Source: an uncultured bacterium
GTDB lineage: Bacteria; Acidobacteriota; HRBIN11; JAKEFK01
Direction of reading: 5' to 3'
DNA: 64,000 bases
Assembly (NCBI GenBank): GCA_963777505.1
Contig: CAVZQN010000007.1
Location: 138,452-202,451, forward strand
Shown one piece after another: positions 1 through 64,000 of the stretch. The notes under the pieces are model-generated. The model did not search any database. It was not told where the DNA came from and saw nothing but the letters and a program-made list of their open reading frames with translations. Position 1 is the first letter of the stretch. Each line of letters begins with the position of its first letter. The position numbers were made by a program, and so were the translations under genes.

Positions 1-2
1 AT

Positions 3-512
3 TCTGCGCTTGATGAAATGTTGCCTCTTGTCTACGAAGAGCTGAAGCGATTGGCTGGCCATTATTTAAGGAAGGAGCGTCCTGATCATACTTTACAAAC
101 AACAGCGCTTGTTCATGAAGCTTATATGCGGCTTGTGAAACAAGAAAATGTTGATTGGAAGAATCGTGCGCAATTTCTTGGCATTGCTGCAGAAATGATG
201 CGGCGAATTCTTGTAAATCATGCCAGGGATCGAGCTGTCGCCAAGCGTGGAGGCGGCGCCAAACGTGTTTCATTGAGCCTGGTTGTCGATGCAGGAAAAC
301 AAGTAGACATTGATCTGGTCGTTCTTGACGATGCACTCAAGAAACTTGCCGAACTGGATCCACGAAAAAGTCGCGTTGTAGAGATGAAATTTTTCGGAGG
401 CATGACAACTGAAGAAACTGCGGAAATATTGCAGGTGTCAGTTAAGACAATTGAACGCGACTGGACAGCCGCACGAGCCTGGCTCTATCGCGCTGTCGTT
501 GGTGAGCATTAA
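3..512 (+). CDS. ECF sigma-70 factor of the Ser/Thr-kinase-coupled type (TIGR02999/ECF43-like); 5' end lies outside the window
   Basis: LPLVYEELKRLA...DHTLQTTALVHEAY, FLGIAAEMMRRILVNHAR and region-4 HTH (EETAEILQVSVKTIERDW); frame open to the window edge; followed by a Hanks kinase. Confidence 0.92.
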   Translation, partial: SALDEMLPLVYEELKRLAGHYLRKERPDHTLQTTALVHEAYMRLVKQENVDWKNRAQFLGIAAEMMRRILVNHARDRAVAKRGGGAKRVSLSLVVDAGKQVDIDLVVLDDALKKLAELDPRKSRVVEMKFFGGMTTEETAEILQVSVKTIERDWTAARAWLYRAVVGEH

Positions 513-673
513 CACGAAGATACCCTTAGCCTAATATTCCATAAATCCTTCACCGAATGTCGGGATTCAACCCAAATCCGTGCGCTCTATATATGGAGAA
601 TCAACCAAAAGTCTTTCGGAGATATAATCCTGGAGACAAGAAAGAAACCCATTAGTGGAATTGAACATTCCTC

Positions 674-3600
674 ATGTCAGTAGAACGATTCGAGAAAGCC
701 ACTGAATTGCTTTGTGCCGCGACTCGAAATTGATTCCGAACAACGTTCCGGCTTCCTAAAACAGGCCTGTAGCGGTGATGAAGCACTACTGTCGGAAGTC
801 GAGTCGCTATTAGCTGCACACTTTAAAGCTGGACAATTCATCCAAACACCTCCTGTTCAAAATGCAATCGATCTGCTTTCTGATCATGAAGAAAGACTAT
901 CCACCGGCGAACAAATTGGCGCGTATAAGATTGTTAGAGAAATCGGGCGCGGTGGGATGGGAGCGGTTTATCTTGCGGAACGATCTGATGAGCAATACAA
1001 AAAGTATGTAGCCATCAAATTGTTAAAGCGCGGAATGGATACCGATGATTTGCTTCGACATTTCCGCAGAGAACGCCAAATCCTTGCTACCTTCGACCAT
1101 CCAAACATCGCTCGTTTACATGATGGCGGCAGCACAAAAACAGGCCTCCCCTACTTCGTCATGGAATATGTTGAAGGCAAGCCGATTGATGATTATTGTG
1201 ATGAACACGAACTGAATATCACTCAACGTCTGGAACTCTTTCAGCAAGTTTGCGCCGCCGTTTCGTATGCACATCGGAATCTTGTTGTACATCGTGACAT
1301 CAAGCCATCCAATATTCTGGTAACAAACGAAGGGATTCCAAAACTTCTGGATTTTGGAATTGCAAAAATTTTGCAGACGGAAGAACCAGGATTGACTGCA
1401 ACCGGCATTCGCTTGATGACTCCAGAATTCGCAAGTCCTGAACAAGCACAAGGGCTTCCCGTTACCACATCCAGCGATGTTTATTCACTTGGCGTCGTTC
1501 TATTTGAACTTTTGACAGGACGTTCGCCATACCTCTTTACAAATCGGACACCGTTAGAAGTTGCACGCGTCATTACTACATCGAACCCACAGTTGCCCAG
1601 TGCAATGATTACAGTGAAAGCAAACGCCGGATCTTCGAAATCTTTCAAATTTCCCGAAGGAAGCCTCGATCGCTTGCGCCGTAGACTCGAAGGCGATCTC
1701 GACAACATTGTGTTGATGGCATTGCGAAAAGAAGCAGCGCGACGATATCAATCGGTTGAACAATTTTCCGAAGATATCCGCAGACATCTTGAAGGACTTC
1801 CGGTTGTTGCACGGAAAGATACTTTCTCATATCGTGCCTCAAAGTTTGTGCAACGCAATAAAGTTGCAGTTGCCGCCTTCGTATTTGCAATTCTTGCTAT
1901 TGTCATATCCGCAACTGTCGCTGGCATCATTCAATGGCGCGCGAATCAGCAAGCGAAATTTTTGCAGGAATTTGGAGCAGAAGCTGCACGTATTGAAGGA
2001 ATCATGCGTTATGCGTATCTGATGCCTTTGCACGATACTTCGCAGGAACGGGAAATTGTTATGAAACGGATTCGAGCCATCACTGCGCGCATGGCTGAAT
2101 TAGGTAGTAACGCACAAGGGCCAGGCCATTATGCGATTGGAAGAGGATTCATGGCCTTGCAACAGTATGAAGATGCACGAAAACATTTTGCACAAGCCCT
2201 GAATGATCATGAATATAGAACGTCTGAAGTTGCTTACTCATATGGCTTAACTTTAGCGATGCTCTATCAGACTGAACTCCAATCAGCTGCCCGCATCGGA
2301 AGCAAAGAACAGAGAGAAATGCGGATGAAAGAAATTCAGAAAGATTACAAAGATCCAGCGCTATCTTTCATTCGTGAAGGAAGACGTTCGGAAGAATATT
2401 CAGAGTATGCCGAGGCAGTTGTTGAGTTTCTTGATGAGCGTTATGAGAAAGCGATTGAAAAATCAGAAAAAGCCTTGCAACAAATTCCATGGTTATATGA
2501 ATCAAAAAGGTTGGAAGGAGAGGCGTATCGCAGTATTGGAAGGCAATTATTTTTTAAAGGAAATCATTCGCAAGCGCTGGATTCGTTCGCGAAAGCGGGT
2601 AATGCATTTGAACTCAGCACTCGAATAGGAGCCAGCGATTCCATGGGTTACGTAGGGTTTTGCACCTTGAAGTCGAGCATTGTTCGCGTGCAGATTCGAA
2701 CAGGTGTGCAAGCAGATACTAATTACAGAATAGGGACGGAATCATGCCAGAAAGCGTTGATGGCTGACCCGAAAAACGCTGCGGCGTACCTTGCACTTTC
2801 TAATATCCATACATCCTGGGCAGAAAATTACACAAATCGCCAAATGGCATATAGACGCCCTGTTCTTGAACTGGCGGTTCAAGCCGCTCAAAAAGCTATC
2901 TTGTTGAAGCCCCAAAGTTCAGAAATGCATAAGGGAATGGGAATGGCTTATTCCAACTTAGCCTATGAGGACATCCTGGACACCGTTGATCCAAGCAAGG
3001 CAGTTACTGCCGGTATCGAAAGTTTTGAAAAAGCGACAAAAATCAATCCAAACGATGTGGATTCACACTTATGGCGCGCTACCTTACTGTGGTACTTAGC
3101 TGAATATTTGAGAGAAACCGGTGCAGATCCGCGGGAAGCCTTAGATGATGCAAATCCCTCTTTGCAAACCGCTATTCGGTTAAACCCAAACTATTTTAGT
3201 GCTTACCATTGTAAAGGAAACATTCATAACGTCAGGGGCCTTTATGAAATGGATGTTGGCCTGGACCCAACTGATTCATTGGACTCTGCTCTGGAAATGC
3301 TGAAAAAAGCTATAAAAATAAATCCGGGTTATTTCAACGCGTATATTTCGCTTGGATTTGCAGCTGTAAGTAAAGGAGAATACCTGTCTTTGGTCGGACA
3401 CAATCCTAATGACACTTTAAATCTAGCAGAGGAAACTTTTCAGAATGCCATGCAAATCAATCCCAATTTTCATGAATTATTCAGAGGATTGGCGCAGTCA
3501 AATTGGAAAAGAGCAGAATTCTGTGTGGAGCATAAGACAGATCCGACTTTGTATTTGAAACAGGCGCGATCTTTCATTCAGAAAGCCTTCGAAGCAGATA

Positions 3601-4076
3601 AGAGTAGCAGAGTCATATATTCGCTTTGGGGAGAGATCGAATTGATTGCCGCACGGTGGAAAATGTTACAGCAGAGCAATCCTGAGACCGAACTTCAAAG
3701 AGCAATCGAATGGGAAAATCGAGGCCTAAACATAGGTCCTACCCCTAAATTCTTTGATGCCTGGTATTCACAGGCAAGAGTGTATCACCGGTGGGCAGAA
3801 TGGAATCTTGTAAATAAGCGCAATGCGGATCGAGAACTAAGGCTTGGCTTAGACATGGTATCCAGTGCCCTTAAAATCAAACCACGTTCTGCTGAAATGA
3901 TTGCAACACGTGGAATCTTTTTTCTTTTTCAAGCGCGTTCAGCGAGCAACGTCTCTCAACGCAAAGCATTCGCTGACAAAGCACAAATGACTATCCAAGA
4001 GGCGCTCAAATTAAATGCAAATTTAACCCGCTTATACACACCTTACCTCAAAGAAGCTGAAAGTTTAGTTCAATAA
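674..4076 (+). CDS. Membrane Ser/Thr protein kinase with long C-terminal TPR region (apparent +1 indel near 720)
   Basis: GRGGMGAVY, VAIK, HRDIKPSNIL, DFG motifs; TM helix VAVAAFVFAILAIVISATVAGII; TPR-like repeats. ATG at 674 gives MSVERFEKATEL, which joins LEIDSEQRSGFLKQAC after one extra base. Confidence 0.92.
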
Positions 4077-4111
4077 ATGACGTTGATCCATTGACTTCAG
4101 ATATCTCTGGA

Positions 4112-4705
4112 CTAAAGATTCGCTTTTTCAACAGTGATCTTGCTGTCCTTGGCGCGGGTAGCCTTCACGAAATAAACGACGAACTCTTCCGGTTCGAGAA
4201 GATAGAAGCTGACAACTTTGTTGCCTGCATCATCACTTAATTTCGGCGGCATGAATTCCTTTTCAGCTTTCTTGATCAAATCCATCGCACCAATGTTCCG
4301 TTTTGAATCGGTCAGCACCATTCCCGCGCCTAGATCTTTATGAAAACGGGTAATGATTTCTGCCCACCATGCAGCCGGCGCATCCGCACCACAAGCGTCT
4401 AGAATTCTGGATACGGCACCATTATCCGAAACGCTCAATATTGTGTCACCGGATAACAATGCGTAATTGAGTTGATACGAAAGTGGCCGAACATTATGTC
4501 CGGCTGTATAAAACGAACAGGAACCGTGTCGAAGATTTTCGACTTCATCAACTCGAACCTCATCAACCTTCCAGGCATGTTCATCGTGCACTTTGTTTGC
4601 GATTTTTAGACGAATGCTATCATCCATTTTGTTATCCTCCAGATTTGCCGTGCCGAAACTTAAAGCAACGACCACCGCAAATAAGGTTATTTGCATCAGA
4701 TTCAA
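4112..4705 (-). CDS. Exported hypothetical protein; candidate immunity/partner of the upstream metallopeptidase
   Basis: 197 aa, N-terminal signal peptide (ITLFAVVVALSFGTA), 4-bp overlap with stop of 4702..6621. Confidence 0.6.
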   Translation of the reverse strand: MNLMQITLFAVVVALSFGTANLEDNKMDDSIRLKIANKVHDEHAWKVDEVRVDEVENLRHGSCSFYTAGHNVRPLSYQLNYALLSGDTILSVSDNGAVSRILDACGADAPAAWWAEIITRFHKDLGAGMVLTDSKRNIGAMDLIKKAEKEFMPPKLSDDAGNKVVSFYLLEPEEFVVYFVKATRAKDSKITVEKANL

Positions 4706-6621
4706 TGGTTATCAAGATTTCCGCTAGGCAGTGGAGCCGGATCATTAGGCTTAGCCCATGTTGATGGATCCTCTGCAATCACAGTGTTCCAGTTACTTGC
4801 ATCTACTTTTTTACCGCTCATCTTGCTTAATAAGTCGTAAAATTTAGCTGCCTCTGCCGGGTCCTTCAACGCTTCCTTAGCGTATTTACCGTAAAAACTG
4901 CTGGGATCAAGCTGCCATGAAATACGTTGCTTCATCGCTTCTTCGTTTGTTGGCACTCGACCATAGCGCGCCTGGAATCCAACATGCCACGCACGATATT
5001 CCGCTTCGAAATATTTATATGTCTTTGCAACTTCATCCTTATTCAGAATATGGCTAACTTCATGCGGCATCGTAGAAAGAACCATATGCTGCGTCTTCAC
5101 GTTTTCAACCATCTTGTTGTTATCGGCTGCAATAAATCCTTTATTCAGCGAAATAGTCTTCGTGTCATGATCACCTTCACCATGGGTGTTGTCGGTGTAG
5201 CTCTTCCATTGAAGTTTAAAGTCGGATTTTGGATCGAGCAACTTGTTGAGTGTGTTATCAACAATTTTACGATCTCCCGCATCATATGAAGAAAGATAGC
5301 CCACCATTTTCAGCGATCGCTGTTTATCACCAAGATCCTGTCCGGTGAACCATTCCTTTTGCAGCATCCGTTGCGTGTTGGCAACTGCACGCGCATCCGG
5401 ATAATTCTTCACCTGACTGAGCACAGCAGTCTTTTCTTCGGGCTTGAGTGCTTCAAACTTCGGATCAGCAAGGAGATTTTTTACGTTTTCTGAATACTTC
5501 GGATCAGCTTTAGCCCCTGCCAGTCCTTCAGTAACTAATGCTTTATTTGCATCGGTTAATTTTGTAAAGCCAGGTGAACCGATCAGATTTAAAGTGTTAT
5601 CCACTTTCTCAGTCGTAGTTGGTGGATTCTTCGCAATCGTATCAACCACTGAATCTTTGACTTTATCGTTTGAATTTCGGAAAGCCGGACTCCCAGCCAT
5701 TTTTCCGAGACCTTCCGCAAGCTGTGCATCATCCGGACGCGTCTTCAACGCACCCATCATTTTGTTCTGCGTGTCATTCGAAAGCTGCTCAAAACCTTTG
5801 GATGTTGCGAGCTTTGTCAGATTGTCGATTTTTCCCGGATCACCGGCATACCCTTTCACCTGGTTCAGTACTTCTGTTTTTGTTGCATCGTTTAGCTTCT
5901 GAAATGTTGCATCATTGGCGAGAGTACTTAATTGCGATGTGAACTTCGCGTCATCCGGACGCGCTTTCTGCATGTCCAGCATTTGTTGCTGATGAGCGGT
6001 GGAAAGATTGGATAATCCTGGACTTGTAGCGAAATTACGGAGGTTTTCTACTTTCGTTTTATCCTGATCATATTCAGTCATCAGCTTGCGCGTCTGATCT
6101 TTGATTCCGGGATCAACTTTTTTGAAATTCGGATCGTTTTCCAAAAGGACGCGGTTCTGTGTTGCGACCCCTGCATCACCGTCTTTCTTCAACCCATTTG
6201 CTTTCTGGAATTCTTCGACCGCTTTCTCCGTTTTTGGCCCGAAATATCCATCTTCTTTAACCGGGTCCTTGCCGTTTTCGGTGCGCCACTGATTTACTTG
6301 CTTTTGGAGTTCCTCGACTTCCGGTTTAGGCTCTTTCTGATTATCATTGCGTTTTAATACTTCATCCGTAGGAAGTTTCGGAGCTTCAGCCTCTTTATTG
6401 AAGCCAACGAACTGGGCTGCACGCGCCATTCCTGATAAAGCAAACTCGCTAAACTTGCTAGTTTGCCCTTTCTGATCAGTCGGAATAGACGGTGCAGGGC
6501 TGTCGGCTGGTGTCGGAGTGCTTGTTTTTGTTTCGGCCGGCTTCGTTGTGTCTACACTGCTTGCCGCATCGGTTTGTGGAGACTGAGGCGGCGGTGCGCC
6601 ACTTCCAATTTTGTCAACCAT
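4702..6621 (-). CDS. Putative secreted effector: disordered N-terminus, peptidoglycan-binding domain, helical repeats, C-terminal HExxH zinc metallopeptidase-like domain
   Basis: PG_binding_1-like VEELQKQVN...DGYFGPKTEKAVEEFQKANGLKKDGDAG; PHEVSH...EAEYRAW; no signal peptide; motif B FSEFALSGMARAAQF. Confidence 0.75.
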   Translation of the reverse strand: MVDKIGSGAPPPQSPQTDAASSVDTTKPAETKTSTPTPADSPAPSIPTDQKGQTSKFSEFALSGMARAAQFVGFNKEAEAPKLPTDEVLKRNDNQKEPKPEVEELQKQVNQWRTENGKDPVKEDGYFGPKTEKAVEEFQKANGLKKDGDAGVATQNRVLLENDPNFKKVDPGIKDQTRKLMTEYDQDKTKVENLRNFATSPGLSNLSTAHQQQMLDMQKARPDDAKFTSQLSTLANDATFQKLNDATKTEVLNQVKGYAGDPGKIDNLTKLATSKGFEQLSNDTQNKMMGALKTRPDDAQLAEGLGKMAGSPAFRNSNDKVKDSVVDTIAKNPPTTTEKVDNTLNLIGSPGFTKLTDANKALVTEGLAGAKADPKYSENVKNLLADPKFEALKPEEKTAVLSQVKNYPDARAVANTQRMLQKEWFTGQDLGDKQRSLKMVGYLSSYDAGDRKIVDNTLNKLLDPKSDFKLQWKSYTDNTHGEGDHDTKTISLNKGFIAADNNKMVENVKTQHMVLSTMPHEVSHILNKDEVAKTYKYFEAEYRAWHVGFQARYGRVPTNEEAMKQRISWQLDPSSFYGKYAKEALKDPAEAAKFYDLLSKMSGKKVDASNWNTVIAEDPSTWAKPNDPAPLPSGNLDNH

Positions 6622-6673
6622 GATGATACTCCAAGGGGTTAATTAATTAATTTTAACATACGCCCAATTAGGA

Positions 6674-6700
6674 TTATCGGACGTGAACGGTGAAAGTTGT
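6674..6700 (-). promoter_or_regulatory. sigma28/FliA-like promoter
   Basis: ACAACTTT-N11-TCCGATAA on minus strand, about 50 bp upstream of ATG 6621 (cf. consensus TAAAGTTT-N11-GCCGATAA). Confidence 0.6.
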
Positions 6701-6783
6701 GCCATCGGAGCACGGATGTCTCGAGCCAAAATTAATTTTGAGATTGATAAGTATTCCTAGCGGCTTGTAGCACCAGCTAGATA

Positions 6784-7392
6784 TCAATCATCGTTTGGAA
6801 TTGCACCAAACTCTTTTAAGCGAATTTTTGCAGCAGCGCGGCTAACTCCGAAACGTTCCGTAACTTCGTTGAGTAATTTCTCCGTTTCGGATGGAGCGCT
6901 GGCATACTCCTGCATCAGCTCTGCAGGCATCAGAAGTTCGGCTGCAAATTGATTCGCGCGCACTTCAGTGTAATCCACCGCGTTTGTCTTTTGGATCTCA
7001 CCCGGAAAATCACGGCATGCAAACGAGACCTGATGTTTTTTTCGAAAGTCCCAATAATGGCCAAGCTCATGTGCTTTCGTAAAACGGCAAAAGCCTGCAT
7101 TGCCATTCTTTTCAGTAAAGATCAAACCATGTCCATTCTTAAAAAAAATGAAACCTGCCAGCGCTTCATCTGTATCGTCTGACCAATCATATTCAATCCC
7201 AATCTTGTTCAGGTAGGCAGAAACTCGACCGAATGTTAATTCTTCGAATTCAATTAATGAGATCGGATACAACAATTGAATAATGTCATCAAGTGGACGC
7301 GGAAATACATCGACAAATTCTGGAGCAAGGCGCGCGAGGTCATACAGCAATTCATCGACACGTCTTTGAGCGATACGGTGTTTGCGTTCCAT
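6784..7392 (-). CDS. ImmA/IrrE family zinc metallo-endopeptidase
   Basis: RFTKAHELGHY ... EVRANQFAAELLMP ... FGVSRAAAKIRL. Confidence 0.9.
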   Translation of the reverse strand: MERKHRIAQRRVDELLYDLARLAPEFVDVFPRPLDDIIQLLYPISLIEFEELTFGRVSAYLNKIGIEYDWSDDTDEALAGFIFFKNGHGLIFTEKNGNAGFCRFTKAHELGHYWDFRKKHQVSFACRDFPGEIQKTNAVDYTEVRANQFAAELLMPAELMQEYASAPSETEKLLNEVTERFGVSRAAAKIRLKEFGAIPNDD

Positions 7393-7393
7393 T

Positions 7394-7864
7394 TTATTTC
7401 TGTGGTTTCTTACGAGCTGCTTTCCGGATAACCGTTTCTCCAGATGACATCGAATGCAGCACGATTGCGCGCTTCAATATAGTAAAGAGCGGACGCAGAC
7501 TGAATTGCGGATGCTCTTTCACGAACTCGGTACAAAATTCAAATAACGTCTTGTCCTTGACTGGCTCTAGACTCCCCTGCAGCACTCTTACATCACGAAC
7601 ACTAACACCCAGTTCTTTTGCCGCGTCATGATCTGATTTTTGTTCAGCACTCATAATAAAGCTCAAATGATATCCTGCAGTTCCTGGAATTCCGGAGGCA
7701 AGCTTAGAAAGATTCAGTGTACCTTTACGAATATTGTAATCATGAATAGCGATCAGTGTTTCTTCAGATGGAATATCTTTCGCATTCTCTTTGAGCAATC
7801 GGCTAAATCCTGATTCTGTTTCAAGAAAATGTTTCTTTGAGGATCGCTTTTTTTCAGGACTCAT
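7394..7864 (-). CDS. Hypothetical protein between sigma factor and ImmA/IrrE peptidase (possible HTH/anti-sigma substrate)
   Basis: 156 aa, translationally coupled to both neighbours; HTH-like DAAKELGVSVRDVRVL; C-terminal KAARKK. Confidence 0.6.
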   Translation of the reverse strand: MSPEKKRSSKKHFLETESGFSRLLKENAKDIPSEETLIAIHDYNIRKGTLNLSKLASGIPGTAGYHLSFIMSAEQKSDHDAAKELGVSVRDVRVLQGSLEPVKDKTLFEFCTEFVKEHPQFSLRPLFTILKRAIVLHSMSSGETVIRKAARKKPQK

Positions 7865-8418
7865 CGAATAGATCCTCCGGCTTCAATTGAAGTTCTTTTG
7901 CGATCCGGACGACTTCCGTTTTCAGCGTACGCTGAAGGTATTGCACCCGCATGACTTTTATCTCCAGTATTTCGGATATTTCTTTTGCTGAATATCCTTG
8001 CGATGTGAGCTCAAAAATGGTCCGCATTGGAGGCGGGCCTCTTTCCGCCAGATAACGCCAGCAGCAGTTTTTCTCGATTTTGTGCTTGAGGCGTTTCGAT
8101 TCCAGACTTCCCTTCGATGCTCACATCTTCTGCATCTATATGGATATACGATTTCCGCTGCTTCCTTTTGCGAAGTTCATCATGGGCTCGAAAGGAAGCC
8201 TTGCGTACCATCCATGAAATCAAAGGGACGCCTCGTGAAGGATCGAATTTTGCTCCACCCTGGGAAAGTTCTTCTAACAAAGCCTGACTCGCAATTTCTT
8301 GCGCATCTGCCTGATTGAATCCGTACTTGTGCATTATGTACGAAACCATGACGCCATAGGATTCATACAATTTGCCAATGTCCTCGTCCATCATCCAGTA
8401 GAGATTATATTTCACCAC
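7854..8418 (-). CDS. ECF-like sigma-70 factor, split by an indel near 8040
   Basis: Region 2-like DAQEIASQALL...FDPSRGVPLISWM in ORF 8011..8418; second frame continues PPMRTIFELTSQGYSAKEISEILEIKVMRVQYLQRTLK (region-4 HTH) to TGA at 7854. Confidence 0.75.
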
Positions 8419-8479
8419 CGATTAGTTCGGATGTATTTTTTCTAATGAATGAGCCTCTTAGTAACTTAGGAGGATCGAA

Positions 8480-9307
8480 GTGAAAAGATATTCTCGGATA
8501 GGAGTGCTACTGTTCGTTGCTACATTTGTTCTTTTAGCCGCTAATTTCGTTTATGCAGATAAGGAAGACCGTCTTTACGATTTTACGGACAATTACTACA
8601 AGATCAATGGAATCGACCCCGCCAAAATTCAAGGCCGGCGAAATGGAATTGATGGTTTATCTGTTTTTGATACGCCTTTTTTCGCTTTTCAACGAAATGT
8701 GCGCGCCATTTTTACGCTTCCCGCATACAAACACAATGGTGATTTGGAATACTGGTCGGTAATGGGCGATGTTTTCGTTGATGGTTTCACAAACAACGCA
8801 GCCGGACGCAAAGCAAAACAAATTGCGGACCGTGCAATCCTTTATGTTTTTCCAACCCGTGATGGTGACCCTATAGGACTCGGCAATAATAGACAGGCCG
8901 ATATTATGGATATGCGTAATGGGTACTTCAGCGGAAACCCATTGGGACTTTGGCTCCATGTGTGGATTCGTTATACGGATAAAGCATTCAATACTTCCAA
9001 AGGTCGAAAAATGCTTGACGATCTCGCAAAAAATAATGGGCTGGCTCTTGATGGAACTCCCATTATCAGAACCTTAAGCGAACTCGAGAATTTGCTTCAA
9101 AATGGATTTGCAGCAAAACGTTTCCGGAATCCAAATGGGTCAGAAGGACCAATGTATGGTATTTGTCCGGTTATTGAAGATCCGACAGATGGCGGCATCG
9201 CACCAGATGCATTTCTAATAACTGTACGGAAAGCAGATGGTACTCCGCTTGAGCGTGAGTTTGTGGTGAATTTCGATAGCCTGCAAAAAACCGGCGATTG
9301 GGATTAG
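8480..9307 (+). CDS. Secreted hypothetical protein
   Basis: 275 aa, AGGAGG RBS, GTG start, signal peptide (IGVLLFVATFVLLAANFVYA). Confidence 0.75.
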   Translation: MKRYSRIGVLLFVATFVLLAANFVYADKEDRLYDFTDNYYKINGIDPAKIQGRRNGIDGLSVFDTPFFAFQRNVRAIFTLPAYKHNGDLEYWSVMGDVFVDGFTNNAAGRKAKQIADRAILYVFPTRDGDPIGLGNNRQADIMDMRNGYFSGNPLGLWLHVWIRYTDKAFNTSKGRKMLDDLAKNNGLALDGTPIIRTLSELENLLQNGFAAKRFRNPNGSEGPMYGICPVIEDPTDGGIAPDAFLITVRKADGTPLEREFVVNFDSLQKTGDWD

Positions 9308-9458
9308 TTCTCGCTTAGTAATACGTCGCTTGTCATGGGGTTGAAAAATCTCAAGACAAGCGATGCCTCTTGCCCCCGCATGAACAATGCATCTGAAGCC
9401 TGGCCATATCCAACTCTTCCCTTTTCTTATTCTTGACAGTTCATAATATATTGTTGAT

Positions 9459-10011
9459 ATGCAGATCAAGCGTCTGGAGCCAAGCTCCATTCAACAAAAG
9501 TCAACAACAGAAAACACAGAAACGAACTCTTCATCCTCAGTCAATTTGAACTCCGGAGTTGGCAACATAAAAGATGGTTTTGAACCACTAAAAGTAGATG
9601 AAGGATCAACGAGACCCTTAAAGCTCAATTTTGTAAAACAGCAAATGACTGCTTATATGAGTTCGAAAATAGCCACAAAGCGCAAACGATCCGATGTTTG
9701 CTGTCATGGACGAGTACTTAAAAATGAATGACAATGAAATTGGTTCGGCTCACGGCTCACGTGATATTTTTCAAACAGTAGATACCGACGCAACGTCTGA
9801 GCTTACACTTGGCCAAACCTCCCGCCTGAATCGAGGAAACGCAAGAAACCACGTTGATACGCAAGGCAAACCATTAAACGAACTAAAACAATCCGCAAGC
9901 GACATCAAAGAAACGCTACTTCAGAATGCCGGCCTTGATGAAGACAAAAAGAACGTAATGAACCGTTATGAAAGAATTTCTTTGTGGATCAGAGCCCGAG
10001 AAGACGATTAG
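9459..10011 (+). CDS. Putative type III-like export substrate, split by one extra A near 9677
   Basis: MQIKRLEPSS S/T/N-rich N-terminus, motif A GVGNIKDGFE; removing one A joins ORFs 9459..9731 and 9694..10011 (ATSANDPMFAVMDEYLKM...LDEDKK). Confidence 0.55.
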
Positions 10012-10091
10012 ACAGAGAGAAAAGATAGTGTGGTTGGAAACTACTAATCACCGGGTTTAGGAAAGCGCCGTAACTCCGTGGTAACTTTATC

Positions 10092-13075
10092 TTGATGCAA
10101 AAGGCGACAATCCTTTTGATTCACTTCTTGCTCTACTGCAGTTCTACCTTTGCCCTGGATCCGAACAAAGCCATTACTCAATATGTACGCGATTCCTGGC
10201 AAGTCGAAAATGGTCTTCCACAAAACTCCGCCATGTGCATTTTACAAACACGCGATGGTTATCTCTGGATTGGAACAGAAGAAGGGCTCGCGCGTTTTGA
10301 TGGCGTCCGCTTTAAGGTGTTCGACAAATCAAACACTAAAGAAATCGAAGAAAATTGGATGAATGGTCTCGCGCAAGACCGCAATGGAACACTCTGGATT
10401 GGGACTGATGGTGGTGGGTTGCTGCGCTACAAAGCGGGCAAGTTTGAACGTTTTATGCCTAAAGAAATTCATCCAAGGGTTTGGCCAATTTATGAAGATC
10501 GCAAAGGAACTTTGTGGGTTGGCACTCTTGGAGGCGGACTCTTCCAGGTTAAAAACGAAAAGATTCTCCGCAAATACAAAGTCAACGATGGACTCTCCAG
10601 CAATGCAATCTGGTCAATTCTGGAAGATAAGAAAGGAAACCTTTGGATTGGAACAGCGAAAGGTCTAGATCTTTTGAAAAATGGAAAGTTTGTTCAGTAT
10701 GCACCGATTGAACGAGTCGCTGCACTCAATGAAGACCGCGAAGGAAATTTATGGGTTGGGAGTGGCAATGGCGGGCTCTGGCGTTTTCGTGATGGCAAAT
10801 CGGTGATGTTCTCAACAAAGGATGGATTAATTAACAACATCATTGGCAGCATTTTAGAAGATCGCGCCGGAAACGTTTGGATTGGTACAAACGGAGGCGG
10901 CTTGAGCCGGTGGAAAGATGGTTTATTCGAATCGTTTCAACTCACAACCGGCGATCAGAATTTTGCACTTCATGAAGATCGAGAAGGAAGCCTCTGGATT
11001 GGATTAGTTCCAGGAGGTTTGCACCGGCTGGCGGATGGCGCTTTTGTGAGTTTCGGAATCGAAGAAGGACTTCCGGATGATCATGTTTTTTCTGTTCATG
11101 AAGGTAAACAAGAAGGCGTTTGGATTGGAACAAGTGGCGGTGTAGCGCAGAAACAAAAAGACGGCAGCTGGATCAAATATTCCAAGTTGAATGGTCTTTC
11201 CAGCAATTCGATTAGTGCCGTGTTCGAAGATACTGAAGGATTTCTGTGGGTAGGCACTTATGATTCGGGATTGAACCGCTGCAAGAATGGAAAATGCATT
11301 CAGTTCACAAGACAATCCAGTTCGAGTGTGGAACCTGAGAATCCGATCTGGTCTCTTCAAGAGGATCGAGATGGAGGAATGTGGATTGGTACAAATGGAG
11401 CGGGAGTTTCTTCGCTCAAGAATGGAAAATTTACTGACTATTCTACTTCGCAAGGACTTTCCGATATTGATGTGCACGCAATCGTTCAAGATGATGATGG
11501 CAGTCTTTGGTTTGGAACAGAAGGTGGCGGGCTGAATCATCTGAGCAATGGTAAATTTCGCGTTTACACGAGTCGTGATGGACTTTCAAATGATCGGATT
11601 CTCAGCCTTTATAAAGATGCTGAAGGAAATTTGTGGATAGGCACGCGCGAGGGCTTGAATCGTCATTACAAAGGGAAATTTACTCAGTACAGAAAAAAAG
11701 ACGGCCTGTTTGACGATCTTATTCATGGGGTTCGTGAAGACGATCAAGGAAACTTATGGATGACCTGCAATCGTGGTGTTTTCAGGGTTAGCAAAAAAGA
11801 GTTAAACGATTTCGCATTGGGAAACATCACTTCTATACGTTCTATTGTTTATGGAAAACCGGATGGCTTAAGAACATCCGAGTGTATCGGAGCAAATCAG
11901 CCGGGACTTTGGAAATCGCATGATGGCAAGTTGTGGGTTCCAACGATCCGCGGAGTCGGCGTTGTTGATCCTTCTCAACTGATGGCTAATAAAGTTAAAC
12001 CTCCTGTTTATATTGAAGACATTTTGATTGATGATGTTCCGTTCATTAGGACAAAAGGCTCAGGCAATTGAATTTTCGCCAGGAAAGAAGAAATTTGAAT
12101 TTCGTTACACCTCTCTCAGTTTATTAATTCCGCAAAGAGTAAAATTTCGCTACAAGCTGGTGGGTTTTGATCAAGATTGGGTAGAAGCCGGCACAAGGCG
12201 AGTCGCCTATTACACTGGACTCACTCCGGGTCACTATCGTTTCAGTGTGATAGCCAGCAATAACGATGGACTTTGGAATGAGACTGGCGATTCACTTGGT
12301 TTTTATTTAAAGCCATATTTTTATCAGACCTTCTGGTTTTACTTATTGTGCGCCATCGGTCTTTCTTTGGTAGCGGCTGCGATCTACCGTTTCCGGATCA
12401 AGAAAATCAAAGCGGAATTCGATGCAGTGCTGGCTGAACGTACACGGATTGCGCGAGAAATTCATGATACTCTCGCGCAGGGTTTATCTGGAATTGTTTT
12501 GCAGCTTGATGCTGCACAAGAAGTCAAAAGTCAGAAAGAATCCAATTATCATTTTTCAAAAGCCCAGGATCTTGCAAGAAGCAGTTTGAAAGAAGCCCGT
12601 CGAACAATCTGGGCATTGCGACCACAAGAGCTGGAATCATCTGGATTACCAACTGCAATTTCGGAAACTGCAAAAAGAATCATTGCTGATAGCGATCTGC
12701 AATTTCAAATGAATGTGATCGGAGAACCGCGCAAACTTTCACCGCAAGTAGAGGAACAACTTCTTCGCATTTCACAAGAAGCCATCACAAACGTTATGAA
12801 GCATGCCCGCGCAAAAGCTCTTTGGGTCGGAAGTGAAGTATGAATCAAACAAGATCGAGTTGTTGGTGCGGGATGATGGTGTCGGATTCAATCCGGATAC
12901 CGCTTCGACAGATGGGCATTTTGGATTGACTGGCATCAAAGAACGCGTGCATCAAATCAAAGGAGCACTCCGCATTCAGAGTCAACCGGAAACAGGAACC
13001 GAACTACTTCGTTTCTGTGTCTTTGTAGGGGCGGGTAAAAATACGTACTACTCCAAATGTATAATACCGCGTTGA
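10092..13075 (+). CDS. Sensor histidine kinase with beta-propeller (Reg_prop) repeats, Y_Y_Y domain, HisKA_3 and HATPase; split by indels near 12050 and 12830
   Basis: Repeated DxxGxLWIGT; YRFSVIASNNDG; TM; ERTRIAREIHDTLAQ; EAITNVMKHA; DDGVGF..GHFGLTGIKER across three frames. Confidence 0.9.
13025..13036 (+). repeat. Truncated GTAG-type REP-like element
   Basis: GTAGGGGCGGGT, identical to the first 12 nt of the copies at 62310 and 63441. Confidence 0.45.
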
Positions 13076-13671
13076 AGCGCAGCCGTTGCAGCTTGAGTTC
13101 GATCGCTGACACCGAGCTTGATCAAGACATTGCTAACGTATCCTTTTATTGTTCCTTCGGTTGTATGAAGTTGAGCAGCAATTTCCTTATTGGATAGACC
13201 ATTCACAATTAGTTTCAGGACATCCGATTCGCGAGTGGTCAGATCAGAAGATGGAATGCGAGCAGCCAAACGTTCAGCAATTTCCGATGGAATTTTTCGC
13301 TCTCCCGCATGAACAGCACGGATCGTTTCTAATAAAACTTTTGTCGGTGATTCTTTTTGGAGATAGGCACGAGCGCCGCCATGAAGCGCACGATAAATAT
13401 CTTCCTCACCATGAAACGATGTCATGACAATGATTCGCGCGTCGCGAAACGTTTTGCGAATCTCCCCTATCGCATCCTGTCCACTCATTTTTGGCATCAC
13501 CAAATCCAACAACAAAACATCCGGCCTGTTCAATCGGTAAGCTTCAACCGCTTCCACTCCATTTTCCGCCGCCGCAACGACAAGCATGTCCGGTTGTGCA
13601 TTGATGATCGCGATCAATCCTTCACGCACAACCGGATGATCATCGGCTACAACTATTCGAATTGGTTCCAT
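13048..13671 (-). CDS. NarL/LuxR family response regulator
   Basis: IVVADDHPVVREG, LLDLVMP receiver; LTTRESDVL...GLSNKEIA LuxR HTH; convergent with the HisKA_3 kinase. Confidence 0.95.
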   Translation of the reverse strand: MEPIRIVVADDHPVVREGLIAIINAQPDMLVVAAAENGVEAVEAYRLNRPDVLLLDLVMPKMSGQDAIGEIRKTFRDARIIVMTSFHGEEDIYRALHGGARAYLQKESPTKVLLETIRAVHAGERKIPSEIAERLAARIPSSDLTTRESDVLKLIVNGLSNKEIAAQLHTTEGTIKGYVSNVLIKLGVSDRTQAATAALQRGIIHLE

Positions 13672-13911
13672 CGGTCCTTGTCCTCAGTTTATTTAGGATA
13701 GGCCCCTAAAAGCGATTCCCTGAGTAGCTATGGTTAGCTATTTTTACCTAACTTTCGTCTATCTTTGACGTGCTTGCCTTGAACGCTTCTTCAGGTAATA
13801 CTTGGAAAGAAGACAAATCCTTTTTCAAACGATTTTTACTCTGTGGAGTAAAAATACTCGTAAACAACCAACCAGAACAAACAGGTAAAGACAATTCTTA
13901 TCAGGAGGAAC

Positions 13912-14376
13912 ATGCCTACAAAGAAAATCGCGACCTGGGTCTGGATCGTGGTGTGCACAATCTTTATTGCCGCTCCGGTACTGGCTGCGGATCAGTCGGA
14001 TCTTGCGGGCCGCGCCGCAACATGGGAGAAAGAGTACAACGCAAATAACCTGGATGCTGTTGCGGCAATGTACGCGGCAGATGGCTGTCGTATGCCACCA
14101 AACCAGGAAACCGCCCGGAATTCAGAAGGAATCCTGGCACAGCTTAAGGCCGGTAAAGAACAAGGCGTAACGAAGGTCAAAATTACTGTGACTTCTAGCG
14201 AAACCATGGGCGAGATGGGATGGGGCACAGGCACATACGAAATCATAGGCGCTGATGGTACGAAAGTAGACAGCGGCAAGTGGATGAATGTGTCGAAGAA
14301 TGTAAAAGGAACCTGGAAAATGCAGTGCGATATCTGGAATTCTAACATGCCTCTTCCGACCAGCCCGAAAAAATAG
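13912..14376 (+). CDS. Exported DUF4440/YybH (NTF2-like) protein
   Basis: Signal peptide; NLDAVAAMYAADG..MPP...DSGKW..V....G.WK...DIWNSN; AGGAGG RBS. Confidence 0.85.
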   Translation: MPTKKIATWVWIVVCTIFIAAPVLAADQSDLAGRAATWEKEYNANNLDAVAAMYAADGCRMPPNQETARNSEGILAQLKAGKEQGVTKVKITVTSSETMGEMGWGTGTYEIIGADGTKVDSGKWMNVSKNVKGTWKMQCDIWNSNMPLPTSPKK

Positions 14377-14509
14377 CATTTCATCTTTGCACCCATGAAG
14401 CTTTTACGCCTCATGGGTGTGTCCCCTATGCCCCCGGCATCATAGGTTTTTCCCGCAGCAGCCGGGGGGTGAATCAATTCTCAAGAATCTTCGGCCCGCC
14501 ACTTATCTG

Positions 14510-15526
14510 CTAATCGCCGACTTGAACCAGGGTGTATCCAATGTCATTTTTGTTTGCGATGTCTTCCGGAAAGGATTCCAAAAATCGATTCCAGTCCTCT
14601 TTGTGGATCGTCTGACATCCCGCGCTGCCGGTTTCGCTGTTATACCCGGTATGGATCAGAATCGTTTTTCCTGATTTTTTATCATCGTGACCATCGTTGA
14701 AAAAGCCATCGCCATTCAGATCGCGCTCAACAGGAACGTCTTCTGTGGGTCTCAAAGCCGGCTCTTGTTTCGTTCCATCTTTTGTTTCCACGTCACGTGT
14801 GCTCACTTCATACTTGTAAAATCCAGGCAGGAGACGTCCGCCATCCCTGTTTCCATCCTTGTTTACATCCTGCGAAGATGTTTCTGTAAATTTGCGGGCA
14901 GGATCCACAGTTGCTTTTTTGAATTCTTCGACCCTTTTTGTTCCGTCTTTTTCCTGCCATAAAACGGCGAGCGTATCATCATACACACCTTTGGAATTCA
15001 ACGTTTTCGGGTCAAGTTTGCCTGCGTCGATTGCTGTCGGATTACGGATCCCTACGATATTACGGGCTCCCGCTTCTGAATTAAATGTACCACCGCCAAG
15101 CTCAGTTAGGTTTTTGTAGTGATCAAACTTCTGGCTTTCCGTCATCTTTGTCGTGTCAACTTTGGCGACGTCCTGTGCACTTGAAGGCGGCGCGGGCAGT
15201 TCACATTCTCCGGTGGAAACTTCCTTTGAAGCCGTTCCTTTCGACCCCGGATGCTGAGGAATGCCTTCATATATATTGTCGCGAAATGATTTTCCGGTCT
15301 CTAAGGCGCGATTGAGAGAATCTTTCATCATCTCCGCTCCCATTTCCATATACCCTTTTTGTTCAGTAGCAGGAGCCGAAGCATTCGCCGGCTGTCCCGT
15401 TACTTCGCTGGATGATGTCGATGGGGTCTCGCACGTCTCCGCTGACACTTGTGTGTTCTCTGGAGTTGACGTTTGTGAAACAGTATCTGTTCTTGCAAAA
15501 GAACTTTTTGATGTCTGAGGTATCAT
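14510..15526 (-). CDS. Putative secreted effector with L,D-transpeptidase-like (YkuD-fold) catalytic motif
   Basis: S/T-rich N-terminus, motif B KGYMEMGAEMMKDSL; C-terminal ILIHTGYNSETGSAGCQTI (H...SxGC); GGAG RBS before ATG 15526. Confidence 0.65.
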   Translation of the reverse strand: MIPQTSKSSFARTDTVSQTSTPENTQVSAETCETPSTSSSEVTGQPANASAPATEQKGYMEMGAEMMKDSLNRALETGKSFRDNIYEGIPQHPGSKGTASKEVSTGECELPAPPSSAQDVAKVDTTKMTESQKFDHYKNLTELGGGTFNSEAGARNIVGIRNPTAIDAGKLDPKTLNSKGVYDDTLAVLWQEKDGTKRVEEFKKATVDPARKFTETSSQDVNKDGNRDGGRLLPGFYKYEVSTRDVETKDGTKQEPALRPTEDVPVERDLNGDGFFNDGHDDKKSGKTILIHTGYNSETGSAGCQTIHKEDWNRFLESFPEDIANKNDIGYTLVQVGD

Positions 15527-15742
15527 GTAGCACTTCTCCAAACTAATTTCGATTAGACAGATCAGGCTTAACAAGCCACAATCCCGTCCATTTATTAGTG
15601 CGGAAAAATCAAGCGCATGGGATCATCTCCATTTTCAACCGTGGTGGGCAATTCTCAAATTCATCGTGGCTATACCGGCCGTTCATTCGGTCTATCGATT
15701 GTTCACGATACGAAGATTTCTGCGTACGGAAAAAGCAGCCCA

Positions 15743-15774
15743 CGTTCACTCCCTTTTCCACCCGTCTTTATTAA
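15743..15774 (+). promoter_or_regulatory. Unassigned bipartite box CGTYCACT-N12/13-CGTCTTNNTTAA
   Basis: CGTTCACT-cccttttccacc-CGTCTTTATTAA, 48 bp upstream of ATG 15823; same box at 41591, 46004 and 46948. Confidence 0.6.
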
Positions 15775-15822
15775 CGATTGCAGTTGCGCGGTGATATTTT
15801 CGCGCATCTTGGAGGAGATAAC

Positions 15823-17238
15823 ATGGGCGATCTAAAAGTATCTGGAAATGTTGTACATCAAGGAGCACCGAAAACTGTTGATGAGCAAGTGCTCGATATT
15901 ACCGAAAGCCGGACAATGCCGCCAGGCAAGAAATTAGATGAATTGGAAAACACCTTTAAAAATTTACCCGATGGTGAGAAGAAGGAACTTTACGATCGTT
16001 TGAAAACGAAAAATAGACAGGATCCTGTATCCCGTTCATTTCATTACCGGTTCGCCCATTCAGGAAGCCCGGGGAAACTTTCGGAAGTGGATCGTCTCCT
16101 CAATGCGTTAAAGCCAGATCATGCGAAAGTGCCGGACAATCCAGCTGCAAAAAGCGGTCAACCTCCGAAATCTCCAACGAAGGGTCCATCCCCTAACCCG
16201 ATCAGCGACAAAACTGCAAGAGCAATCCTGATTGATTTTAAACCGCAAGCTCAGGAAGCAAAGACCGACTTTGGACCTGAAATTCAGGTCATGTCTAAAG
16301 ACATCCTTAAAACTCCAGCCGAAAAAGTTCAATACGCCCGCGAACGTTTAGAAAAAGCGAGCAAAGATGATTTGAGAAAAATTATTACCGAATCACAAAA
16401 TTGGCCCGAAGACAGCAGACAAATAGTATCTGAAGCAATGGCTGGATCTACAAAAGTAATGGGACGTCTCGCAAAAGAATTTACTCCGGTCGAGGCAGAA
16501 AAAATTATTGAGCGAGCGAAGTATGATTCCAAAAATGTAGAACCTGATGCTGTAGCGAAAAATGCAAAAGGTCTTCGGGCGTGGATGGACAATGCTGATC
16601 CTGTCGCATTGAATGTTCTTATGAGTAAAAGTTCTATATTGCATTCTGAGATTGCGGAGCAGGTCAAGGCAAACGATCTTGGAGTGTTTCAAAAATTACC
16701 TCCGAGAAACAAAGGCGACATCATTCAATTTGGCGTTATGACGGGATCGGATATGACGAATGGTCTGCGTTCGATGAGACCCTCTGAAAAGAATTCCACA
16801 ATGGAACGGCTTCAACAAATGAATTTGACGGATAAATTTGTGAAAGCGAGCGGAGCGAACATCGATCAGCGCCTCCTGGATGGTATCGATATCGATAAAA
16901 AAACAAACTTATTTACTTCAGGTGCCAAGCAAGGCATTGATATGAGCCGCGGATTTCATGGAATGGATGCGTCAGATAAGAATGCTGTCTTTGATGCACT
17001 TCAAGCAAATAATGACACTCAAGTATTTCAGTCCTTTGTTAGAACAACGGCTCCTAAATTAGACGGTGGATTCTTAAAAGGTCTCAATTCTGAGAATGTT
17101 GAATCTTTGCGCAAGACATTACTTTTCCTTGGAGACGCAGCGAAGTTGAAGAACCAGACCGATCTCGCCATTCTTTACCAAGGTAAGGCGAATTATCTTG
17201 AAAACTGGGCTCAAGAAAACTTCAGGCGCCAGAAGTAA
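15823..17238 (+). CDS. Hypothetical helical protein, putative export substrate
   Basis: GGAGGAG RBS, MGDLKVSGNV start, no signal peptide, Pro-rich linker, duplicated C-terminal unit (GSDMTNGLRSM / GIDMSRGFHGM). Confidence 0.65.
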   Translation: MGDLKVSGNVVHQGAPKTVDEQVLDITESRTMPPGKKLDELENTFKNLPDGEKKELYDRLKTKNRQDPVSRSFHYRFAHSGSPGKLSEVDRLLNALKPDHAKVPDNPAAKSGQPPKSPTKGPSPNPISDKTARAILIDFKPQAQEAKTDFGPEIQVMSKDILKTPAEKVQYARERLEKASKDDLRKIITESQNWPEDSRQIVSEAMAGSTKVMGRLAKEFTPVEAEKIIERAKYDSKNVEPDAVAKNAKGLRAWMDNADPVALNVLMSKSSILHSEIAEQVKANDLGVFQKLPPRNKGDIIQFGVMTGSDMTNGLRSMRPSEKNSTMERLQQMNLTDKFVKASGANIDQRLLDGIDIDKKTNLFTSGAKQGIDMSRGFHGMDASDKNAVFDALQANNDTQVFQSFVRTTAPKLDGGFLKGLNSENVESLRKTLLFLGDAAKLKNQTDLAILYQGKANYLENWAQENFRRQK

Positions 17239-17256
17239 TGTTTTTTTGGATTCTCG

Positions 17257-18105
17257 CTATTCGTCAATGTTCTTATGAATGATCGGATTAAACGGAATTG
17301 CAGCTGGGGCGCTCTCCATCTGAGTCAGATCTTGATTGGATAAACCCTCTTGCCAAGCTTGTTCGGCAACAATTGCATCTGTAGTCGTCATCGGATCACG
17401 AGTCTGAGAAGGCTGAGCTTCTTTCGCTTGCCGCTCCTTTTCTTTCGCAATCTGCTCAGAGACGGAATTCATTTCGCTTTGTACTTCTTCCAGCTGTGAA
17501 TTCAATGACTCGATATTGGTGTCTATTTCTCCGATCTTTCGCTCCAGATCAGTCTTGATCTTTTGCAACTTTTGCTTGTATAGAATTTCTAGGCCTACAA
17601 CACCAGGAATGATGGGCAGGTCAGCAATCATCCCAACAATTCCTATTGGTTCCAGTAGTTTACGTAGTTCATCAGTAATCGGTAGATTTGAGTTGATCAT
17701 CTCCATTACTGAGGCAAGGGCTTTTTGAGCTTTTAACTTCTCGCCTTCTGCAACCTCGATTTGTGATTGAAGGTCTGCGCTTCTTTCATTTAGAGCATTC
17801 AAACGGTCCATTAATTGAGGTAAACGATTATCGAGTTGACCTACACTCGGCTCATAAGAACTAAACAGAGAGGAAGCTTCCACGGTAATATCTCGAGTTT
17901 GAGAAGGCTGGATTAAAGATGCACTCTGGGCTTGCTCCTCGAGATAATAGAAATTCTCAGGAGCAGCCTCAAACTGATCTGCGGTTTTCGCAATACCAAA
18001 ATTCGGAATTAGTGGAGTCTGAATTTGGACTGGACTTTCAGTTTGCGGATTTTGATTCACATCGACTATTACAGAATTTGGCATCCTTCTACTGATGAAA
18101 CTCAT
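17257..18105 (-). CDS. Coiled-coil protein with central hydrophobic hairpin (translocator-like), putative export substrate
   Basis: GGAGGAG RBS; motif A GIAKTADQFE; two coiled coils flanking LLEPIGIVGMIADLPIIPGVVGLEILY. Confidence 0.6.
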   Translation of the reverse strand: MSFISRRMPNSVIVDVNQNPQTESPVQIQTPLIPNFGIAKTADQFEAAPENFYYLEEQAQSASLIQPSQTRDITVEASSLFSSYEPSVGQLDNRLPQLMDRLNALNERSADLQSQIEVAEGEKLKAQKALASVMEMINSNLPITDELRKLLEPIGIVGMIADLPIIPGVVGLEILYKQKLQKIKTDLERKIGEIDTNIESLNSQLEEVQSEMNSVSEQIAKEKERQAKEAQPSQTRDPMTTTDAIVAEQAWQEGLSNQDLTQMESAPAAIPFNPIIHKNIDE

Positions 18106-18179
18106 TTGTTCTCCTCCATATTGGTAACGCACAGATTTGCGTTAAACTCCCCAAAAATTCATGTGCATTTGAATGGTGG

Positions 18180-18419
18180 CTACGGCACCGGTATAGCGCT
18201 GTAAGAAACCTGACCGAGGTCATTCATCGATGGGTTGAATCCGATGAAGACAAATCCCTTTGCATCTTCGGCAATAGTCGTCAGGGTTCCATCTAACAGA
18301 TAAGAATAGTTCGGATCAGATGCTGGCTCTGGAAAAGAACCAGATTCACTCAGGCAAAATGGAATTTGAATTTGTGGTAACTGAGCCACCCGAAAAAGCC
18401 GCATCGATCCCCTCAACAA
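18180..18419 (-). pseudogene. Possible relic of an NxxGxVAF-type repeat surface protein
   Basis: TLTTIAED...FNPSMNDLGQVSY resembles PSINDxGQVAF repeats; no plausible start. Confidence 0.25.
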
Positions 18420-18576
18420 ATGATCGACAGTAATTAGTAGCCTTCCTGAAAAATCTCAGATCCACAAACTTTTTACGTTAAAGTCATTGACATGGGTTTT
18501 AACATGGTTTAATCTTCTTATTCTTCTTTCCGGTAACGGAACACCCCGATCCTTGTAATCGCAACCCATAAGTAAC

Positions 18577-19008
18577 ATGAAGCTTTCTATTTTCTTTATC
18601 GTTCTGATATCCGCTCAGTTTTGCGTGGAGGCATCAGAGAAGGTTCAGAACGGTTTGCTGGATCAAGAATTCACTATGAAGATTGGCCAGCAAGTTGAAT
18701 TCAAGCAGGACAAGCAGGAGAAGCTTCAGATTAAATTTACTTCCGTTCTTGAGGATTCCCGATGCCCAAAAGGCGAACAATGCATTACACAAGGGAATGC
18801 CAGGATTGAGCTGGAACTGGTGAAGGACGAAAAAGAATCTGCGTCCGTTCCGCTCAACACAGTTTCGGACTCTTCTGAAGCTGAATATCACGGCTTTACA
18901 ATCCATCTAATTTCTCTCAATCCTTATCCCGTGATGAATCGAAGTATCCGTGCAGAAGATTACGAAGCAGTACTGGAAGTGACGCTTACAAAGAATCGGC
19001 AACAATGA
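18577..19008 (+). CDS. Exported hypothetical protein with DSRCP..C motif
   Basis: Signal peptide; VLEDSRCPKGEQCITQGNA; LISLNPYP. Confidence 0.75.
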   Translation: MKLSIFFIVLISAQFCVEASEKVQNGLLDQEFTMKIGQQVEFKQDKQEKLQIKFTSVLEDSRCPKGEQCITQGNARIELELVKDEKESASVPLNTVSDSSEAEYHGFTIHLISLNPYPVMNRSIRAEDYEAVLEVTLTKNRQQ

Positions 19009-19070
19009 CGAATCTCGTGCTGTGATTCAGGTTACAGCACATTTCTAAGTAATCCCTTCAAGGAGGGTGC

Positions 19071-21894
19071 ATGAGAAAGTTGTTTTTGATTGCTACGATT
19101 CTATTCGTAGCCTTCCAGTTTACTTTTTTCGCTCACGCGGGCGACAAAAAGTCAAAAAACCAAAAAGCGCTTGATCCCGTCGGCATAAAACAGCTTAAGG
19201 AAGAGAGTCCAGCTAAAACCAAAGTCTACGTTTCAGATGCTACGGGCGCAGTGCGTTTTATCGGATTTGGTGCAGGCGGCGCGAAAGCGCTGGATAAAGC
19301 GGCTTCTGCGCAAGATCGATCTCTTTCATTCTTGCAGAAACACGGCAGTGTTTTTGGATTAAAGAATGCCATGACCGAATTGAAAATCATTGATGAAAGA
19401 AGTGATTTTCAAGGCGGAAAACATTTATCCTATGCGCAGCAGTATTTTGGAGTCCCTGTTTTTGCCGGAGTTCTCAAAACTCACTTCGATGCTGCCGGAC
19501 AGCTTCGCGCGATTAACGGCACCGTCATTCCGGAAATTAATGTGAATCACAATCCCACCAGAAAATCGGATGATGCTGCAGCTTCCGCTCTTGCAAGAAT
19601 CATTGATCAGAAAGGAAAGGACGAATCGATTTCTGTTGCGGGAACACGGTTAATGGTTTTTCGTTCAGGGCTTCTACAAGGCGTACCAGGCCAGAATCAT
19701 CTGGTATGGGAAGTTGAAGTTAGTAACGGAGCAGACGTCCGTGAGTTCGTTTACATCGACGCGCATACAGGCAAATTTGTAGATCAAATTACCGGTATCG
19801 TGGACTCAATGTTTCGTCGTGCATACGATGCGCTCGGTCAAACAGCACCTGGTCCAAATTATCCGGCCAGTCCCTACTGGGTAGAAGGTAATCCATTTCC
19901 GACAGCTTCAACCGAAGCCAACAACATGATTCTTGCCTCTGGCGAAGCATATGGATTCTTCTCAACTGCATTTGGCCGCGATTCGTTTGATGGCGTAGGC
20001 GGAATCATGGATTCCATTTTCAATCGAGGCAATGCATGCCCAAATGCTTCCTGGAATGGACAGTTCATTTCATTTTGCCCGGGCACCACTTCCGATGATG
20101 TAACAGTACATGAATGGGGCCATGCTTATACGCAATACACGCATGACTTGATTTACCAATGGCAATCGGGTGCGCTGAATGAATCGTATTCCGATATTTG
20201 GGGTGAAACTGTCGATATTATGAACGGACGTCAGACTGACACCCCTGGCACTCGTTGCTGCGAATAGCTGCAGTACATCCACAGCATTGCCACCCTCGGT
20301 TACAGTTAATTCTCCTCCAGCAATCGCAGGGCAAAAACAAGCAGGCAGCGCTGCTTTCGGTCCACAGAGCTTCAACCTTACGAATGACATTGTTCTTGCA
20401 AATGACGGCGTGGCGGCACCGAGCACAAGCGACGGATGTTGCGCTGCTCCCTCTTTTGTCTGTGCTCCTAATTCGTGGGCTAACGCCGCAGCAATAGCAG
20501 GCAAGATTGCACTTGTTGATCGCGGAACTTGCGGCTTTGAAATAAAGGCAAGAAACGCCCAGGCAAATGGTGCAGTTGGCGTAATCGTTGCGAACAATAC
20601 GGCGGGTATCATCAACATGGCTGGCGACGCGTTACCCGATCCCACAATCCCGTCACTATCAATCCTCCAAACTGATGGTAATGCAATCAAGGGTCAGCTC
20701 GCTATCCCTACCACGGTGAACGCAACATTAGCGCGTGGTGGAACAGGCTCAGATAACACTGTGCGCTGGTTGATGGGTGAAGATGCCACAGCCTTCGGCA
20801 GAGCGATCCGCGATATGTGGAATCCAACCTGTTATGGCAATCCCGGAAAAGTAACCGATACCCAATATTTCTGCGGAACGGGCGATAACGGTGGAGTACA
20901 TCTGAACTCGGGTGTGCCAAATCATGCATATGCGTTGATTGTCGATGGCGGTACCTATAACGGCCAAACAATTACTGCGTTAGGGTTTACAAAAGCAGCG
21001 CATATTTATTTCCGCGCAATGGCGGTTTACCAGGGTCCGGCAAGTAATTTCGCAGATCACGAAGTTTCTATCCTTCAATCTGCTGAAGATCTAGTTGGAA
21101 TGAATCTTCCCGATCTTGCTACGGGTTTGCCTTCAGGCCAAATCATTAGCACTGCTGATGTCACTGAAGTTGAACAAGCAATGCAAGCAGTTGAAATGAG
21201 CACATCGCCTACACAGTGCAACTTCCAGCCGATTCTGGCAAAGAACCCACCCGCACTCTGTGCGCCTGGTGACAAGTTGAAAGTACGTTTCAAAGACACT
21301 TTCGAAGATGTTGTTTTGTCCAACTCGCTCTGGAGTGTTAGTCATGAAGCGGTAACACCTGCTGACTTCACAGATCGTGATTGGGTGATTGTCACCGAGC
21401 TTCCGGATAATCGTGCAGGAAAAGGCTTCTTTGGAGTCAATCCGAACATCGGAACTTGTGGTCCTGGAGGAGATGAATCCGGCGTTCTTCACCTGACGAG
21501 TCCTCAGATTACCATACCATCCTCTGCATCGGCTCCAAGGATTTCCTTTGATCATTGGATCGCAACTGAAATTGGATGGGACGGTGGGAATGTAAAGGTC
21601 AGTGTAAACAATGGACCATGGCAGACTGTTCAATCAGCCGCCTTCATCTACAATCCCTACAACCTCGTGTTAAACCCTGCTCCAGGGAACACCAACCCGC
21701 TCGCGGGACAACCCGCATTTTCTGGAACCGATCAAGGTTCGGTTAGCGGGTCCTGGGGACGTTCCATCATTAACCTTACTGGGTACGCTGGTCCAAATGA
21801 TAAGATCAGAGTACGTTTAGATATTGGAAATGATGGATGTACCGGGATATTCGGTTGGTACATTGACGACTTCCAGGTCTATACCTGCAAGTAA
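19071..21894 (+). CDS. Secreted M4 (thermolysin-like) metallopeptidase with propeptide, inserted PA domain and C-terminal beta domain; indels near 20250-20290
   Basis: Signal peptide; CPNASWNG, VHEWGHAYT, SGALNESYSD; PA domain GKIALVDRGTCGF; GGVHLNSGVPNHA. Confidence 0.9.
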
Positions 21895-21907
21895 TTTGGA
21901 ATTACAC

Positions 21908-21937
21908 AAAGGGCGTCCCACCGGACGCCCTTTTTTT
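21908..21937 (+). terminator. Rho-independent terminator
   Basis: AAAGGGCGTCC-CACC-GGACGCCC followed by T7. Confidence 0.85.
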
Positions 21938-21977
21938 CTGCTATGTATAAAGGATAGTAGGCACTCCTGTTTTCGAA

Positions 21978-22349
21978 TTAACTAGAAAAGAAATGCCAGA
22001 TCTCGGACCACCATGACTTGGATTGCGGATCCTGTTGCGGATTCTTTTGATTCTCCATTTTTGAGGATATATCCTGCATCATCTGCTCTGCTCGAGATGC
22101 TTCTCCCATCATGTCTTGCGCTTGTTGAACATCAGTTCTTTCTGCCAAGTCAGCATCCATATCTTTCTTCAATTCATCGATGAATGTTGTCCCTTGTTCA
22201 ATGGGCCCTAATTGTTGCTTTATCTTTTCAGAAGAATACGATACCCCTCCGATACCAAACTGTGTTTTTGTTTTAGGTTGGCCGCCCAGAATTTCATCAG
22301 ATGCCTGTGGCTGAACAATCTGCGTTCCCGTTCTTATTCCTTTAATCAT
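21978..22349 (-). CDS. Small Q-rich helical protein, putative export substrate
   Basis: GGAGG RBS, MIKGIRTG start, degenerate motif A FGIGGVSYSSE, QMMQDISSKME helix, sigma54 promoter upstream. Confidence 0.6.
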   Translation of the reverse strand: MIKGIRTGTQIVQPQASDEILGGQPKTKTQFGIGGVSYSSEKIKQQLGPIEQGTTFIDELKKDMDADLAERTDVQQAQDMMGEASRAEQMMQDISSKMENQKNPQQDPQSKSWWSEIWHFFSS

Positions 22350-22376
22350 TTGTTGCTGCCTCCGACTCCTGAACAA

Positions 22377-22392
22377 AGCAAGGCGCATACCA
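22377..22392 (-). promoter_or_regulatory. sigma54 -24/-12 promoter
   Basis: TGGTATGCGCCTTGCT (GG-N10-GC), about 28 bp upstream of ATG 22349. Confidence 0.75.
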
Positions 22393-22471
22393 ATCCTCAT
22401 CACGAGAAGCAGAAAGGAATTGAACAGAGGAACGCCTTTGCCAAAAAGCAAAAGATTTGCCGTTTCGCAAA

Positions 22472-22921
22472 TTAAGAGTTCCCGCTGCCGGCAAGAATTC
22501 GCACAATTTTAACCGGACCATTTGGGACTTGCCGCTGATTGTAGAAAACAAACAATTGATTCGACTGCTGAGATGACATAAATGCTGTAACACCGGCAGC
22601 TGAACTTAGCTGCGAATTGTCTTGCGCGGCAAAAGCAAGGATTGCTTCCTCAGCTTTCACCAGAAGGTCATAACCTTTGCCTCTTGCGATGAATTGAACG
22701 GAATCATCTGCCTGACCATAGTTCGGCTCAAAGGTAAGTGGAAGTGTGGAAAAAGATTCTGCAATTTTGTTTTGATCATCGATTGCAGGCAAGGAAATCT
22801 GAGGAGCAACATCAATTGAAGTTGTCCGGCTGTTCGCAATTGGCTGACTGAAAATTCCCGCCGGAATTTGCAGCTGCAAAATTAAGATAACAACGAAGAA
22901 TTTGAATTTGATGTGCATCAT
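22472..22921 (-). pseudogene. Truncated N-terminal fragment of an SBBP-repeat protein
   Basis: Signal peptide plus LPLTFEPNYGQADDSVQFIARGKGY, paralogous to the start of 47145..49223, but ends after about 150 aa. Confidence 0.65.
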
Positions 22922-22980
22922 TCCTCCCACCTTCTCTGATGTTGCAGATCAAAATTCTATCAGAAAAACGGGATTCTGAT

Positions 22981-25635
22981 TTAGCGGATGCAGACGCTTT
23001 CGAAACTGCCGGTTGTACCCTTCACCTGGTAACCTGCCGAACCGGTTGGAGCTACAGTTGGAATCAAATTAGCTACATTTGCGCCATCAACATTCAATTG
23101 AATAGTGCTGCCATCGTAGGTCAGGGTGACATGATAGGAAACATTTGGCAGGATTGTCAGCGCAGCTTTTGTCTTTGCAACGATTCTTCCATTCACGCGC
23201 TGTCTTAGAATCCATTTGTCATTTTCTTCTTTCATTAAAAGTTCGATCGTATTTTGTTTATCGAGATACCATCCAAGCAGCCAAATTTTGTTTCGGAATC
23301 CGCCGGCAGTCTGCATAAATGTATCGATCGTGCAGTTTGTACCACAACCAATAAAACCGGTTGCGATTACCGACGCTTTCTTTTGCGATGACGATCCAAT
23401 CATCGCGTCACCGGCTTCAGTGAAACTGGGTTTCAGAATCGTCCACTTTGATGTATCAACAATTCCATCATCAAATGGATCTTCAAACATGCAAGGCGGG
23501 GTTGCTGTACAAAGATTCAATAACACGGATACATTATTTGCGTCTGAATTAGCTGTGATCAAATCAAGTTTTCCATCATGATTCAGATCGGCTGTGAATC
23601 CGGACCGGGGCCGTTTCGCCGTTGGGAAAGCGACAGCAGAACCAAAAGTGCCATTTCCATTTCCGGGTAAGATCCAAATGTTGTCCAGCGTATATTGAAT
23701 TGAAGCTAAATCTACAATTCCATCTGAAGTCCAATCACCTGCAACTAGTGAATAAGGTTCTGGGCCCACAGGCTTATGCGTTACGCCTCCAAATGTTCCG
23801 TTTCCATTTCCTAACCGGACGGAAATATTGCCGGAGACACGATTCGAAGTCGCCAGATCGAGATTTCCATCCTGATTGAAATCGCCCGTTACTACCGTGT
23901 AAGGAGCATTGCCCATCGAATAGTTTGTTGCTGCACTAAAAGTTCCATTTCCATTTCCAAGGAATACAGAAACGTTATGGCTGGAAAAATTTGAAGCGAC
24001 GAGATCAAGGTTTCCATCTCTATTCCAATCGGCAGTAATTACTGACATCGTTCCAGAACCTGCAGGCAAAAATGTTGGTCCAGTAAAATTTCCATTGCCA
24101 TTGCCTAGATGAATTGCAACATTTTGGGATTGTGAATTCGCGACAGCTACATCGAGATTTGAATCTTCATTCCAATCTCCTGCAACGATCGAATACGAGC
24201 CACTTCCTGTAGCGAAATGAATTGCAGGGTCAAATGTTCCGTTGCCATTGCCGCGCAGTAAAGAGAAATTGCTTGAAGAATTATTAGCCACAACCAAATC
24301 CAAATCTCCATCCTCATTGAAGTCAGCGGAAGCAACTGAAACGGGCAAGGAACCGGCGGTATATGGAGTATGCGATCCGAAACTTCCTGACCCGTCTCCG
24401 ATCAACACAGAAATTCCGGCAACGTTGGCGGTTGCAAGATCCAGGTCTCCATCTTCGTTCCAGTCACCAGCGGTAACAAAGAACGGAAAATTGTTCGTTG
24501 GAAAATTAGTATGGCTGCGAAAGCCGCCACTGCCATTACCCGAAAAAACGGAAACATCATTCCCATCCACATTGCCAGTTGCTAGATCGGCATTGCCATC
24601 TTCATTGAAATCTCCCGCAACAATCGAATACGGACCGCTTCCTCCGGAAAGTTGCAAATCGACCGAAAAGGCGCCGTTACCATTCCCCTTTAAAACTGAA
24701 ACACGATTGTTGAATCGATGTGCTGTTGCAAGATCCGGTTTGCCATCTTCATTCCAGTCTCCGGAAACTACAGCATAGGTATTTGCACCAACACTGTAAT
24801 TGACTGCTGCATCAAATGTACCGTTACCGTTTCCCAACAAAATCGAAACATTGTTCGATGCAAGATTGGCAACCGCGAGATCCAGATTGCTATCAAGATT
24901 CCAATCTCCAGTAATCACCGATAGCGGATCACTCCCTGTTGTATAAGAAACTGGAAGGCCGAAACTTCCAGCTCCATCTCCAAGCAGAAGCGAGACATTA
25001 CCTGACGAACGGTTTACGGTAACAATGTCAAGGTTGCCATCTTCGTTCCAATCGCCAGATGTTACGGATGTTGGACGCATTCCCGTTGCAAAATTGAATG
25101 GACCGGTGAAGCTGCCGTTTCCGGAACCAAGCAAGAGAGAAACATTGTTCGAATTATTGTTTGCAACAACCAGATCCAAATTGCCGTCTTCATTCCAATC
25201 GCCGGATTTTACAAATTGAGGACTGTCACCAACTGAAAAATTATTCGGAGCAGCAAAGTCTCCTGTTCCATCACCTAATAAAACAGCAACGTTATCAGTT
25301 GAGCTCAGTGTTGCAACAAGATCAAGATTTCCATCCTCATTCCAATCACCTTTTTCCAGTGAGTAGATTAGATTTGCGTTTAGTTCACCTGAAGGAGGAT
25401 CAAAAGTACCGTTACCGTTGCCAAATAATACGGAGATGCCTGGTGCAAGAAAATTTGACGTTGCAATATCAAGATTTCCATCTTTATTCCAGTCGCCGGT
25501 AATAATAGCGGTTGGTGTATTACCTGTAGGAAAGATTTGTGAAGCTTGAAAATCAATTTCGCAGCCATTGGTTTGAGCGAAAGACGGAGAGATAGCGAAA
25601 AGTGTTAACGCTAAAAGAAATGCCCCCGTCCGCAT
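22981..25635 (-). CDS. Secreted FG-GAP/VCBS repeat beta-propeller protein with C-terminal lectin/LamG-like domain
   Basis: About 14 repeats of GDWNEDGNLDLxxAN...VSVLLGNGNGTF; signal peptide. Confidence 0.92.
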   Translation of the reverse strand: MRTGAFLLALTLFAISPSFAQTNGCEIDFQASQIFPTGNTPTAIITGDWNKDGNLDIATSNFLAPGISVLFGNGNGTFDPPSGELNANLIYSLEKGDWNEDGNLDLVATLSSTDNVAVLLGDGTGDFAAPNNFSVGDSPQFVKSGDWNEDGNLDLVVANNNSNNVSLLLGSGNGSFTGPFNFATGMRPTSVTSGDWNEDGNLDIVTVNRSSGNVSLLLGDGAGSFGLPVSYTTGSDPLSVITGDWNLDSNLDLAVANLASNNVSILLGNGNGTFDAAVNYSVGANTYAVVSGDWNEDGKPDLATAHRFNNRVSVLKGNGNGAFSVDLQLSGGSGPYSIVAGDFNEDGNADLATGNVDGNDVSVFSGNGSGGFRSHTNFPTNNFPFFVTAGDWNEDGDLDLATANVAGISVLIGDGSGSFGSHTPYTAGSLPVSVASADFNEDGDLDLVVANNSSSNFSLLRGNGNGTFDPAIHFATGSGSYSIVAGDWNEDSNLDVAVANSQSQNVAIHLGNGNGNFTGPTFLPAGSGTMSVITADWNRDGNLDLVASNFSSHNVSVFLGNGNGTFSAATNYSMGNAPYTVVTGDFNQDGNLDLATSNRVSGNISVRLGNGNGTFGGVTHKPVGPEPYSLVAGDWTSDGIVDLASIQYTLDNIWILPGNGNGTFGSAVAFPTAKRPRSGFTADLNHDGKLDLITANSDANNVSVLLNLCTATPPCMFEDPFDDGIVDTSKWTILKPSFTEAGDAMIGSSSQKKASVIATGFIGCGTNCTIDTFMQTAGGFRNKIWLLGWYLDKQNTIELLMKEENDKWILRQRVNGRIVAKTKAALTILPNVSYHVTLTYDGSTIQLNVDGANVANLIPTVAPTGSAGYQVKGTTGSFESVCIR

Positions 25636-25740
25636 GAGTCCCCGAACTATTGTATATCAGATGGATTCCATTGGTAACTTTGTTGCCAACCCTCAACAAC
25701 TGAGTTGACGTTTCGGTAGTGACTGCTCGTCGATGAAACG

Positions 25741-25759
25741 TTGGCATGTCGATTGCCAA
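25741..25759. promoter_or_regulatory. Palindromic site readable as a sigma54 -24/-12 motif on both strands
   Basis: TTGGCATGTCGATTGCCAA: TGG-N10-GC on + and on - (TTGGCAATCGACATGCC); about 105 bp upstream of the FG-GAP gene. Confidence 0.4.
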
Positions 25760-25880
25760 GGCCGAATGTCTTATCGCTTATGATTTTTTATCAACCATAC
25801 GCCGTTGTTGCGAAGTGTTATCAACTAAATTGCCAGAGTATCTTGTTTTCGCTCGTGAGCGACTTGGCATCTCCTTTACT

Positions 25881-26936
25881 TTAGTAACGCTTCCCTTCCC
25901 ATTTAGGAGTACACAAAAGAAACGGTCGATCAAGATCATAGTTGATACACGCCGGCTCTGAAGTCTCTTCCGGAATTTCATCCCATAGATTCTTACAGGA
26001 GAGTGCATTCGCCATCGCTTTCGCTATGCTAGTCTTTGCACGAAGATCGAGATAGAGGAATTGTCCAGCAGGATTGATCTCCAGGAAAACAAATTCTCCA
26101 TCAGGTTTTCGTCTTAGATCAAATGCTCCATAACGCAGGCCTAATTGGTTCATGAACTTTCTAAGAGCCGATAAAAGAGAATCAGGAATTATATCTACCC
26201 GGCATTGGGTTTCGGGGTCCATGCTCACATCCAGCGGATAGCGGGAATTCATCGTATCAAACGTTACAGCCTGAACGAATTCATCAATGAGAACTATTCG
26301 ATAATCTTCGCCGCCAGGAATGAATTCCTGGAATACAACTGGGCAGACTGCAACATGATCCAGCTTCGCTATCAGTTCATCAGTAATCTCTTGAGTCGGA
26401 CGCCAAATCTGATCGGTACCAAACAGGGCTTTGAATACAACTCGCTCATGATTCCGTATGAAGTTTGCAGCCTCATGAGGTGAGGATGTGACGAGTGTTT
26501 CTGGAATAGACATTCTACATTCGCGAGCAACATGCAGCTGAAAAATCTTTCTTGTGGCAAGAAGGTTCGATTGAAAATAGTTGTACCATCGAATTTTCTG
26601 GGACAGAATGGCCATTAGGCCTGCCCAAAAATGGGAGTGTTCCTCAATCAGGAATTCAGCAACTTCTTTGTTGAGATGATCATTGACTGGAAATGTTGTT
26701 GGTCTCCACCACCAGACTGCCTCCACTCGATCAAGATAAAACTTTTCTCCGTTTTGGTTATGGATGACAACACAGGGCGAATCCGAAAATTGAACTGACG
26801 CACAACATTGTCCTGAAAACAGAGAAAAGTCACAAATCAATGCACGCGTATTGCGTGTGAGGTGTGGCAGTACCGCTTGTACATGAGGATCGTTTGCCGC
26901 TGAAAATATCAACAGATTGGGATGATGTACGGACAT
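25881..26936 (-). CDS. ATP-grasp ligase, MvdC/MvdD-RimK-like (putative graspetide maturase)
   Basis: SxxxDPH..AV, AVWWWRP, RKIFQLHVA..C.MSIPETLVTS, VVFK, PVVFQEFIPG, LGLRYGAFDL, VFLEINPAGQF. Confidence 0.85.
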   Translation of the reverse strand: MSVHHPNLLIFSAANDPHVQAVLPHLTRNTRALICDFSLFSGQCCASVQFSDSPCVVIHNQNGEKFYLDRVEAVWWWRPTTFPVNDHLNKEVAEFLIEEHSHFWAGLMAILSQKIRWYNYFQSNLLATRKIFQLHVARECRMSIPETLVTSSPHEAANFIRNHERVVFKALFGTDQIWRPTQEITDELIAKLDHVAVCPVVFQEFIPGGEDYRIVLIDEFVQAVTFDTMNSRYPLDVSMDPETQCRVDIIPDSLLSALRKFMNQLGLRYGAFDLRRKPDGEFVFLEINPAGQFLYLDLRAKTSIAKAMANALSCKNLWDEIPEETSEPACINYDLDRPFLLCTPKWEGKRY

Positions 26937-27012
26937 ACTACAGCTAAATGCTCGCGAATATAATATACTGCATAGCGAAATGAATAAGATACTCCATTAG
27001 GAGGAGTTCGTA

Positions 27013-27582
27013 ATGGCATCGGATGGAATAACAAAACTGATCAAGGTCACACAACAGAAGTCGACAAACGCGAATGAAGAAGCCTTAGAAGGGGCGGCAA
27101 ACCAGCGATCTAATATAGATAAGCAAAAATCGCTAAGAGATGTACAGAAAACCCTCGATTCTTTTACGCAAGACTCCTCGATGTCGCGAGCTGATACCAA
27201 GGCAACTGCGAAACCCGGTGCGAATTTGAATTCAGGCGCCATTGCCTCAGAAGCTTCCGTTTCTAAGCCCGCAAGCTATCTCACAAGATTTTCGAAATCG
27301 GGCTTTGAGAAGTCCAGTCTGTTTTCAGCAGCCGGGTTAGCAAAAAATCTAGTCGATGTTCGCTCCAGCCCCACACATTACGCCAGCGGACTCAATGCCT
27401 TTGTGAAAGCACTCAGGGAAAGGTTTGAGGAATCAACCAAGGACCTTGAAGGAAAGGATAAACTGGGAAATTTTGAGATTAATAACTTGCTGAGCGTTTT
27501 CAATCAAGCGGAAACTCTGGCAGCTAGCACGAAAAAGAAGACCGATGATCAAAACGGTTCTGTAGCCGGGAAGATAGGATGA
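27013..27582 (+). CDS. Putative T3SS-like substrate with needle/translocator-like C-terminal helix
   Basis: AGGAGG RBS; S/T/A-rich N-terminus; C-terminal DKLGNFEINNLLSVFNQAETLAASTKKKTDDQNGSVAGKIG; overlaps chaperone gene by 4 bp. Confidence 0.6.
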   Translation: MASDGITKLIKVTQQKSTNANEEALEGAANQRSNIDKQKSLRDVQKTLDSFTQDSSMSRADTKATAKPGANLNSGAIASEASVSKPASYLTRFSKSGFEKSSLFSAAGLAKNLVDVRSSPTHYASGLNAFVKALRERFEESTKDLEGKDKLGNFEINNLLSVFNQAETLAASTKKKTDDQNGSVAGKIG

Positions 27583-28022
27583 CCGAAAAAAACCAACGAC
27601 AGGAAAAAAACCAGAGCGGTGAACAAGTATCTTCCGAAGCGCTTGCATCGGCCCTTCATTTTGCTCTACTTCATGAAGAGAACGGCCAGTACGATACTGC
27701 TGTAGCCGCTTTCAAATCCCTTCTATTGATGGATCCGTTAAATCCTTATTTTCACGCGATGCTCGGCTCGATCTATCAAAGGCAAGGGGATTATGAAAGC
27801 GCCATCCAACAATACACGGAAGCACTAAAAATATTTCCATCTGATATAGACTCGCTTACCAATCTCGGTGAGATACTGCTGAAGATAGCACAACCCCAAA
27901 GAGCTATACAGTGTTTAAAACAAGCAGTGGAGATAGATACAGAGGGGAATCATCCCTCCGCGAATCGTGCCCGACTTATGTTGTCCCGTTTACTAGAAAC
28001 AGTCGATCCAACTTCCAAGTAA
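27579..28022 (+). CDS. Small TPR protein resembling SycD/LcrH class II T3SS chaperones
   Basis: 147 aa, three TPRs (GQYDTAVAAFKSLLLMDPLNPYFHAMLGSIYQRQG...), terminal HPSANRARLML helix, coupled to upstream substrate-like gene. Confidence 0.65.
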   Translation: MTEKNQRQEKNQSGEQVSSEALASALHFALLHEENGQYDTAVAAFKSLLLMDPLNPYFHAMLGSIYQRQGDYESAIQQYTEALKIFPSDIDSLTNLGEILLKIAQPQRAIQCLKQAVEIDTEGNHPSANRARLMLSRLLETVDPTSK

Positions 28023-28221
28023 ACCGAAATCGGAACACAATGTCCTGTGCTTCCGGACGAAAAAAGAAATACCCACGAAGAAGAACTTGACAAGGAGATA
28101 CTCATTCGTCGCAATTACGCTTAATCCAGTTTCAAAATCATACTTTAGTGACGATGACTGATTAATAGAGAGCGCTTTCTGCCACTCACTTTTTGCCGGG
28201 AGCAAAAGATTTAGTCCAGGC

Positions 28222-28968
28222 TCAGGAAAGGTTCAAGCGTGTTAAAAGGGGAAAGTGGTCCGAAGCCTGGTTAGCAGGATGCTGATCAACGATGGTGCAT
28301 TCGGTAAGACGATCGATAAATCTTTCGGGCAAGAAAACGTAATCAAAACGGAGATGCGGGTCTCTTGTTGGAAATGTATAGCCTTCGACATCACTATGCA
28401 ATTTCCGGAAGCCGTCTGCGTAGCCATTCTTTTGAATCAGTTTTACAGTCTCTCGCTGAACGTCGCGGCCACTTAACCATACAAGGGTGCGTATCCAGTA
28501 TGGCATTTTTGCAGTTGGCAATAATTCATCAGGCGCAATCGAATTAAAGTCGCCTGTTAAAACGTGGAATCCTTCTTGATGTTTCTGAATTCCATTCAGC
28601 AACGCTTGAATTTCTACCACACGACGCCTTTCACCCCATTTAGAAAACATTGCCCTGAGATGAACTCCAAAAATACGTACGTTCGTTCCTGAGGGTTCAA
28701 GCTCTAAGAAGCTGTGCCTGGATCCTTTTGGATGATGCCATTCATGATGTGCAATTTCGATCCGGCTGCAGAAAGCATTGGAATGATTCCGCCTTGAAGC
28801 CCAGAATGGCATCTCGCCTAATTTTGAAATTCGCTCAACGGCTGCCGGATCGATCGCTTCTTGAAATAAAACAATATCGGGAGCGGCTGTGCGAATCACT
28901 TCAGCCAATAAAGATTCCCTGCCTCTGCCACCGTAACGGATGTTATAACTGAGAAGAGTCAAGATCAC
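28222..28968 (-). CDS. Endonuclease/exonuclease/phosphatase family protein
   Basis: LSYNI, DIVLFQEA, GDFNS, RFDYVF, ASDHFPL motifs. Confidence 0.92.
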   Translation of the reverse strand: MILTLLSYNIRYGGRGRESLLAEVIRTAAPDIVLFQEAIDPAAVERISKLGEMPFWASRRNHSNAFCSRIEIAHHEWHHPKGSRHSFLELEPSGTNVRIFGVHLRAMFSKWGERRRVVEIQALLNGIQKHQEGFHVLTGDFNSIAPDELLPTAKMPYWIRTLVWLSGRDVQRETVKLIQKNGYADGFRKLHSDVEGYTFPTRDPHLRFDYVFLPERFIDRLTECTIVDQHPANQASDHFPLLTRLNLS

Positions 28969-29444
28969 GAAGTTTCGCCCGATTTAATGAGTGTGAAATA
29001 GGGCTGGTCGAACAAAACGTCGCGGAGAAATAAAATGAAGTTGGCAGTCGCTTGAAAATTAACAGGACGACCAATCATTTTTTGTAATTCTTCACGGAGT
29101 CCTTTTAGATCGGAAGCAACATCGGGATCCTTATCACATAACGGCTTCGTGTGAAGTTTCGGAATATAAAAAGCATCTTCATGCCATTTCGCGATTACTT
29201 CATCTCCGATCAGCGTAACATCCAGATCGCTTGTGCCTTCACCATCGGCATCAAATTCTTTTTGATCTTCAAAGCGTTCGTTTGTGACAACGCTTCCGCG
29301 CAAGGCCACACCTGTACTTGGCGGCAGCCCTGCCTGCAGCTTTTCACAAAATGTTTTCAATAACTCTTCGTCGCCTTTAAATCCGAGTCTGATGATTCTT
29401 TTGCGAATTTCCTGCTCTGTCATGTCATCTGTGTCTTTTGCCAT
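28965..29444 (-). CDS. Hypothetical protein with Pol-beta-like nucleotidyltransferase signature
   Basis: LRGSVVT...SDLDVTL; 4-bp overlap with the EEP gene. Confidence 0.6.
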   Translation of the reverse strand: MAKDTDDMTEQEIRKRIIRLGFKGDEELLKTFCEKLQAGLPPSTGVALRGSVVTNERFEDQKEFDADGEGTSDLDVTLIGDEVIAKWHEDAFYIPKLHTKPLCDKDPDVASDLKGLREELQKMIGRPVNFQATANFILFLRDVLFDQPYFTLIKSGETS

Positions 29445-29736
29445 GCCTAATAAGATAGGTATGGCGTAGAGGTAAAACTACTTTATATTCACAGGATCCA
29501 ATCGATTGATTTCCAACCTTTCGATCATGAGTTCCTCCTGTCACCCAGATACGCAGGGGTCAGGCACAAATGGCTCACACCCGGTTGAGCATGGTGATGC
29601 GAATGATTAAAGGCCGATTCAAACGAAGTTGTTATTGAGGGCTTTACAGCTCGCGGAGAGGCAAAAGGAATGAAAGAATAAGAAGAAATTTAGACGACAA
29701 AACGAAAGTTAGTTTCACTGAAGGCCAAATGATAAA

Positions 29737-29973
29737 ATGTATGTTGTAACAACTTACATGTCCGTTATTCAAATGAACAAGCGCGTGAACGCCAACACCT
29801 CCAGGATTCGTCCTGATCCGGTAATAGAACTCTACAAAAAAGACATCGACCGTACCCTTCTACGTGAAAACTTGAAGCTTACTGTGCAGCAACGTTTTGA
29901 AAACTTGATGGCTCTTCAGCGGTTTGCTGCGGAACTTCAAAGCGCCGGCCACAGGCTTCGACATCCACGATGA
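29737..29973 (+). CDS. Small protein upstream of nucleotidyltransferase (antitoxin-like; start may be 29773)
   Basis: DIDRTLLRENLKLTVQQR; ATGA overlap with next gene. Confidence 0.65.
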   Translation: MYVVTTYMSVIQMNKRVNANTSRIRPDPVIELYKKDIDRTLLRENLKLTVQQRFENLMALQRFAAELQSAGHRLRHPR

Positions 29974-30449
29974 CAGAATTTGATAAGCTCATTACGCTTC
30001 TGGTGAGTTCAGGAGTGCGGTTTATCGTTATAGGTGGAGCAGCAGCAACGGCTCATGGATCCGCTCGGCTTACTGAAGATTTAGACATTGTCTACCAAAG
30101 AACGAAAGAGAACATCTCAGCTCTTGTCAAAACAATCGCGCCATATCAGCCCTATTTGCGCGGTGCTCCGCCTGGGCTGCCATTTCTTTGGGATGAAGAA
30201 ACTATTTCGAACGGACTCAATTTTACGCTGATTACAACGCTTGGTGCATTAGATCTTTTGGGTCATGTCACTGGTGGGGGTACATACGAAGATTTGCTGA
30301 AAGATTCGGTTAGCCTGGAACTGTTTGGAATTGAGTGCAAGGTTCTTGGATTAAGACGGTTGATTGAGGTCAAAAGAGCAGCAGGACGTGTTCGAGATCT
30401 TGAAGTGGTGGCCGAACTTGAAGCGCTGTCAGACGAAACAGAATCTTGA
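29970..30449 (+). CDS. Nucleotidyltransferase family protein (TA-like pair)
   Basis: FIVIGGAAATAHGSARLTEDLDI ... LIEVKRAAGRVRD. Confidence 0.8.
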   Translation: MTEFDKLITLLVSSGVRFIVIGGAAATAHGSARLTEDLDIVYQRTKENISALVKTIAPYQPYLRGAPPGLPFLWDEETISNGLNFTLITTLGALDLLGHVTGGGTYEDLLKDSVSLELFGIECKVLGLRRLIEVKRAAGRVRDLEVVAELEALSDETES

Positions 30450-30577
30450 TTTACAAGTCAAGTCTCGAACTAGTACTCGCGGATTTCATTTCTGCTTCAT
30501 CAAAACACCAACACATATTATTCGATCCAAGCCGTAACGAATGGCTCCCAGAAACGTTATAGTAATTGAAAAATGTT

Positions 30578-31015
30578 ATGAGCGAAAAAACTGCAAATCA
30601 AAACGGATCAAAAATCGTTATCCTTTCTCCCGGTGAAGGGCGTTCGTATCCGATGGGACGGATCAGCAGTGTGTTTAAGGCAGATGGAGAAGAAACTGGA
30701 AAGAAGTATTCAGTTTCTGAGTGGTGGCTTGAACCTCACACGAAAGGACCAGGAGCGCACAGTCATGATGAAGACGATCTCTTTTACGTACTTGAAGGAA
30801 CGATGAGTGTGCTTGTTGATGGCCGCTGGATTCATGCTTCAAAAGGTTCGTTCATATTAATACCTGGTGGAGTTGAACATGATTTTGAGAACAGAAGCGG
30901 TCAGCGCTCTGGCATTTTAAATTTCTCGGTACCAGGCAATTTTGAATCGGAGATGCCAGCCATTTCCAAATGGTTCTTAGAGATCCTCCCGAAAGAGCCG
31001 GTAACTAATTCATAA
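30578..31015 (+). CDS. Cupin domain protein
   Basis: [18 protein letters not shown]...[14 protein letters not shown]. Confidence 0.88.
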
Positions 31016-31091
31016 GTTTTTGCACAGTGTCTCTGCTCGAGGCAATTTACAATCCTGCTGTACAATACAAACCAATGGTAAGGGTTCACTG

Positions 31092-32193
31092 GTGATCGGG
31101 GAAACTGTTTCACATTATCGCATTCTAAATAAGCTTGGTGGCGGCGGTATGGGCGTGGTGTATGAGGCAGAGGATCTGAACCTCAAACGTCATGTCGCAC
31201 TGAAATTCCTTCCTGAGGATTTAGTTGCAACTCCGGAAGCATTGGAACGATTCCGGCGTGAAGCTCAATCAGCATCTGCTCTGAACCATTCGAATATCTG
31301 CACAATCCACGAAATCGGCGAACACGAAGGACGTCCTTTCATTGCCATGGAAATGATGAAAGGAAAAACGTTGAAGCATGTCATCGATGGAATGCCGCTG
31401 GAAATCGATCAACTACTGGAACTGGCTACTCCAATTGCGGACGCGCTTGATGCAGCTCATGCCGAACACATCATTCATCGCGATATTAAGCCGGCCAACA
31501 TTTTCGTGACTGAACGCGGGTAGCAAAACTACTCGACTTTGGTCTAGCCAAACAGACCAGCTGACTGAAATCAGATACGGAGATGCCCACTGCCAGCACA
31601 CCGCAACAACTCACAAAAAGCGGATCGACTATGGGAACAGTTGCTTATATGTCGCCCGAACAAGCACGCGGAAAAGATCTCGATGCACGCACCGATCTTT
31701 TCTCATTTGGAGTTGTGCTCTACGAAATGGCAACTGGCGCACTTCCCTTTGAAGGTAAATCATCCGGAGAAACTCTGGAAGCAATCTTTACAAAAGAACC
31801 CGTTGCACCGGTTCGATTGAATTCGAAAGTGCCTGCCGATCTGGAACGGATCATCGCTAAAGCGATGGAAAAGGATCGCAATTTGCGATATCAAAGTGCG
31901 GCAGATATGCGTACCGATTTGCAGCGATTAAGGCGCGATACATCTATGCACTACCGTGCGAGCAGGTCTTAGACCCCGCCCCTACAGTCTAGCGTAAATT
32001 AATCGGAATCTGCTATTGTTGTAGTACTACTGGCAGCATCATTCTTCCTCCTCAGCGCGAACAACGAGACGGTGGCCTTTCCGAAATGAGAGGCGTTCCC
32101 CTGCTACGCAGCTTGCACAGTGAACCGCGCTGGATAGCTTTCCTGATTAAAATGAAACTGCCAGTCGATTTATCAGCGAACGCCTGCGCTTGA
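31092..32193 (+). pseudogene. Decayed Ser/Thr kinase (kinase-TM-TPR type) with indels and a large internal deletion
   Basis: Kinase motifs [19 protein letters not shown], (shifted) [16 protein letters not shown] over several frames; TM IVVVLLAASFFLL fused directly to family C-terminus RDGGLSEMRGVPLLRSLHSEPRW. Confidence 0.85.
31960..31985 (-). repeat. GTAG-type REP-like palindrome inside the kinase relic
   Basis: GTAGGGGCGGGGTCTAAGACCTGCTC on minus strand; near match to 62310 and 63441 copies. Confidence 0.75.
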
Positions 32194-32262
32194 ATCAGCG
32201 CGGGGTGAGCTCCCAAACCATGATTGGGATCATATATATTTATCGCTAACTGAGCCATCAGC

Positions 32263-32772
32263 TTAAGCTGACTTCTTCAGTCCCACATTCGACGGAATAA
32301 GAACAGAATTATCCTTTTCATTCAACCATGCGATTCCGATCTTATTAAACCTGTATTCAATTGATTCTGAATCGATCACATTCGCCAGCCATTCCGCTGG
32401 CACTTTGGCCTCTGCAGCTATTTCACCAAGGAGTCGAACATTTCCTGCGTTTTTTTCATTAGCAAATTTTCTCAATGTAACGCAAACTGTTTTAAGCCGT
32501 GCAATGAATTCGGTTTCTTTCTTTAACGCACCATTGAGGTGGAGTCCTTTAAGCCAACCACTCGGGCTTAAAAAAAACATTTCCACTTCTTTTTCGCCGG
32601 TGTGGCGAAGAAACTGTTTTTGAAACAATGCATACCAGGTTGACGGTAGATAACCCGGATAATTTCCTTGATCGAGCTTTACAGCTTTGGCTCGCGCATC
32701 TTCATGAATGTCGGATGCAATTTTACGAAGGAGTTCTTTCTCCTTTTTAGCCTTATCAATTTTTGAAAGCAT
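32263..32772 (-). CDS. Hypothetical protein
   Basis: 169 aa ORF with AAGGAG upstream; no recognisable motif. Confidence 0.55.
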   Translation of the reverse strand: MLSKIDKAKKEKELLRKIASDIHEDARAKAVKLDQGNYPGYLPSTWYALFQKQFLRHTGEKEVEMFFLSPSGWLKGLHLNGALKKETEFIARLKTVCVTLRKFANEKNAGNVRLLGEIAAEAKVPAEWLANVIDSESIEYRFNKIGIAWLNEKDNSVLIPSNVGLKKSA

Positions 32773-33172
32773 ACTTCTCTATCTCCTTTGTTTCTTCGTA
32801 ATCCATCTATAGATCACGAACTCTATTTGAAAGTTGAAGACGTAGTACTTAGCAGGGTCCGGGAGGGATTGTGGAAAATCCGCTTGGAGCTTCTTCAGCG
32901 ATTCTTGAGTCTACGATTAATCCTTCAATGAATGCGGCTTAAAGACACTTAAGCTTTTACCAAGTATAAGTTAGTTCAAATAATAACCTAAAATCATAAG
33001 AACTAAAATAGAGCTAAAATATTAGAAGAGTTTCCTTAGATAACTTCTATAAAAACTACGCGATCAATGAATAGTCCCCAGCGTAATTGTCAGTTTGTTT
33101 TAAAATGTGAACAATAACGTTTGACGTTAATATTGGTGTAGTGCTCTTCGTAACCTTCGTGAATGGTTCGCC

Positions 33173-34418
33173 TCATTTCAGGCTTTTATTTGCTTTTTCC
33201 AGCACCGGGTGATATTCCTTTTTCAGCCAGCGATTCAATTTCAAGGCATACTCCAGTGAAGTCTTACTTTTGGCGATCAAATCTGGATCGTATGTCTTTA
33301 TTTGTTTGCTCTTCTGCCTTCAAAAGATAAAACGTTCCTTCCAGCGCGTAGGCTTCGGCCGATGTGGAATCAAGGTCGAGATTTTTTTGACGATTTGCAA
33401 TCCTGTGGAAATCGGTTCACTTGCAGATCGTTTTTGGGAGTGAAGCCATTCAGCTTCCCTTCGCAGCATATCTGCATATAGCTGATAGACGGTCGGTTCT
33501 TCTTTATTCAACTCGATGGCTTTTTGAAAATTTTTTCGGCCGGTTTGAAACAGGGTGCTCGGAGATTGCCCTAATTTTATGTTCCAGCGCGCGGCAAGAG
33601 TTTCATCACGTCCTAGAAATCCGAACGGCTCATAATTAGACGGATCTATTTCAATCGATTTCTGATAAGAATTGCGCGATTGTTCAAGTAAAGATGTCGG
33701 ATCATTTCCTTTTTGAAACTCGTAATTTGCCATCTGATAAAAAATACTGCCGAATCCAGTTGGAACGTACGAATTGTTCATTAGCTCTGCACATTTCTTC
33801 AAAGTATCAAGACATTGTGCATATGAGTTAGTGGGACTTCTTCAGAGTTACCCTTATCTTCAAGTTCACTCGCTCTTGATTGATAAAGATCTCCCTCCAG
33901 TTTTTTCGCATCGTAAGACCAACCGGCTTGCTTTGTAAGCTTCAATGGCATTTTTTAGCGCATCACTGTATCGCTTCTAAGCTAAAATCCAATGAGACCT
34001 TCCGCATACGCAGGCGAATCAATGCTCGTTTTCGACATCTTCAGATATGCAACCGCCGGATCACGAAGCTCTTCTCTAGATTTTTCACAAATTGCTCATC
34101 ACGAAGCCACTTGTTCTTTAATGGATGCTGCTTCGGCTAATTCACGTTGATAACGGATTCCATACAGCTTCCCAAGAGTGTAGATTGTTGACGGTTCACG
34201 ATAATTGGATTGCCACGCAATTTCCAGATTTTGAAATGCTTTATCGTAGTCACCGATAGCGAAATATCCCAACCCCAGCGCATTATGTCCCGGACCATAT
34301 GCCCAACTACCAGCTTCCGTCGTTCAGATTTTCAATTTTGGAAAGACACTTCTTGGCTACAGCTGATTCCAATCTAATGTGCGTGTTGGATTGGAGCTGA
34401 ATAAACGTTGCTAACGGT
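33173..34418 (-). pseudogene. Relic of a third kinase-TPR paralog (sensor portion only, internally deleted)
   Basis: AGSWAYGPGHNALGLGY...AWQSNYREPST.Y.LGKLYG matches 49380..52754 (GALAHGPGYDALGIGY...AWKSGYREPST); ORF 33320..33802 matches its C-terminal TPRs; kinase domain absent. Confidence 0.8.
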
Positions 34419-34444
34419 AGGGAGTAAAGGAGCGAGAGGAGACC

Positions 34445-34480
34445 ATAACGCTTGACGTTATTAACGGGGAGCGTTAATAT
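34445..34480 (+). promoter_or_regulatory. higBA sigma70 promoter with overlapping operator palindromes
   Basis: TTGACG-N17-TAATAT; ATAACG-N5-CGTTAT and TTAACG-N5-CGTTAA. Confidence 0.7.
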
Positions 34481-34489
34481 AGGTTTTGT

Positions 34490-34770
34490 GTGATCAAGAC
34501 CTTTAAGGGCGATGATACCGAAAAGATTTTTAATAGGATTCTTGTTCGCAGATTTTCACGTGAGGTGCAGCGGAGTGCCCGTCGAAAACTTTTACTTCTG
34601 GACGCTGCAGAAAAGTTATCCGATTTAAGCATACCTCCGGGAAACCGTTTAGAGGCATTGAAAGGAAATCGAAAAGGTCAATATAGCATCAGAATAAATG
34701 ATCAATGGCGGATTTGTTTTAGTTGATTGGATCTGATGCCGAAGAAGTTGAAATAACGGATTACCACTAG
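34490..34770 (+). CDS. higB: HigB/RelE-like toxin (one missing G near 34725)
   Basis: MIKTFKG...PPGNRLEALKGNRKGQYSIRINDQWRICF; shifted frame ends DAEEVEITDYH*. Confidence 0.88.
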
Positions 34771-34780
34771 GAGAAGCGTT

Positions 34781-35074
34781 ATGGCAAAAAAATGATCCCC
34801 ATTCATCCTGGGGAAATTTTGCAACTAGAATTCTTGCTACCAATGAAAATCACACAATACCGCCTTGCTACTGATATCGGCGTGCCTCCTAGACGCATCG
34901 ATGAGATCGTACACGCAAAACGATCCATTTCCGCAGACACAGCGCTTCGATTATCTAGATACTTTTGGTACATCAGAAAGATTTTGGTTGAATCTTCAAG
35001 CACGATACGATCTTGATAAAGAAAAAGATCGAATCGAAAAAGTGCTCGCACGCATACAACCAATTTCAGCCTGA
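34781..35074 (+). CDS. higA: HigA antitoxin (two homopolymer indels)
   Basis: PIHPGEILQLEFL...ITQYRLA...ISADTALRLSRYF + GTSERFWLNLQARYDL. Confidence 0.88.
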
Positions 35075-35119
35075 CATGCTTCCAAAGTAGCGATGAGAAT
35101 ACACAGCACACAATTAAAA

Positions 35120-35142
35120 GGGCCCGATTCAACATCGGGCCC
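35120..35142 (-). terminator. Hairpin terminator between convergent genes
   Basis: GGGCCCGAT-TCAAC-ATCGGGCCC followed by TTTT on the minus strand. Confidence 0.6.
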
Positions 35143-35166
35143 CTAATATCAGAAAGTAAATTTGTT

Positions 35167-38100
35167 TTAATCATCGGTTTGGATCGTACCTTGAGCTTCA
35201 GCATCCACAAGTGTTGCGTTCACTGCGTCGCTCAGTACCACTGAAAAGGTTTCGTCCTGTTCCGATTTGTTATCACCTTTGATGTTAACCGTTATTTCAC
35301 CTTCCGTAGCTCCAGCCGGGATAACGAGAGTGCCGCCATTATTCTTTTTATAATCCTGGCCTGGTTTTGCTGTGCCCTTTACTATCTCGAAGTTGACTGA
35401 CACAGTTGCTATCGTTGGTGTTGTAAGCGTGACAATAAAGGTTGCCGGAGTAGTTCCAGAATCACCTTCAGCAATTTCCACATCGCTGATTGAAATTTCT
35501 GGAAGGTTTGGCTGACAACTGAAGACGTTTACATTGTCCACGTACCAACCGGTGGCTCCAGTTCCACAATCCGTTCCGAAATCCCAACGCAAGCGGATCG
35601 AGTCTCCGGGTTGTGCAAAGTTTCCGAGATTTACGTGTGTACGTCCCCATGATCCTTGACTGGCTGAGCCGGGATCAGTGCCGCTCCAGGCTGGCAGTCC
35701 TGCTAATGGGTTAGTACTTCCAAGCAAGAACACAATGTAGTTGTTGAAAGTAAATTCTGATGGCGGAATTTGCTGGAATGGTCCGCCATTTACACTAATC
35801 AACAAGATTCCTCCATCGACTGCTGGTTCAGTGGCAATCCAATGGTCGAATGTTGCCATAGCAAAGTCGGATGTCGCAGGAAGAATGATCTCAGGACTTG
35901 TTAAATTCAAAACTCCAGTTTCATCATCATCTGGCACGCAGTTACCGCTATTCGGATCAGGTGAGAAGAAGGCGGATCCGGCACGTCCATCTGGAAGTGA
36001 ACTGACCCATGTCCAATCGCGAGGTGTGAAGCTAGGTGAAGTTGCAGTGCGGCCGATGATCCATGATGAGCCAGGATCAGTTTTCAAAGTCGAACAACTG
36101 GATGTCTTCTACAACTCCGCTTGTAACTTCGGCATCGCAAAGATCTGGTAGTCCAGGATTCAGGAGTGGACCAAAATTACAGAATGCTGGTAGTGTCCGC
36201 AGTTCAACAGCTTCGATTGCATTGGTTACTTCAGCACAGTCGGCCGGAGTGATGACTTCGCCAGAATCTCCGCCGGTCAGAGCATTAAGTGGCTGCCCTG
36301 TGAGATCTGCGCATGATGCTTCCAACGCATCCGCATGATCAATGAAATCACTGTCATCTACGTGATAAACCGTAGCAGCGCGGAAGTGGATATGAACTGC
36401 CTTCGTAAGACCGATTGGTGTAACAGTTTCTCCATTAAACGTTCCACCATCGATAAGCAAGCGAAAGCGTGGTTTGGTATTCCGGAATTTATGTGTACAC
36501 CACCGTTATCCGTTGCGTTACAGATGTAGTACGCTGTGTCGGTGACTTTTCCAGGATTGGAATAGCATGTTGGATTCCACATATCGCGTAGTGCGCCACC
36601 CGAAGTAATTTCTTCACCCATCAACCAGCGATACGATTGATCGGCGCCTTCTTCCGCAAGTAGAGTTACATTCACAACATCTGTTTGGAGAGCTGTTCGT
36701 ATGGCATTTCCATCAGCTTGTTGAATTCCAAGTGATGGAATTGTCACTTTCTCTGCTCCGGCTGCAGTACCCATTGGCGGAAGTCCATTGGCCGCATTGT
36801 TTGCGATGATCACTCCAACAGCGCCAGCAGCCTGTGCATTGAGTACTTTCTGAACAAACGTACAGGTACCACGGTTCACAATCGCAATCTTTCCGCTAAC
36901 GGCTGCAGCGTTTGTTAGTGCTGAGCAACCGTCCAATGTGCTTGGTCCCGCTGCATCAGCAGGATCAAGCGCGGCTACTACGTCATTCGTAATACCCGTC
37001 GATGTTAATGGCGGACCAAAAGAAGCAGATTGAGCGAATTTATCTCCAGCGATCCCTGCAGGCGAATTCACTTTTACCTGACCTACCGGAGGAGAGAGAA
37101 CTGGAACATGCTGCTGTAGTGCGCGGTCCACCAGGAGCATGCATACGCCACGGTTATTAATAAAATCAATCGTCTCACCCCAAATGTCAGAGTAAGACTC
37201 ATTCAAAGCACCGGATTGCCATTGATAGATCAGATTGTTTGCATACTGAGTGTAAGCGTGCCCCCATTCGTGAGCGGTTACATCATCCGTTGTATAACCA
37301 GGGCAGAATGAAATGAACGAACCATTCCATGATGCATTCGGACAGCCATATCCACGGTTGAAGATTGCATCCATGATTCCATCTTCACCATCGTATGAAA
37401 GATATCCAAACGCATTTTTGAACATGTTATATGTTTCTTCGGAAGCGATAATCATGTTGTTTGCTTCCTCTTGCCTGGTTGGAAATCGATCCCCTTCTAC
37501 CCAATACGGACGGTTCGGATAACTATTGGGAACAACTGGTAAACCTTTGCCGTTGTAGGCGCGTCGAAACAGGTCATCGTGTACACCAGTAATTCTGTCG
37601 ATAACTTTTCCTGTATGCGCGTTCACATAAACGAAGTCGCGGATCCCCGCGCCATCCGTAACTTCGATCTCCCATGCTAAATGGTTGGCACCTGGAACGC
37701 CTTTCACCAGGCCTTCCCGAAAAACGTAGAGAGTTTTCTTTCCAATTCTGAGATTATTTGAATTCCCGCGATCAGAGATTACGAAATTCCGAGCAACCTC
37801 TGCGGCACGTCCGCTCTCCCATGTCGGTGTTGGTTTCACAGATATACCAGGGATTGCAGTTCCAACTACTGCCTTCAGTTGATTCGAAGCGTCAAAATGG
37901 GTTTTGATGGTACCGGCAAATACGGGGACGCCTCCATGAAATTGTTTCCATGTTAAATGCGTTTCGCCGAGTTGGTCGATGACTTCGGAATGAAATCGAA
38001 GCTCATTTGCATCACTCACTCCAAGCGCAGCACCAAAGTTACGGAAAAACAATAAGGATTGCTCCTGCTTGTCTTGTTTCGTTGGGGCCTGTGTGATGAC

Positions 38101-38311
38101 CAGCCTGGCACTTGCTTCGGGTTGCAGCCGGATAAATCGAGCAGCACCCGTTGACTTTGTGCTTCGAAACCACCAACATCCCACCAGCCGAATCCTGAAG
38201 CCGCTTCAATGCAGCATCGCGAGCATCGTTGCTATCAGTCTGCGCCGACAAAGTTGGCGTGATTAAGCACGCGCATACAATTACGGCGAACATCGCCTTC
38301 CTGAGTTTCAT
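35167..38311 (-). CDS. Second secreted M4 metallopeptidase with PA and C-terminal Calx-beta domains; split by several indels
   Basis: MKLRKAMFAVIV signal peptide; AHEWGHAYT, SGALNESYSD, PA GKIAIVNRGTC, GGVHINSGIPNHA; EGDSGTTPATF...EQDETFSVVLSDAVNA; paralog of 19071..21894. Confidence 0.88.
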
Positions 38312-38657
38312 TTACAACCTCCTGTTCAGGGTTTGAGAGATACTTCAGCCATCAGTAGTTTTACGCAAAAACTACTTGACTGATTTTTAGAAAAGAGAGA
38401 CTGCGAGCATCGGATATATGGGTGGATTTTTTAAAACCTGGGGGTGGTCAAATTATAGCATCAAAAAACTGAAAGATTGCAAGGCCGAACGAAACTCAGC
38501 GCAACTAGATTTTATTAAGACTGTCCCGCGCTAAGAAATGACAATGTTAAATCTTGTGAATTGAACCGAGGCAACTTAAATCGCAGTATGAGCAACTTCC
38601 GTTCTTTTTTCGCATTCTGGTGATGCATGACATCGACGTGAACAAAATTGTTTCCTT

Positions 38658-38673
38658 TGGCAATGAACTTGCT
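38658..38673 (+). promoter_or_regulatory. sigma54 -24/-12 promoter
   Basis: TGGCAATGAACTTGCT (GG-N10-GC), 47 bp upstream of ATG 38721. Confidence 0.8.
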
Positions 38674-38720
38674 CTCTTGAGTTGGGAGAACGTAGCACAT
38701 GTCTACGCACAGGAGGAAAA

Positions 38721-39239
38721 ATGCAGATCAAAAAATCAAACGGAATTAGTGTTTCTCAAACTATTGAGACTCACAATTCCACGATTGAAAAAAAACCGGG
38801 CGTAAGTGTAGGTATAAGTTCGATTCCAGATTCTTTTGAATCGGCTTCCAGTAAGTCCTCTAACGGAAAAACAAATTCAACATCGTCTGCACATCAGCGA
38901 TTTGAAGTTTCACAGCAACCAAACCTGAAGGACACCCTTTTTAATGCGTTTCGTCAGTCGATTAGCGAAACGAATGAAGACAAAAAGGATTATCTGGAAA
39001 AATTGCAAGAACAGAATCAAACGGCGAACGAACTTAGCGAATATTTGGAAGAACTCACCAATCAATCACAGGATTTGCAGAATAAGGAAAATTCAAAAGG
39101 CTCAGAGCATTCAGAGCCAAAACCTATAGCCGCTACAAATCAAAATGCGGACCTCTTAGAAGCAGTTGCAAGAAGAAATAGTGAATCTAATGACCTTGGC
39201 AGCATTAGAAAGACTTCCAAAAAGGAAGAACGACATTAG
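38721..39239 (+). CDS. Putative T3SS-like export substrate with coiled coil
   Basis: AGGAGG RBS, MQIKKSNGIS start, motif A GISSIPDSFE, FRQSISETNEDKKDYLEKLQEQN coiled coil. Confidence 0.7.
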   Translation: MQIKKSNGISVSQTIETHNSTIEKKPGVSVGISSIPDSFESASSKSSNGKTNSTSSAHQRFEVSQQPNLKDTLFNAFRQSISETNEDKKDYLEKLQEQNQTANELSEYLEELTNQSQDLQNKENSKGSEHSEPKPIAATNQNADLLEAVARRNSESNDLGSIRKTSKKEERH

Positions 39240-39281
39240 ACAAATATTTTTCTTTGGGCATATTCGCTTCCGTATATCCAA

Positions 39282-39327
39282 AATGTAAACACAACGCGCG
39301 CGAGAGGTCGCAACATTGAAACGGTTG
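39282..39327 (-). repeat. 46-bp relic of the TM0106-like helicase 3' region
   Basis: Encodes NRFNVATSRARCVYI, matching 61231-61276 and the equivalent stretch of the 58669..58928 copy. Confidence 0.75.
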
Positions 39328-39596
39328 TAGTTTAGAAGTGACAGTTGTTTTGCGCGCAATTTTGTTGAACTTTTGTCATCAAATACTGTGCGGCCATTAT
39401 TAATGTAAGTCCCTAACCTGCTCTTTATCAAAACTTCTGCTGGATGAAAAAGATGAGGAGCGAAGTGCAGAAATGAAACTCGCAAATGTAGCAGCTAAGA
39501 GAACAATTAATGCACAGCAAAATAGGTTAATGGATCCATTGGACTGACCGCTAATAATTGCACCGTCATTAGAGCCGATGGAAATTTAGCGTTGCA

Positions 39597-39624
39597 GCAA
39601 GGGCGATCACAACGTCGCCCTTGC
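39597..39624. terminator. GC-rich hairpin downstream of 39682..41556
   Basis: GCAAGGGCGA-TCACAACG-TCGCCCTTGC; weak U tract. Confidence 0.5.
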
Positions 39625-39681
39625 CAGTCTCCGGAACTTCAAGGGGCTTAACGGAAAAACGCTAAGCCACGAATAACCTTA

Positions 39682-41556
39682 TTAAACGCCACCAGGAATT
39701 TTGGGGTGCAAATCTACATGAGTGTAAGAACTTTGAAGCGCAGATAAAAGATCGTGACCGTCGCTACCTGGCGCTGCTTCCCGCAGTTCCTGAAAGAGTT
39801 CCTCCATGACTTTATCCGCGCGCAAACCCGGATATTCTTTCAACAAATATTTCACGGCTTCATCTTTGGTCATATCTTTCAACGCATCCTTCGCTTTTCC
39901 ATGAACACCTGCAACGATTTTGGAAATCGTTTCCGCGCCTTCGATTCCAAGCATCTTTTTAGGAATGCCCCCTCCCGGCAGTAAGCTGAATCCAAGATCC
40001 ATCATCCACTTTAATCCGGCTTCATTCGCAGCCTTGCGATCTTTCGCACTCTTAACCGCAGTCTGCATTCCATTGTTAACAAAGCCCATGGTTTCGCCCA
40101 TGATGTGCGTGAGTTGAGTCCGTTCCATTCCGTATTTCGCAGAGAAAGCTTGTTTTGACATTTTTGAATCGTTGATGTCGGCCATCCAACCGTTCATTTT
40201 TCCTGCAAGAAATTTACTCGTCTCATCACGATACTGGCCTGTAGGTTCAGAAAACAGAGCATGCTGGAAAAACCCTTCCAGTTTCGGCTGAATTGCCGAC
40301 CTGTGTGGGTTGTTGCTTTCGTCATCAAATACCGCCTTATTTTGTGCAAGTCCAGATTTCCAAATCTTATCGAAATCATCCTGGAAAATTCCGGATAAGG
40401 CATCTTTCATGTCCGTGCTTTTAGACCAGATTGGGATCCGTTTAGCGTCAGAGTACACGTCTGCTGCTGATTGGAACATGTTTAACCGAAGGTCTTCCAA
40501 CTCTTTAACATTAATCGGGAGTGACCGATCACGCGAACCTCCGTGACTTGCTATGTAGGTAGTATTGACAAGATTAGCGACACCTGTGGGCTGTTGAGTG
40601 GCCTCGGCCTTTCTTCCTTCATACGTGGAAGAGGCTTCATAAACGGACTGAGGTTGATAAGAAGTCGCATCTTTAACAAATGAGTCAAGCTTGTTTTCCT
40701 TACTCAGCTTGCTCATGAATTTCAGTTGATCTTCGATGGTAGTTTTCCCCATCAATTCCGCAGCTGATGTAGCATAAGCCGCTTTCGCTGTAGCATTCCA
40801 CTGATAGGCTTGATAAAGCTGCATATTGTTTTCAGCAAACGACTTCTTCAAGTTTTCTGCTTGAGGAAGATTCGAAATGGACGTAGAAAGTTTTGCTAGA
40901 GTATCCACTCCCTGAGCGTTTGCAGCATGCACTATGCCCTGGACGTCCGATGATGTGAGATCGCCAGATTTATGCAGCGTATGAATAGCATCTCGCACAC
41001 CTCCTGTATATTTATCAACATCCGCTTTTGAGTTATTGGGACGGCTGATGTACAGGAAATTGTGAGATCGTGCGATTAGTTCTTTGCTCTTGTCGCCGCC
41101 AATTGCTCCGAAAAATTCCTTCAGATATTTCGGATCATCTTTGTGTTTGGAAACTAATTCATGAAACTGCAGCGACGCATGAGCCGGGTCGGTATTTTCA
41201 TATTTCATTACATGAGCTGCAGCTTCGATTGGTTTATCAAAGTTTCTAACAACGACATTTTTCAGATCCATTCCGGGTCCGTCAAAGACCGCGGCTTGTG
41301 GTTTCGCTCCGGCCGGTAGGGCGTTATTCAAGTTTTGCTGAACCAGTTGTCCTGATATCTGAAGCTGACTTTTTGTTTCGGTTCCTTGCTGTTTCAAGGC
41401 TGTTGAAGTTTTTGCGGTTACTGCAGGGTCGTCCGCAGGTTTCGACGGCGGTGGTGGGGTTGTGATTGGTTGTTTATCCTGGGTTGCCCCGACATTGCCA
41501 GAATCCGTTCGGGTTATAGGTTTTGTTGTTGGATCGCCTATTGGTCCGCCACCCAT
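39682..41556 (-). CDS. Large helical putative effector with C-terminal hydrophobic segment
   Basis: AGGAGG RBS; MGGGPIGDP P/T-rich N-terminus; motif B KSQLQISGQLVQQNL; LKWMMDLGFSLLPGGGIPKKMLG. Confidence 0.7.
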   Translation of the reverse strand: MGGGPIGDPTTKPITRTDSGNVGATQDKQPITTPPPPSKPADDPAVTAKTSTALKQQGTETKSQLQISGQLVQQNLNNALPAGAKPQAAVFDGPGMDLKNVVVRNFDKPIEAAAHVMKYENTDPAHASLQFHELVSKHKDDPKYLKEFFGAIGGDKSKELIARSHNFLYISRPNNSKADVDKYTGGVRDAIHTLHKSGDLTSSDVQGIVHAANAQGVDTLAKLSTSISNLPQAENLKKSFAENNMQLYQAYQWNATAKAAYATSAAELMGKTTIEDQLKFMSKLSKENKLDSFVKDATSYQPQSVYEASSTYEGRKAEATQQPTGVANLVNTTYIASHGGSRDRSLPINVKELEDLRLNMFQSAADVYSDAKRIPIWSKSTDMKDALSGIFQDDFDKIWKSGLAQNKAVFDDESNNPHRSAIQPKLEGFFQHALFSEPTGQYRDETSKFLAGKMNGWMADINDSKMSKQAFSAKYGMERTQLTHIMGETMGFVNNGMQTAVKSAKDRKAANEAGLKWMMDLGFSLLPGGGIPKKMLGIEGAETISKIVAGVHGKAKDALKDMTKDEAVKYLLKEYPGLRADKVMEELFQELREAAPGSDGHDLLSALQSSYTHVDLHPKIPGGV

Positions 41557-41590
41557 TTTTTTGTCCTCCTGTTACATATTTGTTTACTCT

Positions 41591-41623
41591 TTAAGGAAGA
41601 CGATCCAACTCACCTAGTGAACG
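41591..41623 (-). promoter_or_regulatory. Unassigned bipartite box CGTYCACT-N12/13-CGTCTTNNTTAA
   Basis: CGTTCACT-N13-CGTCTTCCTTAA, 34 bp upstream of ATG 41556. Confidence 0.6.
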
Positions 41624-41723
41624 GAGAACAAAGACACAAAGAACAAATATTACTTAGATCTTATAAATCCTTTGTGACCTTTATTCTTTGTGGTGATTTC
41701 AATTCTTTCGCACGCAACATCTC

Positions 41724-42984
41724 CTACTTCTCATCATCAACGATCACTTTTGAATCATCGCTGTTATAGACAACATCGTTGCCATCTGTTTCCACTGTGA
41801 TTGGAGCCACGCTATTTTCCTCACTGCGCACCCAGTAATCCTGTCCGGTATAAGAATCTCTCATCCAATAACCGCCAGTGTCCGATCCATCATGATTTTC
41901 TTTAACGTAAACATGATCGTAGCCTTCTCCTGGATTGATTGTTGTTCCTTCTCCGGATGTCTGATTGATCCGATCGTTTCCGCCGCCTGTTGCGATTTTG
42001 CTGTAATCTCCGCTATTTTCAACCCAATCATTTCCATCGCCGGTCTGAATAGTGGAACCACGGCCTTTATTGTCAACGTAATCATCGCCGTCACCGGTAG
42101 AAATGGCTGCTCCGATTGGTCCCTCGACTAACACTGAATCATTTCCTGCTCCCGTATCAACGCGGTTGGCGTAACCGGAGTAAGTGTCAATTCCTCCATT
42201 CGTAAAGCGCTCACTGCTCAGGCGAACCCAATCAGCTCCGTCTCCGGTTTGTATTTCGTTATTGTCTCCGGTTATTTCTACAATATCGTTTCCATCGCCT
42301 GTGTTAATTTGATTATTGTCTCCATTCGAGTTGACCGTGTCGTTTCCCGCACCTGTATCGATCGAAGTAAGCGAGCTCTGATTATTTACTACATCATTTC
42401 CATCACCGGTCTGAAGCTTAGTACCGACCAAATAATTCATGTTATGGATGTTCACAGTATCGTTTCCTGCGCCAGTATTGATTGTCAGTGACTGATATTG
42501 TCTGACTGTCCCGGACCATGCTTCCTTTCCATTTACATTCACATGAACTCTTCCATCGGAACTCTGTTGGATATCAACGAGATCATCACCATCACCTGTG
42601 AACAGGGTCCTGGGCAACAGAGCTCCATTCCATGGATCTCTACCAGTAAGTGGTTTTCGCTGATCGTATTCAGGTTTGTTATTGATTTGCTGATCTGCCT
42701 GACTCTCCGTTAAGGGCGCTTTCAGATCAACTTGTGCGATGTTTTGAAGCGATTCAGGATTCGATTTCATAGATTCGTTGTTAGCTAGCTGTTGAGTCAA
42801 CTGTGAGCGCATAGCCATTGTTGAAAACATAGCTTCACTTCGAATCGATGAATTTGCGGCCGAAACTGGTTTTGTCTGCGGTGGCGCAATCTGCTCCTGC
42901 ACATTTTGCTGCTGAGTTTCCTCAGTCTCCGTTTATTTCCGGCGTTGTAATCCGTGGTGCTGAATTGATTCCGACCTTAAACAT
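41724..42984 (-). CDS. Putative effector with RTX-like Ca-binding repeats (extra A near 42933 separates true start)
   Basis: GGAGG RBS + MFKVGINSAPRITTPEI joins TETEETQQQNVQEQ; motif B RSEAMFSTMAMRSQL; about 10 TG[DA]G[ND]D repeats. Confidence 0.7.
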
Positions 42985-43012
42985 TTTTCCCTCCTGATGC
43001 TTTCAGCACTAA

Positions 43013-43028
43013 AGCAACGCTTATGCCA
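43013..43028 (-). promoter_or_regulatory. sigma54 -24/-12 promoter
   Basis: TGGCATAAGCGTTGCT (GG-N10-GC), 28 bp upstream of ATG 42984. Confidence 0.8.
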
Positions 43029-43183
43029 AGGGCATTGTGCGGGGATCTCGAGGATACGATCAGATCAGAATGCGTTTTGTTTTTTGCGAATCGGCAAAAA
43101 TTTGCCGTTTGGCAAATTCTTGCTTTTACACCCGCTTTTTGAGGGCCAGTTTTTACTGCGAGCTCTAATTCAGTAGCAGGAAC

Positions 43184-43216
43184 GAGCGCGGGCTTAGGTT
43201 TTGTAAGCCCGCGCTC
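43184..43216. repeat. GC-rich inverted repeat (terminator or REP-like)
   Basis: GAGCGCGGGCTTA-GGTTTTG-TAAGCCCGCGCTC just after stop of 43225..44685. Confidence 0.5.
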
Positions 43217-43224
43217 TAAAAAGA

Positions 43225-44685
43225 TCAAGGATTGAGAAACGGTTGAACGGATGAAAAGTAAAACGCTAACGCGCCATCTACGGTAGCGTTGTCTTCACCC
43301 GGCCCGCTGGAGCATGCATCGTTTGGGTTACTTCCGCATGTACCGCTGAGTTGTCCTACGATCTGCGTTGAGCTGTTGACGATCGGAGAACCGCTGCTTC
43401 CACCGTCGATGGCACCAAGCGTATCCCGGCTGTAGATTCGCTGTCCGCGGGGCCAGCCTGAACAAGTAGACGCACTGGTATCTACATCGTGTTCTGAATA
43501 AACCTGCGGACCAAAATTCGGGTTACTGACCCGAAAGAGATCGGTTCCATTGCTGTTCGCTACCGGAGCTGTGGTCCATGCCAAAAAAACGGAACCACCA
43601 GGTGGATTAGAATTCAGATGAAGCAGCGAGAAGTCTCCTTTTTTCCCTGTCGCGGAGACAGTCGCACCCTGCGTTTGAAATGACCATCCACCATTCGTTG
43701 GACAAGTCCCTTCACAGGACGAAGTAGCGAATCGCCAGTAGAAGTTGACGTTCCTGGCATTGTTGTTTTTGCTAACGCAATGATTCGCTGTGAGGAAAAA
43801 GTTATTCTGCGATGGATTGTTGTCACTGATAAGCCCACCTGTGCAAGTGTAGAGGAATGCGCCCTGTGGCCACTCCATTTTTGCAACTGCCAGTGACAGC
43901 GTGTCGGCGATACCGCCGTAGCAAGTCGCATCCTCAACGCAGTTTATATTGTCACATGGCCAGTTCGCCAGGGGTGCATTCGGTACGAGTTTGAAAATCT
44001 CTTGCGATCCACCTGCGTATCTACGCGTAATCAAACCTGCTTGCCGAACCCGAAACGAAACTTTACTCAAGTTCGACTTTGCTGCCGCAGATGAAATGTG
44101 CAGTTGCAGGATCGCTTCCGAACCGAAAATAGTGGCGGTCCAGAATTCACCTGTACGATTGGGACCCTTTCCGGTATAAGGACCATAAGCCTGACCATCC
44201 TTACTGTACAGGTAAACTTTTGTGTCGGCAGGAAGCGACATGTTTTCCACATGCAGTCTGATCGCACCTGCGTTATCCGCATTGAAAACTGCTGCCCATA
44301 CGAGACCACCGTCACGCGTTGTTGTGCGAGCGATACTTTTACCGCGAACTTCAATGCGTGGATTGATTGCCTTCACCATTCCAATTTTCAGTGGAACTGT
44401 CGATTTCGACTTTTCAATCGAGGCCGCTTCTTCCGCTGTAAACGGAACTCGAACAGCCATTGCATTGGAAGGCAAATCACCAAGTAGTTTGCCTGTTAAC
44501 TCTGCTTGTGCTGCCTTTTGCTGCTCGACAGTCAAACCTCCCGACACAAGCCGCATCGGTGAGGAAACATGCGACGCTGAATCCGCAGAGTCGGCAGCAA
44601 GCACCGAGCCTGCACCTAAGACCAACAAGACGAAAGCCATTACCGTTACGATCGATTCCAGAGAGAGAAATCGGTCAGTATTCAC
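43225..44685 (-). CDS. Secreted trypsin-like serine protease (lysyl-endopeptidase-like)
   Basis: Signal peptide; CTGGLISDN, FLTANHC (His), DFSLL (Asp), GGSSGSP (Ser). Confidence 0.88.
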   Translation of the reverse strand: MNTDRFLSLESIVTVMAFVLLVLGAGSVLAADSADSASHVSSPMRLVSGGLTVEQQKAAQAELTGKLLGDLPSNAMAVRVPFTAEEAASIEKSKSTVPLKIGMVKAINPRIEVRGKSIARTTTRDGGLVWAAVFNADNAGAIRLHVENMSLPADTKVYLYSKDGQAYGPYTGKGPNRTGEFWTATIFGSEAILQLHISSAAAKSNLSKVSFRVRQAGLITRRYAGGSQEIFKLVPNAPLANWPCDNINCVEDATCYGGIADTLSLAVAKMEWPQGAFLYTCTGGLISDNNPSQNNFFLTANHCVSKNNNARNVNFYWRFATSSCEGTCPTNGGWSFQTQGATVSATGKKGDFSLLHLNSNPPGGSVFLAWTTAPVANSNGTDLFRVSNPNFGPQVYSEHDVDTSASTCSGWPRGQRIYSRDTLGAIDGGSSGSPIVNSSTQIVGQLSGTCGSNPNDACSSGPGEDNATVDGALAFYFSSVQPFLNP

Positions 44686-44789
44686 GACCCACCTCCGTTC
44701 TATTTATTTAACCGCAGAAAAACATTTGGATAAAGAACATATTCCAATATATATAAGGAAGCTTTCTGCGCCTTCCTCCCCACAAAGCC

Positions 44790-45130
44790 ACAAAGTTATC
44801 TTTTCTCTGAGGAAGGCAGTAAAACGCGGATCCTTTCTAATGTTACGCAAAAGCGGATCTCCTTTCATTTCGGATAATCCACCATCACGTTGGACGTATG
44901 CGCGTTCCAACCATTCGAATGCTTTATCTGTCTCACCGCGGTAGGAATATACACTAACAACTTGATACGCTGAATCACCTTGGTATTTTTGGATCAGTTC
45001 TGCTAATGCGGCATCCGATTCTTTTTCTTTCCCAAATCGTGATATGCGGATGCGAGGCCCGTCAATCGAAAAGCCATATCTGGTTCACGCTGCATTTCAT
45101 CCAATGCAGCTTGAGGTTTCGACTGCGCCA
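44790..45130 (-). pseudogene. C-terminal TPR relic of a kinase/adenylate-cyclase-TPR family gene (boundaries approximate)
   Basis: SAYQVVSVYSYRGETDKAFEWLERAYVQRDGGLSEMKGDPLLRNIRKDPRF, same family tail as at 32060-32190. Confidence 0.7.
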
Positions 45131-45279
45131 GGTACACGCAGCCAAGTATGTAATGATCGAAAGTATTATTTGAAATACGCGAGAAAATGTCGACGCAGAT
45201 CGGCAGAAAAAATGATTATTTTTGGGGGACAAAGAAAGGTTATGAGTTACCGATAGATATTCAACGGGGGGAGCAACTT

Positions 45280-45975
45280 TTACTTACGCGGTTTGATCAT
45301 TTTCTCCATTTCAGCACTTATGTTTTCAATATCCATCGTTGCTTGAGTCACTTGATTTTGAGTGTTAGCGGGACGCGTAGAGGTTTTACTTAATTCCAAT
45401 CTATCCTTAGCCTGCTTCAGTTGGACCCCTTGCCTATTTCGCGTGAGGCTCGCGGATTCTGCATCGAGTTGATCTGCTTGTGCGCGGCTTTTATTATCAT
45501 CCGGACCGCTATTCGCTCGAAGGTATTCCGCCCGCTTCTGAAAACTTGCACGAACGATATTTAGCGCGGGCCATCCGCCTTTAGTTCTTGCATCGCTTAT
45601 AGCTTTCTTCAATCCTTCCGGCTCTTCACCTGTGGCAACATAACGTTGTAGTTGCTCATTCGTAATCCCATACATCTTGAGAGCCTTCTGTAGAGCAGCG
45701 CCGTCGGATTTTGGTGTTTGATTCGTAGCACGAGTTGTCCCTGTAGAAATCTTTTTGTTTGTCTGGTTGAGCAATTGCGATTGAAGTTGATTCGCCGTTA
45801 TTCCTGCTTCAGCTTTACGTAAATTGGCGGCTTCAGGTTGAAGCTTTGGCGACGCGGCTTCCTGCTGAGAATTACCTACAGGATTTTTTTGGATCTTGTC
45901 TTCTGCTGATTGCGTATCGGATCCAGCCGAATCCGGAATCCGTACTAAACCGCGAATTGATAGATCATTGCTCAT
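45280..45975 (-). CDS. Putative T3SS-like export substrate, Q/A/K-rich helical
   Basis: GGAGG RBS, MSNDLSIRG start, motif B KAEAGITANQLQSQL, no signal peptide. Confidence 0.65.
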   Translation of the reverse strand: MSNDLSIRGLVRIPDSAGSDTQSAEDKIQKNPVGNSQQEAASPKLQPEAANLRKAEAGITANQLQSQLLNQTNKKISTGTTRATNQTPKSDGAALQKALKMYGITNEQLQRYVATGEEPEGLKKAISDARTKGGWPALNIVRASFQKRAEYLRANSGPDDNKSRAQADQLDAESASLTRNRQGVQLKQAKDRLELSKTSTRPANTQNQVTQATMDIENISAEMEKMIKPRK

Positions 45976-46065
45976 GAGCGACCTCCACAATGAACTTCCC
46001 TTGTTAACAAAGACGTGCGGCGTAGCTAGTGGACGAAGACGGCTTTTTTAAAATCATTTACTTCG
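45952..46065 (-). repeat. 114-bp promoter/RBS/first-codons block, copy 1 (contains CGTCCACT-N12-CGTCTTTGTTAA at 46004..46035)
   Basis: Near-identical to 46896..47009. Confidence 0.9.
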
Positions 46066-46188
46066 GGGACGCGACCGAAATGCGAAACCATTAATCGAAT
46101 TTCATCCCCGATGGCAAAATCCGACACACATCCTATACAGCCTGACTTATAGCCGGATTAGGAATCAACTTTCTCTGAATGGTAGTAT

Positions 46189-46488
46189 TTATCTGCTCCC
46201 CAAACGCTCCTTCTTTTTCCTAACTGGCACCAAGGAAAGTTTTTTTAGATCGACACGCGAAAATGTATTCTTTTCAAGCAAATTGGAATCAACCTTTAAA
46301 ACTTTCATTTCCCCTTTCGACGCAGTTGAGAACGATCGGGCGTGATTTCGCGCCTCCTGTTCGATCTCTGATTCTTGAAATATTGGTGCACCAGGCATTG
46401 AAATCACATGATGGATATGAAGAATTTTTCCCGTCTTTTTTTCATAAACGATAAAGGACTTATCCGTTTTTAGGATTTGTGGTGTCAT
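46189..46488 (-). CDS. Hypothetical protein
   Basis: MTPQILK...IVYEKKTGKILHIHHVISMPGA; starts 2 bp after upstream stop. Confidence 0.65.
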   Translation of the reverse strand: MTPQILKTDKSFIVYEKKTGKILHIHHVISMPGAPIFQESEIEQEARNHARSFSTASKGEMKVLKVDSNLLEKNTFSRVDLKKLSLVPVRKKKERLGSR

Positions 46489-46490
46489 AT

Positions 46491-46808
46491 TTACTCCCAC
46501 CAAAACATATTCGCAAATCCTTCGAGTGATTGACTGCCTCCAGTTGCTACACCAAAGGTCACGCTTAACATGGTTTCAGAAAATACGGTATTGGGCCAAT
46601 TTGTCCATCCACCAAAATCTTTTGTTATTGTTTGTCCGTCTTTCTTGAATTTGAACGAAACAATTCCAACTTTGTGAGTACCACCTCCGCGGACATAATT
46701 TAGACCTGTTTGAGCCATGACATTTGCCGGAGGAAAATTCACTGTAAGTGAACTGATGTTCGAACCTTCAGACCAAAGAATTTTCGTTGCAGCACCAATG
46801 AGGGCCAT
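46491..46808 (-). CDS. Small beta-rich hypothetical protein
   Basis: AGGAGG RBS, 105 aa, no signal peptide. Confidence 0.7.
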   Translation of the reverse strand: MALIGAATKILWSEGSNISSLTVNFPPANVMAQTGLNYVRGGGTHKVGIVSFKFKKDGQTITKDFGGWTNWPNTVFSETMLSVTFGVATGGSQSLEGFANMFWWE

Positions 46809-46895
46809 AAATACACCTCCTGATTCTTGCTTCTACAGGTATCTTACTCCACTGTCATTCTGCGTTGCACCACGTGACCAGGTAGTTATCGATTA

Positions 46896-47009
46896 GCGAA
46901 TTGATAGATCATTGCTCATGAGCGACCTCCACAATGAACTTCCCTTGTTAACAAAGACGTGCGACGTAACTAGTGGACGATGACGACTTTTTTAGAATAA
47001 TTTACTTCG
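46896..47009 (-). repeat. 114-bp promoter block, copy 2 (box at 46948..46979; encodes MSNDLSIR* only)
   Basis: Direct repeat of 45952..46065 with a few substitutions; reading frame stops after 8 codons. Confidence 0.9.
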
Positions 47010-47144
47010 CGGCCGCGTGAGTTGCGAGAGGATCCGAATCCTTGTGAGTTGGCGGGATAAGGCAAACAAGATTTGTGGCGGGTGCGTTCTTCTGTAACGA
47101 GGATGCCTCCATCCGCATTTGAGCCAAACAAATTCGCATTAACA

Positions 47145-49223
47145 CTACGGCGTGATCTTAATTACATATCCGTCGGTAGTTCCGGTAACTCTGCGTTTCG
47201 GAGCACCAGGTGTCGTTGGGAAATTTTTCGTTAACGTACTTCCCACTACGAAAATATTTCCAGCATTATCAACAGCAACACCTGAAGCAAGGTCTGTTAA
47301 CGGCCCTCCTAAATACGAATAAAACGTCGGTTGAAAAGTGCCGGGGGCAAGTGAAAATACAAAAACTTCCCATCCGCCTTTATGCTGGGTTTGTATTGGA
47401 TTCACCAGCGGCAAATTTTTAATTAGAGTATCCCCCGTCATGTACAGTGTTCCATTCGGACTTGTCACAACATCAGTGATAATAAACGCACCCGGCCCCG
47501 TCCCACCGAAAGTCGTGGTACTTTGCCGGTTTAGATCTTGGTCAAAGAGTGTGAGGGATGCGTTTTCAAAACATGGTGTATTCGGCGCCGGCCGCGGACA
47601 AATTGTAATTAAACCAACGGACGGTGCCGCATTGATGACATTTGAATTTTCAGGTATTAACGCAGCAGTGTTAGCTAACCACATAGCGAATCCAAATTTA
47701 AAAACTTGCGGATCCTGGGTGAAAATCGCGTGCCCGAATATAATTTTGAACGGGTTAAAATCATCCTCCAAAATACCCGGTTGACTGACAATGGCTGGTG
47801 CACTCTTTGGTTTCAGCTGAAGAATATACGGCCCTTCGTTATTATCCGGACTGAGAGCCATCACATATAGATCGCCACGTTGAGTGTTTAAAGCGACAGA
47901 TGTAATTTGATCGTTTCCATTCCGGCCCACGTATGAAGAGAACACCGTTTGAAACTGAATGGAATGAACGATTGTTAGAAAACCATCCTGAAATCCTCCG
48001 CCAAATTGGTTTTGCGTAGCTTTTTTGCGCGGAAAATTCCGGGAATCTGTGTTACCGAAAAGATAAAGTCCATTTGTCATCTTGGAACCTTTACCCAATT
48101 GGACTCCGGTTACAGCATCTCTGCCGCTTCCGCCAATAAAACTCGATCGCATGATCGTGCCATTTGCCGCGAGCTTTACAATAAAACCATCGGCACTTCC
48201 TCCGTAGTTTGGCTGAAATGCTCCTGCGATTGGAAAATCACGTGATGATGTGCTTCCACCAACAAAACAAATTCCTGCAGGATTGACCGCAATCGAGGCT
48301 GCACTTTCACCAGAATTGCCAACTAAAAATGTTGTCCAGAGTAATGCACCTGCCGGACTGAACTTGTGTACGAATCCATCGCCGTTTCCAGGAATCCGCG
48401 TATTCGCTTCCGTGTATCCAACGACATAAAAATTGCCTTTCGTATCCACCGCAACATCGATTGCAATATCAAATGTGTTGCCACCCAACAACGTTCCAAA
48501 TCCAATTTTAGGATCGATGATCAGCGTCTTGTTGCGATCATAGGAACCGAGTTCAAATTCTATTTTGTGGTCCGCTGCAATTTTATATTGCGATGCTATC
48601 TCTGATCGGCCTTTGCATTCCTGCCATTCATAAGAATCACATTGATACGCGACAGCCGCCATCATCGTAAATTGATTCGTCCCAATGGAAATCTTTAAAT
48701 CACCTGAATCATCAATTGAAATTTGATCGGCACCTTTCAGGTTCAGAAGAATCTGTGATGGATCTGATCCAGGAGCAACTACAAAATCAAATTCTATGAG
48801 CCCCTCATTTTCGTAAAATAACCAATCAATGCCAGCATAAATACTTTTATAGATTGAGGATTCAAATGCAGGTACATCCGTCATCCAGTTCGATGGATCG
48901 TTCCCGCTGTAATAGTTGATCCTTGATTTTGTAGATCCAACGTGTTTCACGATGGGATTGGATTGAGAACCCTCAAGTGAGATTCCAAGTTCTGATTGGC
49001 TTCCATCTTCATTGCGAAAGATGAACTGCGCCTGATGCGCAGATAACAAAGTTTTATAGGCAGATCCGCGAGCAAAGTACTTTACAGACGGAGGCTCCTG
49101 TCCAATGTTTTTTTCAAACAGGATCGGTGTACGCATCTGCTGGATTTGCGATGCAAAAACGAAATTTGTAAGACATACAAACACAAATAGACACAACACG
49201 AACGCTGGTTTCTTGTGGTACAT
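47145..49223 (-). CDS. Secreted SBBP (beta-propeller) repeat protein
   Basis: Signal peptide; PILFEKNIGQ, YAGIDWLFY..EFDFVVAPGSDP, YDRNKTLIIDP, VAVDTKGNFYVVG repeats. Confidence 0.88.
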   Translation of the reverse strand: MYHKKPAFVLCLFVFVCLTNFVFASQIQQMRTPILFEKNIGQEPPSVKYFARGSAYKTLLSAHQAQFIFRNEDGSQSELGISLEGSQSNPIVKHVGSTKSRINYYSGNDPSNWMTDVPAFESSIYKSIYAGIDWLFYENEGLIEFDFVVAPGSDPSQILLNLKGADQISIDDSGDLKISIGTNQFTMMAAVAYQCDSYEWQECKGRSEIASQYKIAADHKIEFELGSYDRNKTLIIDPKIGFGTLLGGNTFDIAIDVAVDTKGNFYVVGYTEANTRIPGNGDGFVHKFSPAGALLWTTFLVGNSGESAASIAVNPAGICFVGGSTSSRDFPIAGAFQPNYGGSADGFIVKLAANGTIMRSSFIGGSGRDAVTGVQLGKGSKMTNGLYLFGNTDSRNFPRKKATQNQFGGGFQDGFLTIVHSIQFQTVFSSYVGRNGNDQITSVALNTQRGDLYVMALSPDNNEGPYILQLKPKSAPAIVSQPGILEDDFNPFKIIFGHAIFTQDPQVFKFGFAMWLANTAALIPENSNVINAAPSVGLITICPRPAPNTPCFENASLTLFDQDLNRQSTTTFGGTGPGAFIITDVVTSPNGTLYMTGDTLIKNLPLVNPIQTQHKGGWEVFVFSLAPGTFQPTFYSYLGGPLTDLASGVAVDNAGNIFVVGSTLTKNFPTTPGAPKRRVTGTTDGYVIKITP

Positions 49224-49379
49224 GGACTACACTCCCTCACTCTCTTTGGTAACTAGATTATCATACTCTCAGCTTCTTCCCACGATGTATCATTTAAAAT
49301 AGGGATTGAAAACTCTTCGTTAGATGTCTGATTAAGAGTTTCATTGCCTGCTACGACTCACAGGGTACATAATAACTTC

Positions 49380-52300
49380 ATGGAACGCAGCAAATCGGGT
49401 GATCACCCTTCAGAACCTGCTGAATCCAACAGCAATTTAGATGACGGTGAATCCTTTCAAGTTGAAGACTTGCCGACGCAAAGTGGAAGGATCGATACCT
49501 TCCAGCCTCATCAGGATGCAACAAAACCGTCACACTTCGGCCGATATGAAATAAAGAAAAGAATTGGAGCCGGAGGAATGGGTGAGGTTTATCTTGCATA
49601 CGACACCGTATTGAAAAGATTGGTAGCACTAAAACTCCTTTACGGAAACAATCCCGTCTTAGTCCGAAGATTCCTTCAAGAAGCGAGAACACAAGCGAAA
49701 GTAGAACATGAATCCATTTGCAGGGTCTATGAAGCCAGTGAAGAAAATGGTCGGAATTTCATTGCTATGCAATTCATCAACGGAAGGACTTTCACGAATG
49801 TTCTGGCGGAGATGAACTTGGATCAAAAGTTACTCGTAATCAGACAGGTGGCTGATGCGCTTCATGCCGCTCACGTAATCGGATTAGTTCACCGGGATGT
49901 AAAACCCGCCAACATCATGGTGGAGAAAAAAGAAGAAGAGGTTTGGAAGCCATATGTACTTGATTTCGGTCTGGCCCGCGAAAATGACGAACCTAGAATG
50001 ACTTTGAGCGGTGTCGTAATGGGTACTCCATATTATATGGCTCCCGAGCAAGCTACCGAAGGTACCCCTCAGCTGGATGGCCGCACCGATGTTTACTCCT
50101 TAGGTGCAACTCTATATGAGGCTCTCAGTGGGAAAACTGTTTTTGAGGGCAGCACTGCAATAGAAATTTTGAAGAAGGTAGCAAACGATAATCCCGTTCC
50201 TTTGCATGTCCTTAATCCTAGTATTCCGTTCGAAGTAGAAACCATTGTAATGAAATGTTTGGAGAAAGAGCCGGACAGACGATATCAAACTGCTGAAGCA
50301 CTTTCCGAAGATTTGCGACGTTATATGAATCACGAGCCTATTCATGCGCGACCTTCGACATGGTCGTACCGTTTGAGCAAGAAAGCCAAAAAACACAAAT
50401 CGATTGTTGCGATTGTTAGTATCGCGGTACTGGTAACGGTGGCATTATCAGGTTTACTATTTTGGACGCAATGGAAAGCTCGGCGTCAAGCGCATTATGC
50501 AGCAAAGTTCGGCAATGAGGCACGGTTCATTGAAACAACCGTTCACAGTATCTTCAGTGCCCCGTTGCATAATGTTCGGCCCCCGCTAGAACAACTTCGG
50601 GCGCGCATCGTTCGTATGGAGAAAGAAATACAAAATGAAGGAGCGTTGGCGCACGGACCGGGATACGACGCACTGGGAATTGGTTATCTTGCGCTGAGAG
50701 ATTATGGAAAAGCGAAAGAATGTTTGGACAAGGCTTGGAAGTCAGGATACCGTGAGCCTTCTACTGCATTTGCTTTGGGAAAGGTATATGGATTCCATTA
50801 TCAGAAAGCTTTAATTCAAGCATCGCGCCTTCCGGGAAAAACGCTACAGGATCGAGCTAAGAAAGAAGCTGAAACACTATACGCAAAAACGGCCACCACG
50901 TATTTGAATCTAGCCCAAGGGCATGTTGAATCTCCTAATTATGTAGAAGGACTGATTGCACTCTATAACAAACGTTATTCTGAAGCGTTAGAGAAGGCTG
51001 CCCTTGCTTCTGTACAAGTCAGCTGGCCTTATGAGGCAAAAAAACTTCAAGGGGATGTTCAGATGGCTCTCGCAGCGGAACAAGTCCAGCAAGAAAATTT
51101 TGGCGGAGCCGTTCACAGCATCCGTCAAGCTGGAAAGTCCTATGCTGAGGCAATAGAGTTTGCACGAAGTTCAGAGGAAGCCTACCTGGCTTATGCCGAC
51201 CATTGGCTTGCCTTACTAAAAATTCAAACACACGCTGGTGGATCCGTTGATACGTATTTCAAGGACGCCCTCCAAAGTTGTGAGCGCGCACTTATAACAG
51301 ATCCCGATGGCGGTGGCGGATATCTTTGCAAATCCAATGCTTATTTTGAATACGGCCGTTATCAACAGGACAGGGCTTCATCATCAGCAAGCGAGACTTT
51401 GCTGAATTCCGCACGGATGGCAGAGATAGCAGCTTCAAAGCGGCCTAATGTAGAAGCAATTTCGAAAGCCGGAACTGCTTATTTCCGAATCGCAGAGCAT
51501 CAACTTGCAACCGGTATCGATCCGCAGCCAGCTTTGAAAAATTCAATCACCAGTTCGGAACGCGCATTACAATTGGATCCTCAATATAACGAAGCATATT
51601 ACAATCTCGCGGCTGCATACTTCTTTCAAGGCGATTACGAATTGAATCATGGACAGAATCCGATGGCTTCTCTGCAAAAAGTGATCGAAATTTTTAACTC
51701 GAAACTGGAAGGAGGAGCCCCAACTGAATATGACCGGAATAATATTGGGCTCGCTCATCTTGATATCGGTATCTACCACCTTTGGCGTGGTGAAGATCCA
51801 CGTCCACATCTTCAGAAAGCGATTGAACAGTATCGTAAAGCGCTGGAGGTTAATCCCAAAGCTGTTGCTGTCAGTATGAATCTAGGCCTTGCCTATTTTT
51901 TCTTAGCGGCATATGAAATCGAACATGGTTTGGACCCTACTCCGAATTTAAAGGAAGCCTATCGTGCTTACGACCTACCCACCGCGAACCAGGACAGTCC
52001 TCACGCTCACACCAACAAGGCATCCGTTTTACTGCTAGAAGCCGAATATAAAATCCTTTTGAAACAAAATCCGGACATCAACCTAAAGAATGCATGGGAA
52101 CAAACAGAGCTGGCTCTCAAAAATAATCCACAGCTGCCTTATGCTTTAGTTAATTCCGGCTATGCGTATGTTCTTCGTGGCCAATATGAACTGATGATGA
52201 AAAAGGATGCCATGTCTTCTATACAGGAAGCGCGCAAGATTCTTAAGCAAGCAATCGGGCTGGATCCTACATTTTCTGAGAGTCATAGTCTTTTAGCTGA

Positions 52301-52754
52301 GACAGAGCTGTTACAAGTCAGACAATTCATTTTACAGAACAAATCACCAGCTACTTATCTTGTTGCAGCGAAAGAATCAGCCGGAAAAGCGATTGAGCTC
52401 AACCCATTGCAAAGCGTTGGTTTTCGGATTCGCGCAGAGGTGGATTGTTGGGAAAGTGACTGGTTGATCCGGAACAACAAACCGGCCGCAAATACAATCG
52501 CCTCAGGATTGCAATGGATCGAAAAAGGCAAAAAGCAAAACCCTAAAGATGCAGAAATGATTGCACTGGAAGGTGTCTTTCACCTACTTACCTCAAAGCA
52601 GGCGATAAACAATGAGAAGGCACAAGAAGATGTTGAGAAAGCACTGAATTGCTTTCAGCGTGCTTTTCAGTTGAACCCTCTCATTCAGCAACATTACGAG
52701 CCTCAATACCTCGAAGCGTTAAACTCAAAGGCTACCAACCCAATCGAATCCTAG
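49380..52754 (+). CDS. Membrane Ser/Thr protein kinase with long TPR sensor region
   Basis: GAGGMGEVY, VALK, HRDVKPANIM, DFGLA, GTPYYMAPEQ; TM; TPRs; paralog of 674..4076. Confidence 0.93.
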   Translation: MERSKSGDHPSEPAESNSNLDDGESFQVEDLPTQSGRIDTFQPHQDATKPSHFGRYEIKKRIGAGGMGEVYLAYDTVLKRLVALKLLYGNNPVLVRRFLQEARTQAKVEHESICRVYEASEENGRNFIAMQFINGRTFTNVLAEMNLDQKLLVIRQVADALHAAHVIGLVHRDVKPANIMVEKKEEEVWKPYVLDFGLARENDEPRMTLSGVVMGTPYYMAPEQATEGTPQLDGRTDVYSLGATLYEALSGKTVFEGSTAIEILKKVANDNPVPLHVLNPSIPFEVETIVMKCLEKEPDRRYQTAEALSEDLRRYMNHEPIHARPSTWSYRLSKKAKKHKSIVAIVSIAVLVTVALSGLLFWTQWKARRQAHYAAKFGNEARFIETTVHSIFSAPLHNVRPPLEQLRARIVRMEKEIQNEGALAHGPGYDALGIGYLALRDYGKAKECLDKAWKSGYREPSTAFALGKVYGFHYQKALIQASRLPGKTLQDRAKKEAETLYAKTATTYLNLAQGHVESPNYVEGLIALYNKRYSEALEKAALASVQVSWPYEAKKLQGDVQMALAAEQVQQENFGGAVHSIRQAGKSYAEAIEFARSSEEAYLAYADHWLALLKIQTHAGGSVDTYFKDALQSCERALITDPDGGGGYLCKSNAYFEYGRYQQDRASSSASETLLNSARMAEIAASKRPNVEAISKAGTAYFRIAEHQLATGIDPQPALKNSITSSERALQLDPQYNEAYYNLAAAYFFQGDYELNHGQNPMASLQKVIEIFNSKLEGGAPTEYDRNNIGLAHLDIGIYHLWRGEDPRPHLQKAIEQYRKALEVNPKAVAVSMNLGLAYFFLAAYEIEHGLDPTPNLKEAYRAYDLPTANQDSPHAHTNKASVLLLEAEYKILLKQNPDINLKNAWEQTELALKNNPQLPYALVNSGYAYVLRGQYELMMKKDAMSSIQEARKILKQAIGLDPTFSESHSLLAETELLQVRQFILQNKSPATYLVAAKESAGKAIELNPLQSVGFRIRAEVDCWESDWLIRNNKPAANTIASGLQWIEKGKKQNPKDAEMIALEGVFHLLTSKQAINNEKAQEDVEKALNCFQRAFQLNPLIQQHYEPQYLEALNSKATNPIES

Positions 52755-52922
52755 AGCAGCTATTTTTTTGTAGCATTTTTGTTCAAACGCGGCTTATTCT
52801 TCCCCTTCTCGAGAATAAAAAATCTTACAAAATCCGCTTTTTTAATACTTAGTCAGTCGTTCCGCATTTTTGCTAAAGACGTGATCGCCGTTTTGCGACC
52901 CTCCATTGAACATTTATGCTCG

Positions 52923-52950
52923 GAAACTTCAACAGAATTAGTTCCGATAA
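52923..52950 (+). promoter_or_regulatory. sigma28/FliA-like promoter
   Basis: GAAACTTC-N12-TCCGATAA, about 75 bp upstream of ATG 53025; same -10 as at 6674. Confidence 0.5.
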
Positions 52951-53024
52951 CTATCGCGATGAATGAAACGGTTCCGGTGCAAAGCAGCGGAACGAAACTT
53001 AAACAACCAATGGAGGATGTCAAA

Positions 53025-53999
53025 ATGAACGTAAGAATATCAACTTCACTAACAAAACTTTTCACTGAACTACAGGAGTCCAGTGTGACCCCTGAAGTTT
53101 CGAAACCACAACTTAGCAATGTTCAAGAGGCTGCTGCAGCTGTAAGTCGAGTATCAACCGGCTTGGAATTTATTCAACAGCATGGCTTCGACTTTACCAG
53201 CACCGTTCAAAAAGCGTTGATGGAACGCTTGTCGATAGGTTTTGATAAAACAGCGACGAAATTTCCGAGCACTGAGTCGCCTCTTTTTGTAAAAGGTAAC
53301 GGTGATACGAACTCTGTAGATGGGAGTGATATAAACCAGCAAGGCTTGCGAAACTGCTGGCTGATGGCTCCGCTTGCCGCAATGGCGGAGAAGGATCCGG
53401 AAGCCATTAAACGGATGATCAAAGATAATGGTAACGGCACGTATACCGTAACATTTAAAGAAAAAATAATGACGAATCCTCCTGTTTATGTTGACAAACC
53501 GGTCACTGTTACGGCTGATTTTCCTGGTGGAAAAGCAGGTAACGGACATGCTGGAGCCGGAGATAAAGACCGTTTCGGAAAAGGAGAAATCTGGCCGTTG
53601 ATTATTGAAAAGGCTTGGGCACAAAAGAATGGTGGCTATGCTGCAATAAATAGCGGTAGGAATGCCAGAGAGTTTATGGAAGCCATAACCGGTCATTCGG
53701 CTACGTCCACTGTGCCCCAGCTAAAAGTTGGAACTCTTAATATCGGTCAGTCTTTTGAAGATCTAAACCGCGACTTCCACTCAGGAAAAAAGATTGTCAT
53801 GCTGTCGCGAGATAGTGTGAATGCAAAAGGTCTTGGATATGGGCTAGTCACGGACCATTACTATTCGGTACAAAACGTCTACACAGATGCGAACGGAAAA
53901 AAGATGGTTCAATTGAGCAATCCCTGGGGAAATACCCATCCTACACCGATTCCATATGAGGAGGCAGTCTACTATTTTGAACAAATTCTCACCGCTTGA
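53025..53999 (+). CDS. Calpain-like (C2 family) cysteine protease with disordered N-terminal extension; putative effector
   Basis: QQGLRNCWLMAPLAAMA (Cys), IWPLIIEKAWAQ, DHYYSV (His), LSNPWG (Asn); GGAGG RBS; no signal peptide. Confidence 0.85.
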   Translation: MNVRISTSLTKLFTELQESSVTPEVSKPQLSNVQEAAAAVSRVSTGLEFIQQHGFDFTSTVQKALMERLSIGFDKTATKFPSTESPLFVKGNGDTNSVDGSDINQQGLRNCWLMAPLAAMAEKDPEAIKRMIKDNGNGTYTVTFKEKIMTNPPVYVDKPVTVTADFPGGKAGNGHAGAGDKDRFGKGEIWPLIIEKAWAQKNGGYAAINSGRNAREFMEAITGHSATSTVPQLKVGTLNIGQSFEDLNRDFHSGKKIVMLSRDSVNAKGLGYGLVTDHYYSVQNVYTDANGKKMVQLSNPWGNTHPTPIPYEEAVYYFEQILTA

Positions 54000-54044
54000 G
54001 ATTAAGGAATGCCTGAATGAGTTTGGTGCCGGGCGCCTCCGGCA

Positions 54045-55916
54045 TCAAACTTCCTTTTTTTTTGTCACCGATGAGAGATTGAAATTGCGAACAAGCCTAT
54101 ACAAGTGATTTGTATGCAGACCCAGGCGTGATGCTGCTTCGTTGTAGTTGCCTCCAGCAGTTTCCAATGCTTTTCGAATAAATTCTTTTTTGAAGTTCTG
54201 CAAGGCATCTTGGTATTCGCCTACTACAGTCGCATCTGAAGGGCGGCTCTCTAACAGAAGCTCTGGCAAATCGTCGGGATGAATCGTCTCTGAGGACCCG
54301 AGAACGATTGCACGTTCCATTGCATTTTGTAATTCGCGGATATTACCTGGCCAATTATAAGTTCGCAAAATTGTTTGCGCCTCCGGCGAAATTGCCTGGA
54401 AGGGGTGTCCTGCTTTAGTAGAAAAGTGGCTTGCGAAATAGCGAGCAAGCAGCAAGATATCTTCTTCCATCTCTCGAAGCGCTGGCATTTTCAGAGATAC
54501 CACGTTGAGTCTGTAAAAAAGATCGCTACGGAACGTTCCATCTTGCATGCATTTCCGCAGATCACGGTTGGTGGCTGCAAAAATACGAACATCTATCTTT
54601 GCCGGCCGAGACGACCCCACACGTTCTATCTGTTTTTCTTCAAGGACTCGTAAAACTTTTGCCTGCAACGTCAACGGCAATTCTGCAACTTCATCAAAGA
54701 ATAAAGTACCGCCTGACGCAGTTTCTATCTTGCCTTTCTTGGAGAAAATCGCTCCTTCGAAAGCGCCTTTCTCATATCCAAAAAGCTCACTCTCAAGTAG
54801 ATGATTCGGAATGGCCGCCCAATTAATTGTTACAAATGGATGGTTGGCACGCGAACTCTTGGAGTGAATCGTACGCGCTGCAAGCTCCTTTCCCGTTCCG
54901 CTTTCACCCGTGATTAATACACATGTATCTGTTCGTGATGTTTTTTCAATTACTTCACGAACTTTCCGGATTGCAGAACTCTCTCCAATAATCGGACTCT
55001 TCATCAGTAATTCTTTCTGAAGTACATCATTTTTGATGCGAGCAATCTCAAGGTCCTGAAGATTTTTCAGCGCAGGCGCTACAATCGTTGCAATTGAGCC
55101 GGCAAGACGAAGGTCTTCCTCGCGAAAAATTGCTGATCGACTGACAGTATCAAGATAGACAATACCCAAGGACGAATCATTCAATATAAATGGTACACAC
55201 AAGACCGATTGTGGGCGGTATTCGAGCAAGCTATCAGATTGGACCGGCGATTCAGCTTGCCCAATATCATTCAACAGGAGAGCTGTTTTCTCATCGCATA
55301 CTCGATTTGCGATCGTCCGGCTTACTCCTGCAGAATTTTTTTCGCCAGTTTTCGTTTTTGAAGCCAGCAACCGATAATCATCTACCGTATTCACAAGCAC
55401 GGAGCCTCTTTGTGCTGGAATGGAGGCAAATAGCAGATCCAAAAGCTTTTCTCCGAATTCTTCCAGCTTTTGCACCGATTGAACGGATTGACTGATGCGA
55501 AGCAGTAGACTCAATTCGCTAGTATTATTTGTTTCAAATGGAGTCGGTTGCCTGTGCATTGGAAGTGACAATGTAACTTTTGCGTTCAAGAGATCTTCAT
55601 CCGTACCATTTGATGGTGTCTCTTCTTCCTGCAAGGCGATCACAAATACAGAGCTTCCGATCTCAATTCGGTCTCCATGTTCCAGCAGACATTCTCCGAC
55701 CGGAAGTTCGTTCACAAAAATTCCATTCCGGCTTTGCAGATCGCAGATTTTATAGGCGTCAATCTCTTTGCGGATGACGCAATGACGACGCGATAATAGT
55801 AAGTCCTTGATGGGAACGGAATTCGTACGATCGCGTCCGATCGTCATCTCTGACTCACCCAGCGGAATTCTCTTGCCCTGTAATGGGCCCATCAAGGCCA
55901 CTAGAAAAGGAATCAT
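54045..55916 (-). CDS. FHA-GAF-AAA+-HTH sigma54-type enhancer-binding protein with GAFEGA loop
   Basis: FHA (IGR..SRRH..DLQSRNG), GAF (SVLCVP), GESGTGKE, ESELFGYEKGAFEGA, FRSDLFYRL, WPGNIREL, Fis HTH. Confidence 0.93.
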   Translation of the reverse strand: MIPFLVALMGPLQGKRIPLGESEMTIGRDRTNSVPIKDLLLSRRHCVIRKEIDAYKICDLQSRNGIFVNELPVGECLLEHGDRIEIGSSVFVIALQEEETPSNGTDEDLLNAKVTLSLPMHRQPTPFETNNTSELSLLLRISQSVQSVQKLEEFGEKLLDLLFASIPAQRGSVLVNTVDDYRLLASKTKTGEKNSAGVSRTIANRVCDEKTALLLNDIGQAESPVQSDSLLEYRPQSVLCVPFILNDSSLGIVYLDTVSRSAIFREEDLRLAGSIATIVAPALKNLQDLEIARIKNDVLQKELLMKSPIIGESSAIRKVREVIEKTSRTDTCVLITGESGTGKELAARTIHSKSSRANHPFVTINWAAIPNHLLESELFGYEKGAFEGAIFSKKGKIETASGGTLFFDEVAELPLTLQAKVLRVLEEKQIERVGSSRPAKIDVRIFAATNRDLRKCMQDGTFRSDLFYRLNVVSLKMPALREMEEDILLLARYFASHFSTKAGHPFQAISPEAQTILRTYNWPGNIRELQNAMERAIVLGSSETIHPDDLPELLLESRPSDATVVGEYQDALQNFKKEFIRKALETAGGNYNEAASRLGLHTNHLYRLVRNFNLSSVTKKKEV

Positions 55917-56057
55917 GATCTTGATTTTAGCATGACGAAAATCATCAAAGATCCATTCGGATAATCAAGAGATCATAAAGGCACTCTGCGCATAAACTAA
56001 CTCGCTAACGCGCGCGTCTAATTCCTGCAATAATAAACGTGCTTACGAGAGGAAATT

Positions 56058-57791
56058 ATGCATTTCAACAACTCACAACACAGAAGTCGGACGAGGATAG
56101 CTGTTGTTATTGTGCTGCTTGTGTCGAACCTCTACCAATTCGCCGAAAGTAATGATGTGTTTCAAGCGCAGTTGGAGGCTCCTTCGGATGGAGTGCAGTT
56201 TTACCGGAAGCTGCAACAGGCACAACAGCTATACGAGAAAGAGAAGTGGGCTGAGGCAGAGCCTATATATAAGGAGCTCGTTGCTGAGTATTCCTTGAAT
56301 GGCACGATCTGGGGACAGCTCGCAAAAACATTACGGCTCCAGGGTAAATACGCCGATGCGTTGAATGCATACGAAAGAGTGATCAATCTTCAAGGCCCCG
56401 GACTTCCCTTCAGCGGACGTTATTGGATTGCAGTCTGTCATGCGAATCTCGGTCATACCGATGCGGCTCTGAATACTTTGCAGCAAATGGTTTTTCAAGA
56501 AGCAGAGTTGATGCGCCCCGAATTGCTAACGGACTCAAACTTCGCAAGCTTGAAAGATAATCCCCGATTCCAAGAAATCGCTGGAAAGCAGGATGTTTCA
56601 AAAGTCGAGCGTGTCGAAGGATGGCGCGGGGATATTGATTACCTTGCAGAAGAGTTAAAGCGCAACAATCCTGCAGGCATGCCGATCCCCGAAGAATTCT
56701 TCAAGCGTCAGCGGGAGTTGAAGGAACAAGTTCCACAACTGAATGATTGGGAGATCATTGCAGGAATGGGACGCATGTTGAATTCGCTGAATCGCGGTCA
56801 CACAGCTTTGTGGCTTGGGGTGCCCGGCTCAAAGTTGGATTTCAGACCGATGCCTGTTCGTTTCTATATTTTCCCGGAGGGAATTTTTGTAACAGAAGGT
56901 TTCCAGGGAAATGAAAATCTCGCAGGAGCGAAGGTCCTGAAATTCGGAAACACTTCTGCAGCCGAGGCGTTCCGGCGCGCAAGAGCCGCGCGCAGCGCGG
57001 AAAGTGCAATGGAGGATGTGTGGACAGTACCATATATGCTGGAGTTGCCTGCCGTGTTGAAAGGATTGGGAATGATTCAGAACGCAGAAAGTGCAGAGCT
57101 CACATTACAGATGCCGGATGGTACTATCGTTGAAAAAAAACTCGGTTTGATGGATCCCGAGCGGAAACGCAAACTCAACCCTCCACCGCGAGTTGAACCA
57201 CCACTCTTCCTACGCAACATGAATGAGATGCACTGGTTTCAGCCTATGCCCGAACATAGAGCTATCTACGTCCAGGTCAATAACATCATGCCTGACAAAG
57301 ACGAAACTCTGCCTCAGTTCGGTCTCACACTCAGACGTGCAATCCAAGAACATAAGCCGGACAACATCATATTGGACATTCGTCACAATAACGGTGGAAA
57401 TACATTTACTTACGTTGAGTTGCTGCGAACACTGACTGCCTTCAGCACTTTGGAAGGACACACCGTCTATGCTCTTATCGGCCGGAATGTATATTCAGCG
57501 GCAGCCAATTTCTCCACAGACTTGGAGCGCGTTGTGCGCCCCATCTTCGTAGGAGAACCCACAAGCCAGATCGGAAACCAGTGGGGTGACGAAAGTCAGT
57601 ATGTTCTCCCTTACAGCAAGCAGATCGGATCCTTTTCAGGACTGCGCTGGCAAATCAGCCACCCATGGGACCAGCGCCATTCACTCGTTCCCCAAGTCCC
57701 TGTCCAGCTGACAGCAAAAGCATACTTTAGCGGCCGGGATCCAGCTCTAGATGCCGTGCTCGGGATGATCAAAGAACAAAATCAGAAATAG
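56058..57791 (+). CDS. Exported TPR + S41-like peptidase
   Basis: N-terminal TPRs; IILDIRHNNGGN, LIGRNVYSAA, FVGEPT, RDPALDA. Confidence 0.78.
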   Translation: MHFNNSQHRSRTRIAVVIVLLVSNLYQFAESNDVFQAQLEAPSDGVQFYRKLQQAQQLYEKEKWAEAEPIYKELVAEYSLNGTIWGQLAKTLRLQGKYADALNAYERVINLQGPGLPFSGRYWIAVCHANLGHTDAALNTLQQMVFQEAELMRPELLTDSNFASLKDNPRFQEIAGKQDVSKVERVEGWRGDIDYLAEELKRNNPAGMPIPEEFFKRQRELKEQVPQLNDWEIIAGMGRMLNSLNRGHTALWLGVPGSKLDFRPMPVRFYIFPEGIFVTEGFQGNENLAGAKVLKFGNTSAAEAFRRARAARSAESAMEDVWTVPYMLELPAVLKGLGMIQNAESAELTLQMPDGTIVEKKLGLMDPERKRKLNPPPRVEPPLFLRNMNEMHWFQPMPEHRAIYVQVNNIMPDKDETLPQFGLTLRRAIQEHKPDNIILDIRHNNGGNTFTYVELLRTLTAFSTLEGHTVYALIGRNVYSAAANFSTDLERVVRPIFVGEPTSQIGNQWGDESQYVLPYSKQIGSFSGLRWQISHPWDQRHSLVPQVPVQLTAKAYFSGRDPALDAVLGMIKEQNQK

Positions 57792-57892
57792 TATTTTGCT
57801 TTTTTGTGTGATCTGGGGAAATTTGTTCAAACAGAGTGTACTCACTGCCCTTCTACTCTTTCCACTAACGTACATGCCTGGTCATACATTAA

Positions 57893-58555
57893 CTATTGAA
57901 GCGCTTTCATTGCCAAACGGTGTACGTCGGGATCAGTCACAGCCATTAGCCGTTTTTTAACGACACGCGAAAAGTATTCACGTTCAGTCTTATTTAGTCT
58001 TTCGCCACGAACCTTTTTCATCAAAAGATCCCTTTGTTTTGGTGAAAAGAGTAACGACAAGAAATGTTCTTGACGTAAATCTTCACTTAAGTCCTGCTTC
58101 TCTTTTGCTCGTTTCTCGCGGACACCAAGCATGAAATAATTTAGGAAAGCCGTTTTCAGCCTTTCTGGATGAAGACTCGCGCGGCGAGTATTAACATCAC
58201 GAAGATTCGCTCGGACTCGATTCAGCATCCGATGTTGCTTTAGATGTTTCGTAAGCTCTTCATACAAATCATATTCTCCGTAGGATTGGAGAAAATCTAA
58301 TGTGTAAGCTGTCAATGACAGTAATAGTTGCTTCCAATGTTTGTTAGGAAGTAGCTTGGATACTTTACTAAGATTTAATCTCTCATCACCTCTTAGCAAA
58401 AAGCCTGCAAGCAGAACAGGAAATCCTTCCTGGACACGGCCGTCCTCACTCTTAACAACTTGCGCAAGCAGATTATTCGGATCTGTTTTTGTTGCACGAA
58501 CGAGCGAGTAGCCGGATTCTTCCAGGTCTTTTAATAGTTTGTCAGTATCTTCCAT
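57893..58555 (-). CDS. Hypothetical protein, possibly an orphan TA-associated regulator
   Basis: C-terminal LFSPKQRDLL...LNKTEREYFSRVVKKRL HTH-like; self-operator-like palindromes upstream. Confidence 0.6.
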   Translation of the reverse strand: MEDTDKLLKDLEESGYSLVRATKTDPNNLLAQVVKSEDGRVQEGFPVLLAGFLLRGDERLNLSKVSKLLPNKHWKQLLLSLTAYTLDFLQSYGEYDLYEELTKHLKQHRMLNRVRANLRDVNTRRASLHPERLKTAFLNYFMLGVREKRAKEKQDLSEDLRQEHFLSLLFSPKQRDLLMKKVRGERLNKTEREYFSRVVKKRLMAVTDPDVHRLAMKALQ

Positions 58556-58585
58556 GTTATGTTTTTAATTTATTTACACATAAGT

Positions 58586-58645
58586 CATACAAAATATTGT
58601 ATGTTTTCGTACAATTTATTGTATTATTTTATACAATTTTGTCAA
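58586..58645 (-). promoter_or_regulatory. sigma70 promoter overlapped by two palindromes
   Basis: TTGACA-N16-TACAAT on minus strand; CATACAA-AATA-TTGTATG and TACAAT-TT-ATTGTA. Confidence 0.6.
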
Positions 58646-58668
58646 GAATATTGAGTCGGGTTGGATTC

Positions 58669-58928
58669 TTATCTCGAGAAGTCGATTGTCCGAGCCATCT
58701 CTATATAACGGCAGAGAGCGTTTGCCAATTTCATCTGACGTGGAGTTTTGCATTCGGGTTCAAACAACTTTGGATTTGCAACAAGAATGCAAACACAACG
58801 CGCGCGGGAGGTTGCAACATTGAAACGGTTGAGACTGTACAGAAATTCCATGCCGCGCGGAGCTTCTTCAGGTGAAGAAGTGGTCATCGAATAAATCACA
58901 ACAGGAGCTTCCTGCCCTTAAATTTATC
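58669..58928 (-). pseudogene. Duplicated 3' end of the TM0106-like helicase gene
   Basis: GQEAPVVIYSMTTSSPEEAPRGMEFLYSLNRFNVATSRARC...LANALCRY identical in protein to 61129..61374 but with synonymous changes and a different tail (IEMARTIDFSR). Confidence 0.9.
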
Positions 58929-59115
58929 TTTCGCATTCGTTTCTAGTACTAATCACTTGATCGCTCAAATAAAGACGCGTGGTGAAATCGCAAGCTTCCC
59001 TATTCTGCCAATTATGCTGTTGGAGATGCGATTGTCTTAAGAGGGTTCGATACCGCACCCGTCAAATTTCCATCCACGTTTACAGTGAATCCCAATCTTC
59101 GAGACGCTTAAGAAG

Positions 59116-59141
59116 ATGGGGCGCCGGTTCCAGGCGCCCAT
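59116..59141. terminator. Hairpin downstream of 59157..60827
   Basis: GGGCGCC-GGTTCCA-GGCGCCC stem-loop. Confidence 0.55.
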
Positions 59142-59156
59142 ATTTTTGCAGGCATG

Positions 59157-60827
59157 TCATTTTTTCTTCTTGGAAACTTTGTCCTGTTCTTCTTCCTCAT
59201 CATCTTTACTTTTTGAGCCTAACCCGATGAGCGGCGTTGCTCCTACGTTGATATTCATATCAGAAGGATCGCCTCCGCGAGTCGGCCCAGTGTAGCCATG
59301 ATTCGGAGAATCGGGACCAAAATCAACATCTCCACCACTCTGCGGTGACTCTGTAAATGTTCCGCCGCTGCCGCCAAACTGCACTGTCGTGTCGGGCTGC
59401 GCGATTAAGCCGTATTTTCCCAACTCCCCAAGATGGATTTGCGGGTCGTTGACAATCTGCCCTTTCGGCTCCGCCTGTTCCGCCGGGTCTACGTCCTCGC
59501 CGCCCTTATGCGGACCGATGGCGCGAAGGTCATTAACGAACTTCTGACTCTGTTGTTTGAGGGTATCCGGAATGTTGCCGTCGTAGTCTTCATAACCACC
59601 AGGGTCCTTGGTAGTCGCCCCAGTGCTCTGTCCACTCTCCTCCGTGCTCTGTCCATTCTGCGCAGCTTCCTTTTCTGCTTTCTTTGCTGCTCCTTTCTTG
59701 CGTCCTTCCTCGGCTTTTGCCTCTGTCTCCTCTTTGGTGTCCGTACCATCAGTGGCATCTGCAATGTCCTCACCCAACGATTGGCCGGAGACTGCTTCGT
59801 ACAATTTGTCAATGGCAGTTCCAACTGCAACCCCAGCTACCGCCGCGACTGCAACTCCTCCAACGGCCGCCACTGTTGCGGCACCCTCTGCCGCTACTGC
59901 TGCAGTTGCTGCTTCGGCAGCCGCTGCCTGCGCTGCCTCCGCACCTAAGCCAACGACTCGTGCGGCCCAAGCCGCTTGCGATGCCGCTTCTGCCGCCGCA
60001 ACTGCTGGTGCTGCAGCTGAAGCCGCCGCGGCTGGGATCCCGTATGCTCCTGCCCCGAATGCAGCCGAAGCAGCAAGACCGGCATTTTTGAGCGTCCCAT
60101 CCGCAATGATTTCTTTTCCGTACGATGGCGCATTGTTTACATGCTCGTTTGCAGAATCCAGAAGCGCGTTGCCTGTTGCGCCCTCTCTTAGTTCCTCTTT
60201 CGTCCTTGCCTGTCCCTTTATTCCTGGTAGCAATTCGGAGGAGTCACGTTGAGGAATGGAAAAATCTCCAGACACGAGCTGATTTACTACTTCGGAAACG
60301 TCAGGCCCTGTCGCTGCGCTTTGCTCTGGCGAGCCTTGTAAGCCCCGTTGAGAATTGAATTCTTGCTGCGGATCTTTTTTAGAATCGGATTTACCTCCCG
60401 GCTTCTTTTGATCTTTCTGATTTTCATAATTGGCTTTGCCATCGATCATCTGGTACGCAGAGCGATTGATATCAAAATTTGCATTACCTGCCAGCCGTGT
60501 TTCATCAAAACTTAACTCTTTGGAGCCTTTTTGTTCACTCGTTTTTGTCGATTGTGAATCGCGATTCTTAATAGCAGCATCGGCAGGCAGCATCGACTCC
60601 GAGGCAACTTTCAACTTTAGTCCTCCGGTCAGACCTGTCTTCTTGCGAGAGGCCTCGGATTGCTTGCTTTGATCCTCTTTGATGCTAGCCTTCGGCTTTT
60701 CAAAGCCATCCTTGATCTGGCTGATTCCTGATTCGACAGCCTTCGCCGTCTCTACTTTGTCAGCACTATTGTTCTGAGCGCCCGAAACCTTTTGAAGCAC
60801 TTCTCCTGATGTGTCCTTTATACGCAT
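59157..60827 (-). CDS. Putative translocator/pore-forming export substrate with about 95-aa Ala/Gly/Val-rich hydrophobic core
   Basis: GGAGG RBS, MRIKDTSGE start, motif A GISQIKDGFE, AGLAASAAFGAGAYGIPAAA...VAAVAGVAVGTAIDK, acidic/disordered flanks. Confidence 0.72.
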   Translation of the reverse strand: MRIKDTSGEVLQKVSGAQNNSADKVETAKAVESGISQIKDGFEKPKASIKEDQSKQSEASRKKTGLTGGLKLKVASESMLPADAAIKNRDSQSTKTSEQKGSKELSFDETRLAGNANFDINRSAYQMIDGKANYENQKDQKKPGGKSDSKKDPQQEFNSQRGLQGSPEQSAATGPDVSEVVNQLVSGDFSIPQRDSSELLPGIKGQARTKEELREGATGNALLDSANEHVNNAPSYGKEIIADGTLKNAGLAASAAFGAGAYGIPAAAASAAAPAVAAAEAASQAAWAARVVGLGAEAAQAAAAEAATAAVAAEGAATVAAVGGVAVAAVAGVAVGTAIDKLYEAVSGQSLGEDIADATDGTDTKEETEAKAEEGRKKGAAKKAEKEAAQNGQSTEESGQSTGATTKDPGGYEDYDGNIPDTLKQQSQKFVNDLRAIGPHKGGEDVDPAEQAEPKGQIVNDPQIHLGELGKYGLIAQPDTTVQFGGSGGTFTESPQSGGDVDFGPDSPNHGYTGPTRGGDPSDMNINVGATPLIGLGSKSKDDEEEEQDKVSKKKK

Positions 60828-60865
60828 GATTTGTTTACCTCCAAATCGCTCGCATCTTCCTATAT

Positions 60866-60881
60866 GGCAAACGGTGTGCCA
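60866..60881 (-). promoter_or_regulatory. sigma54 -24/-12 promoter
   Basis: TGGCACACCGTTTGCC, near-consensus, 38 bp upstream of ATG 60827. Confidence 0.85.
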
Positions 60882-61128
60882 AACAATAAGGCGATTGATC
60901 CGAGGAGCATGGCCGTTTGGTGGCTCCTCATTAAGCAACAGCAGTTGTTCTTTACATCCTAGAGTTGCTCACTATATATGAGGGGCTCACATCGAGGGGG
61001 CATTTCTAACCGGCAAATTCATTTTACCGGTTAGAATCTGCTGGTTTTTTTGCCCGATTGCTAAAAGTGTAACTAAGGTGATTTTAGATGGCTTGTTTGA
61101 CTATGAAATCGCGACTCATCACGCTAAC

Positions 61129-64000: not shown

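Follow-up and report, generated by a model that had tools for sequence, protein, structure and literature searches.

[quoted passage not shown] The results support a coherent, co-regulated set that lacks signal peptides and comes with T3SS-type accessories (Table 1; genes are named by their start coordinate). We put the chances at somewhat better than even that these genes encode substrates of the lineage's T3SS, whose apparatus was left unassembled or lost. An initial annotation of the same DNA had read them as a T3SS-like substrate repertoire; the chaperones, the boxes and the presence of SctV in the other module-bearing genomes agree with it, but the assembly does not, since the export gate and FliA are absent from it.

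Table 1. Genes and upstream elements of the window discussed in the text.
Position	Strand	Feature	Details
4112..4705	-	Small cytoplasmic-looking ORF	Start overlaps stop of 6621 gene
4702..6621	-	Module-A protein, 639 aa	Shine-Dalgarno start; A2 HMM 67.2 bits
6674..6680	-	Sigma28-like -10 element CCGATAA	59 nt upstream of 6621 start
9459..10011	+	Module-B gene, frameshifted (9459-9731 + 9694-10011), no Shine-Dalgarno	A1 HMM 37.3 bits
14510..15526	-	Effector-like protein, 338 aa	Shine-Dalgarno start; 15 homologues
15823..17238	+	Orphan, 471 aa, MGDLKVSG start, no module	CGTCTTTATTAA box at 15763-15774
17257..18105	-	Module-B protein, 282 aa, coiled coil and one hydrophobic segment	A1 HMM 57.1 bits
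18125..18132		GTGCGTTA box of 18105 gene	Sigma28-like
21978..22349	-	Small orphan, 123 aa, MIKGIRTG start	Sigma54 box 22378-22392
27013..27582	+	Protein of 189 aa, its gene in translational coupling with that of the TPR chaperone	Predicted chaperone client
27579..28022	+	SycD/LcrH-like class II TPR chaperone, 147 aa	One of four genome paralogues
38721..39239	+	Module-B protein, 172 aa	A1 HMM 54.5 bits; sigma54 box 38658-38672
39682..41556	-	Module-A protein, 624 aa	A2 HMM 53 bits; CGTCTTCCTTAA box 41591-41602
41724..42984	-	RTX-like Ca-binding repeat protein, MFKVGINS start	Sigma54 box 43014-43028
45280..45975	-	Orphan, 231 aa, MSNDLSIRG start	CGTCTTTGTTAA box 46004-46015
52944..52950		CCGATAA of 53025 gene	Sigma28-like
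53025..53999	+	Calpain-like cysteine protease, 324 aa, MNVRIS start	Peptidase_C2 E 2.1e-20
54045..55916	-	Sigma54 enhancer-binding protein	FHA, GAF, AAA+ and HTH domains
59157..60827	-	Module-B protein, 556 aa	A1 HMM 46.7 bits; sigma54 box 60867-60881

The 13 gene starts proved real: eleven were chosen again by a gene caller based on Shine-Dalgarno sequences and codon usage, with GGAGG 5-9 nt ahead of most of them, and the remaining two genes (9459 and 42984) are broken by frameshifts. The continuation of 9459 in another frame was revealed by its paralogue at C4:597068, while 42984 has GGAGG before its start, shifts after codon 20 into the ORF 41724-42902, and has unbroken copies on contigs C12 and C13. 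Split genes of the window also include non-effectors (M4 peptidases, kinases and a histidine kinase). No Sec-type hydrophobic N-terminus was found in any of the 13 proteins, in agreement with the initial annotation: the peak 11-residue hydropathy within the first 45 residues ranged from -0.30 to 1.00, against 2.73-3.40 in six proteins of the window that do have a signal peptide. The S/T/P/Q-rich N-termini it had also described hold for seven of the genes, with an S/T/P/Q/N fraction of at least 0.42 over residues 2-61 (around the 98th percentile of the genome), and not for the other six (0.25-0.38).

Two N-terminal modules are real. Module A consists of MxxKIG, a spacer and an ExxLxGQ helix, with ExxLxGQ(4x)L as the fuller box (several members read GG in ExxLxG[QG]); module B consists of MxIK, a spacer and GIAxxxDSFE. 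Searching G000 with the corresponding HMMs (A2 for module A, A1 for module B), we found 19 matches to each, all located at the start of an ORF, with E values of 1.6e-14 to 2.5e-8 for module B and, for module A, of 1.7e-18 to 5.2e-6 in 18 cases and 0.008 in one; about 38 module genes are intact. In a leave-one-out test against 200 composition-matched shuffles per member, 15 of the 16 module A members and 16 of the 17 module B members exceeded every shuffle, so that the motifs stand out from N-termini of like composition. The claim that most of the window genes carry one of them was too generous: at E<=0.01 a module is found in only 6/13, namely module A in 6621 and 41556 and module B in 9459, 18105, 38721 and 60827. 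As would be expected of a targeting tag, the same leader stands before cargos of 77-725 aa that are unrelated to one another.

The module A protein 6621 starts with MVDKIGSG, from which a spacer rich in S/T/P leads to the helix FSEFALSGMARAAQF, and carries a PG_binding_1 domain (Pfam, E 1.7e-13) and a C-terminal HEVSH (HExxH) motif. Its orthologue in the sister species of the same genus (G001) is 82% identical and retains both anchors. It has 83 database homologues; among the matches listed, nearly all full-length ones begin with M-x-x-[KR]-[IV]-[GDE] and none has a hydrophobic signal, which was seen only in three distant PG-binding-only matches. Their first residues are conserved (MAPKIGPT, MSSPKIGDP) while the spacer has diverged, also in records titled Myxococcaceae and Myxococcota. 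The closest homologues lie in records so titled, and judged by them the lineage is Myxococcota-like, not Acidobacteriota-like as had been proposed. The adjacent ORF 4112-4705, a neighbour of 6621 in G001 too (L062:4917-5456), has no family in Pfam or NCBIfam; its product may serve in immunity or as a chaperone.

The cargo described initially was largely confirmed, with PG-binding and HExxH in 6621, calpain in 53025, RTX-like repeats in 42984 (HemolysinCabind E 0.0084; SMc04171 family E 8e-15) and a long Ala/Gly-rich hydrophobic region in 60827, possibly a translocator-like protein. A Pfam scan left 8/12 candidates without a family, and the C-terminal region of 41556 matched no known family in Pfam, NCBIfam or PDB. 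The 15526 protein begins with MIPQTSK, an S/T-rich spacer and YMEMGAEMMKDSLNRAL, and ends in a domain with IHTG..SAGCQTI. Its H..SxGC motif had been called LDT-like; the motif is there, the resemblance found no match in Pfam, NCBIfam or PDB. Residues 128-322 align at 29% identity (pairwise E 8e-23) with a protein from another phylum that has an XVIPCD domain; the alignment lies outside that domain, and H..SxGC is conserved in it. This fusion, the five PG_binding_1 paralogues and the presence of LysM in homologues point to cargo destined for the outside of the cell. The antibacterial role suggested initially would fit the PG-binding cargo and the X-Tfe-like domain. As for copies within the genome, 38721 has a near-identical one on C13, and the copies of 41556 on C7, C12 and C13 (about 98% identical) show a dN/dS of 0.22-0.26, suggesting that these genes are maintained.

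An upstream box was found in 10/13 window genes (nine according to the initial annotation): a sigma54 -24/-12 promoter in 22349, 38721, 42984 and 60827, a sigma28-like CCGATAA or GTGCGTTA in 6621, 18105 and 53025, and CGTCTT-N(1-3)-TTAA in 15823, 41556 and 45975; TTTGGCAAA-type repeats also lie upstream of 22349. Genome-wide, where all patterns other than sigma54 and the GCCGATAA consensus were defined after data inspection, the sigma54 box precedes 10/52 candidates versus 61/4715 other genes, [CG]CGATA[AT] 7/52 versus 84/4715, and GTGCGTTA 5/52 versus 5/4715, and CGTCTT..TTAA occurs at 11/4767 genes, 8 of them effector-like. The 54045-55916 protein is a candidate activator of the sigma54 subset, and similar enhancer-binding proteins adjoin effector-like genes at C5:8316-10151 and C7:128396-129868.

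The SycD-like chaperone noted initially was recovered as well: 27579-28022 has TIGR02552 (LcrH_SycD) as its best NCBIfam match over its full length, at 69.6 bits and below the cut-off of 104.8. All four TPR proteins of the genome share this best match (62.7-69.8 bits, full length, below the curated cut-off). Their closest homologues are two TPR proteins flanking the T3SS cluster of G001 (E 1e-21 to 1e-30), with 18 invariant columns. When PDB was searched with a profile of the chaperone alignment, the 60 best matches were all TPR proteins of generic or designed type, and a fold search with the AF2 model of 27579-28022 (pLDDT 88.8) gave PcrH (0.80), IpgC (0.76) and SycD (0.75) as top query-normalised TM-scores. 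Modelled with the product of 27013, the chaperone scored 0.87, against 0.00 for the best of three controls; the mark applied is reached by 58/80 solved complexes and 2/110 mismatched pairs. The runs had at least 42% of contacts in common, with a partner pLDDT of at least 51, and the predicted contact region spans residues 76-137 of the 27013 protein, including ASVSKP at 81-86. The score may reflect memorisation, by the structure model, of class II chaperone-peptide complexes that have been solved.

The initial annotation had taken a genome without any export gate as speaking against its own reading, and genome-wide the T3SS gate is indeed absent from the G000 assembly (95.86% complete, 14 contigs): there were no matches to FHIPEP, Bac_export_2, FliP or YscJ_FliF, and SctV, SctU, SctR, SctJ and FliA are all absent. 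The FliA-type sigma model matches best to RpoD and to a factor resembling RpoS/RpoH. Among the relatives, FHIPEP was found in G001, in 5/6 genomes of the family and in 6/6 of two sister families, and the T3SS of the sister species and of 11/12 class relatives is non-flagellar (Flg_bb_rod in 0/13 genomes). The G001 cluster comprises SctV, U, T, R, FliK-like, YscO-like, SctN, SctL, SctJ, FliO, an SctQ fused to FHA, and a sigma factor whose best NCBIfam match is FliA/WhiG (141.9 bits); its proteins have no homologues in G000 other than cross-family FHA, ATP-synthase, sigma-factor and TPR matches. Among 40 relatives, the modules occur only in G001 (10 A, 6 B), G003 (11, 2) and G005 (3, 1), and all three have SctV/FHIPEP. 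The proposed co-occurrence of motifs and export cluster thus holds in 3/3 other module genomes and fails in G000 and in eight T3SS-positive relatives without modules (G002, G004 and all six genomes of families f2 and f3), so that the modules are not a general requirement of the lineage's T3SS. Four sequencing runs (X1-X4) contain 0.15-0.17 of the words sampled from the window, and include contigs at a depth of about 15-20 that cover 23-28 of the 30 bins of the G001 T3SS cluster at about 80-90% identity. A T3SS cluster therefore exists in a sample with a close relative, on contigs not assignable to the G000 organism itself.

The absence of every T3SS core gene searched, together with the eight T3SS-positive relatives without modules, would also suit leaders that address another, gate-free route, either a type IV filament machine (Tad/Kil-like or T2SS-like) or an undescribed one, served by the SycD-like TPR proteins. 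Among other one-step machines, VipB, phage sheath, VirB4 and Peptidase_C39 gave no match in G000, which does encode 12 T2SSE-family ATPases above the cut-off and three secretins. However, proteins secreted by T2SS and Tad systems normally depend on Sec or Tat to pass the inner membrane, and the present ones carry no signal of that kind; moreover, the chaperone family is the one adjoining the G001 T3SS, the other module genomes all have SctV, and the G001 cluster encodes a FliA-type sigma, with which the sigma28-type boxes agree. We consider this route unlikely, although passage of effectors by the Kil pilus "like a T2SS" is proposed in the available excerpt of PMC12075869. A true recent loss of the T3SS cluster and its FliA-type sigma, leaving arsenal, chaperones and promoters as an undecayed relic, seems decidedly unlikely. 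The assembly lacks both at a completeness like that of G001 (96%), and 2/13 effector genes of the window are frameshifted; but non-effector genes are split too, which points to sequencing errors or to decay in general, not of the arsenal in particular, and the unbroken 42984 copies, the dN/dS of 41556 and the intact module and four chaperone genes all speak against a relic.

Export itself is read from sequence, an N-terminus that is disordered and rich in S/T/P/Q does not by itself mark a secreted protein, and most scanned candidates lack a Pfam family, so the modules could instead head a paralogous family of intracellular proteins with disordered linkers (regulators, for example, or scaffold-bound proteins), whose likeness to type III signals would be compositional. 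We regard this as improbable in view of the extracytoplasmic modules (PG_binding_1, LysM, Ca-binding repeats, the effector-type domain), the unrelated cargo behind one leader, and the predicted chaperone pairing. Even less can be said for module A as a leader of the double-glycine type, which an ABC transporter with a peptidase domain (T1SS/PCAT) would cleave and export. Double-glycine leaders have the consensus E-L-x-x-I-x-G-G, which ExxLxG[QG] faintly resembles, the more so in the members reading GG, and one cargo has RTX-like repeats. Yet the spacing from E to I/L is three residues in module A and four in such leaders, the second Gly is mostly Gln, the leaders are 60-80 aa long, module B has no such box, and the Peptidase_C39 domain is absent from the genome; this origin is scarcely credible.

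If the proteins are substrates of the lineage's T3SS, the apparatus most likely lies on an unassembled or unbinned piece; we infer that the leader serves as the type III signal, that the proteins are exported and that the organism has the apparatus. The leader would remain unprocessed, opening (as MxxKIG or MxIK) with a basic residue beside Ile/Val, after which Gly or Ser often comes, and continuing with a disordered S/T/P/Q/N-rich spacer of some 35-55 residues and, in many proteins, the conserved box of module A or B. The cargo behind it would be mostly extracytoplasmic or lytic: PG-binding metalloprotease-like proteins, the H..SxGC domain, the calpain-like protease, Ca-binding repeats and hydrophobic Ala/Gly-rich proteins. 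SycD-like TPR chaperones may hold a subset through an [AG]xVxxP peptide in their concave groove, and transcription would use sigma54 promoters, near which genes for FHA/GAF enhancer-binding proteins lie, as well as sigma28-like promoters and the third box.

Such a system would not be undescribed, as first proposed, since a non-flagellar T3SS (T3SS*) has been published for myxobacteria (PMC12075869, PMC10849154); its substrates go unnamed in the available excerpts of both papers, and effectors appear only as "potential" in that of PMC12075869. The T3SS* of Myxococcus is described there as required for prey lysis (PMC12075869).

None of the 13 candidate effector genes of the window (named here by their start coordinates) encodes a Sec signal, in agreement with the initial annotation: maximum hydropathy ranged from -0.30 to 1.00, against 2.73-3.40 in six secreted proteins of the window. 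The S/T/P/Q/N fraction of the 13 N-termini was 0.25-0.57. Across the genome, 59 of the 4389 proteins of at least 90 aa had an S/T/P/Q/N content of at least 0.42 in residues 2-61 and no hydrophobic stretch, and 14 of the 59 are encoded on C7, the contig of the window. Two conserved N-terminal leaders were defined. Module A consists of M-x-x-[KRP]-[IV]-G, 40-55 S/T/P/Q-rich residues and E-x-x-[LI]-x-G-Q-x(5)-L, in which the Gly is invariant; module B consists of MxI[KR], about 30-40 S/T/N/Q-rich residues and G-[IV]-A-x-x-x-D-[SG]-F-E. A loose regular expression for motif A showed no N-terminal enrichment (33 matches in residues 20-110, against 24 and 23 further in) and jackhmmer started from one module A N-terminus was stuck at two sequences, and both were replaced by anchored HMMs. 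Each module HMM found 19 places in the genome, every one at the start of an ORF (94-725 aa). In a leave-one-out analysis, 16 of 17 module B members and 15 of 16 module A members beat all 200 composition-matched shuffles of the left-out N-terminus; the modules are therefore real, and the excess over composition-matched N-termini, on which the initial annotation had staked its proposal, was confirmed. Since the members are related paralogues of common ancestry, this demonstrates a shared module rather than convergence. That most of the window genes carry one of the two motifs was correct as to the motifs but not as to their number: we found module A in 6621 and 41556 and module B in 9459, 18105, 38721 and 60827, that is, in only 6 of 13 genes. 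The remaining genes have no module and share the composition and an Ile/Val adjoining Lys/Arg within the first nine residues. The extreme N-terminal signature, which was defined post hoc, occurs in 9/13 window genes and in 1161/4767 genes genome-wide. Searched against a library of 1.84 billion entries, the module A profile matched seven representatives at E<=0.001, some from this genome itself; module A is rare, or too short to be detected in a library-wide search.

The assembly comprises 5.23 Mb in 14 contigs (completeness 95.86%, contamination 0.92%), and the window, which forms the final 64 kb of contig C7, has a G+C content of 0.43-0.48. Genes were called from codon usage and a Shine-Dalgarno score (4767 genes, covering 90% of the genome), and 11 of the 13 starts given in the initial annotation were chosen blind to its coordinates, most with GGAGG 5-9 nt upstream. 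The 42984 gene starts with MFKVGINS after GGAGG and shifts frame past codon 20 into the ORF 41724-42902; unbroken copies are present on contigs C12 and C13. The 9459 gene runs on out of frame in 9694-10011, as shown by a paralogue (C4:597068). Ordinary window genes are also split into adjacent ORFs (19071-21894, 35167-38184, 31020-31972 and 10092-13075; among them two thermolysin-like M4 peptidases with a PA domain, a Ser/Thr kinase and a Reg_prop/Y_Y_Y histidine kinase), so the breaks are not peculiar to the effector-like set; they suggest that the assembly contains many frameshift errors or that pseudogenes are common. Window positions 32000-46400 recur at 92-99% identity on C12 (23 kb) and C13 (18 kb), which may represent strain variants (haplotigs) and not genuine repeats. 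Across the C7, C12 and C13 copies of the 41556 gene, dN/dS was 0.22-0.26. At the contig end, window 61129-63961 (-) encodes a superfamily-1 helicase (AAA_12/AAA_11) beside an RNase_H_2-domain protein, a pair that could be a defence or mobile-element module.

The cargo behind the leaders is varied. The 6621 protein combines PG_binding_1 with HEVSH, and four more such PG_binding_1 proteins are encoded on C5 and C7. The 6621 protein has 83 database homologues; of the full-length matches listed, almost all begin with M-x-x-[KR]-[IV]-[GDE] and have no hydrophobic signal; their spacer is variable, and one branch has LysM. Two homologues of high G+C start with MSSPKIGDP and MAPKIGPT. The closest homologues of the 6621 protein come from records titled Myxococcaceae and Myxococcota, and one of 82% identity is found in the same-genus sister genome (G001). 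Beside the 6621 operon, window 6784-7864 (-) encodes an IrrE/M78 peptidase-domain protein (E 3e-13) and then a small family-less protein. Beyond these come an ORF of 57 aa and a fragment of sigma70 region 2 (8011-8418), and the whole resembles a small cassette of regulatory or mobile nature.

Residues 128-322 of the 15526 protein (IHTG..SAGCQTI) align at 29% identity with a protein that has an XVIPCD domain, within the portion outside that domain (pairwise E 8e-23; database E 4e-13), and other homologues carry LysM. XVIPCD is the tag of the X-Tfe effectors of the bacteria-killing T4SS. Such a combination of one enzymatic domain with various delivery tags follows the logic of polymorphic antibacterial effectors, and it is an argument for taking the N-terminal region here as the delivery tag. 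The 15526 protein is not itself an X-Tfe effector: it has no XVIPCD (PF20410) and no Pfam family, the genome has no VirB4, and the enzymatic domain alone is in common. Nor could it be assigned to the L,D-transpeptidases (YkuD), as it gave no Pfam or NCBIfam match at E<=0.01 and no PDB sequence match at E<=1; the H..SxGC spacing is the sole reminder of that family. A PDB sequence search with the 41556 protein returned nothing at E<=1, and an Atlas search returned only "hypothetical protein" clusters, at a score of 0.90 and with recognition below the useful range. The 53025 protein is calpain-like, and 42984 has Ca-binding repeats. Long Ala/Gly-rich hydrophobic stretches are present in 60827 and its C8 paralogue, and a similar one in the 418-aa partner of a TPR chaperone adjoining the T3SS of G001, a hint of translocator-like clients.

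The genome encodes four SycD-like TPR proteins (see the table below), which match the two TPR proteins flanking the T3SS cluster of G001 with E 1e-21 to 1e-30 and have 18 invariant columns in common with them. LcrH_SycD (TIGR02552) was the top NCBIfam match of all six, over the full length. The four scored 62.7-69.8 bits and the pair next to the G001 cluster 81.7-85.1 bits, all below the cut-off of 104.8. The AlphaFold2 model of the window chaperone 27579 (pLDDT 88.8, 8 helices) has the class II fold of SycD, PcrH and IpgC (about 150 aa, three TPRs and a capping helix). Its TMq/TMt values were 0.80/0.88 with PcrH (4jl0_A), 0.76/0.87 with IpgC (7axy_A) and 0.75/0.83 with SycD (4am9_A); query-normalised TM was highest with these three, yet designed consensus TPRs had better E-values, and a PDB profile search with the chaperone alignment found only generic TPR proteins among the best 60. 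In G001, two SycD-like paralogues lie at most about 7 kb from sctV, and the cluster itself includes a third TPR protein; in the present assembly, the four have no such T3SS association. Three of the four genes come after a gene for a small non-Sec protein, which in the window is 27013. The model of the 27013/27579 complex scored 0.87, a mark attained by 58/80 solved complexes and 2/110 mismatched pairs, and the best of three controls scored 0.00; the model runs had at least 42% of contacts in common, with a partner pLDDT of at least 51. The tightest modelled contacts place client residues 83-93 in the concave face of the chaperone, and V83 and P86 are invariant in four aligned clients, giving [AG]xVxxP. 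The binding rule of class II chaperones is P/VxLxxP, and since [AG]xVxxP resembles it, the high score may mirror likeness to solved complexes. This pairing was modelled for 27013/27579 only; the other 12 candidate genes have no adjacent chaperone gene. Just upstream of this pair and on the opposite strand, window 25881-26936 (-) encodes an ATP-grasp ribosomal-peptide maturase (TIGR04187, E 3.7e-50, MvdC/MvdD-like), which suggests a graspetide-type RiPP locus.

Coordinates of the TPR proteins and of the sigma54 enhancer-binding proteins (EBPs) that adjoin effector-like genes
Feature	Location	Coordinates
SycD-like TPR protein (27579)	window	27579-28022
SycD-like TPR protein	C7	85337-85810
SycD-like TPR protein	C7	117676-118158
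SycD-like TPR protein	C5	6212-6661
Sigma54 EBP with FHA or GAF	window	54045-55916
Sigma54 EBP with FHA or GAF	C5	8316-10151
Sigma54 EBP with FHA or GAF	C7	128396-129868

Dedicated upstream boxes had also been proposed for the window genes, and 10 of the 13 indeed have one of three box types. The sigma54 -24/-12 pattern was found 42-63 nt upstream of 10/52 candidates and 61/4715 other genes, the classical sigma28 -10 core [CG]CGATA[AT] upstream of 7/52 and 84/4715, and GTGCGTTA upstream of 5/52 and 5/4715. The third box, CGTCTT-N(1-3)-TTAA, precedes only 11 of 4767 genes, 8 of which are effector-like. These ratios are flattering, since all patterns except sigma54 and the GCCGATAA consensus were picked after viewing the data; a 7-mer enrichment analysis upstream of the candidates gave weak T-rich words only. 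The sigma54 boxes are often preceded by TTTGGCAAA/TTTTGCAAA repeats, which lie 60-130 nt before the start codon at window 22349 and 42984, C5:135617, C6:217247, C6:267238 and C3:5856, and which are likely sites of enhancer-binding proteins common to the sigma54 subset. Three genes for such proteins adjoin effector-like genes (table). Elsewhere on the contig, window 3-4076 (+) encodes a PF07638-type ECF sigma factor and then a large TPR-containing Ser/Thr kinase; another sigma factor with PF07638 (C7:93672-94256) is directly downstream of three kinase ORFs (C7:85865-92648).

The initial annotation had expected the export apparatus elsewhere in the same genome. In this it failed for the present assembly, which lacks the core: there were no matches to FHIPEP (PF00771; SctV/FlhA), Bac_export_2 (PF01312; SctU), FliP (PF00813; SctR) or YscJ_FliF (PF01514), profiles that were positive in four flagellated reference genomes, and no FliA-type sigma factor was found. 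FHIPEP is present in G001, in 5/6 family genomes (the exception is 73% complete) and in 6/6 genomes of two sister families. Since flagellar rod proteins (Flg_bb_rod) were found in 0/13 genomes of the clade, its T3SS is non-flagellar. The cluster of G001 begins with a weak FliG-like protein, SctQ with an FHA domain, FliO, a sigma factor (best match FliA/WhiG, 141.9 bits) and two small ORFs, continues with a TPR protein, two small ORFs, SctJ (TIGR02544, 141 bits), SctL and SctN, and ends with a YscO-like protein, a FliK-like protein, SctR, SctT, SctU and SctV. On either side are two pairs in all, each an unknown protein followed by a SycD-like TPR protein. The cluster fits the type of T3SS*, the non-flagellar T3SS of myxobacteria (sct core, no flagellar rod or hook, no secretin), of which the present genome has no core gene; cross-family FHA, ATP-synthase, sigma-factor and TPR matches aside, the proteins of the G001 cluster have no homologue in it. 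Small proteins within the cluster start with MKIKGPGG and MVDPIISG, resembling MVDKIGSG and MGGGPIGD here; this likeness of a few residues would be a weak link to the T3SS. Between a 106-aa ORF and the TPR protein, at the position of a Ysc-type needle gene, a 101-aa ORF (L019:10465-10770, minus strand) has a needle-like C-terminal helix pattern and no Pfam or NCBIfam match at E<=0.001; as a putative needle in a "needle-less" kind of T3SS it is only a lead.

Among 40 relatives, modules A and B occur only in G001 (10 and 6, respectively) and in two other family members, G003 (11 and 2) and G005 (3 and 1), and all three possess SctV, a co-occurrence seen in a family of only seven genomes, kin that are not independent. 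The family members G002 and G004 and all six genomes of the sister families are T3SS-positive without a module. Four sequencing runs from one sample (X1-X4) contained 0.15-0.17 of the sampled words of the window, about the share left by ~5% divergence; a fifth run (X5) contained 0.07, a small share that is no evidence. Contigs from X1-X4, at a depth of 15-20, covered 23-28 of 30 bins of the G001 T3SS cluster at about 80-90% identity, uncovered bins being uninformative; across the 6621 operon, DNA identity between the present genome and G001 is 74%. These findings are consistent with a close relative of the present genome having a T3SS, but the contigs cannot be assigned to it.

Overall, the observation made in the initial annotation was largely right and is stronger genome-wide; with the machine and the sigma factor missing from this genome, the mechanism it proposed, export of T3SS substrates, rests on relatives, and is the best available. 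The plain weak point is the apparatus missing from the assembly. We think it somewhat probable that the gene set encodes T3SS substrates whose apparatus was left unassembled or unbinned. A relic after recent T3SS loss we consider improbable. In a synteny search for a gap or deletion point, the genes flanking the G001 cluster mapped to scattered contigs at 25-60% identity, which was uninformative.

Export by another route is unlikely, if a little less so. Twelve genes for T2SSE ATPases exceed the cut-off and three secretins occur in the genome, which has no match to VipB (T6SS sheath), phage sheath (contractile injection), VirB4 (T4SS) or Peptidase_C39 (PCAT). A double-glycine leader of the PCAT type is hardly credible, as the C39 peptidase ABC exporter (PF03412) had 0 matches. 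Encapsulin or phage-capsid targeting peptides and Tat signals are unlikely, since the genes are dispersed on the chromosome and the cargo is extracytoplasmic; the twin arginine and hydrophobic stretch of Tat signals are absent from the N-termini inspected. That the proteins are not exported at all is quite improbable. As improbable as the relic, in our judgement, is a genome truly without a T3SS gate, in which the leader would be the address tag of an undescribed Sec-independent route delivering lytic enzymes to prey bacteria with the help of SycD-like chaperones. Such a tag would comprise MxxKIG or MxIK, a disordered spacer and an ExxLxGQ or GIAxxxDSFE box, and one of the 12 type IV filament ATPase systems might be linked to this route.

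If, as T3SS export would have it, the leaders are address tags of T3SS*, they would provide a first sequence-defined catalogue of candidate effectors, which for this genome would run to about 45-55 proteins. The extreme N-terminal signature, recurrent in homologues titled Myxococcaceae or Myxococcota, would then be a simple testable predictor, and the system would be a T3SS aimed at bacteria, with class II chaperones and possibly translocator-like clients. Sequence-conserved T3S signals would be unusual.

Like SycD/LcrH with YopB/D, PcrH with PopB/D and IpgC with IpaB/C, the chaperone found here is all-helical and some 150 aa long, comprises three TPRs plus a capping helix, and is encoded by a gene coupled to that of a client. 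The model places the client peptide, whose third residue is hydrophobic and whose sixth is Pro, inside the concave groove. In contrast to these systems, the proteins score below the family cut-off, there are four scattered paralogues rather than one in a T3SS cluster, the 27013 client has no transmembrane hairpin, and the assembly holds no apparatus. The flagellar and injectisome cascade, in which sigma54 and its EBP lead to FliA (sigma28, -10 GCCGATAA), is likewise paralleled by sigma54 boxes with upstream repeats, nearby EBP genes and CCGATAA-type boxes here, and by a FliA/WhiG-type sigma factor within the T3SS cluster of G001; the differences are the lack of a flagellum, degenerate sigma28-like boxes (GTGCGTTA), an extra box (CGTCTT..TTAA) and the absence of the cognate sigma factor from the assembly.

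The nearest known counterpart is the needle-less T3SS* of M. xanthus (mxan_2434-2464), which, in the available portions of the sources, acts with the Kil Tad-like pilus. In the same portions it is described as lacking secretin, needle and translocon and as needed for prey lysis (PMC12075869, PMC10849154); its effectors are merely "potential T3SS effectors", unnamed (PMC12075869), and none is named in the portion of PMC10849154. No report of T3SS* substrates appeared by title or abstract opening in the literature searched. The systems are alike in phylum, by the titles of homologue records, in being non-flagellar, in the lack of a secretin from the G001 cluster, and in that a role in prey lysis (PMC12075869, PMC10849154) fits the PG-directed cargo found here. 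They differ in that the available text names no substrate, chaperone or translocon in M. xanthus, whereas a candidate repertoire and SycD-like chaperones are found here, in the 101-aa ORF of unverified identity at the needle position of G001, and in the absence of the apparatus from the present genome. As to the leaders themselves, MIX, FIX and RIX are N-terminal marker domains of polymorphic T6SS effectors, and like these and XVIPCD, modules A and B place one conserved tag on many unrelated toxic or lytic domains; in contrast to them, the tag found here is short, forms an N-terminal leader that includes a disordered spacer, and is tied to a lineage with a T3SS.

Follow-up and report, generated by a model that had tools for sequence, protein, structure and literature searches.

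Motif-carrying genes in the window

The window analysed here is a stretch of 64,000 nucleotides from an assembly of an uncultured member of the Acidobacteriota. In four of its proteins the motif G[IV]xxxxDxFE begins at residues 31–37, and a fifth protein contains a degenerate version (Table 1). All five motif strings listed in the initial annotation were found, the coordinates given there being those of the gene starts and not of the motifs. That several of the proteins begin with M[QR]IK was borne out as well, the N-termini encoded by the genes starting at 9459, 18105, 38721, 60827 and 22349 reading MQIK, MSFI, MQIK, MRIK and MIKG, respectively. The four proteins with the full motif (carriers 1 to 4) had been called otherwise unrelated, and BLASTP indeed detected no mutual similarity among them past the motif at E ≤ 0.01. 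For the fifth protein, the string GIGGVSYSSE is present as described, but membership is doubtful: it was missed by both profiles and has only its start, linker, G-I pair and sigma-54 site in common with the carriers.

The gene for carrier 1 is frameshifted just past residue 71 (about nt 9671), its halves forming ORFs 9459–9731 and 9694–10011; an unbroken counterpart of 183 aa (P0016) is present in a near-identical relative. Pfam matches of carrier 2 were of the coiled-coil type only, carrier 3 has a 98% identical copy on another contig (C13) of the same assembly, and paralogues of carrier 4 form a tandem array in the congener G001. By BLASTP, each of the four window carriers has paralogues elsewhere. 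Searches of the carriers against Pfam and NCBIfam returned coiled-coil noise and LysM but no known family. Of the words of window positions 56000–62000, no more than 6% were matched in any of 8 sequencing runs.

Table 1. Carriers and associated features of the window, with positions counted from its first nucleotide
Feature	Positions	Strand	Remarks
Carrier 1	9459..10011	+	Subfamily E; MQIKRL...
Motif GVGNIKDGFE	9555-9584	+	Carrier 1 (gene start 9459); first motif residue 33
Carrier 2	17257..18105	-	Subfamily A; MSFISRR...; 282 aa; coiled-coil body
Hydrophobic hairpin	17578-17658	-	Carrier 2
Second subfamily motif TVEASSLF	17863-17886	-	Carrier 2
Motif GIAKTADQFE	17968-17997	-	Carrier 2 (gene start 18105); first motif residue 37
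Conserved upstream element TGGGGA-N15-GTGCGTTA	18125..18153	-	19 nt before ATG of carrier 2
Doubtful member	21978..22349	-	MIKGIR...; 123 aa
Degenerate motif GIGGVSYSSE	22227-22256	-	Doubtful member (gene start 22349); first motif residue 32
Sigma-54-type site TGGTATGCGCCTTGC	22378..22392	-	Upstream of doubtful member
Two-gene unit	27013..28022	+	Genes overlap by 4 nt
189-aa protein	27013-27582	+	Uncharacterised
SycD/LcrH-like protein	27579-28022	+	Three TPRs; 147 aa
Sigma-54-type site TGGCAATGAACTTGC	38658..38672	+	49 nt before ATG of carrier 3
Carrier 3	38721..39239	+	Subfamily B; MQIKK...; 172 aa
Motif GISSIPDSFE	38811-38840	+	Carrier 3 (gene start 38721); first motif residue 31
FHA-GAF-AAA+ sigma-54 enhancer-binding protein	54045..55916	-	Sigma54_activat, 4.5e-68
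Carrier 4	59157..60827	-	MRIK...; 556 aa
Ala/Gly-rich hydrophobic stretch	59811-60083	-	Carrier 4
Motif GISQIKDGFE	60699-60728	-	Carrier 4 (gene start 60827); first motif residue 34
Sigma-54-type site TGGCACACCGTTTGC	60867..60881	-	Upstream of carrier 4

Architecture and genomic frequency of the N-terminal module

The motif is the last of three parts of an N-terminal module, consisting of i) a small hydrophobic residue at position 3–4 and then a basic one (MxIK/R, MSFIRR), ii) a linker of ~30 residues, poor in Leu, rich in Ser, Thr, Asn, Gln and Pro and probably unfolded, and iii) G[IV]xxxxDxFE, for which the consensus is GIAxxxDSFE with a Phe invariant in 17/17 and 22/22 aligned copies. Ile, Val, Leu or Phe occupies position 3 or 4 in all 22 carriers, as compared with 48% of 4,866 other genes; over residues 2–30, Ser, Thr, Asn, Gln and Pro account for 47% of carrier residues vs 25% in other genes, and Leu for 3% vs 12%. 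The similar distance of the motif from the start, as initially noted in the window, holds for the family: counted from SD-supported starts, the motif of 18 of 20 members begins 28–39 residues past the Met. The two outliers have spacings of 45 and 72 residues, the second with an inserted LysM domain, which indicates that a longer spacer is tolerated.

The carrier N-termini lack the hydrophobic h-region of a Sec/Tat signal: when the best 10-residue Kyte-Doolittle mean is taken over segments that begin within residues 1–25, its median is 0.32 for carriers and 1.36 for other genes. Neither the LysM-bearing member nor those with a hydrophobic hairpin have a Sec-type signal. [quoted passage not shown] An acidic C-terminal tail is present in 10 of the 22, vs 5.6% of other genes.

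The motif proved larger in scale than the window set first reported. The six-frame translation of the genome (10,455,682 residues) contains the strict pattern G[IV]xxxxDxFE 8 times, each time near an ORF start, while the mean expected by chance is 0.60 matches, with 0.17 at residues 25–80 (30 residue shuffles of 24,375 ORFs). With the relaxed pattern G[IV]x4DxF[ED], 19 matches were observed vs 5.5 expected from the same shuffles, 16 of them at residues 25–80 (1.27 expected), and among the 41 occurrences of D[SG]FE in 4,888 called genes, 12 begin at residues 30–39. The positions are non-random genome-wide, and the strict matches are not housekeeping proteins: all 8 are carriers, each of them an orphan that shares this N-terminal architecture. 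A profile search identified 18 carriers, and the addition of copies with a degenerate DxFE brings the number to about 25.

Modularity, selection and phyletic range

Past the motif, similarity detectable by BLASTP is confined to 5 small groups, which together with 6 singletons make about 11 unrelated bodies; in the relative G003, the subfamily-A N-terminus is fused to yet other bodies. The initial annotation had regarded the class as structural or translocon-like coiled-coil proteins. This description suits only some of them, such as the 282-aa carrier, in which a coiled coil is combined with a hydrophobic hairpin, and the 556-aa carrier, which has an Ala/Gly-rich hydrophobic stretch; the majority are short and polar, and one bears LysM.

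Among 22 copies, synonymous codons are free to vary at the G, I, D, F, E and S positions. Selection is therefore acting at the level of the peptide, and an RNA-level explanation of the motif was rejected.

The module had 11 matches in 1.84 billion representative proteins and 14 among 7,997 scored candidates from a collection of 5.77 billion clusters, all of them from kin, and it is restricted to a single family-level lineage. Five T3SS-bearing genomes from the other two families of the class gave no match to the motif even at E ≤ 3. Within the lineage, many carriers are recent paralogues, and tandem arrays occur.

Type III secretion genes, SycD-like genes and promoters

A gene for FHIPEP (SctV/FlhA) was found in 11 of 12 genomes of the same class. 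In the congener G001 the T3SS cluster is complete and of the non-flagellar type; its SctV scores 750.6 bits against TIGR01399 (cut-off 692.25) and is accompanied by SctU, T, S, R, N, L, J and Q, a FliK-C-type SctP and three SycD-like TPR genes; no chaperone of the CesT/Spa15 type was recognised among the proteins of this locus searched with NCBIfam (31) and Pfam (25). The present assembly is 95.86% complete and has the most carriers of the genomes, yet neither FHIPEP nor Bac_export_2 had a match in it, and tblastn with the core genes of the G001 cluster found none of them. The missing T3SS reflects either loss or failed binning, between which the non-synteny of this assembly and G001 around the T3SS island does not separate. 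Three secretins are encoded here, one of the PilQ type and two ambiguous, none being clearly SctC. Pfam searches of the assembly for other machines (Phage_sheath_1, VipB, the encapsulin Linocin_M18 and CagE_TrbE_VirB) gave no match. The T3SS clusters of G001, G003 and G004 contain no carrier.

The SycD/LcrH-like protein of the window has TIGR02552 as its best family match, covering 8–134 of 136 positions at 69.6 bits, below the cut-off of 104.8, and the best 60 matches of a TPR profile to PDB sequences were generic TPR proteins only. Its pairing with the 189-aa protein recurs in relatives, also within their T3SS clusters, and in G001 paralogues 36–43% identical to it lie 2–8 kb from sctV; neither the window nor the assembly has a T3SS gene. 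This assembly contains three SycD-like genes, 35–51% identical to the TPR proteins of the G001 T3SS locus and of an operon in G003. That operon consists of three carriers, a 191-aa gene of no known function and a SycD-like gene, with gaps of 7–25 nt and a sigma-54-type site in front. The proteins encoded beside SycD-like genes in the T3SS clusters do not have the motif.

Among 91 proteins around 14 carrier loci, Pfam revealed no recurrent partner, transporter or protease. A Pkinase gene lies within 8 kb of 15 of 26 carriers, vs 24% of other genes shorter than 600 aa, a comparison in which adjacent carriers count as independent. The genome has 108 Pkinase matches, and in G001, in G003 and at two places in this assembly (C7:118–122 kb and C5:3–6 kb) carriers or SycD-like genes have kinases on their flanks.

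Sigma-54-type sites, defined as TGGYA-N6-TTGC (-24/-12), number 6 in the window vs 1.39 expected. Clear sigma-54 promoters had been claimed for three motif genes, and the sites located here precede the genes that start at 22349, 38721 and 60827, the first being that of the doubtful member. Among 21 listed members, 6 have such a site within 200 nt upstream, vs about 0.06 expected by our own arithmetic from the 154 sites in the genome. A further site lies immediately upstream of a SycD-like gene on contig C5 of this assembly, and a subset of carriers and a SycD-like gene are thus under a common sigma-54 promoter type. The element preceding carrier 2, which other subfamily-A genes also have, is not of the sigma-54 type. 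The genome encodes rpoN, and the enhancer-binding protein of the window is a possible activator of the sigma-54 carriers.

Comparison with known N-terminal signals

The module appears similar in kind, not in sequence, to two known signals, the flagellar gate-recognition motif (GRM) and the chaperone-binding sequence of class IB effectors (CCBD). In the flagellar system, as described in PMC8983047, the GRM (FxxxPhi) and an N-terminal hydrophobic signal of rod and hook subunits dock on FlhB-C. Common to both systems are a bipartite N-terminal signal with a small hydrophobic residue at positions 2–5, a polar, unstructured spacer of some 30 residues for which there is a minimum length, and an essential Phe in a short motif at about residues 36–45, each substrate carrying its own signal (PMC8983047). 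The carriers show this arrangement in the 28–39-residue spacing of 18/20 members and in the I/V/L/F at positions 3–4 of 22/22. In contrast, their sequence is G[IV]xxxxDxFE and not FxxxPhi, the residue four places after the invariant Phe being Val or Leu in 2/22 and Ala in 3/22 copies. Moreover, none of the carriers is an axial flagellar protein, the machine of the lineage is non-flagellar, and SctU-C is a putative docking site.

The CCBD of class IB (Spa15/InvB) effectors has the pattern (LMIF)1xxx(IV)5xx(IV)8x(N)10 within residues 25–45 (PMC3280449). Like the present motif, it is a defined 10-residue sequence at these residues in unrelated proteins, marks one client set and can serve as a positional pattern for genome-wide searches. 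Unlike the CCBD pattern, which according to PMC3280449 also matches housekeeping proteins, the strict motif selects only orphans here. The consensus GIAxxxDSFE does not follow the CCBD sequence, and the T3SS locus of G001 contains no recognised class IB chaperone.

Class II chaperones (SycD/LcrH/IpgC) recognise N-terminal peptides of translocators, of the P/VxLxxP type, and usually have two or three clients. The present system resembles theirs in that genes for small three-TPR proteins lie next to those for hydrophobic or coiled-coil proteins, putative T3SS substrates, and in that two carrier types have translocator-like hydrophobic segments; it differs in that the motif is not P/VxLxxP and in that the carriers are about 20 diverse, mostly polar proteins. 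MIX is an N-terminal marker motif of the effectors of another secretion system. Like MIX and prePAAR, the latter a marker of T6SS effectors (PMC7773334), the module is a short conserved N-terminal motif on proteins with unrelated bodies, but it differs from them in sequence and context, and no T6SS sheath gene is present in this assembly.

Interpretation of the module

We tentatively favour, at less than an even chance, the explanation of a bipartite T3SS signal that is defined by its sequence, with the motif as the half that docks. By analogy with flagellar rod and hook subunits, DxFE would dock the unfolded N-terminus onto a cytoplasmic portion of the export machinery, in all likelihood the C-terminal domain of SctU; the linker would then allow the hydrophobic N-terminal cap to reach the SctRST-V gate and open it, and the variable body could thus be exported without a chaperone of its own. 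A subset of carriers would be transcribed from sigma-54 promoters along with SycD-like chaperone genes. This proposal has to contend with the carrier-richest genome having no T3SS core gene, with the absence of carriers from the T3SS clusters and of the motif from the SycD-like partners there, with the T3SS-bearing genomes of two other families that do not have the motif, with the departure from FxxxPhi, and with a SycD-like assignment below the NCBIfam cut-off and generic TPR proteins among the best PDB matches. A motif for export-gate recognition or chaperone binding is what the initial annotation had proposed, assuming a T3SS context. The relatives' T3SS, the G003 operon and the common sigma-54 promoters lend that proposal partial support, but the assembly here has no T3SS core gene and the clusters examined in relatives contain no carrier. 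Taken together, the readings in which the module is a T3SS signal of some kind are slightly more probable than not.

One of these, which we consider unlikely, has the carriers as T3SS substrates and the motif as the binding sequence of a multi-cargo chaperone, either a SycD-like TPR protein or an unrecognised class I chaperone, as the CCBD is for Spa15/InvB effectors. The position is that at which the CCBD marks the clients of one chaperone class in unrelated effectors (PMC3280449), the G003 operon places a SycD-like gene two genes behind three carriers, and one of the three SycD-like genes in this assembly has a carrier-like sigma-54 promoter; against this, the sequence is unlike the CCBD, the G001 cluster has no CesT/Spa15-type chaperone, and the expected clients beside SycD-like genes are without the motif. 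Chaperone binding would also need no tight distance from the N-terminus, and short, polar, probably unfolded proteins, as most carriers are, would have little need for a chaperone. A role outside secretion is distinctly unlikely, namely that a linear motif docks disordered proteins on a cytoplasmic hub (e.g. the TPRs of Ser/Thr kinases or small TPR proteins), the carriers being kinase substrates or adaptors in sigma-54/ECF programmes. The missing T3SS and the kinases near carriers and SycD-like genes are consistent with such a hub, but kinases are very common in this genome and the proximity figures are subject to the non-independence noted above. Furthermore, a motif for a soluble partner would need neither a fixed N-terminal distance nor a co-varying hydrophobic residue at position 3–4, and the LysM-bearing and hydrophobic-hairpin members suggest a location beyond the cytoplasm.

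In a further reading, which needs no T3SS, the module would direct the carriers into some other route of export or assembly, as yet unrecognised, or would mark a propeptide cleavage site. Intact carriers most numerous in a genome without T3SS genes, the absence of a Sec-like h-region, the LysM domain behind the N-terminal cap and the frequent acidic C-terminal tails point in this direction, but the assembly offers no candidate machine among those searched for and the 14 carrier loci no recurrent transporter or protease; we hold this to be very unlikely. Least probable is that there is no common mechanism and the module is simply the part that has changed most slowly since a single ancestral orphan gene multiplied in the lineage. 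Confinement to one family-level clade, recent paralogues and tandem arrays would all be expected of such a remnant. However, only three residues are invariant and a few more nearly so, all at one position, and all else, synonymous sites included, has diverged, which is the pattern of a functional site, and the LysM domain was inserted within the module with both ends kept.

In the most far-reaching reading, which we regard as doubtful, the module would be a complete export address defined by sequence (cap, measured polar spacer and DxFE dock) and would label the entire effector set of an early-branching, flagellum-like injectisome. It would then be the injectisome counterpart of the flagellar GRM, and this one of the rare type III repertoires that can be read from sequence alone. 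As the carrier-richest genome is without a T3SS, the address may instead serve a secretion or sorting route not yet described.

Effector discovery relies on statistical predictors, and the crisp, fixed-position 10-residue motif found here selects about 25 orphans and hardly anything else. Were it an export address, candidate substrates of a functionally uncharacterised environmental injectisome would be at hand, one could see in a natural setting whether the flagellar logic of docking before opening the gate extends to injectisomes, and protein-delivery studies in harmless hosts would gain a candidate portable tag. If it is not an export address, it would be a lineage-specific linear motif, under strong selection and tied to sigma-54, whose partner is worth finding.

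Motif copies and carrier genes in the window

All five motif strings listed in the initial annotation are present in the window, although the coordinates attached to them there are the starts of the carrier genes and not the motif positions. The similar distance from the start was borne out, the first motif residue falling at 31–37 in every copy. The five genes, with Shine-Dalgarno-supported starts, begin with MQIK, MSFI, MQIK, MRIK and MIKG; the M[QR]IK start ascribed to several carriers thus holds for three, and the other two have MSFI and MIKG. Apart from coiled-coil noise, the carriers matched no Pfam or NCBIfam family.

Positions of features in the window and elsewhere (window coordinates unless a contig or locus is named)
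Feature	Position	Strand	Remarks
GVGNIKDGFE	9555-9584	+	gene start 9459; first motif residue 33
GIAKTADQFE	17968-17997	-	gene start 18105; first motif residue 37
GISSIPDSFE	38811-38840	+	gene start 38721; first motif residue 31
GISQIKDGFE	60699-60728	-	gene start 60827; first motif residue 34
GIGGVSYSSE (degenerate)	22227-22256	-	gene start 22349; first motif residue 32
Hydrophobic hairpin, in a coiled-coil body	17578-17658		carrier body type
Ala/Gly-rich hydrophobic stretch	59811-60083		carrier body type
Fourth sigma-54-type site	43014-43028	-	before 392-aa orphan gene 41724-42902 (-)
TGGGGA-N14-15-GTGCGTTA, or GTGCGTTA then SD + ATG	18125-18153	-
same element	C4:574325; C7:93557; C7:138229; C8:393276; C7:84679
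SycD-like genes, this genome	27579-28022; C7:117676-118158; C5:6134-6661
SctQ-like gene with N-terminal FHA domain	L044:11595-13094		congener G001

The first carrier (9459–10011) is split by a frameshift right after residue 71 (about nt 9671), and its intact 183-aa counterpart, P0016, is present in a near-identical relative; either the gene is a pseudogene or the assembly contains an indel. Other genes are cut into adjacent ORFs at 10092–13075, 19071–21894, 31020–31972 and 35167–38184. A Reg_prop/Y_Y_Y/HisKA_3/HATPase_c sensor kinase is found in three pieces, a Ser/Thr kinase in two, and two M4 peptidases in two each, with an intact 1046-aa peptidase copy on contig C13 (L005:5924–9064); such splits suggest assembly indel errors, or decay. 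The third carrier, a 624-aa protein and an M4 peptidase (about 38500–44900) recur nearly identically on C13, an 18-kb contig, and this repeated segment probably broke the assembly. An ADOP-family duplicated permease lies on contig C4 (L004:257–3013; TIGR03434, 871.9 bits).

Genome-wide occurrence and architecture of the module

The genome (G000; 5.23 Mb in 14 contigs, 44% G+C), in which the window corresponds to C7:138452–202451, is rated 95.86% complete. In its 10,455,682 six-frame residues the strict pattern G[IV]..[IVT].D.FE gave 8 matches, each near an ORF start, against a chance mean of 0.60, or 0.17 at residues 25–80 (30 residue shuffles, 24,375 ORFs). For the relaxed pattern G[IV]x4DxF[ED], 19 matches compare with an expectation of 5.5, and the 16 at residues 25–80 with one of 1.27. 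In a set of 4,888 genes from rough gene calling, 12 of the 41 occurrences of D[SG]FE begin at residues 30–39, with at most 2 in every other 10-residue bin, and D.FE occurs 19 times in that bin against 2–10 in the others. The genome-wide, positionally constrained search proposed by the initial annotation thus came out positive.

A profile of the motif with its flanks retrieved 15 ORFs at E < 2e-5, plus several weaker ones. Degenerate-core copies (SNSDSFK, VQDKFEGP, GIAESESKFET, VQESFDQF, VKDKFEEV and AAKDTFETP), drawn from genes behind sigma-54 sites and from the positional list, bring the number of carriers to about 25. Among the 20 members whose starts are supported, 18 have the motif 28–39 residues past the Met; in the other two it lies at 45 and at 72, and in the latter an inserted LysM domain (PF01476, 3e-09) separates the N-terminal cap from the motif. 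All 22 carriers have I, V, L or F at position 3 or 4, compared with 48% of 4,866 other genes, and K or R usually follows. S, T, N, Q and P make up 47% of carrier residues 2–30 and Leu 3%, against 25% and 12% in other genes, and no hydrophobic h-region was found in the carrier N-termini. Synonymous codons within the motif vary freely among copies, and selection therefore acts at the peptide level.

One N-terminal module stands on about eleven unrelated bodies: in BLASTP, the post-motif regions show similarity only inside five small groups (A to E), and six are singletons. Group A consists of the 282-aa window protein plus two more, and group B of the 172-aa window protein, its C13 copy and one other; the four firm window carriers, previously described as otherwise unrelated, do fall in different groups. 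In subfamily A the common N-terminal domain is longer and contains a second motif, TV[DE]ASS[LIM]F; in G003, from another genus of the family, this domain is fused to quite different bodies. Further body types include LysM and many short polar proteins. A second common feature is an acidic C-terminus, with at least two acidic residues among the last four (DDD, DDDDD, EE) in 10 of 22 carriers against 5.6% of other genes; examples are window 9694–10011 (...AREDD) and 17257 (...NIDE), with others at L016, L014 and L004, and kin copies likewise end acidic.

Upstream elements and gene neighbourhoods

The sigma-54-type sequence TGGYA-N6-TTGC occurs 154 times in G000 (both strands) and 6 times in the window (1.39 expected); of the 21 members listed, 6 have such a site no more than 200 nt upstream, where by our arithmetic about 0.06 would be expected. 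Three of the window sites stand before carriers, in keeping with the three sigma-54 promoters predicted earlier. The genome has rpoN, and an FHA-GAF enhancer-binding protein is encoded at 54045–55916; many TonB-receptor-like genes also appear to be driven by such sites. Paralogues of the orphan gene behind the fourth site, on C9, C12 and C13, start MFKVGINSAPRI, a polar N-terminus without the motif, and in the window copy the first 30 or so codons seem out of frame. Two unassigned sites at 25672 and 25742 (+) are located, on the opposite strand, upstream of a gene at 25881–26936 (-) that weakly matches MvdD-type ATP-grasp proteins (E 1.4e-4) and adjoins the pair formed by a SycD-like TPR gene and gene X.

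The GTGCGTTA element is found upstream of six genes, three of them subfamily-A carriers and three encoding other proteins with polar N-termini; one of the six lies beside an ECF sigma gene (L011). The element may be a promoter of the ECF type or part of the 5' UTR.

On contig C295 of G003, three tandem carriers are followed by a gene for a 191-aa protein and then by a SycD-like one (TIGR02552, 67.6 bits), with intergenic gaps of 7–25 nt and a sigma-54-type site in front. A perfect site also directly precedes the C5 SycD-like gene of G000, and another is located some 300 nt upstream of two paired genes in the G001 locus.

Secretion machinery

A type III secretion system (T3SS) was at first set aside because G000 matched neither FHIPEP (FlhA/SctV) nor Bac_export_2 (FlhB/SctU), and was taken up again because relatives encode one. 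FHIPEP was found in 11 of 12 same-class genomes, the one without it being 73% complete. In G001 the FHIPEP gene lies inside a complete non-flagellar T3SS cluster (SctV: TIGR01399, 750.6 bits, cut-off 692.25) that also encodes SctU, T, S, R, N, L and J, an FHA-fused SctQ, FliJ-like and FliO-like proteins, a FliK-C-type SctP, needle/rod-like small proteins, a sigma-28-like factor and three SycD/LcrH-like TPR proteins. The 40 kb covered by the analysis showed no secretin gene, and this injectisome is flagellum-like. FliR/FliQ/FliI models score slightly higher here than Sct models.

With the G001 cluster proteins, tblastn found no core gene in G000, and because the two genomes are not syntenic around the cluster, its loss and its failed binning look alike. 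The three SycD-like proteins of G000 share 35–51% identity with the TPRs of the G001 locus and the G003 operon; for the window protein (27579–28022) SycD is the top NCBIfam assignment, but its 69.6 bits fall short of the cut-off of 104.8, and a PDB sequence search gave generic TPR proteins among its first 60 matches.

Distribution

The profile of alignment A1 gave 18 matches in G000 (E <= 0.01), 4 in G001 and 2 in G003, and none in a sample of 28 further genomes from the family, class and phylum. A second alignment, A2, at a loose threshold gave about 6 credible copies in G001, 5 in G003, 1 in G005, the variant GVASVADSLE in G004 and no copy in G002; five genomes representing the remaining two families of the class had no match at E <= 3. 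Among 1,835,955,588 representative proteins, 11 matched at E <= 0.001, all of this lineage, at residues 9–51 in nine and 56–87 in the two LysM forms. When 5.77 billion clusters were searched with word seeds, 14 of the 7,997 scored candidates matched, all kin. No model of Pfam (24,736) or NCBIfam (18,950), the collections to which this statement is limited, covers the module.

Possible function of the module

Flagellar rod/hook subunits are described as having a hydrophobic signal at residues 2–5 and a gate-recognition motif (GRM; 36FLTLL40 in FlgD) docking on FlhB-C (PMC8983047). The module is alike in position, bipartite layout and measured spacer but differs in sequence, only 2 of 22 copies having V or L at F+4. 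By this analogy the favoured, though tentative, reading is a bipartite type III export signal, whose DxFE element would dock the carrier on the export gate. [quoted passage not shown]

The G003 operon and the sigma-54-type sites tie the carriers to the T3SS context; against such a tie, no carrier was found inside the T3SS clusters of G001, G003 and G004, nor is the motif present in the neighbours of the SycD-like genes. A cytoplasmic docking motif independent of a T3SS has some support from the proximity of kinase genes. G000 has 108 Pkinase matches (in the window, for example, 714–4076 and 49344–52754), and TPR-bearing Ser/Thr kinases are encoded close to carriers and SycD-like genes at a higher frequency than near other genes. 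Of 26 carriers, 15 are within 8 kb of a Ser/Thr kinase gene against 24% of other genes under 600 aa, although these counts are not independent. The module could also serve a different export route or mark a site of processing; contractile-sheath, T6SS, encapsulin and VirB4 genes were looked for in G000 and none was found. Mere paralogy is a further reading.

For most type III effectors no common motif has been found, according to a review (PMC8047123). We infer that the module is an N-terminal address motif, a variant without the GRM or CCBD sequence, which would depend on a T3SS.

Follow-up and report, generated by a model that had tools for sequence, protein, structure and literature searches.

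Bipartite promoter-like boxes, probably of ECF type, upstream of effector-like genes of an uncultured bacterium

In Pseudomonas syringae and Erwinia, the ECF sigma factor HrpL acts through the hrp box, GGAACC-N15/16-CCACNNA, which stands before type III secretion system (T3SS) genes and effectors, while the sigma-28/FliA promoter reads TAAA-N15-GCCGATAA. Generic ECF promoters are described, in the cited passages of two papers, as carrying 'AAC' at -35 and 'CGT' at -10, with CGTC as the usual -10 element, and most ECFs are said there to autoregulate and to be co-transcribed with an anti-sigma factor (PMC3426412, PMC8103513). Exceptions to AAC at -35 are presented as specific to ECF groups, for example the ECF41 promoters, TGTCACA-n16(+/-1)-CGTC (cited part of Wecke et al. 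2012, PMC3426412). E. coli rseA P3, as outlined in the cited section of PMC8595263, is a sigma-E-dependent promoter that drives the anti-sigma gene separately from the sigma gene.

Here we describe a box of the pattern CGTYSACT-N12/13-CGTCTTnnTTAA, found in a 64,000-nt stretch of DNA from an uncultured bacterium (the window; genome G000, assembly 95.86% complete) and elsewhere in the same genome. The initial annotation had proposed an hrp-box analogue. What holds of this is that a short bipartite box, probably an ECF-type promoter, marks scattered, fast-evolving, effector-like genes in a wider lineage with a non-flagellar T3SS; sequence and spacing, however, are unrelated to the hrp box, whose motif is unmatched by our 29-site consensus, and unlike the HrpL regulon the one described here includes ordinary, non-effector genes. 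The sigma-28/FliA promoter was also rejected as an identity, the -10 here being CGTCTT and not of the GCCGATAA type. With the ECF41 promoters, as given in the cited part of their description, the box has in common a CGTC -10 and a -35 whose core is GT(n)CAC and not AAC. It differs from them in a gap between CAC and CGTC of 13-14 nt instead of 17, in a -10 that extends to CGTCTTnnTTAA, in having ~15 targets where ECF41 has one neighbouring gene, and in candidate sigma factors that are without the ECF41 C-terminal extension; the spacing, 3-4 nt shorter, led us to reject ECF41 identity despite the same -10 and similar -35 core. Generic ECF promoters are matched by the CGT(C) -10, by the rigid spacer and by a favoured sigma with a co-transcribed zf-HC2 anti-sigma, but not by the -35 or by any box before 30 sigma genes of this genome.

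The box in the window and across the genome

All four boxes that had been reported in the window, 28-48 nt before an ATG, were found (Table 1), and the recurrence of the bipartite box is thus confirmed. The string CGTCTTNNTTAA occurs four times (15763+, 41591-, 46004-, 46948-) against 0.13 expected, shuffles (n=100) never exceeding one copy, and a same-strand CGTYCACT stands 12-13 nt upstream of each occurrence. CGTYCACT by itself is weakly enriched, with 8 copies versus 2.69 expected, a count reached in 1 of 100 shuffles. The gap between the last base of TTAA and the ATG is 48, 34, 28 and 28 nt for boxes 1-4, and a GGAGG-type ribosome site precedes each ATG. Since boxes 3 and 4 are contained in one 122-nt direct duplication (45952-46073 and 46896-47017, 93% identical), the window holds three independent sites; box 2 has near-identical copies on contigs C12 and C13. 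The duplicated copies do differ outside the boxes, as had been claimed, by two substitutions in the spacer and four in the upstream flank, but this sparing of the boxes weighs little, because the ~70 nt that follow the -10 box are identical as well.

Table 1 Features of the window, numbered from its first nucleotide.
Feature	Position	Strand	Description
Second candidate sigma operon	6784..8418	-	sigma 7854-8418; 156-aa protein 7394-7864; M78/IrrE-like peptidase 6784-7392
639-aa protein	4702..6621	-	PG_binding_1 domain, disordered N-terminus, HEVSH motif
Putative promoter box 1	15743..15774	+	CGTTCACT-N12-CGTCTTTATTAA; PWM 34.2, genome maximum
First gene after box 1	15823..17238	+	471 aa; no Pfam/NCBIfam family; N-terminus disordered (97th percentile)
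TPR protein	27579..28022	+	147 aa; top NCBIfam match SycD/LcrH T3SS chaperone family
Putative promoter box 2	41591..41623	-	CGTTCACT-N13-CGTCTTCCTTAA; PWM 30.7
First gene after box 2	39682..41556	-	624 aa; no family; Pro/Thr/Lys-rich disordered N-terminus (100th percentile)
Putative promoter box 3	46004..46035	-	CGTCCACT-N12-CGTCTTTGTTAA; PWM 32.6
First gene after box 3	45280..45975	-	231 aa; no family; disordered N-terminus (98th percentile)
Putative promoter box 4	46948..46979	-	duplicate of box 3, within direct repeat 46896-47017
Transcription unit behind box 4	46189..46919	-	remnant and two small ORFs

Scanning the genome with a PWM returned 20 sites scoring at least 23, of which 10 had served for training, 4 are paralogous copies and 6 are new, whereas the reversed genome gave 1, three Markov-1 random genomes gave 0, 1 and 0, and scans with wrong spacers (10-12, 15-18) gave none. 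The anticipated bias in orientation and distance is present: 19 of the 20 sites are followed by a co-oriented ORF with a Shine-Dalgarno site, its start codon 15-96 nt away. The simpler pattern GTYCAC-N13/14-CGTC occurs 25 times, 14 of them intergenic, and 13 sites lie at most 150 nt before a co-oriented gene, judged on crude gene calls that cover 69-88% of each contig (83-88% for the nine contigs >100 kb). When up to one mismatch to CGTTCAC-Nx-CGTCTT is allowed, intergenic and in-gene matches number 13 and 5 at spacer 13 and 3 and 2 at spacer 14, versus 0 and 4 at spacer 12 and 1 and 4 at spacer 15.

The consensus of 29 sites compiled from two genomes is C-G-T-(T/C)-(C/G)-A-C-T, 12 nt (rarely 13), C-G-T-C-T-T-n-n-T-T-A-A, with 13 nt from CAC to CGTC in 26 sites and 14 nt in the other 3. 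CGTC is present in 29/29, though it was demanded by the search patterns; the TT that follows, only partly demanded, is present in 26-27. Conservation extends to columns that the search pattern left free (C before GT, 28/29; T after CAC, 23/29; fifth base of CGTCTT, 26/29). AAC at -35 is absent from all 29 sites, the -35 box being CGT(T/C)(C/G)ACT. The earlier description of the spacing as short depends on the register: counted from CAC the distance to CGTC is 13-14 nt, but from CGTTC as the -35 core it would be 15-16 nt, close to the ECF norm of about 16 +/- 1. The CGTC -10, whose standing as a common ECF element agrees with the cited passages (PMC3426412, PMC8103513), the rigid spacing, the strict co-orientation and the short distance to start codons argue for an ECF-type promoter.

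Conservation and content of the regulon

Exact-pattern matches number 9 in this genome and 8 in its congener G001, against 1 in each control; among 39 other relatives, nine genomes have one match and 30 have none. A looser pattern gave 17 matches in G001 versus 2 in its control, 15 of the 17 being promoter-like. In five orthologous promoter pairs between the two genomes, boxes and Shine-Dalgarno site have been preserved while spacers and flanks are divergent (overall identity 38-54%), and no separate -10-like block was found between box and start codon. Together with the ECF-like geometry, these pairs sustain the alternative-sigma part of the original proposal, and the box is probably a promoter for such a factor. 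Sigma domain 4 would contact CGTYSAC and sigma domain 2 CGTC as a -35/-10 pair, with transcription starting near TTAA and leaders of ~10-90 nt ending in a strong Shine-Dalgarno site.

The regulon appears lineage-specific, with about 15 independent transcription units here and about 15 in G001. A small core is common to both (a STAS protein, DUF1326, PG-binding proteins, and 'MxTTIG' and 'MAKIN' proteins), surrounded by a quickly changing shell whose proteins belong to no family, lack signal peptides and have disordered N-termini. Most box-driven first genes have no family match. On a crude index applied to crude gene calls, disorder-promoting residues at the N-terminus place 8 of 12 first genes in the 96th percentile or higher, and 1/12 has a signal- or TM-like start, compared with 31% of the background, in line with the predicted enrichment for such genes. 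Ordinary-looking members comprise STAS, DUF1326, 2OG oxygenase, methyltransferase, SDR and FG-GAP proteins; an alpha/beta hydrolase and an AurF-like protein are also targets, and LysM occurs among the PG_binding_1-type core proteins. One box-driven G001 protein contains ankyrin repeats (Ank_2, 197.6 bits).

Within the window, the protein behind box 1 has modules in common with box-driven proteins of 247 and 176 aa on contig C5 and of 416 and 234 aa in G001. The protein behind box 2 exists in three copies (C7, C12 and C13, 97-98% identical), and that behind box 3 has a 97% identical copy on C13. Of the 231-aa gene, box 4 heads just a remnant of 8 codons (46893-46919), after which come two ORFs without family match, one of 105 aa (46491-46808) and one of 99 aa (46189-46488). 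The 639-aa protein is a paralogue of a box-driven 479-aa gene on C5 and of one box-driven G001 gene; upstream of it lies a broken box alone, with CGTTCAC at 6683-6689, 20 nt and CGTATGTTAA. The TPR protein, whose gene is without its own box, matches the SycD/LcrH family over its full length at 69.6 bits, under the 104.8 cut-off, and has paralogues among TPR genes adjacent to the T3SS cluster of G001.

Candidate sigma factors

The favoured reader of the box is an ECF of 204 aa on contig C6, paired with a co-transcribed zf-HC2 transmembrane anti-sigma, an assignment to which we give close to an even chance. The genomes with promoter-like boxes, G000, G001, G003 (410 contigs, 95% complete) and G005 (83% complete), are also precisely the four in which this sigma has orthologues. 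In G003, a full-length homologue of the anti-sigma (E 4e-54) is encoded by itself, immediately preceded by a perfect 17-base box, for which our arithmetic gives a chance expectation of ~0.002 per genome; one of the two G003 box sites is nearly DNA-identical to G001, and its contig may be misbinned. In G005, a box immediately follows the sigma/anti-sigma operon. Within the sigma gene lies a box-like site; it reaches scores of 23.3, 23.3 and 16.3 when the anti-sigma comes next but 3.9 in G003, where this arrangement is missing. rseA P3, as sketched in the cited section, may by analogy serve as a model for both the G003 box and this putative internal site, with the difference that the latter overlaps the conserved coding motif CVDRLR; given this overlap and its position ~330 nt ahead of where the anti-sigma gene begins, coding constraint by itself may account for it. 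None of the 30 sigma genes, and so not the C6 ECF either, has a box in the 600 nt before it (best score 10.4). If the C6 ECF is the sigma factor, its anti-sigma could sense an envelope or contact signal and thereby release the regulon.

Two other sigma genes had been named in the initial annotation. That at 3..512 can be set aside as one of ~8 PF07638-type paralogues with no motif link and no box upstream, while that at 7854..8418 is still a candidate, although less favoured than the C6 ECF. On this reading the divergent ECF-like sigma would recognise the box and the M78/IrrE-like peptidase would cleave the 156-aa protein, freeing the sigma, which we consider unlikely. Among 401 phylum genomes, its orthologues are restricted to G000 and G001, the two with large regulons, but co-distribution over two genomes is weak, as many other genes must be genus-restricted too, and no orthologue was found in G003 or G005, both of which have good boxes, one of them perfect. 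The gene lies 7 kb from box 1 and directly upstream of a paralogue of box-driven genes, yet in G001 the 10 kb on either side of it contain no box (best score 16.7), none lies upstream of it here, and the gene behind it has only the broken box with its 20-nt spacer. Its high divergence (TIGR02937 32.1 bits versus a 42.9 cut-off) would fit an unusual -35. Complex modelling predicted the 156-aa protein on sigma-4 with a score of 0.78 against 0.00 for the best control, a value reached by 116/157 solved complexes and 2/215 mismatched pairs; three runs had at least 74% of contacts in common, with partner pLDDT of at least 72. The three-gene order is kept in G001, where the sigma is intact (173 aa), but in this assembly its gene is split in two frames.

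The box could instead be a site at which a conventional transcription factor activates or represses a neighbouring, ordinary promoter. Both halves start with CGT and lie 20-21 bp apart, equal to two helical turns; box 1 has genes for a LuxR-type response regulator and for a hybrid kinase 2-5 kb away; and no sigma gene (0/30) has an upstream box. However, the box keeps strictly to one orientation with respect to the gene, its halves are unlike, being neither symmetric nor repeated, the orthologous pairs keep only the two boxes and the Shine-Dalgarno site, and the CGTC-to-start distances leave scant room for a further promoter at many sites, making such a site very improbable.

Effector-like targets and the type III secretion context

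The T3SS export gate FHIPEP is present in 7/8 relatives tested, and G001 encodes a full non-flagellar cluster (SctV/U/T/S/R/N/L/J/Q/O-like genes); the flagellar rod domain was not found in five relatives tested. In this assembly, neither FHIPEP plus FliP nor T4SS, T6SS or sheath markers were found, and tblastn with 27 proteins of the G001 T3SS cluster gave generic matches only. The effector reading therefore rests on the relatives and on SycD/LcrH-like TPR genes, paralogues of which lie on C5 and C7 of this genome, the two contigs that bear 9 of the 15 independent sites. The suggested link to effectors and the T3SS is accordingly partial, with the disordered N-termini also in its favour and the lack of a T3SS here against it. 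Unlike the hrp regulon, the G001 T3SS cluster has no strong box (best score 17.3, within background); it contains GCCGATAA-like strings and encodes its own FliA/WhiG-like sigma, which has no counterpart in G000. Since a T3SS is also present in the box-less relatives G002 and G004, box and T3SS are uncoupled across the family.

Some of these observations would suit a regulon that is real but serves a stress, dormancy or cell-envelope programme, its disordered hydrophilic proteins staying in the cell or envelope. The core in common with G001 (a STAS anti-anti-sigma-like protein, DUF1326 and PG_binding_1/LysM proteins) and members such as the 2OG-Fe oxygenase, methyltransferase, SDR, alpha/beta hydrolase and AurF-like protein point that way, as do the missing T3SS, a box distribution that does not track the T3SS, and the separate sigma of the G001 cluster. 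The strong disorder bias of N-termini without signal peptides, the ankyrin-repeat protein, the multi-copy, rapidly turning over membership, the SycD/LcrH-like paralogues on the two site-rich contigs and the relatives' T3SS speak against such a programme, which we regard as a real but doubtful alternative. That the targets are T3SS substrates is itself a tentative proposal, somewhat short of even; on it, the shell proteins would be candidate substrates of the relatives' non-flagellar T3SS.

As a whole, an ECF-type promoter driving an effector-like regulon is the explanation towards which we lean, and the box may be used, as the hrp box is, to list effector-like genes.

The box in the window and across the genome

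The bipartite element CGTYSACT-N12/13-CGTCTTnnTTAA, a putative promoter, was followed from the window, which forms the final 64 kb of contig C7 and reaches the contig end, to the complete assembly (5.23 Mb in 14 contigs, 44% G+C, 95.86% complete). All four coordinates in the initial annotation are borne out, as CGTCTTNNTTAA occurs four times in the window against 0.13 expected. The paired half and the orientation described there also hold, with CGTYCACT lying 12–13 nt upstream of every CGTCTTNNTTAA copy on the same strand; 28–48 nt downstream of each come a GGAGG-type ribosome site and an ATG. Boxes 3 and 4 are located inside a 122-nt direct duplication whose copies are 93% identical, and the window therefore contains three independent sites; the second copy retains the promoter, the leader and eight codons before a stop, and two small ORFs come next. 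Substitutions between the two copies do avoid the boxes, as had been remarked, but this is not informative as evidence, because 70 nt downstream are identical too. Scanning the window for Rfam families and tRNAs gave nothing, and neither overlaps any site. The 392-aa ORF near box 2 has no Pfam match.

Features in the window and on other contigs, with positions and strands
Feature	Location	Position	Strand	Description
Box 1	window	15743	+	before 471-aa gene
Box 2	window	41591	-	before 624-aa gene
Box 3	window	46004	-	before 231-aa gene
Box 4	window	46948	-	second duplication copy
PF07638-type sigma gene	window	18-512	+	followed by the 1120-aa kinase gene
Ser/Thr kinase gene, 1120 aa	window	714-4076	+	TPR repeats
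PG_binding_1 protein gene, 639 aa	window	4702-6621	-	HEVSH (HExxH-type) motif near residue 530; repeated helical modules
Sigma operon	window	6784-8418	-	conserved in the congener (L042)
Window sigma gene	window	7854-8418	-	split between frames
Hybrid histidine kinase gene	window	10092-12843		split between frames
M4 thermolysin-like protease gene	window	19071-21894		split between frames
Gene pair, 189 aa and 147 aa	window	27013-28022	+	189-aa family-less gene overlaps start of 147-aa gene
SycD/LcrH-like TPR gene, 147 aa	window	27579-28022	+	one of five loci
Ser/Thr kinase gene	window	31020-31972		split between frames
392-aa ORF	window	41724-42902	-	just upstream of box 2; repeats of 54-57 nt period (families D1, D3)
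Second kinase gene, 1136 aa	window	49344-52754	+	same build as 1120-aa kinase; then calpain-like C2 peptidase
DUF6596/TPR-tail sigma, then YCII-domain gene	contig C5 (~66 kb), L011	14348-16048		unrelated to the box
Site before split effector-like target	contig C5	1810		
Site before split effector-like target	contig C4	1737746		
Site before split effector-like target	contig C8	429462		
T3SS cluster of the congener	its contig C3, L106/L107	~93-110 kb		compact

Genome-wide, GTYCAC-N13/14-CGTC has 25 matches, with 14 being intergenic and 13 lying at most 150 nt upstream of a co-oriented gene, according to crude gene calls (longest ORFs, starts chosen with Shine-Dalgarno awareness) that cover 69–88% of each contig and 83–88% on the nine contigs above 100 kb. 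When up to one mismatch to CGTTCAC-Nx-CGTCTT is allowed, intergenic and in-gene matches number 13 and 5 at a spacer of 13, 3 and 2 at 14, 0 and 4 at 12, and 1 and 4 at 15. A two-block weight matrix trained on 10 independent sites returned 20 sites scoring at least 23, the next best score being 19.1. The reversed genome yielded one such site, three Markov-1 random genomes 0, 1 and 0, and spacers of 10–12 or 15–18 nt none; on these controls, together with the divergence of spacers and flanks, explanations by chance or by a repeat element were rejected. The motif is real. Besides the training sites, the 20 comprise four paralogous copies (C7, C12, C13) and six new sites. The scan shows a bias in orientation and distance, since 19 of the 20 stand ahead of an ORF in the same orientation that has a ribosome site, and the last falls within a sigma gene on contig C6. 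Contigs C5 and C7 make up 6.7% of the assembly, yet carry 9 of the 15 independent sites.

The exact pattern CGTTCAC-N13/14-CGTCTT matches nine times in this genome and eight times in its congener, G001, with one match each in the backwards control, a comparison given for these two genomes; among 39 other relatives, nine have a single match and 30 have none. This tally, like that of window sigma orthologues, includes one genome marked unpublished (G035), and our claims are independent of it. A looser pattern, GTYSAC-N13/14-CGTCNTNNTT, matches 17 times in G001 (control 2), once in the relative G002 (control 0), twice in G003 (control 4), and four times in both G004 and G005 (control 1 each). Fifteen of the 17 G001 matches immediately precede an ORF in the same orientation, one falls within the orthologue of the C6 sigma gene and one is doubtful. 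Five orthologous targets carry the box in both congeners (DUF1326, STAS, ‘MxTTIG’ of ~468 aa, ‘MAKIN’ of ~100 aa and PG-binding), and pairwise alignments of their promoters show 38–54% identity, concentrated in both boxes and the ribosome site.

Across 29 compiled sites (15 from this genome, 14 from G001), 26 have 13 nt between CAC and CGTC and three have 14 nt, and the start codon lies 15–96 nt from CGTC. Columns that the search patterns leave free are conserved too, namely the C before GT (28/29), the T after CAC (23/29), the fifth base of CGTCTT (26/29) and each A of the A-A after TT (18/29), and the box as initially described, TTAA included, therefore stands. One PG-binding gene is nearly DNA-identical in promoter and gene start between contig C262 of G003 and contig C1 of G001, although the two belong to different genera, which suggests misbinning in G003 or recent transfer.

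Promoter class and candidate sigma factors

Comparative evidence points to a promoter of ECF type that serves a genus-centred regulon. The promoter reading is supported by halves that are unlike, a fixed orientation, a rigid spacer and nearby start codons, and because the interval between box and ribosome site contains no other block conserved between orthologues. The box is neither an hrp box nor a sigma-28 promoter; its sequence differs from both consensus sequences. Typical ECF sigma promoters combine a -35 AAC with a -10 CGT, CGTC being the commonest -10 form (PMC3426412, PMC8103513); the -10 half of the box fits this norm, whereas its -35 half, CGTYSACT, lacks AAC. The nearest -35 element described is TGTCACA of ECF41, placed 16 ± 1 nt from CGTC (PMC3426412); the CAC-to-CGTC distance of the box is 3–4 nt shorter. 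Counted from a recognised core of CGTTC, the gap would be 15–16 nt, near the ECF norm. Searching the literature for the box sequence gave primer-type matches only, which does not establish it as unpublished. We read the box and its targets as a group-specific ECF promoter and its regulon.

About 30 sigma-70-family genes are present in the genome, and none has a box within 600 nt upstream (best score 10.4). The sigma gene at 3..512, proposed earlier as a reader of the box, is one of about eight PF07638-type ECFs that sit beside Ser/Thr kinases, and nothing connects it with the box. A sigma-B-like factor had been considered because of the 13–14 nt spacing and the STAS target; this was abandoned, because a single group-2/3 sigma is present, and it resembles RpoS/RpoH and lacks an RsbW-type neighbour. 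In G001, the type III secretion (T3SS) cluster encodes a FliA/WhiG-like sigma, which was rejected, having no counterpart here and GCCGATAA-like -10 elements in its own cluster. The DUF6596/TPR sigma and YCII gene on C5 form what we take to be the ECF42 arrangement; ECF42-type sigmas have a known promoter of their own, no box lies upstream, and this candidate was likewise rejected.

We favour the ECF sigma encoded on C6, giving it roughly an even chance, or slightly less, of reading the box. This 204-aa protein is paired with a zf-HC2 transmembrane anti-sigma, and its orthologues occur in this genome, G001, G003 and G005, the four genomes with promoter-like boxes, and none was found in G002, G004 or G006; G003 and G005 are fragmented, and one box contig of G003, near-identical to G001 DNA, may be misbinned. 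In G003 no anti-sigma gene follows the sigma gene; a full-length homologue of the anti-sigma (34% identity, E 4e-54) is found at another locus, where it stands 21 nt downstream of a perfect CGTTCAC-N13-CGTCTTATTTAA. In G005 a box (GTTGACTCC...CGTCCTGGTTA) comes directly after the sigma/anti-sigma operon and before two small Cys-rich peptides; these (contig C501, L086/L068) have a Lys-rich GG-type leader and Cys-rich tails and look like RiPP precursors. A box-like site within the sigma gene reaches a score of 23.3 both here and in G001 and of 16.3 in G005, three genomes in which the anti-sigma comes next, and of 3.9 in G003, in which it does not; this internal site overlaps a conserved coding motif, CVDRLR. 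The C6 ECF is not autoregulated by the box.

The sigma at 7854..8418, also named in the initial annotation, is still a candidate but is less favoured than the C6 ECF, and we consider it improbable that it reads the box. In a set of 401 genomes from the phylum, this genome and G001 alone have orthologues of it; G003 and G005 have none. The protein is very divergent and ECF-like; here its gene is divided between two frames, with the break in the linker, and G001 has an intact form of 173 aa. It has 25 close clusters at 67% identity or more in a set of 5.8 billion proteins; a metagenome scan for it found one 3.8-kb contig, without a box. It is encoded by the first gene of an operon whose other products are a 156-aa protein without a family and an M78/IrrE-like peptidase. 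Complex models place residues 11–46 of the 156-aa protein on the sigma-4 domain, with a score of 0.78 against 0.00 for the best control (116 of 157 solved complexes score this high, as do 2 of 215 mismatched pairs), at least 74% of contacts shared between runs and partner pLDDT of at least 72. The modelling supports binding of this partner to the sigma-4 domain, and the sigma may be gated by a protease-sensitive partner, which could represent a new sigma-gating mode; among the papers listed by a literature search, none joined an ECF sigma to M78/IrrE/ImmA, which does not establish the module as unpublished. The remaining probability falls to some factor other than this sigma or the preferred C6 ECF.

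Genes behind the box

Most first genes belong to no Pfam or NCBIfam family. Ranked against 4752 called proteins on a crude disorder index, which measures how much of residues 2–51 consists of G, S, T, P, Q, N, D, E, K or R, 8 of 12 first genes fall at or above the 96th percentile and 10 of 12 at or above the 89th, and a signal- or TM-like hydrophobic stretch is found in one of the 12 compared with 31% of the background. Within the limits of this index, the expected enrichment for disordered N-termini lacking signal peptides is seen. The 471-aa protein has modules in common with 247-aa and 176-aa proteins from C5 and with two G001 targets, and the two PG_binding_1 proteins are paralogues. An ankyrin-repeat protein stands behind a G001 box (Ank_2, 197.6 bits). 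Other members of the regulon look ordinary: STAS, DUF1326, 2OG-Fe oxygenase, methyltransferase, SDR, alpha/beta hydrolase, AurF-like and FG-GAP/ASPIC proteins.

Searches of the ESM Atlas placed the 624-aa protein in unnamed clusters only (0.90, low recognition) and gave no usable match for the 471-aa protein; in a PDB sequence search, neither had a match, the one match being to the PG-binding repeat in the 639-aa protein (1lbu, E 1.6e-4). The promoter of the 639-aa gene has the -35 box, with a -10-like element 20 nt away. Three effector-like targets are split between frames, several unrelated genes of the window are too, and such splits may be assembly indel errors or gene decay.

Relation to type III secretion

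The assembly has no match to FHIPEP, FliP, the T6SS sheath VipB, a phage-type sheath or VirB4, and tblastn with 27 proteins of the G001 T3SS region gave generic matches only. FHIPEP, the export gate, is present in seven of eight relatives tested (G001, G002, G003, G004, G005, G007, G009) and missing from G006 alone, which is 73% complete; because the flagellar rod domain is also absent from all five relatives tested, a non-flagellar T3SS is a trait of the class. The G001 cluster encodes, along with FHIPEP, SctU, SctT, SctS, SctR, an ATPase, SctL, FliK/SctP-like and YscO-like proteins, a short YscJ-type lipoprotein, an FHA-SctQ fusion, FliO, SycD/LcrH-like TPR chaperone-like proteins and the FliA/WhiG-like sigma; as a set, SctV/U/T/S/R/N/L/J/Q/O-like genes are represented. 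Its absence here reflects either an assembly gap or recent loss; a gap is plausible because the window stops at a contig end and copies of effectors are spread across small contigs, those on C12 and C13 showing unresolved repeats. Five loci, all on C5 and C7, encode TPR proteins of ~150 aa whose best family, below the cut-off, is the SycD/LcrH T3SS chaperone. Upstream of the 189-aa/147-aa pair an ATAATA string looks sigma-70-like by eye, and there is no box.

A tight coupling of box and T3SS is counted against by G002 and G004, which have the T3SS without the box, and by the G001 cluster, which has no strong box (best 17.3, upstream of the FliA-like gene and within background). The proposed hrp-box analogue is thus reasonable as an analogy but is not established beyond that, because the T3SS link is indirect and more than one sigma factor is a candidate reader. 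That an ECF sigma/anti-sigma pair unrelated to HrpL has, in one uncultured genus, independently become the master switch for a non-flagellar T3SS substrate repertoire strikes us as doubtful, if conceivable.

If the box is as it appears, it allows about 15 co-regulated proteins of unknown nature to be picked out per genome, from sequence alone, in an uncultured lineage, and it defines a new ECF promoter specificity that lacks the -35 AAC and has an extended -10. A link to the class-wide non-flagellar T3SS would make hypothetical proteins candidate effectors. Were the master-switch reading true, some 15 effectors per genome could be listed from the box, among them ankyrin-repeat and PG-binding/HExxH proteins as well as wholly new ones, and this would suggest that a soil lineage has a cell-targeting lifestyle so far unrecognised.
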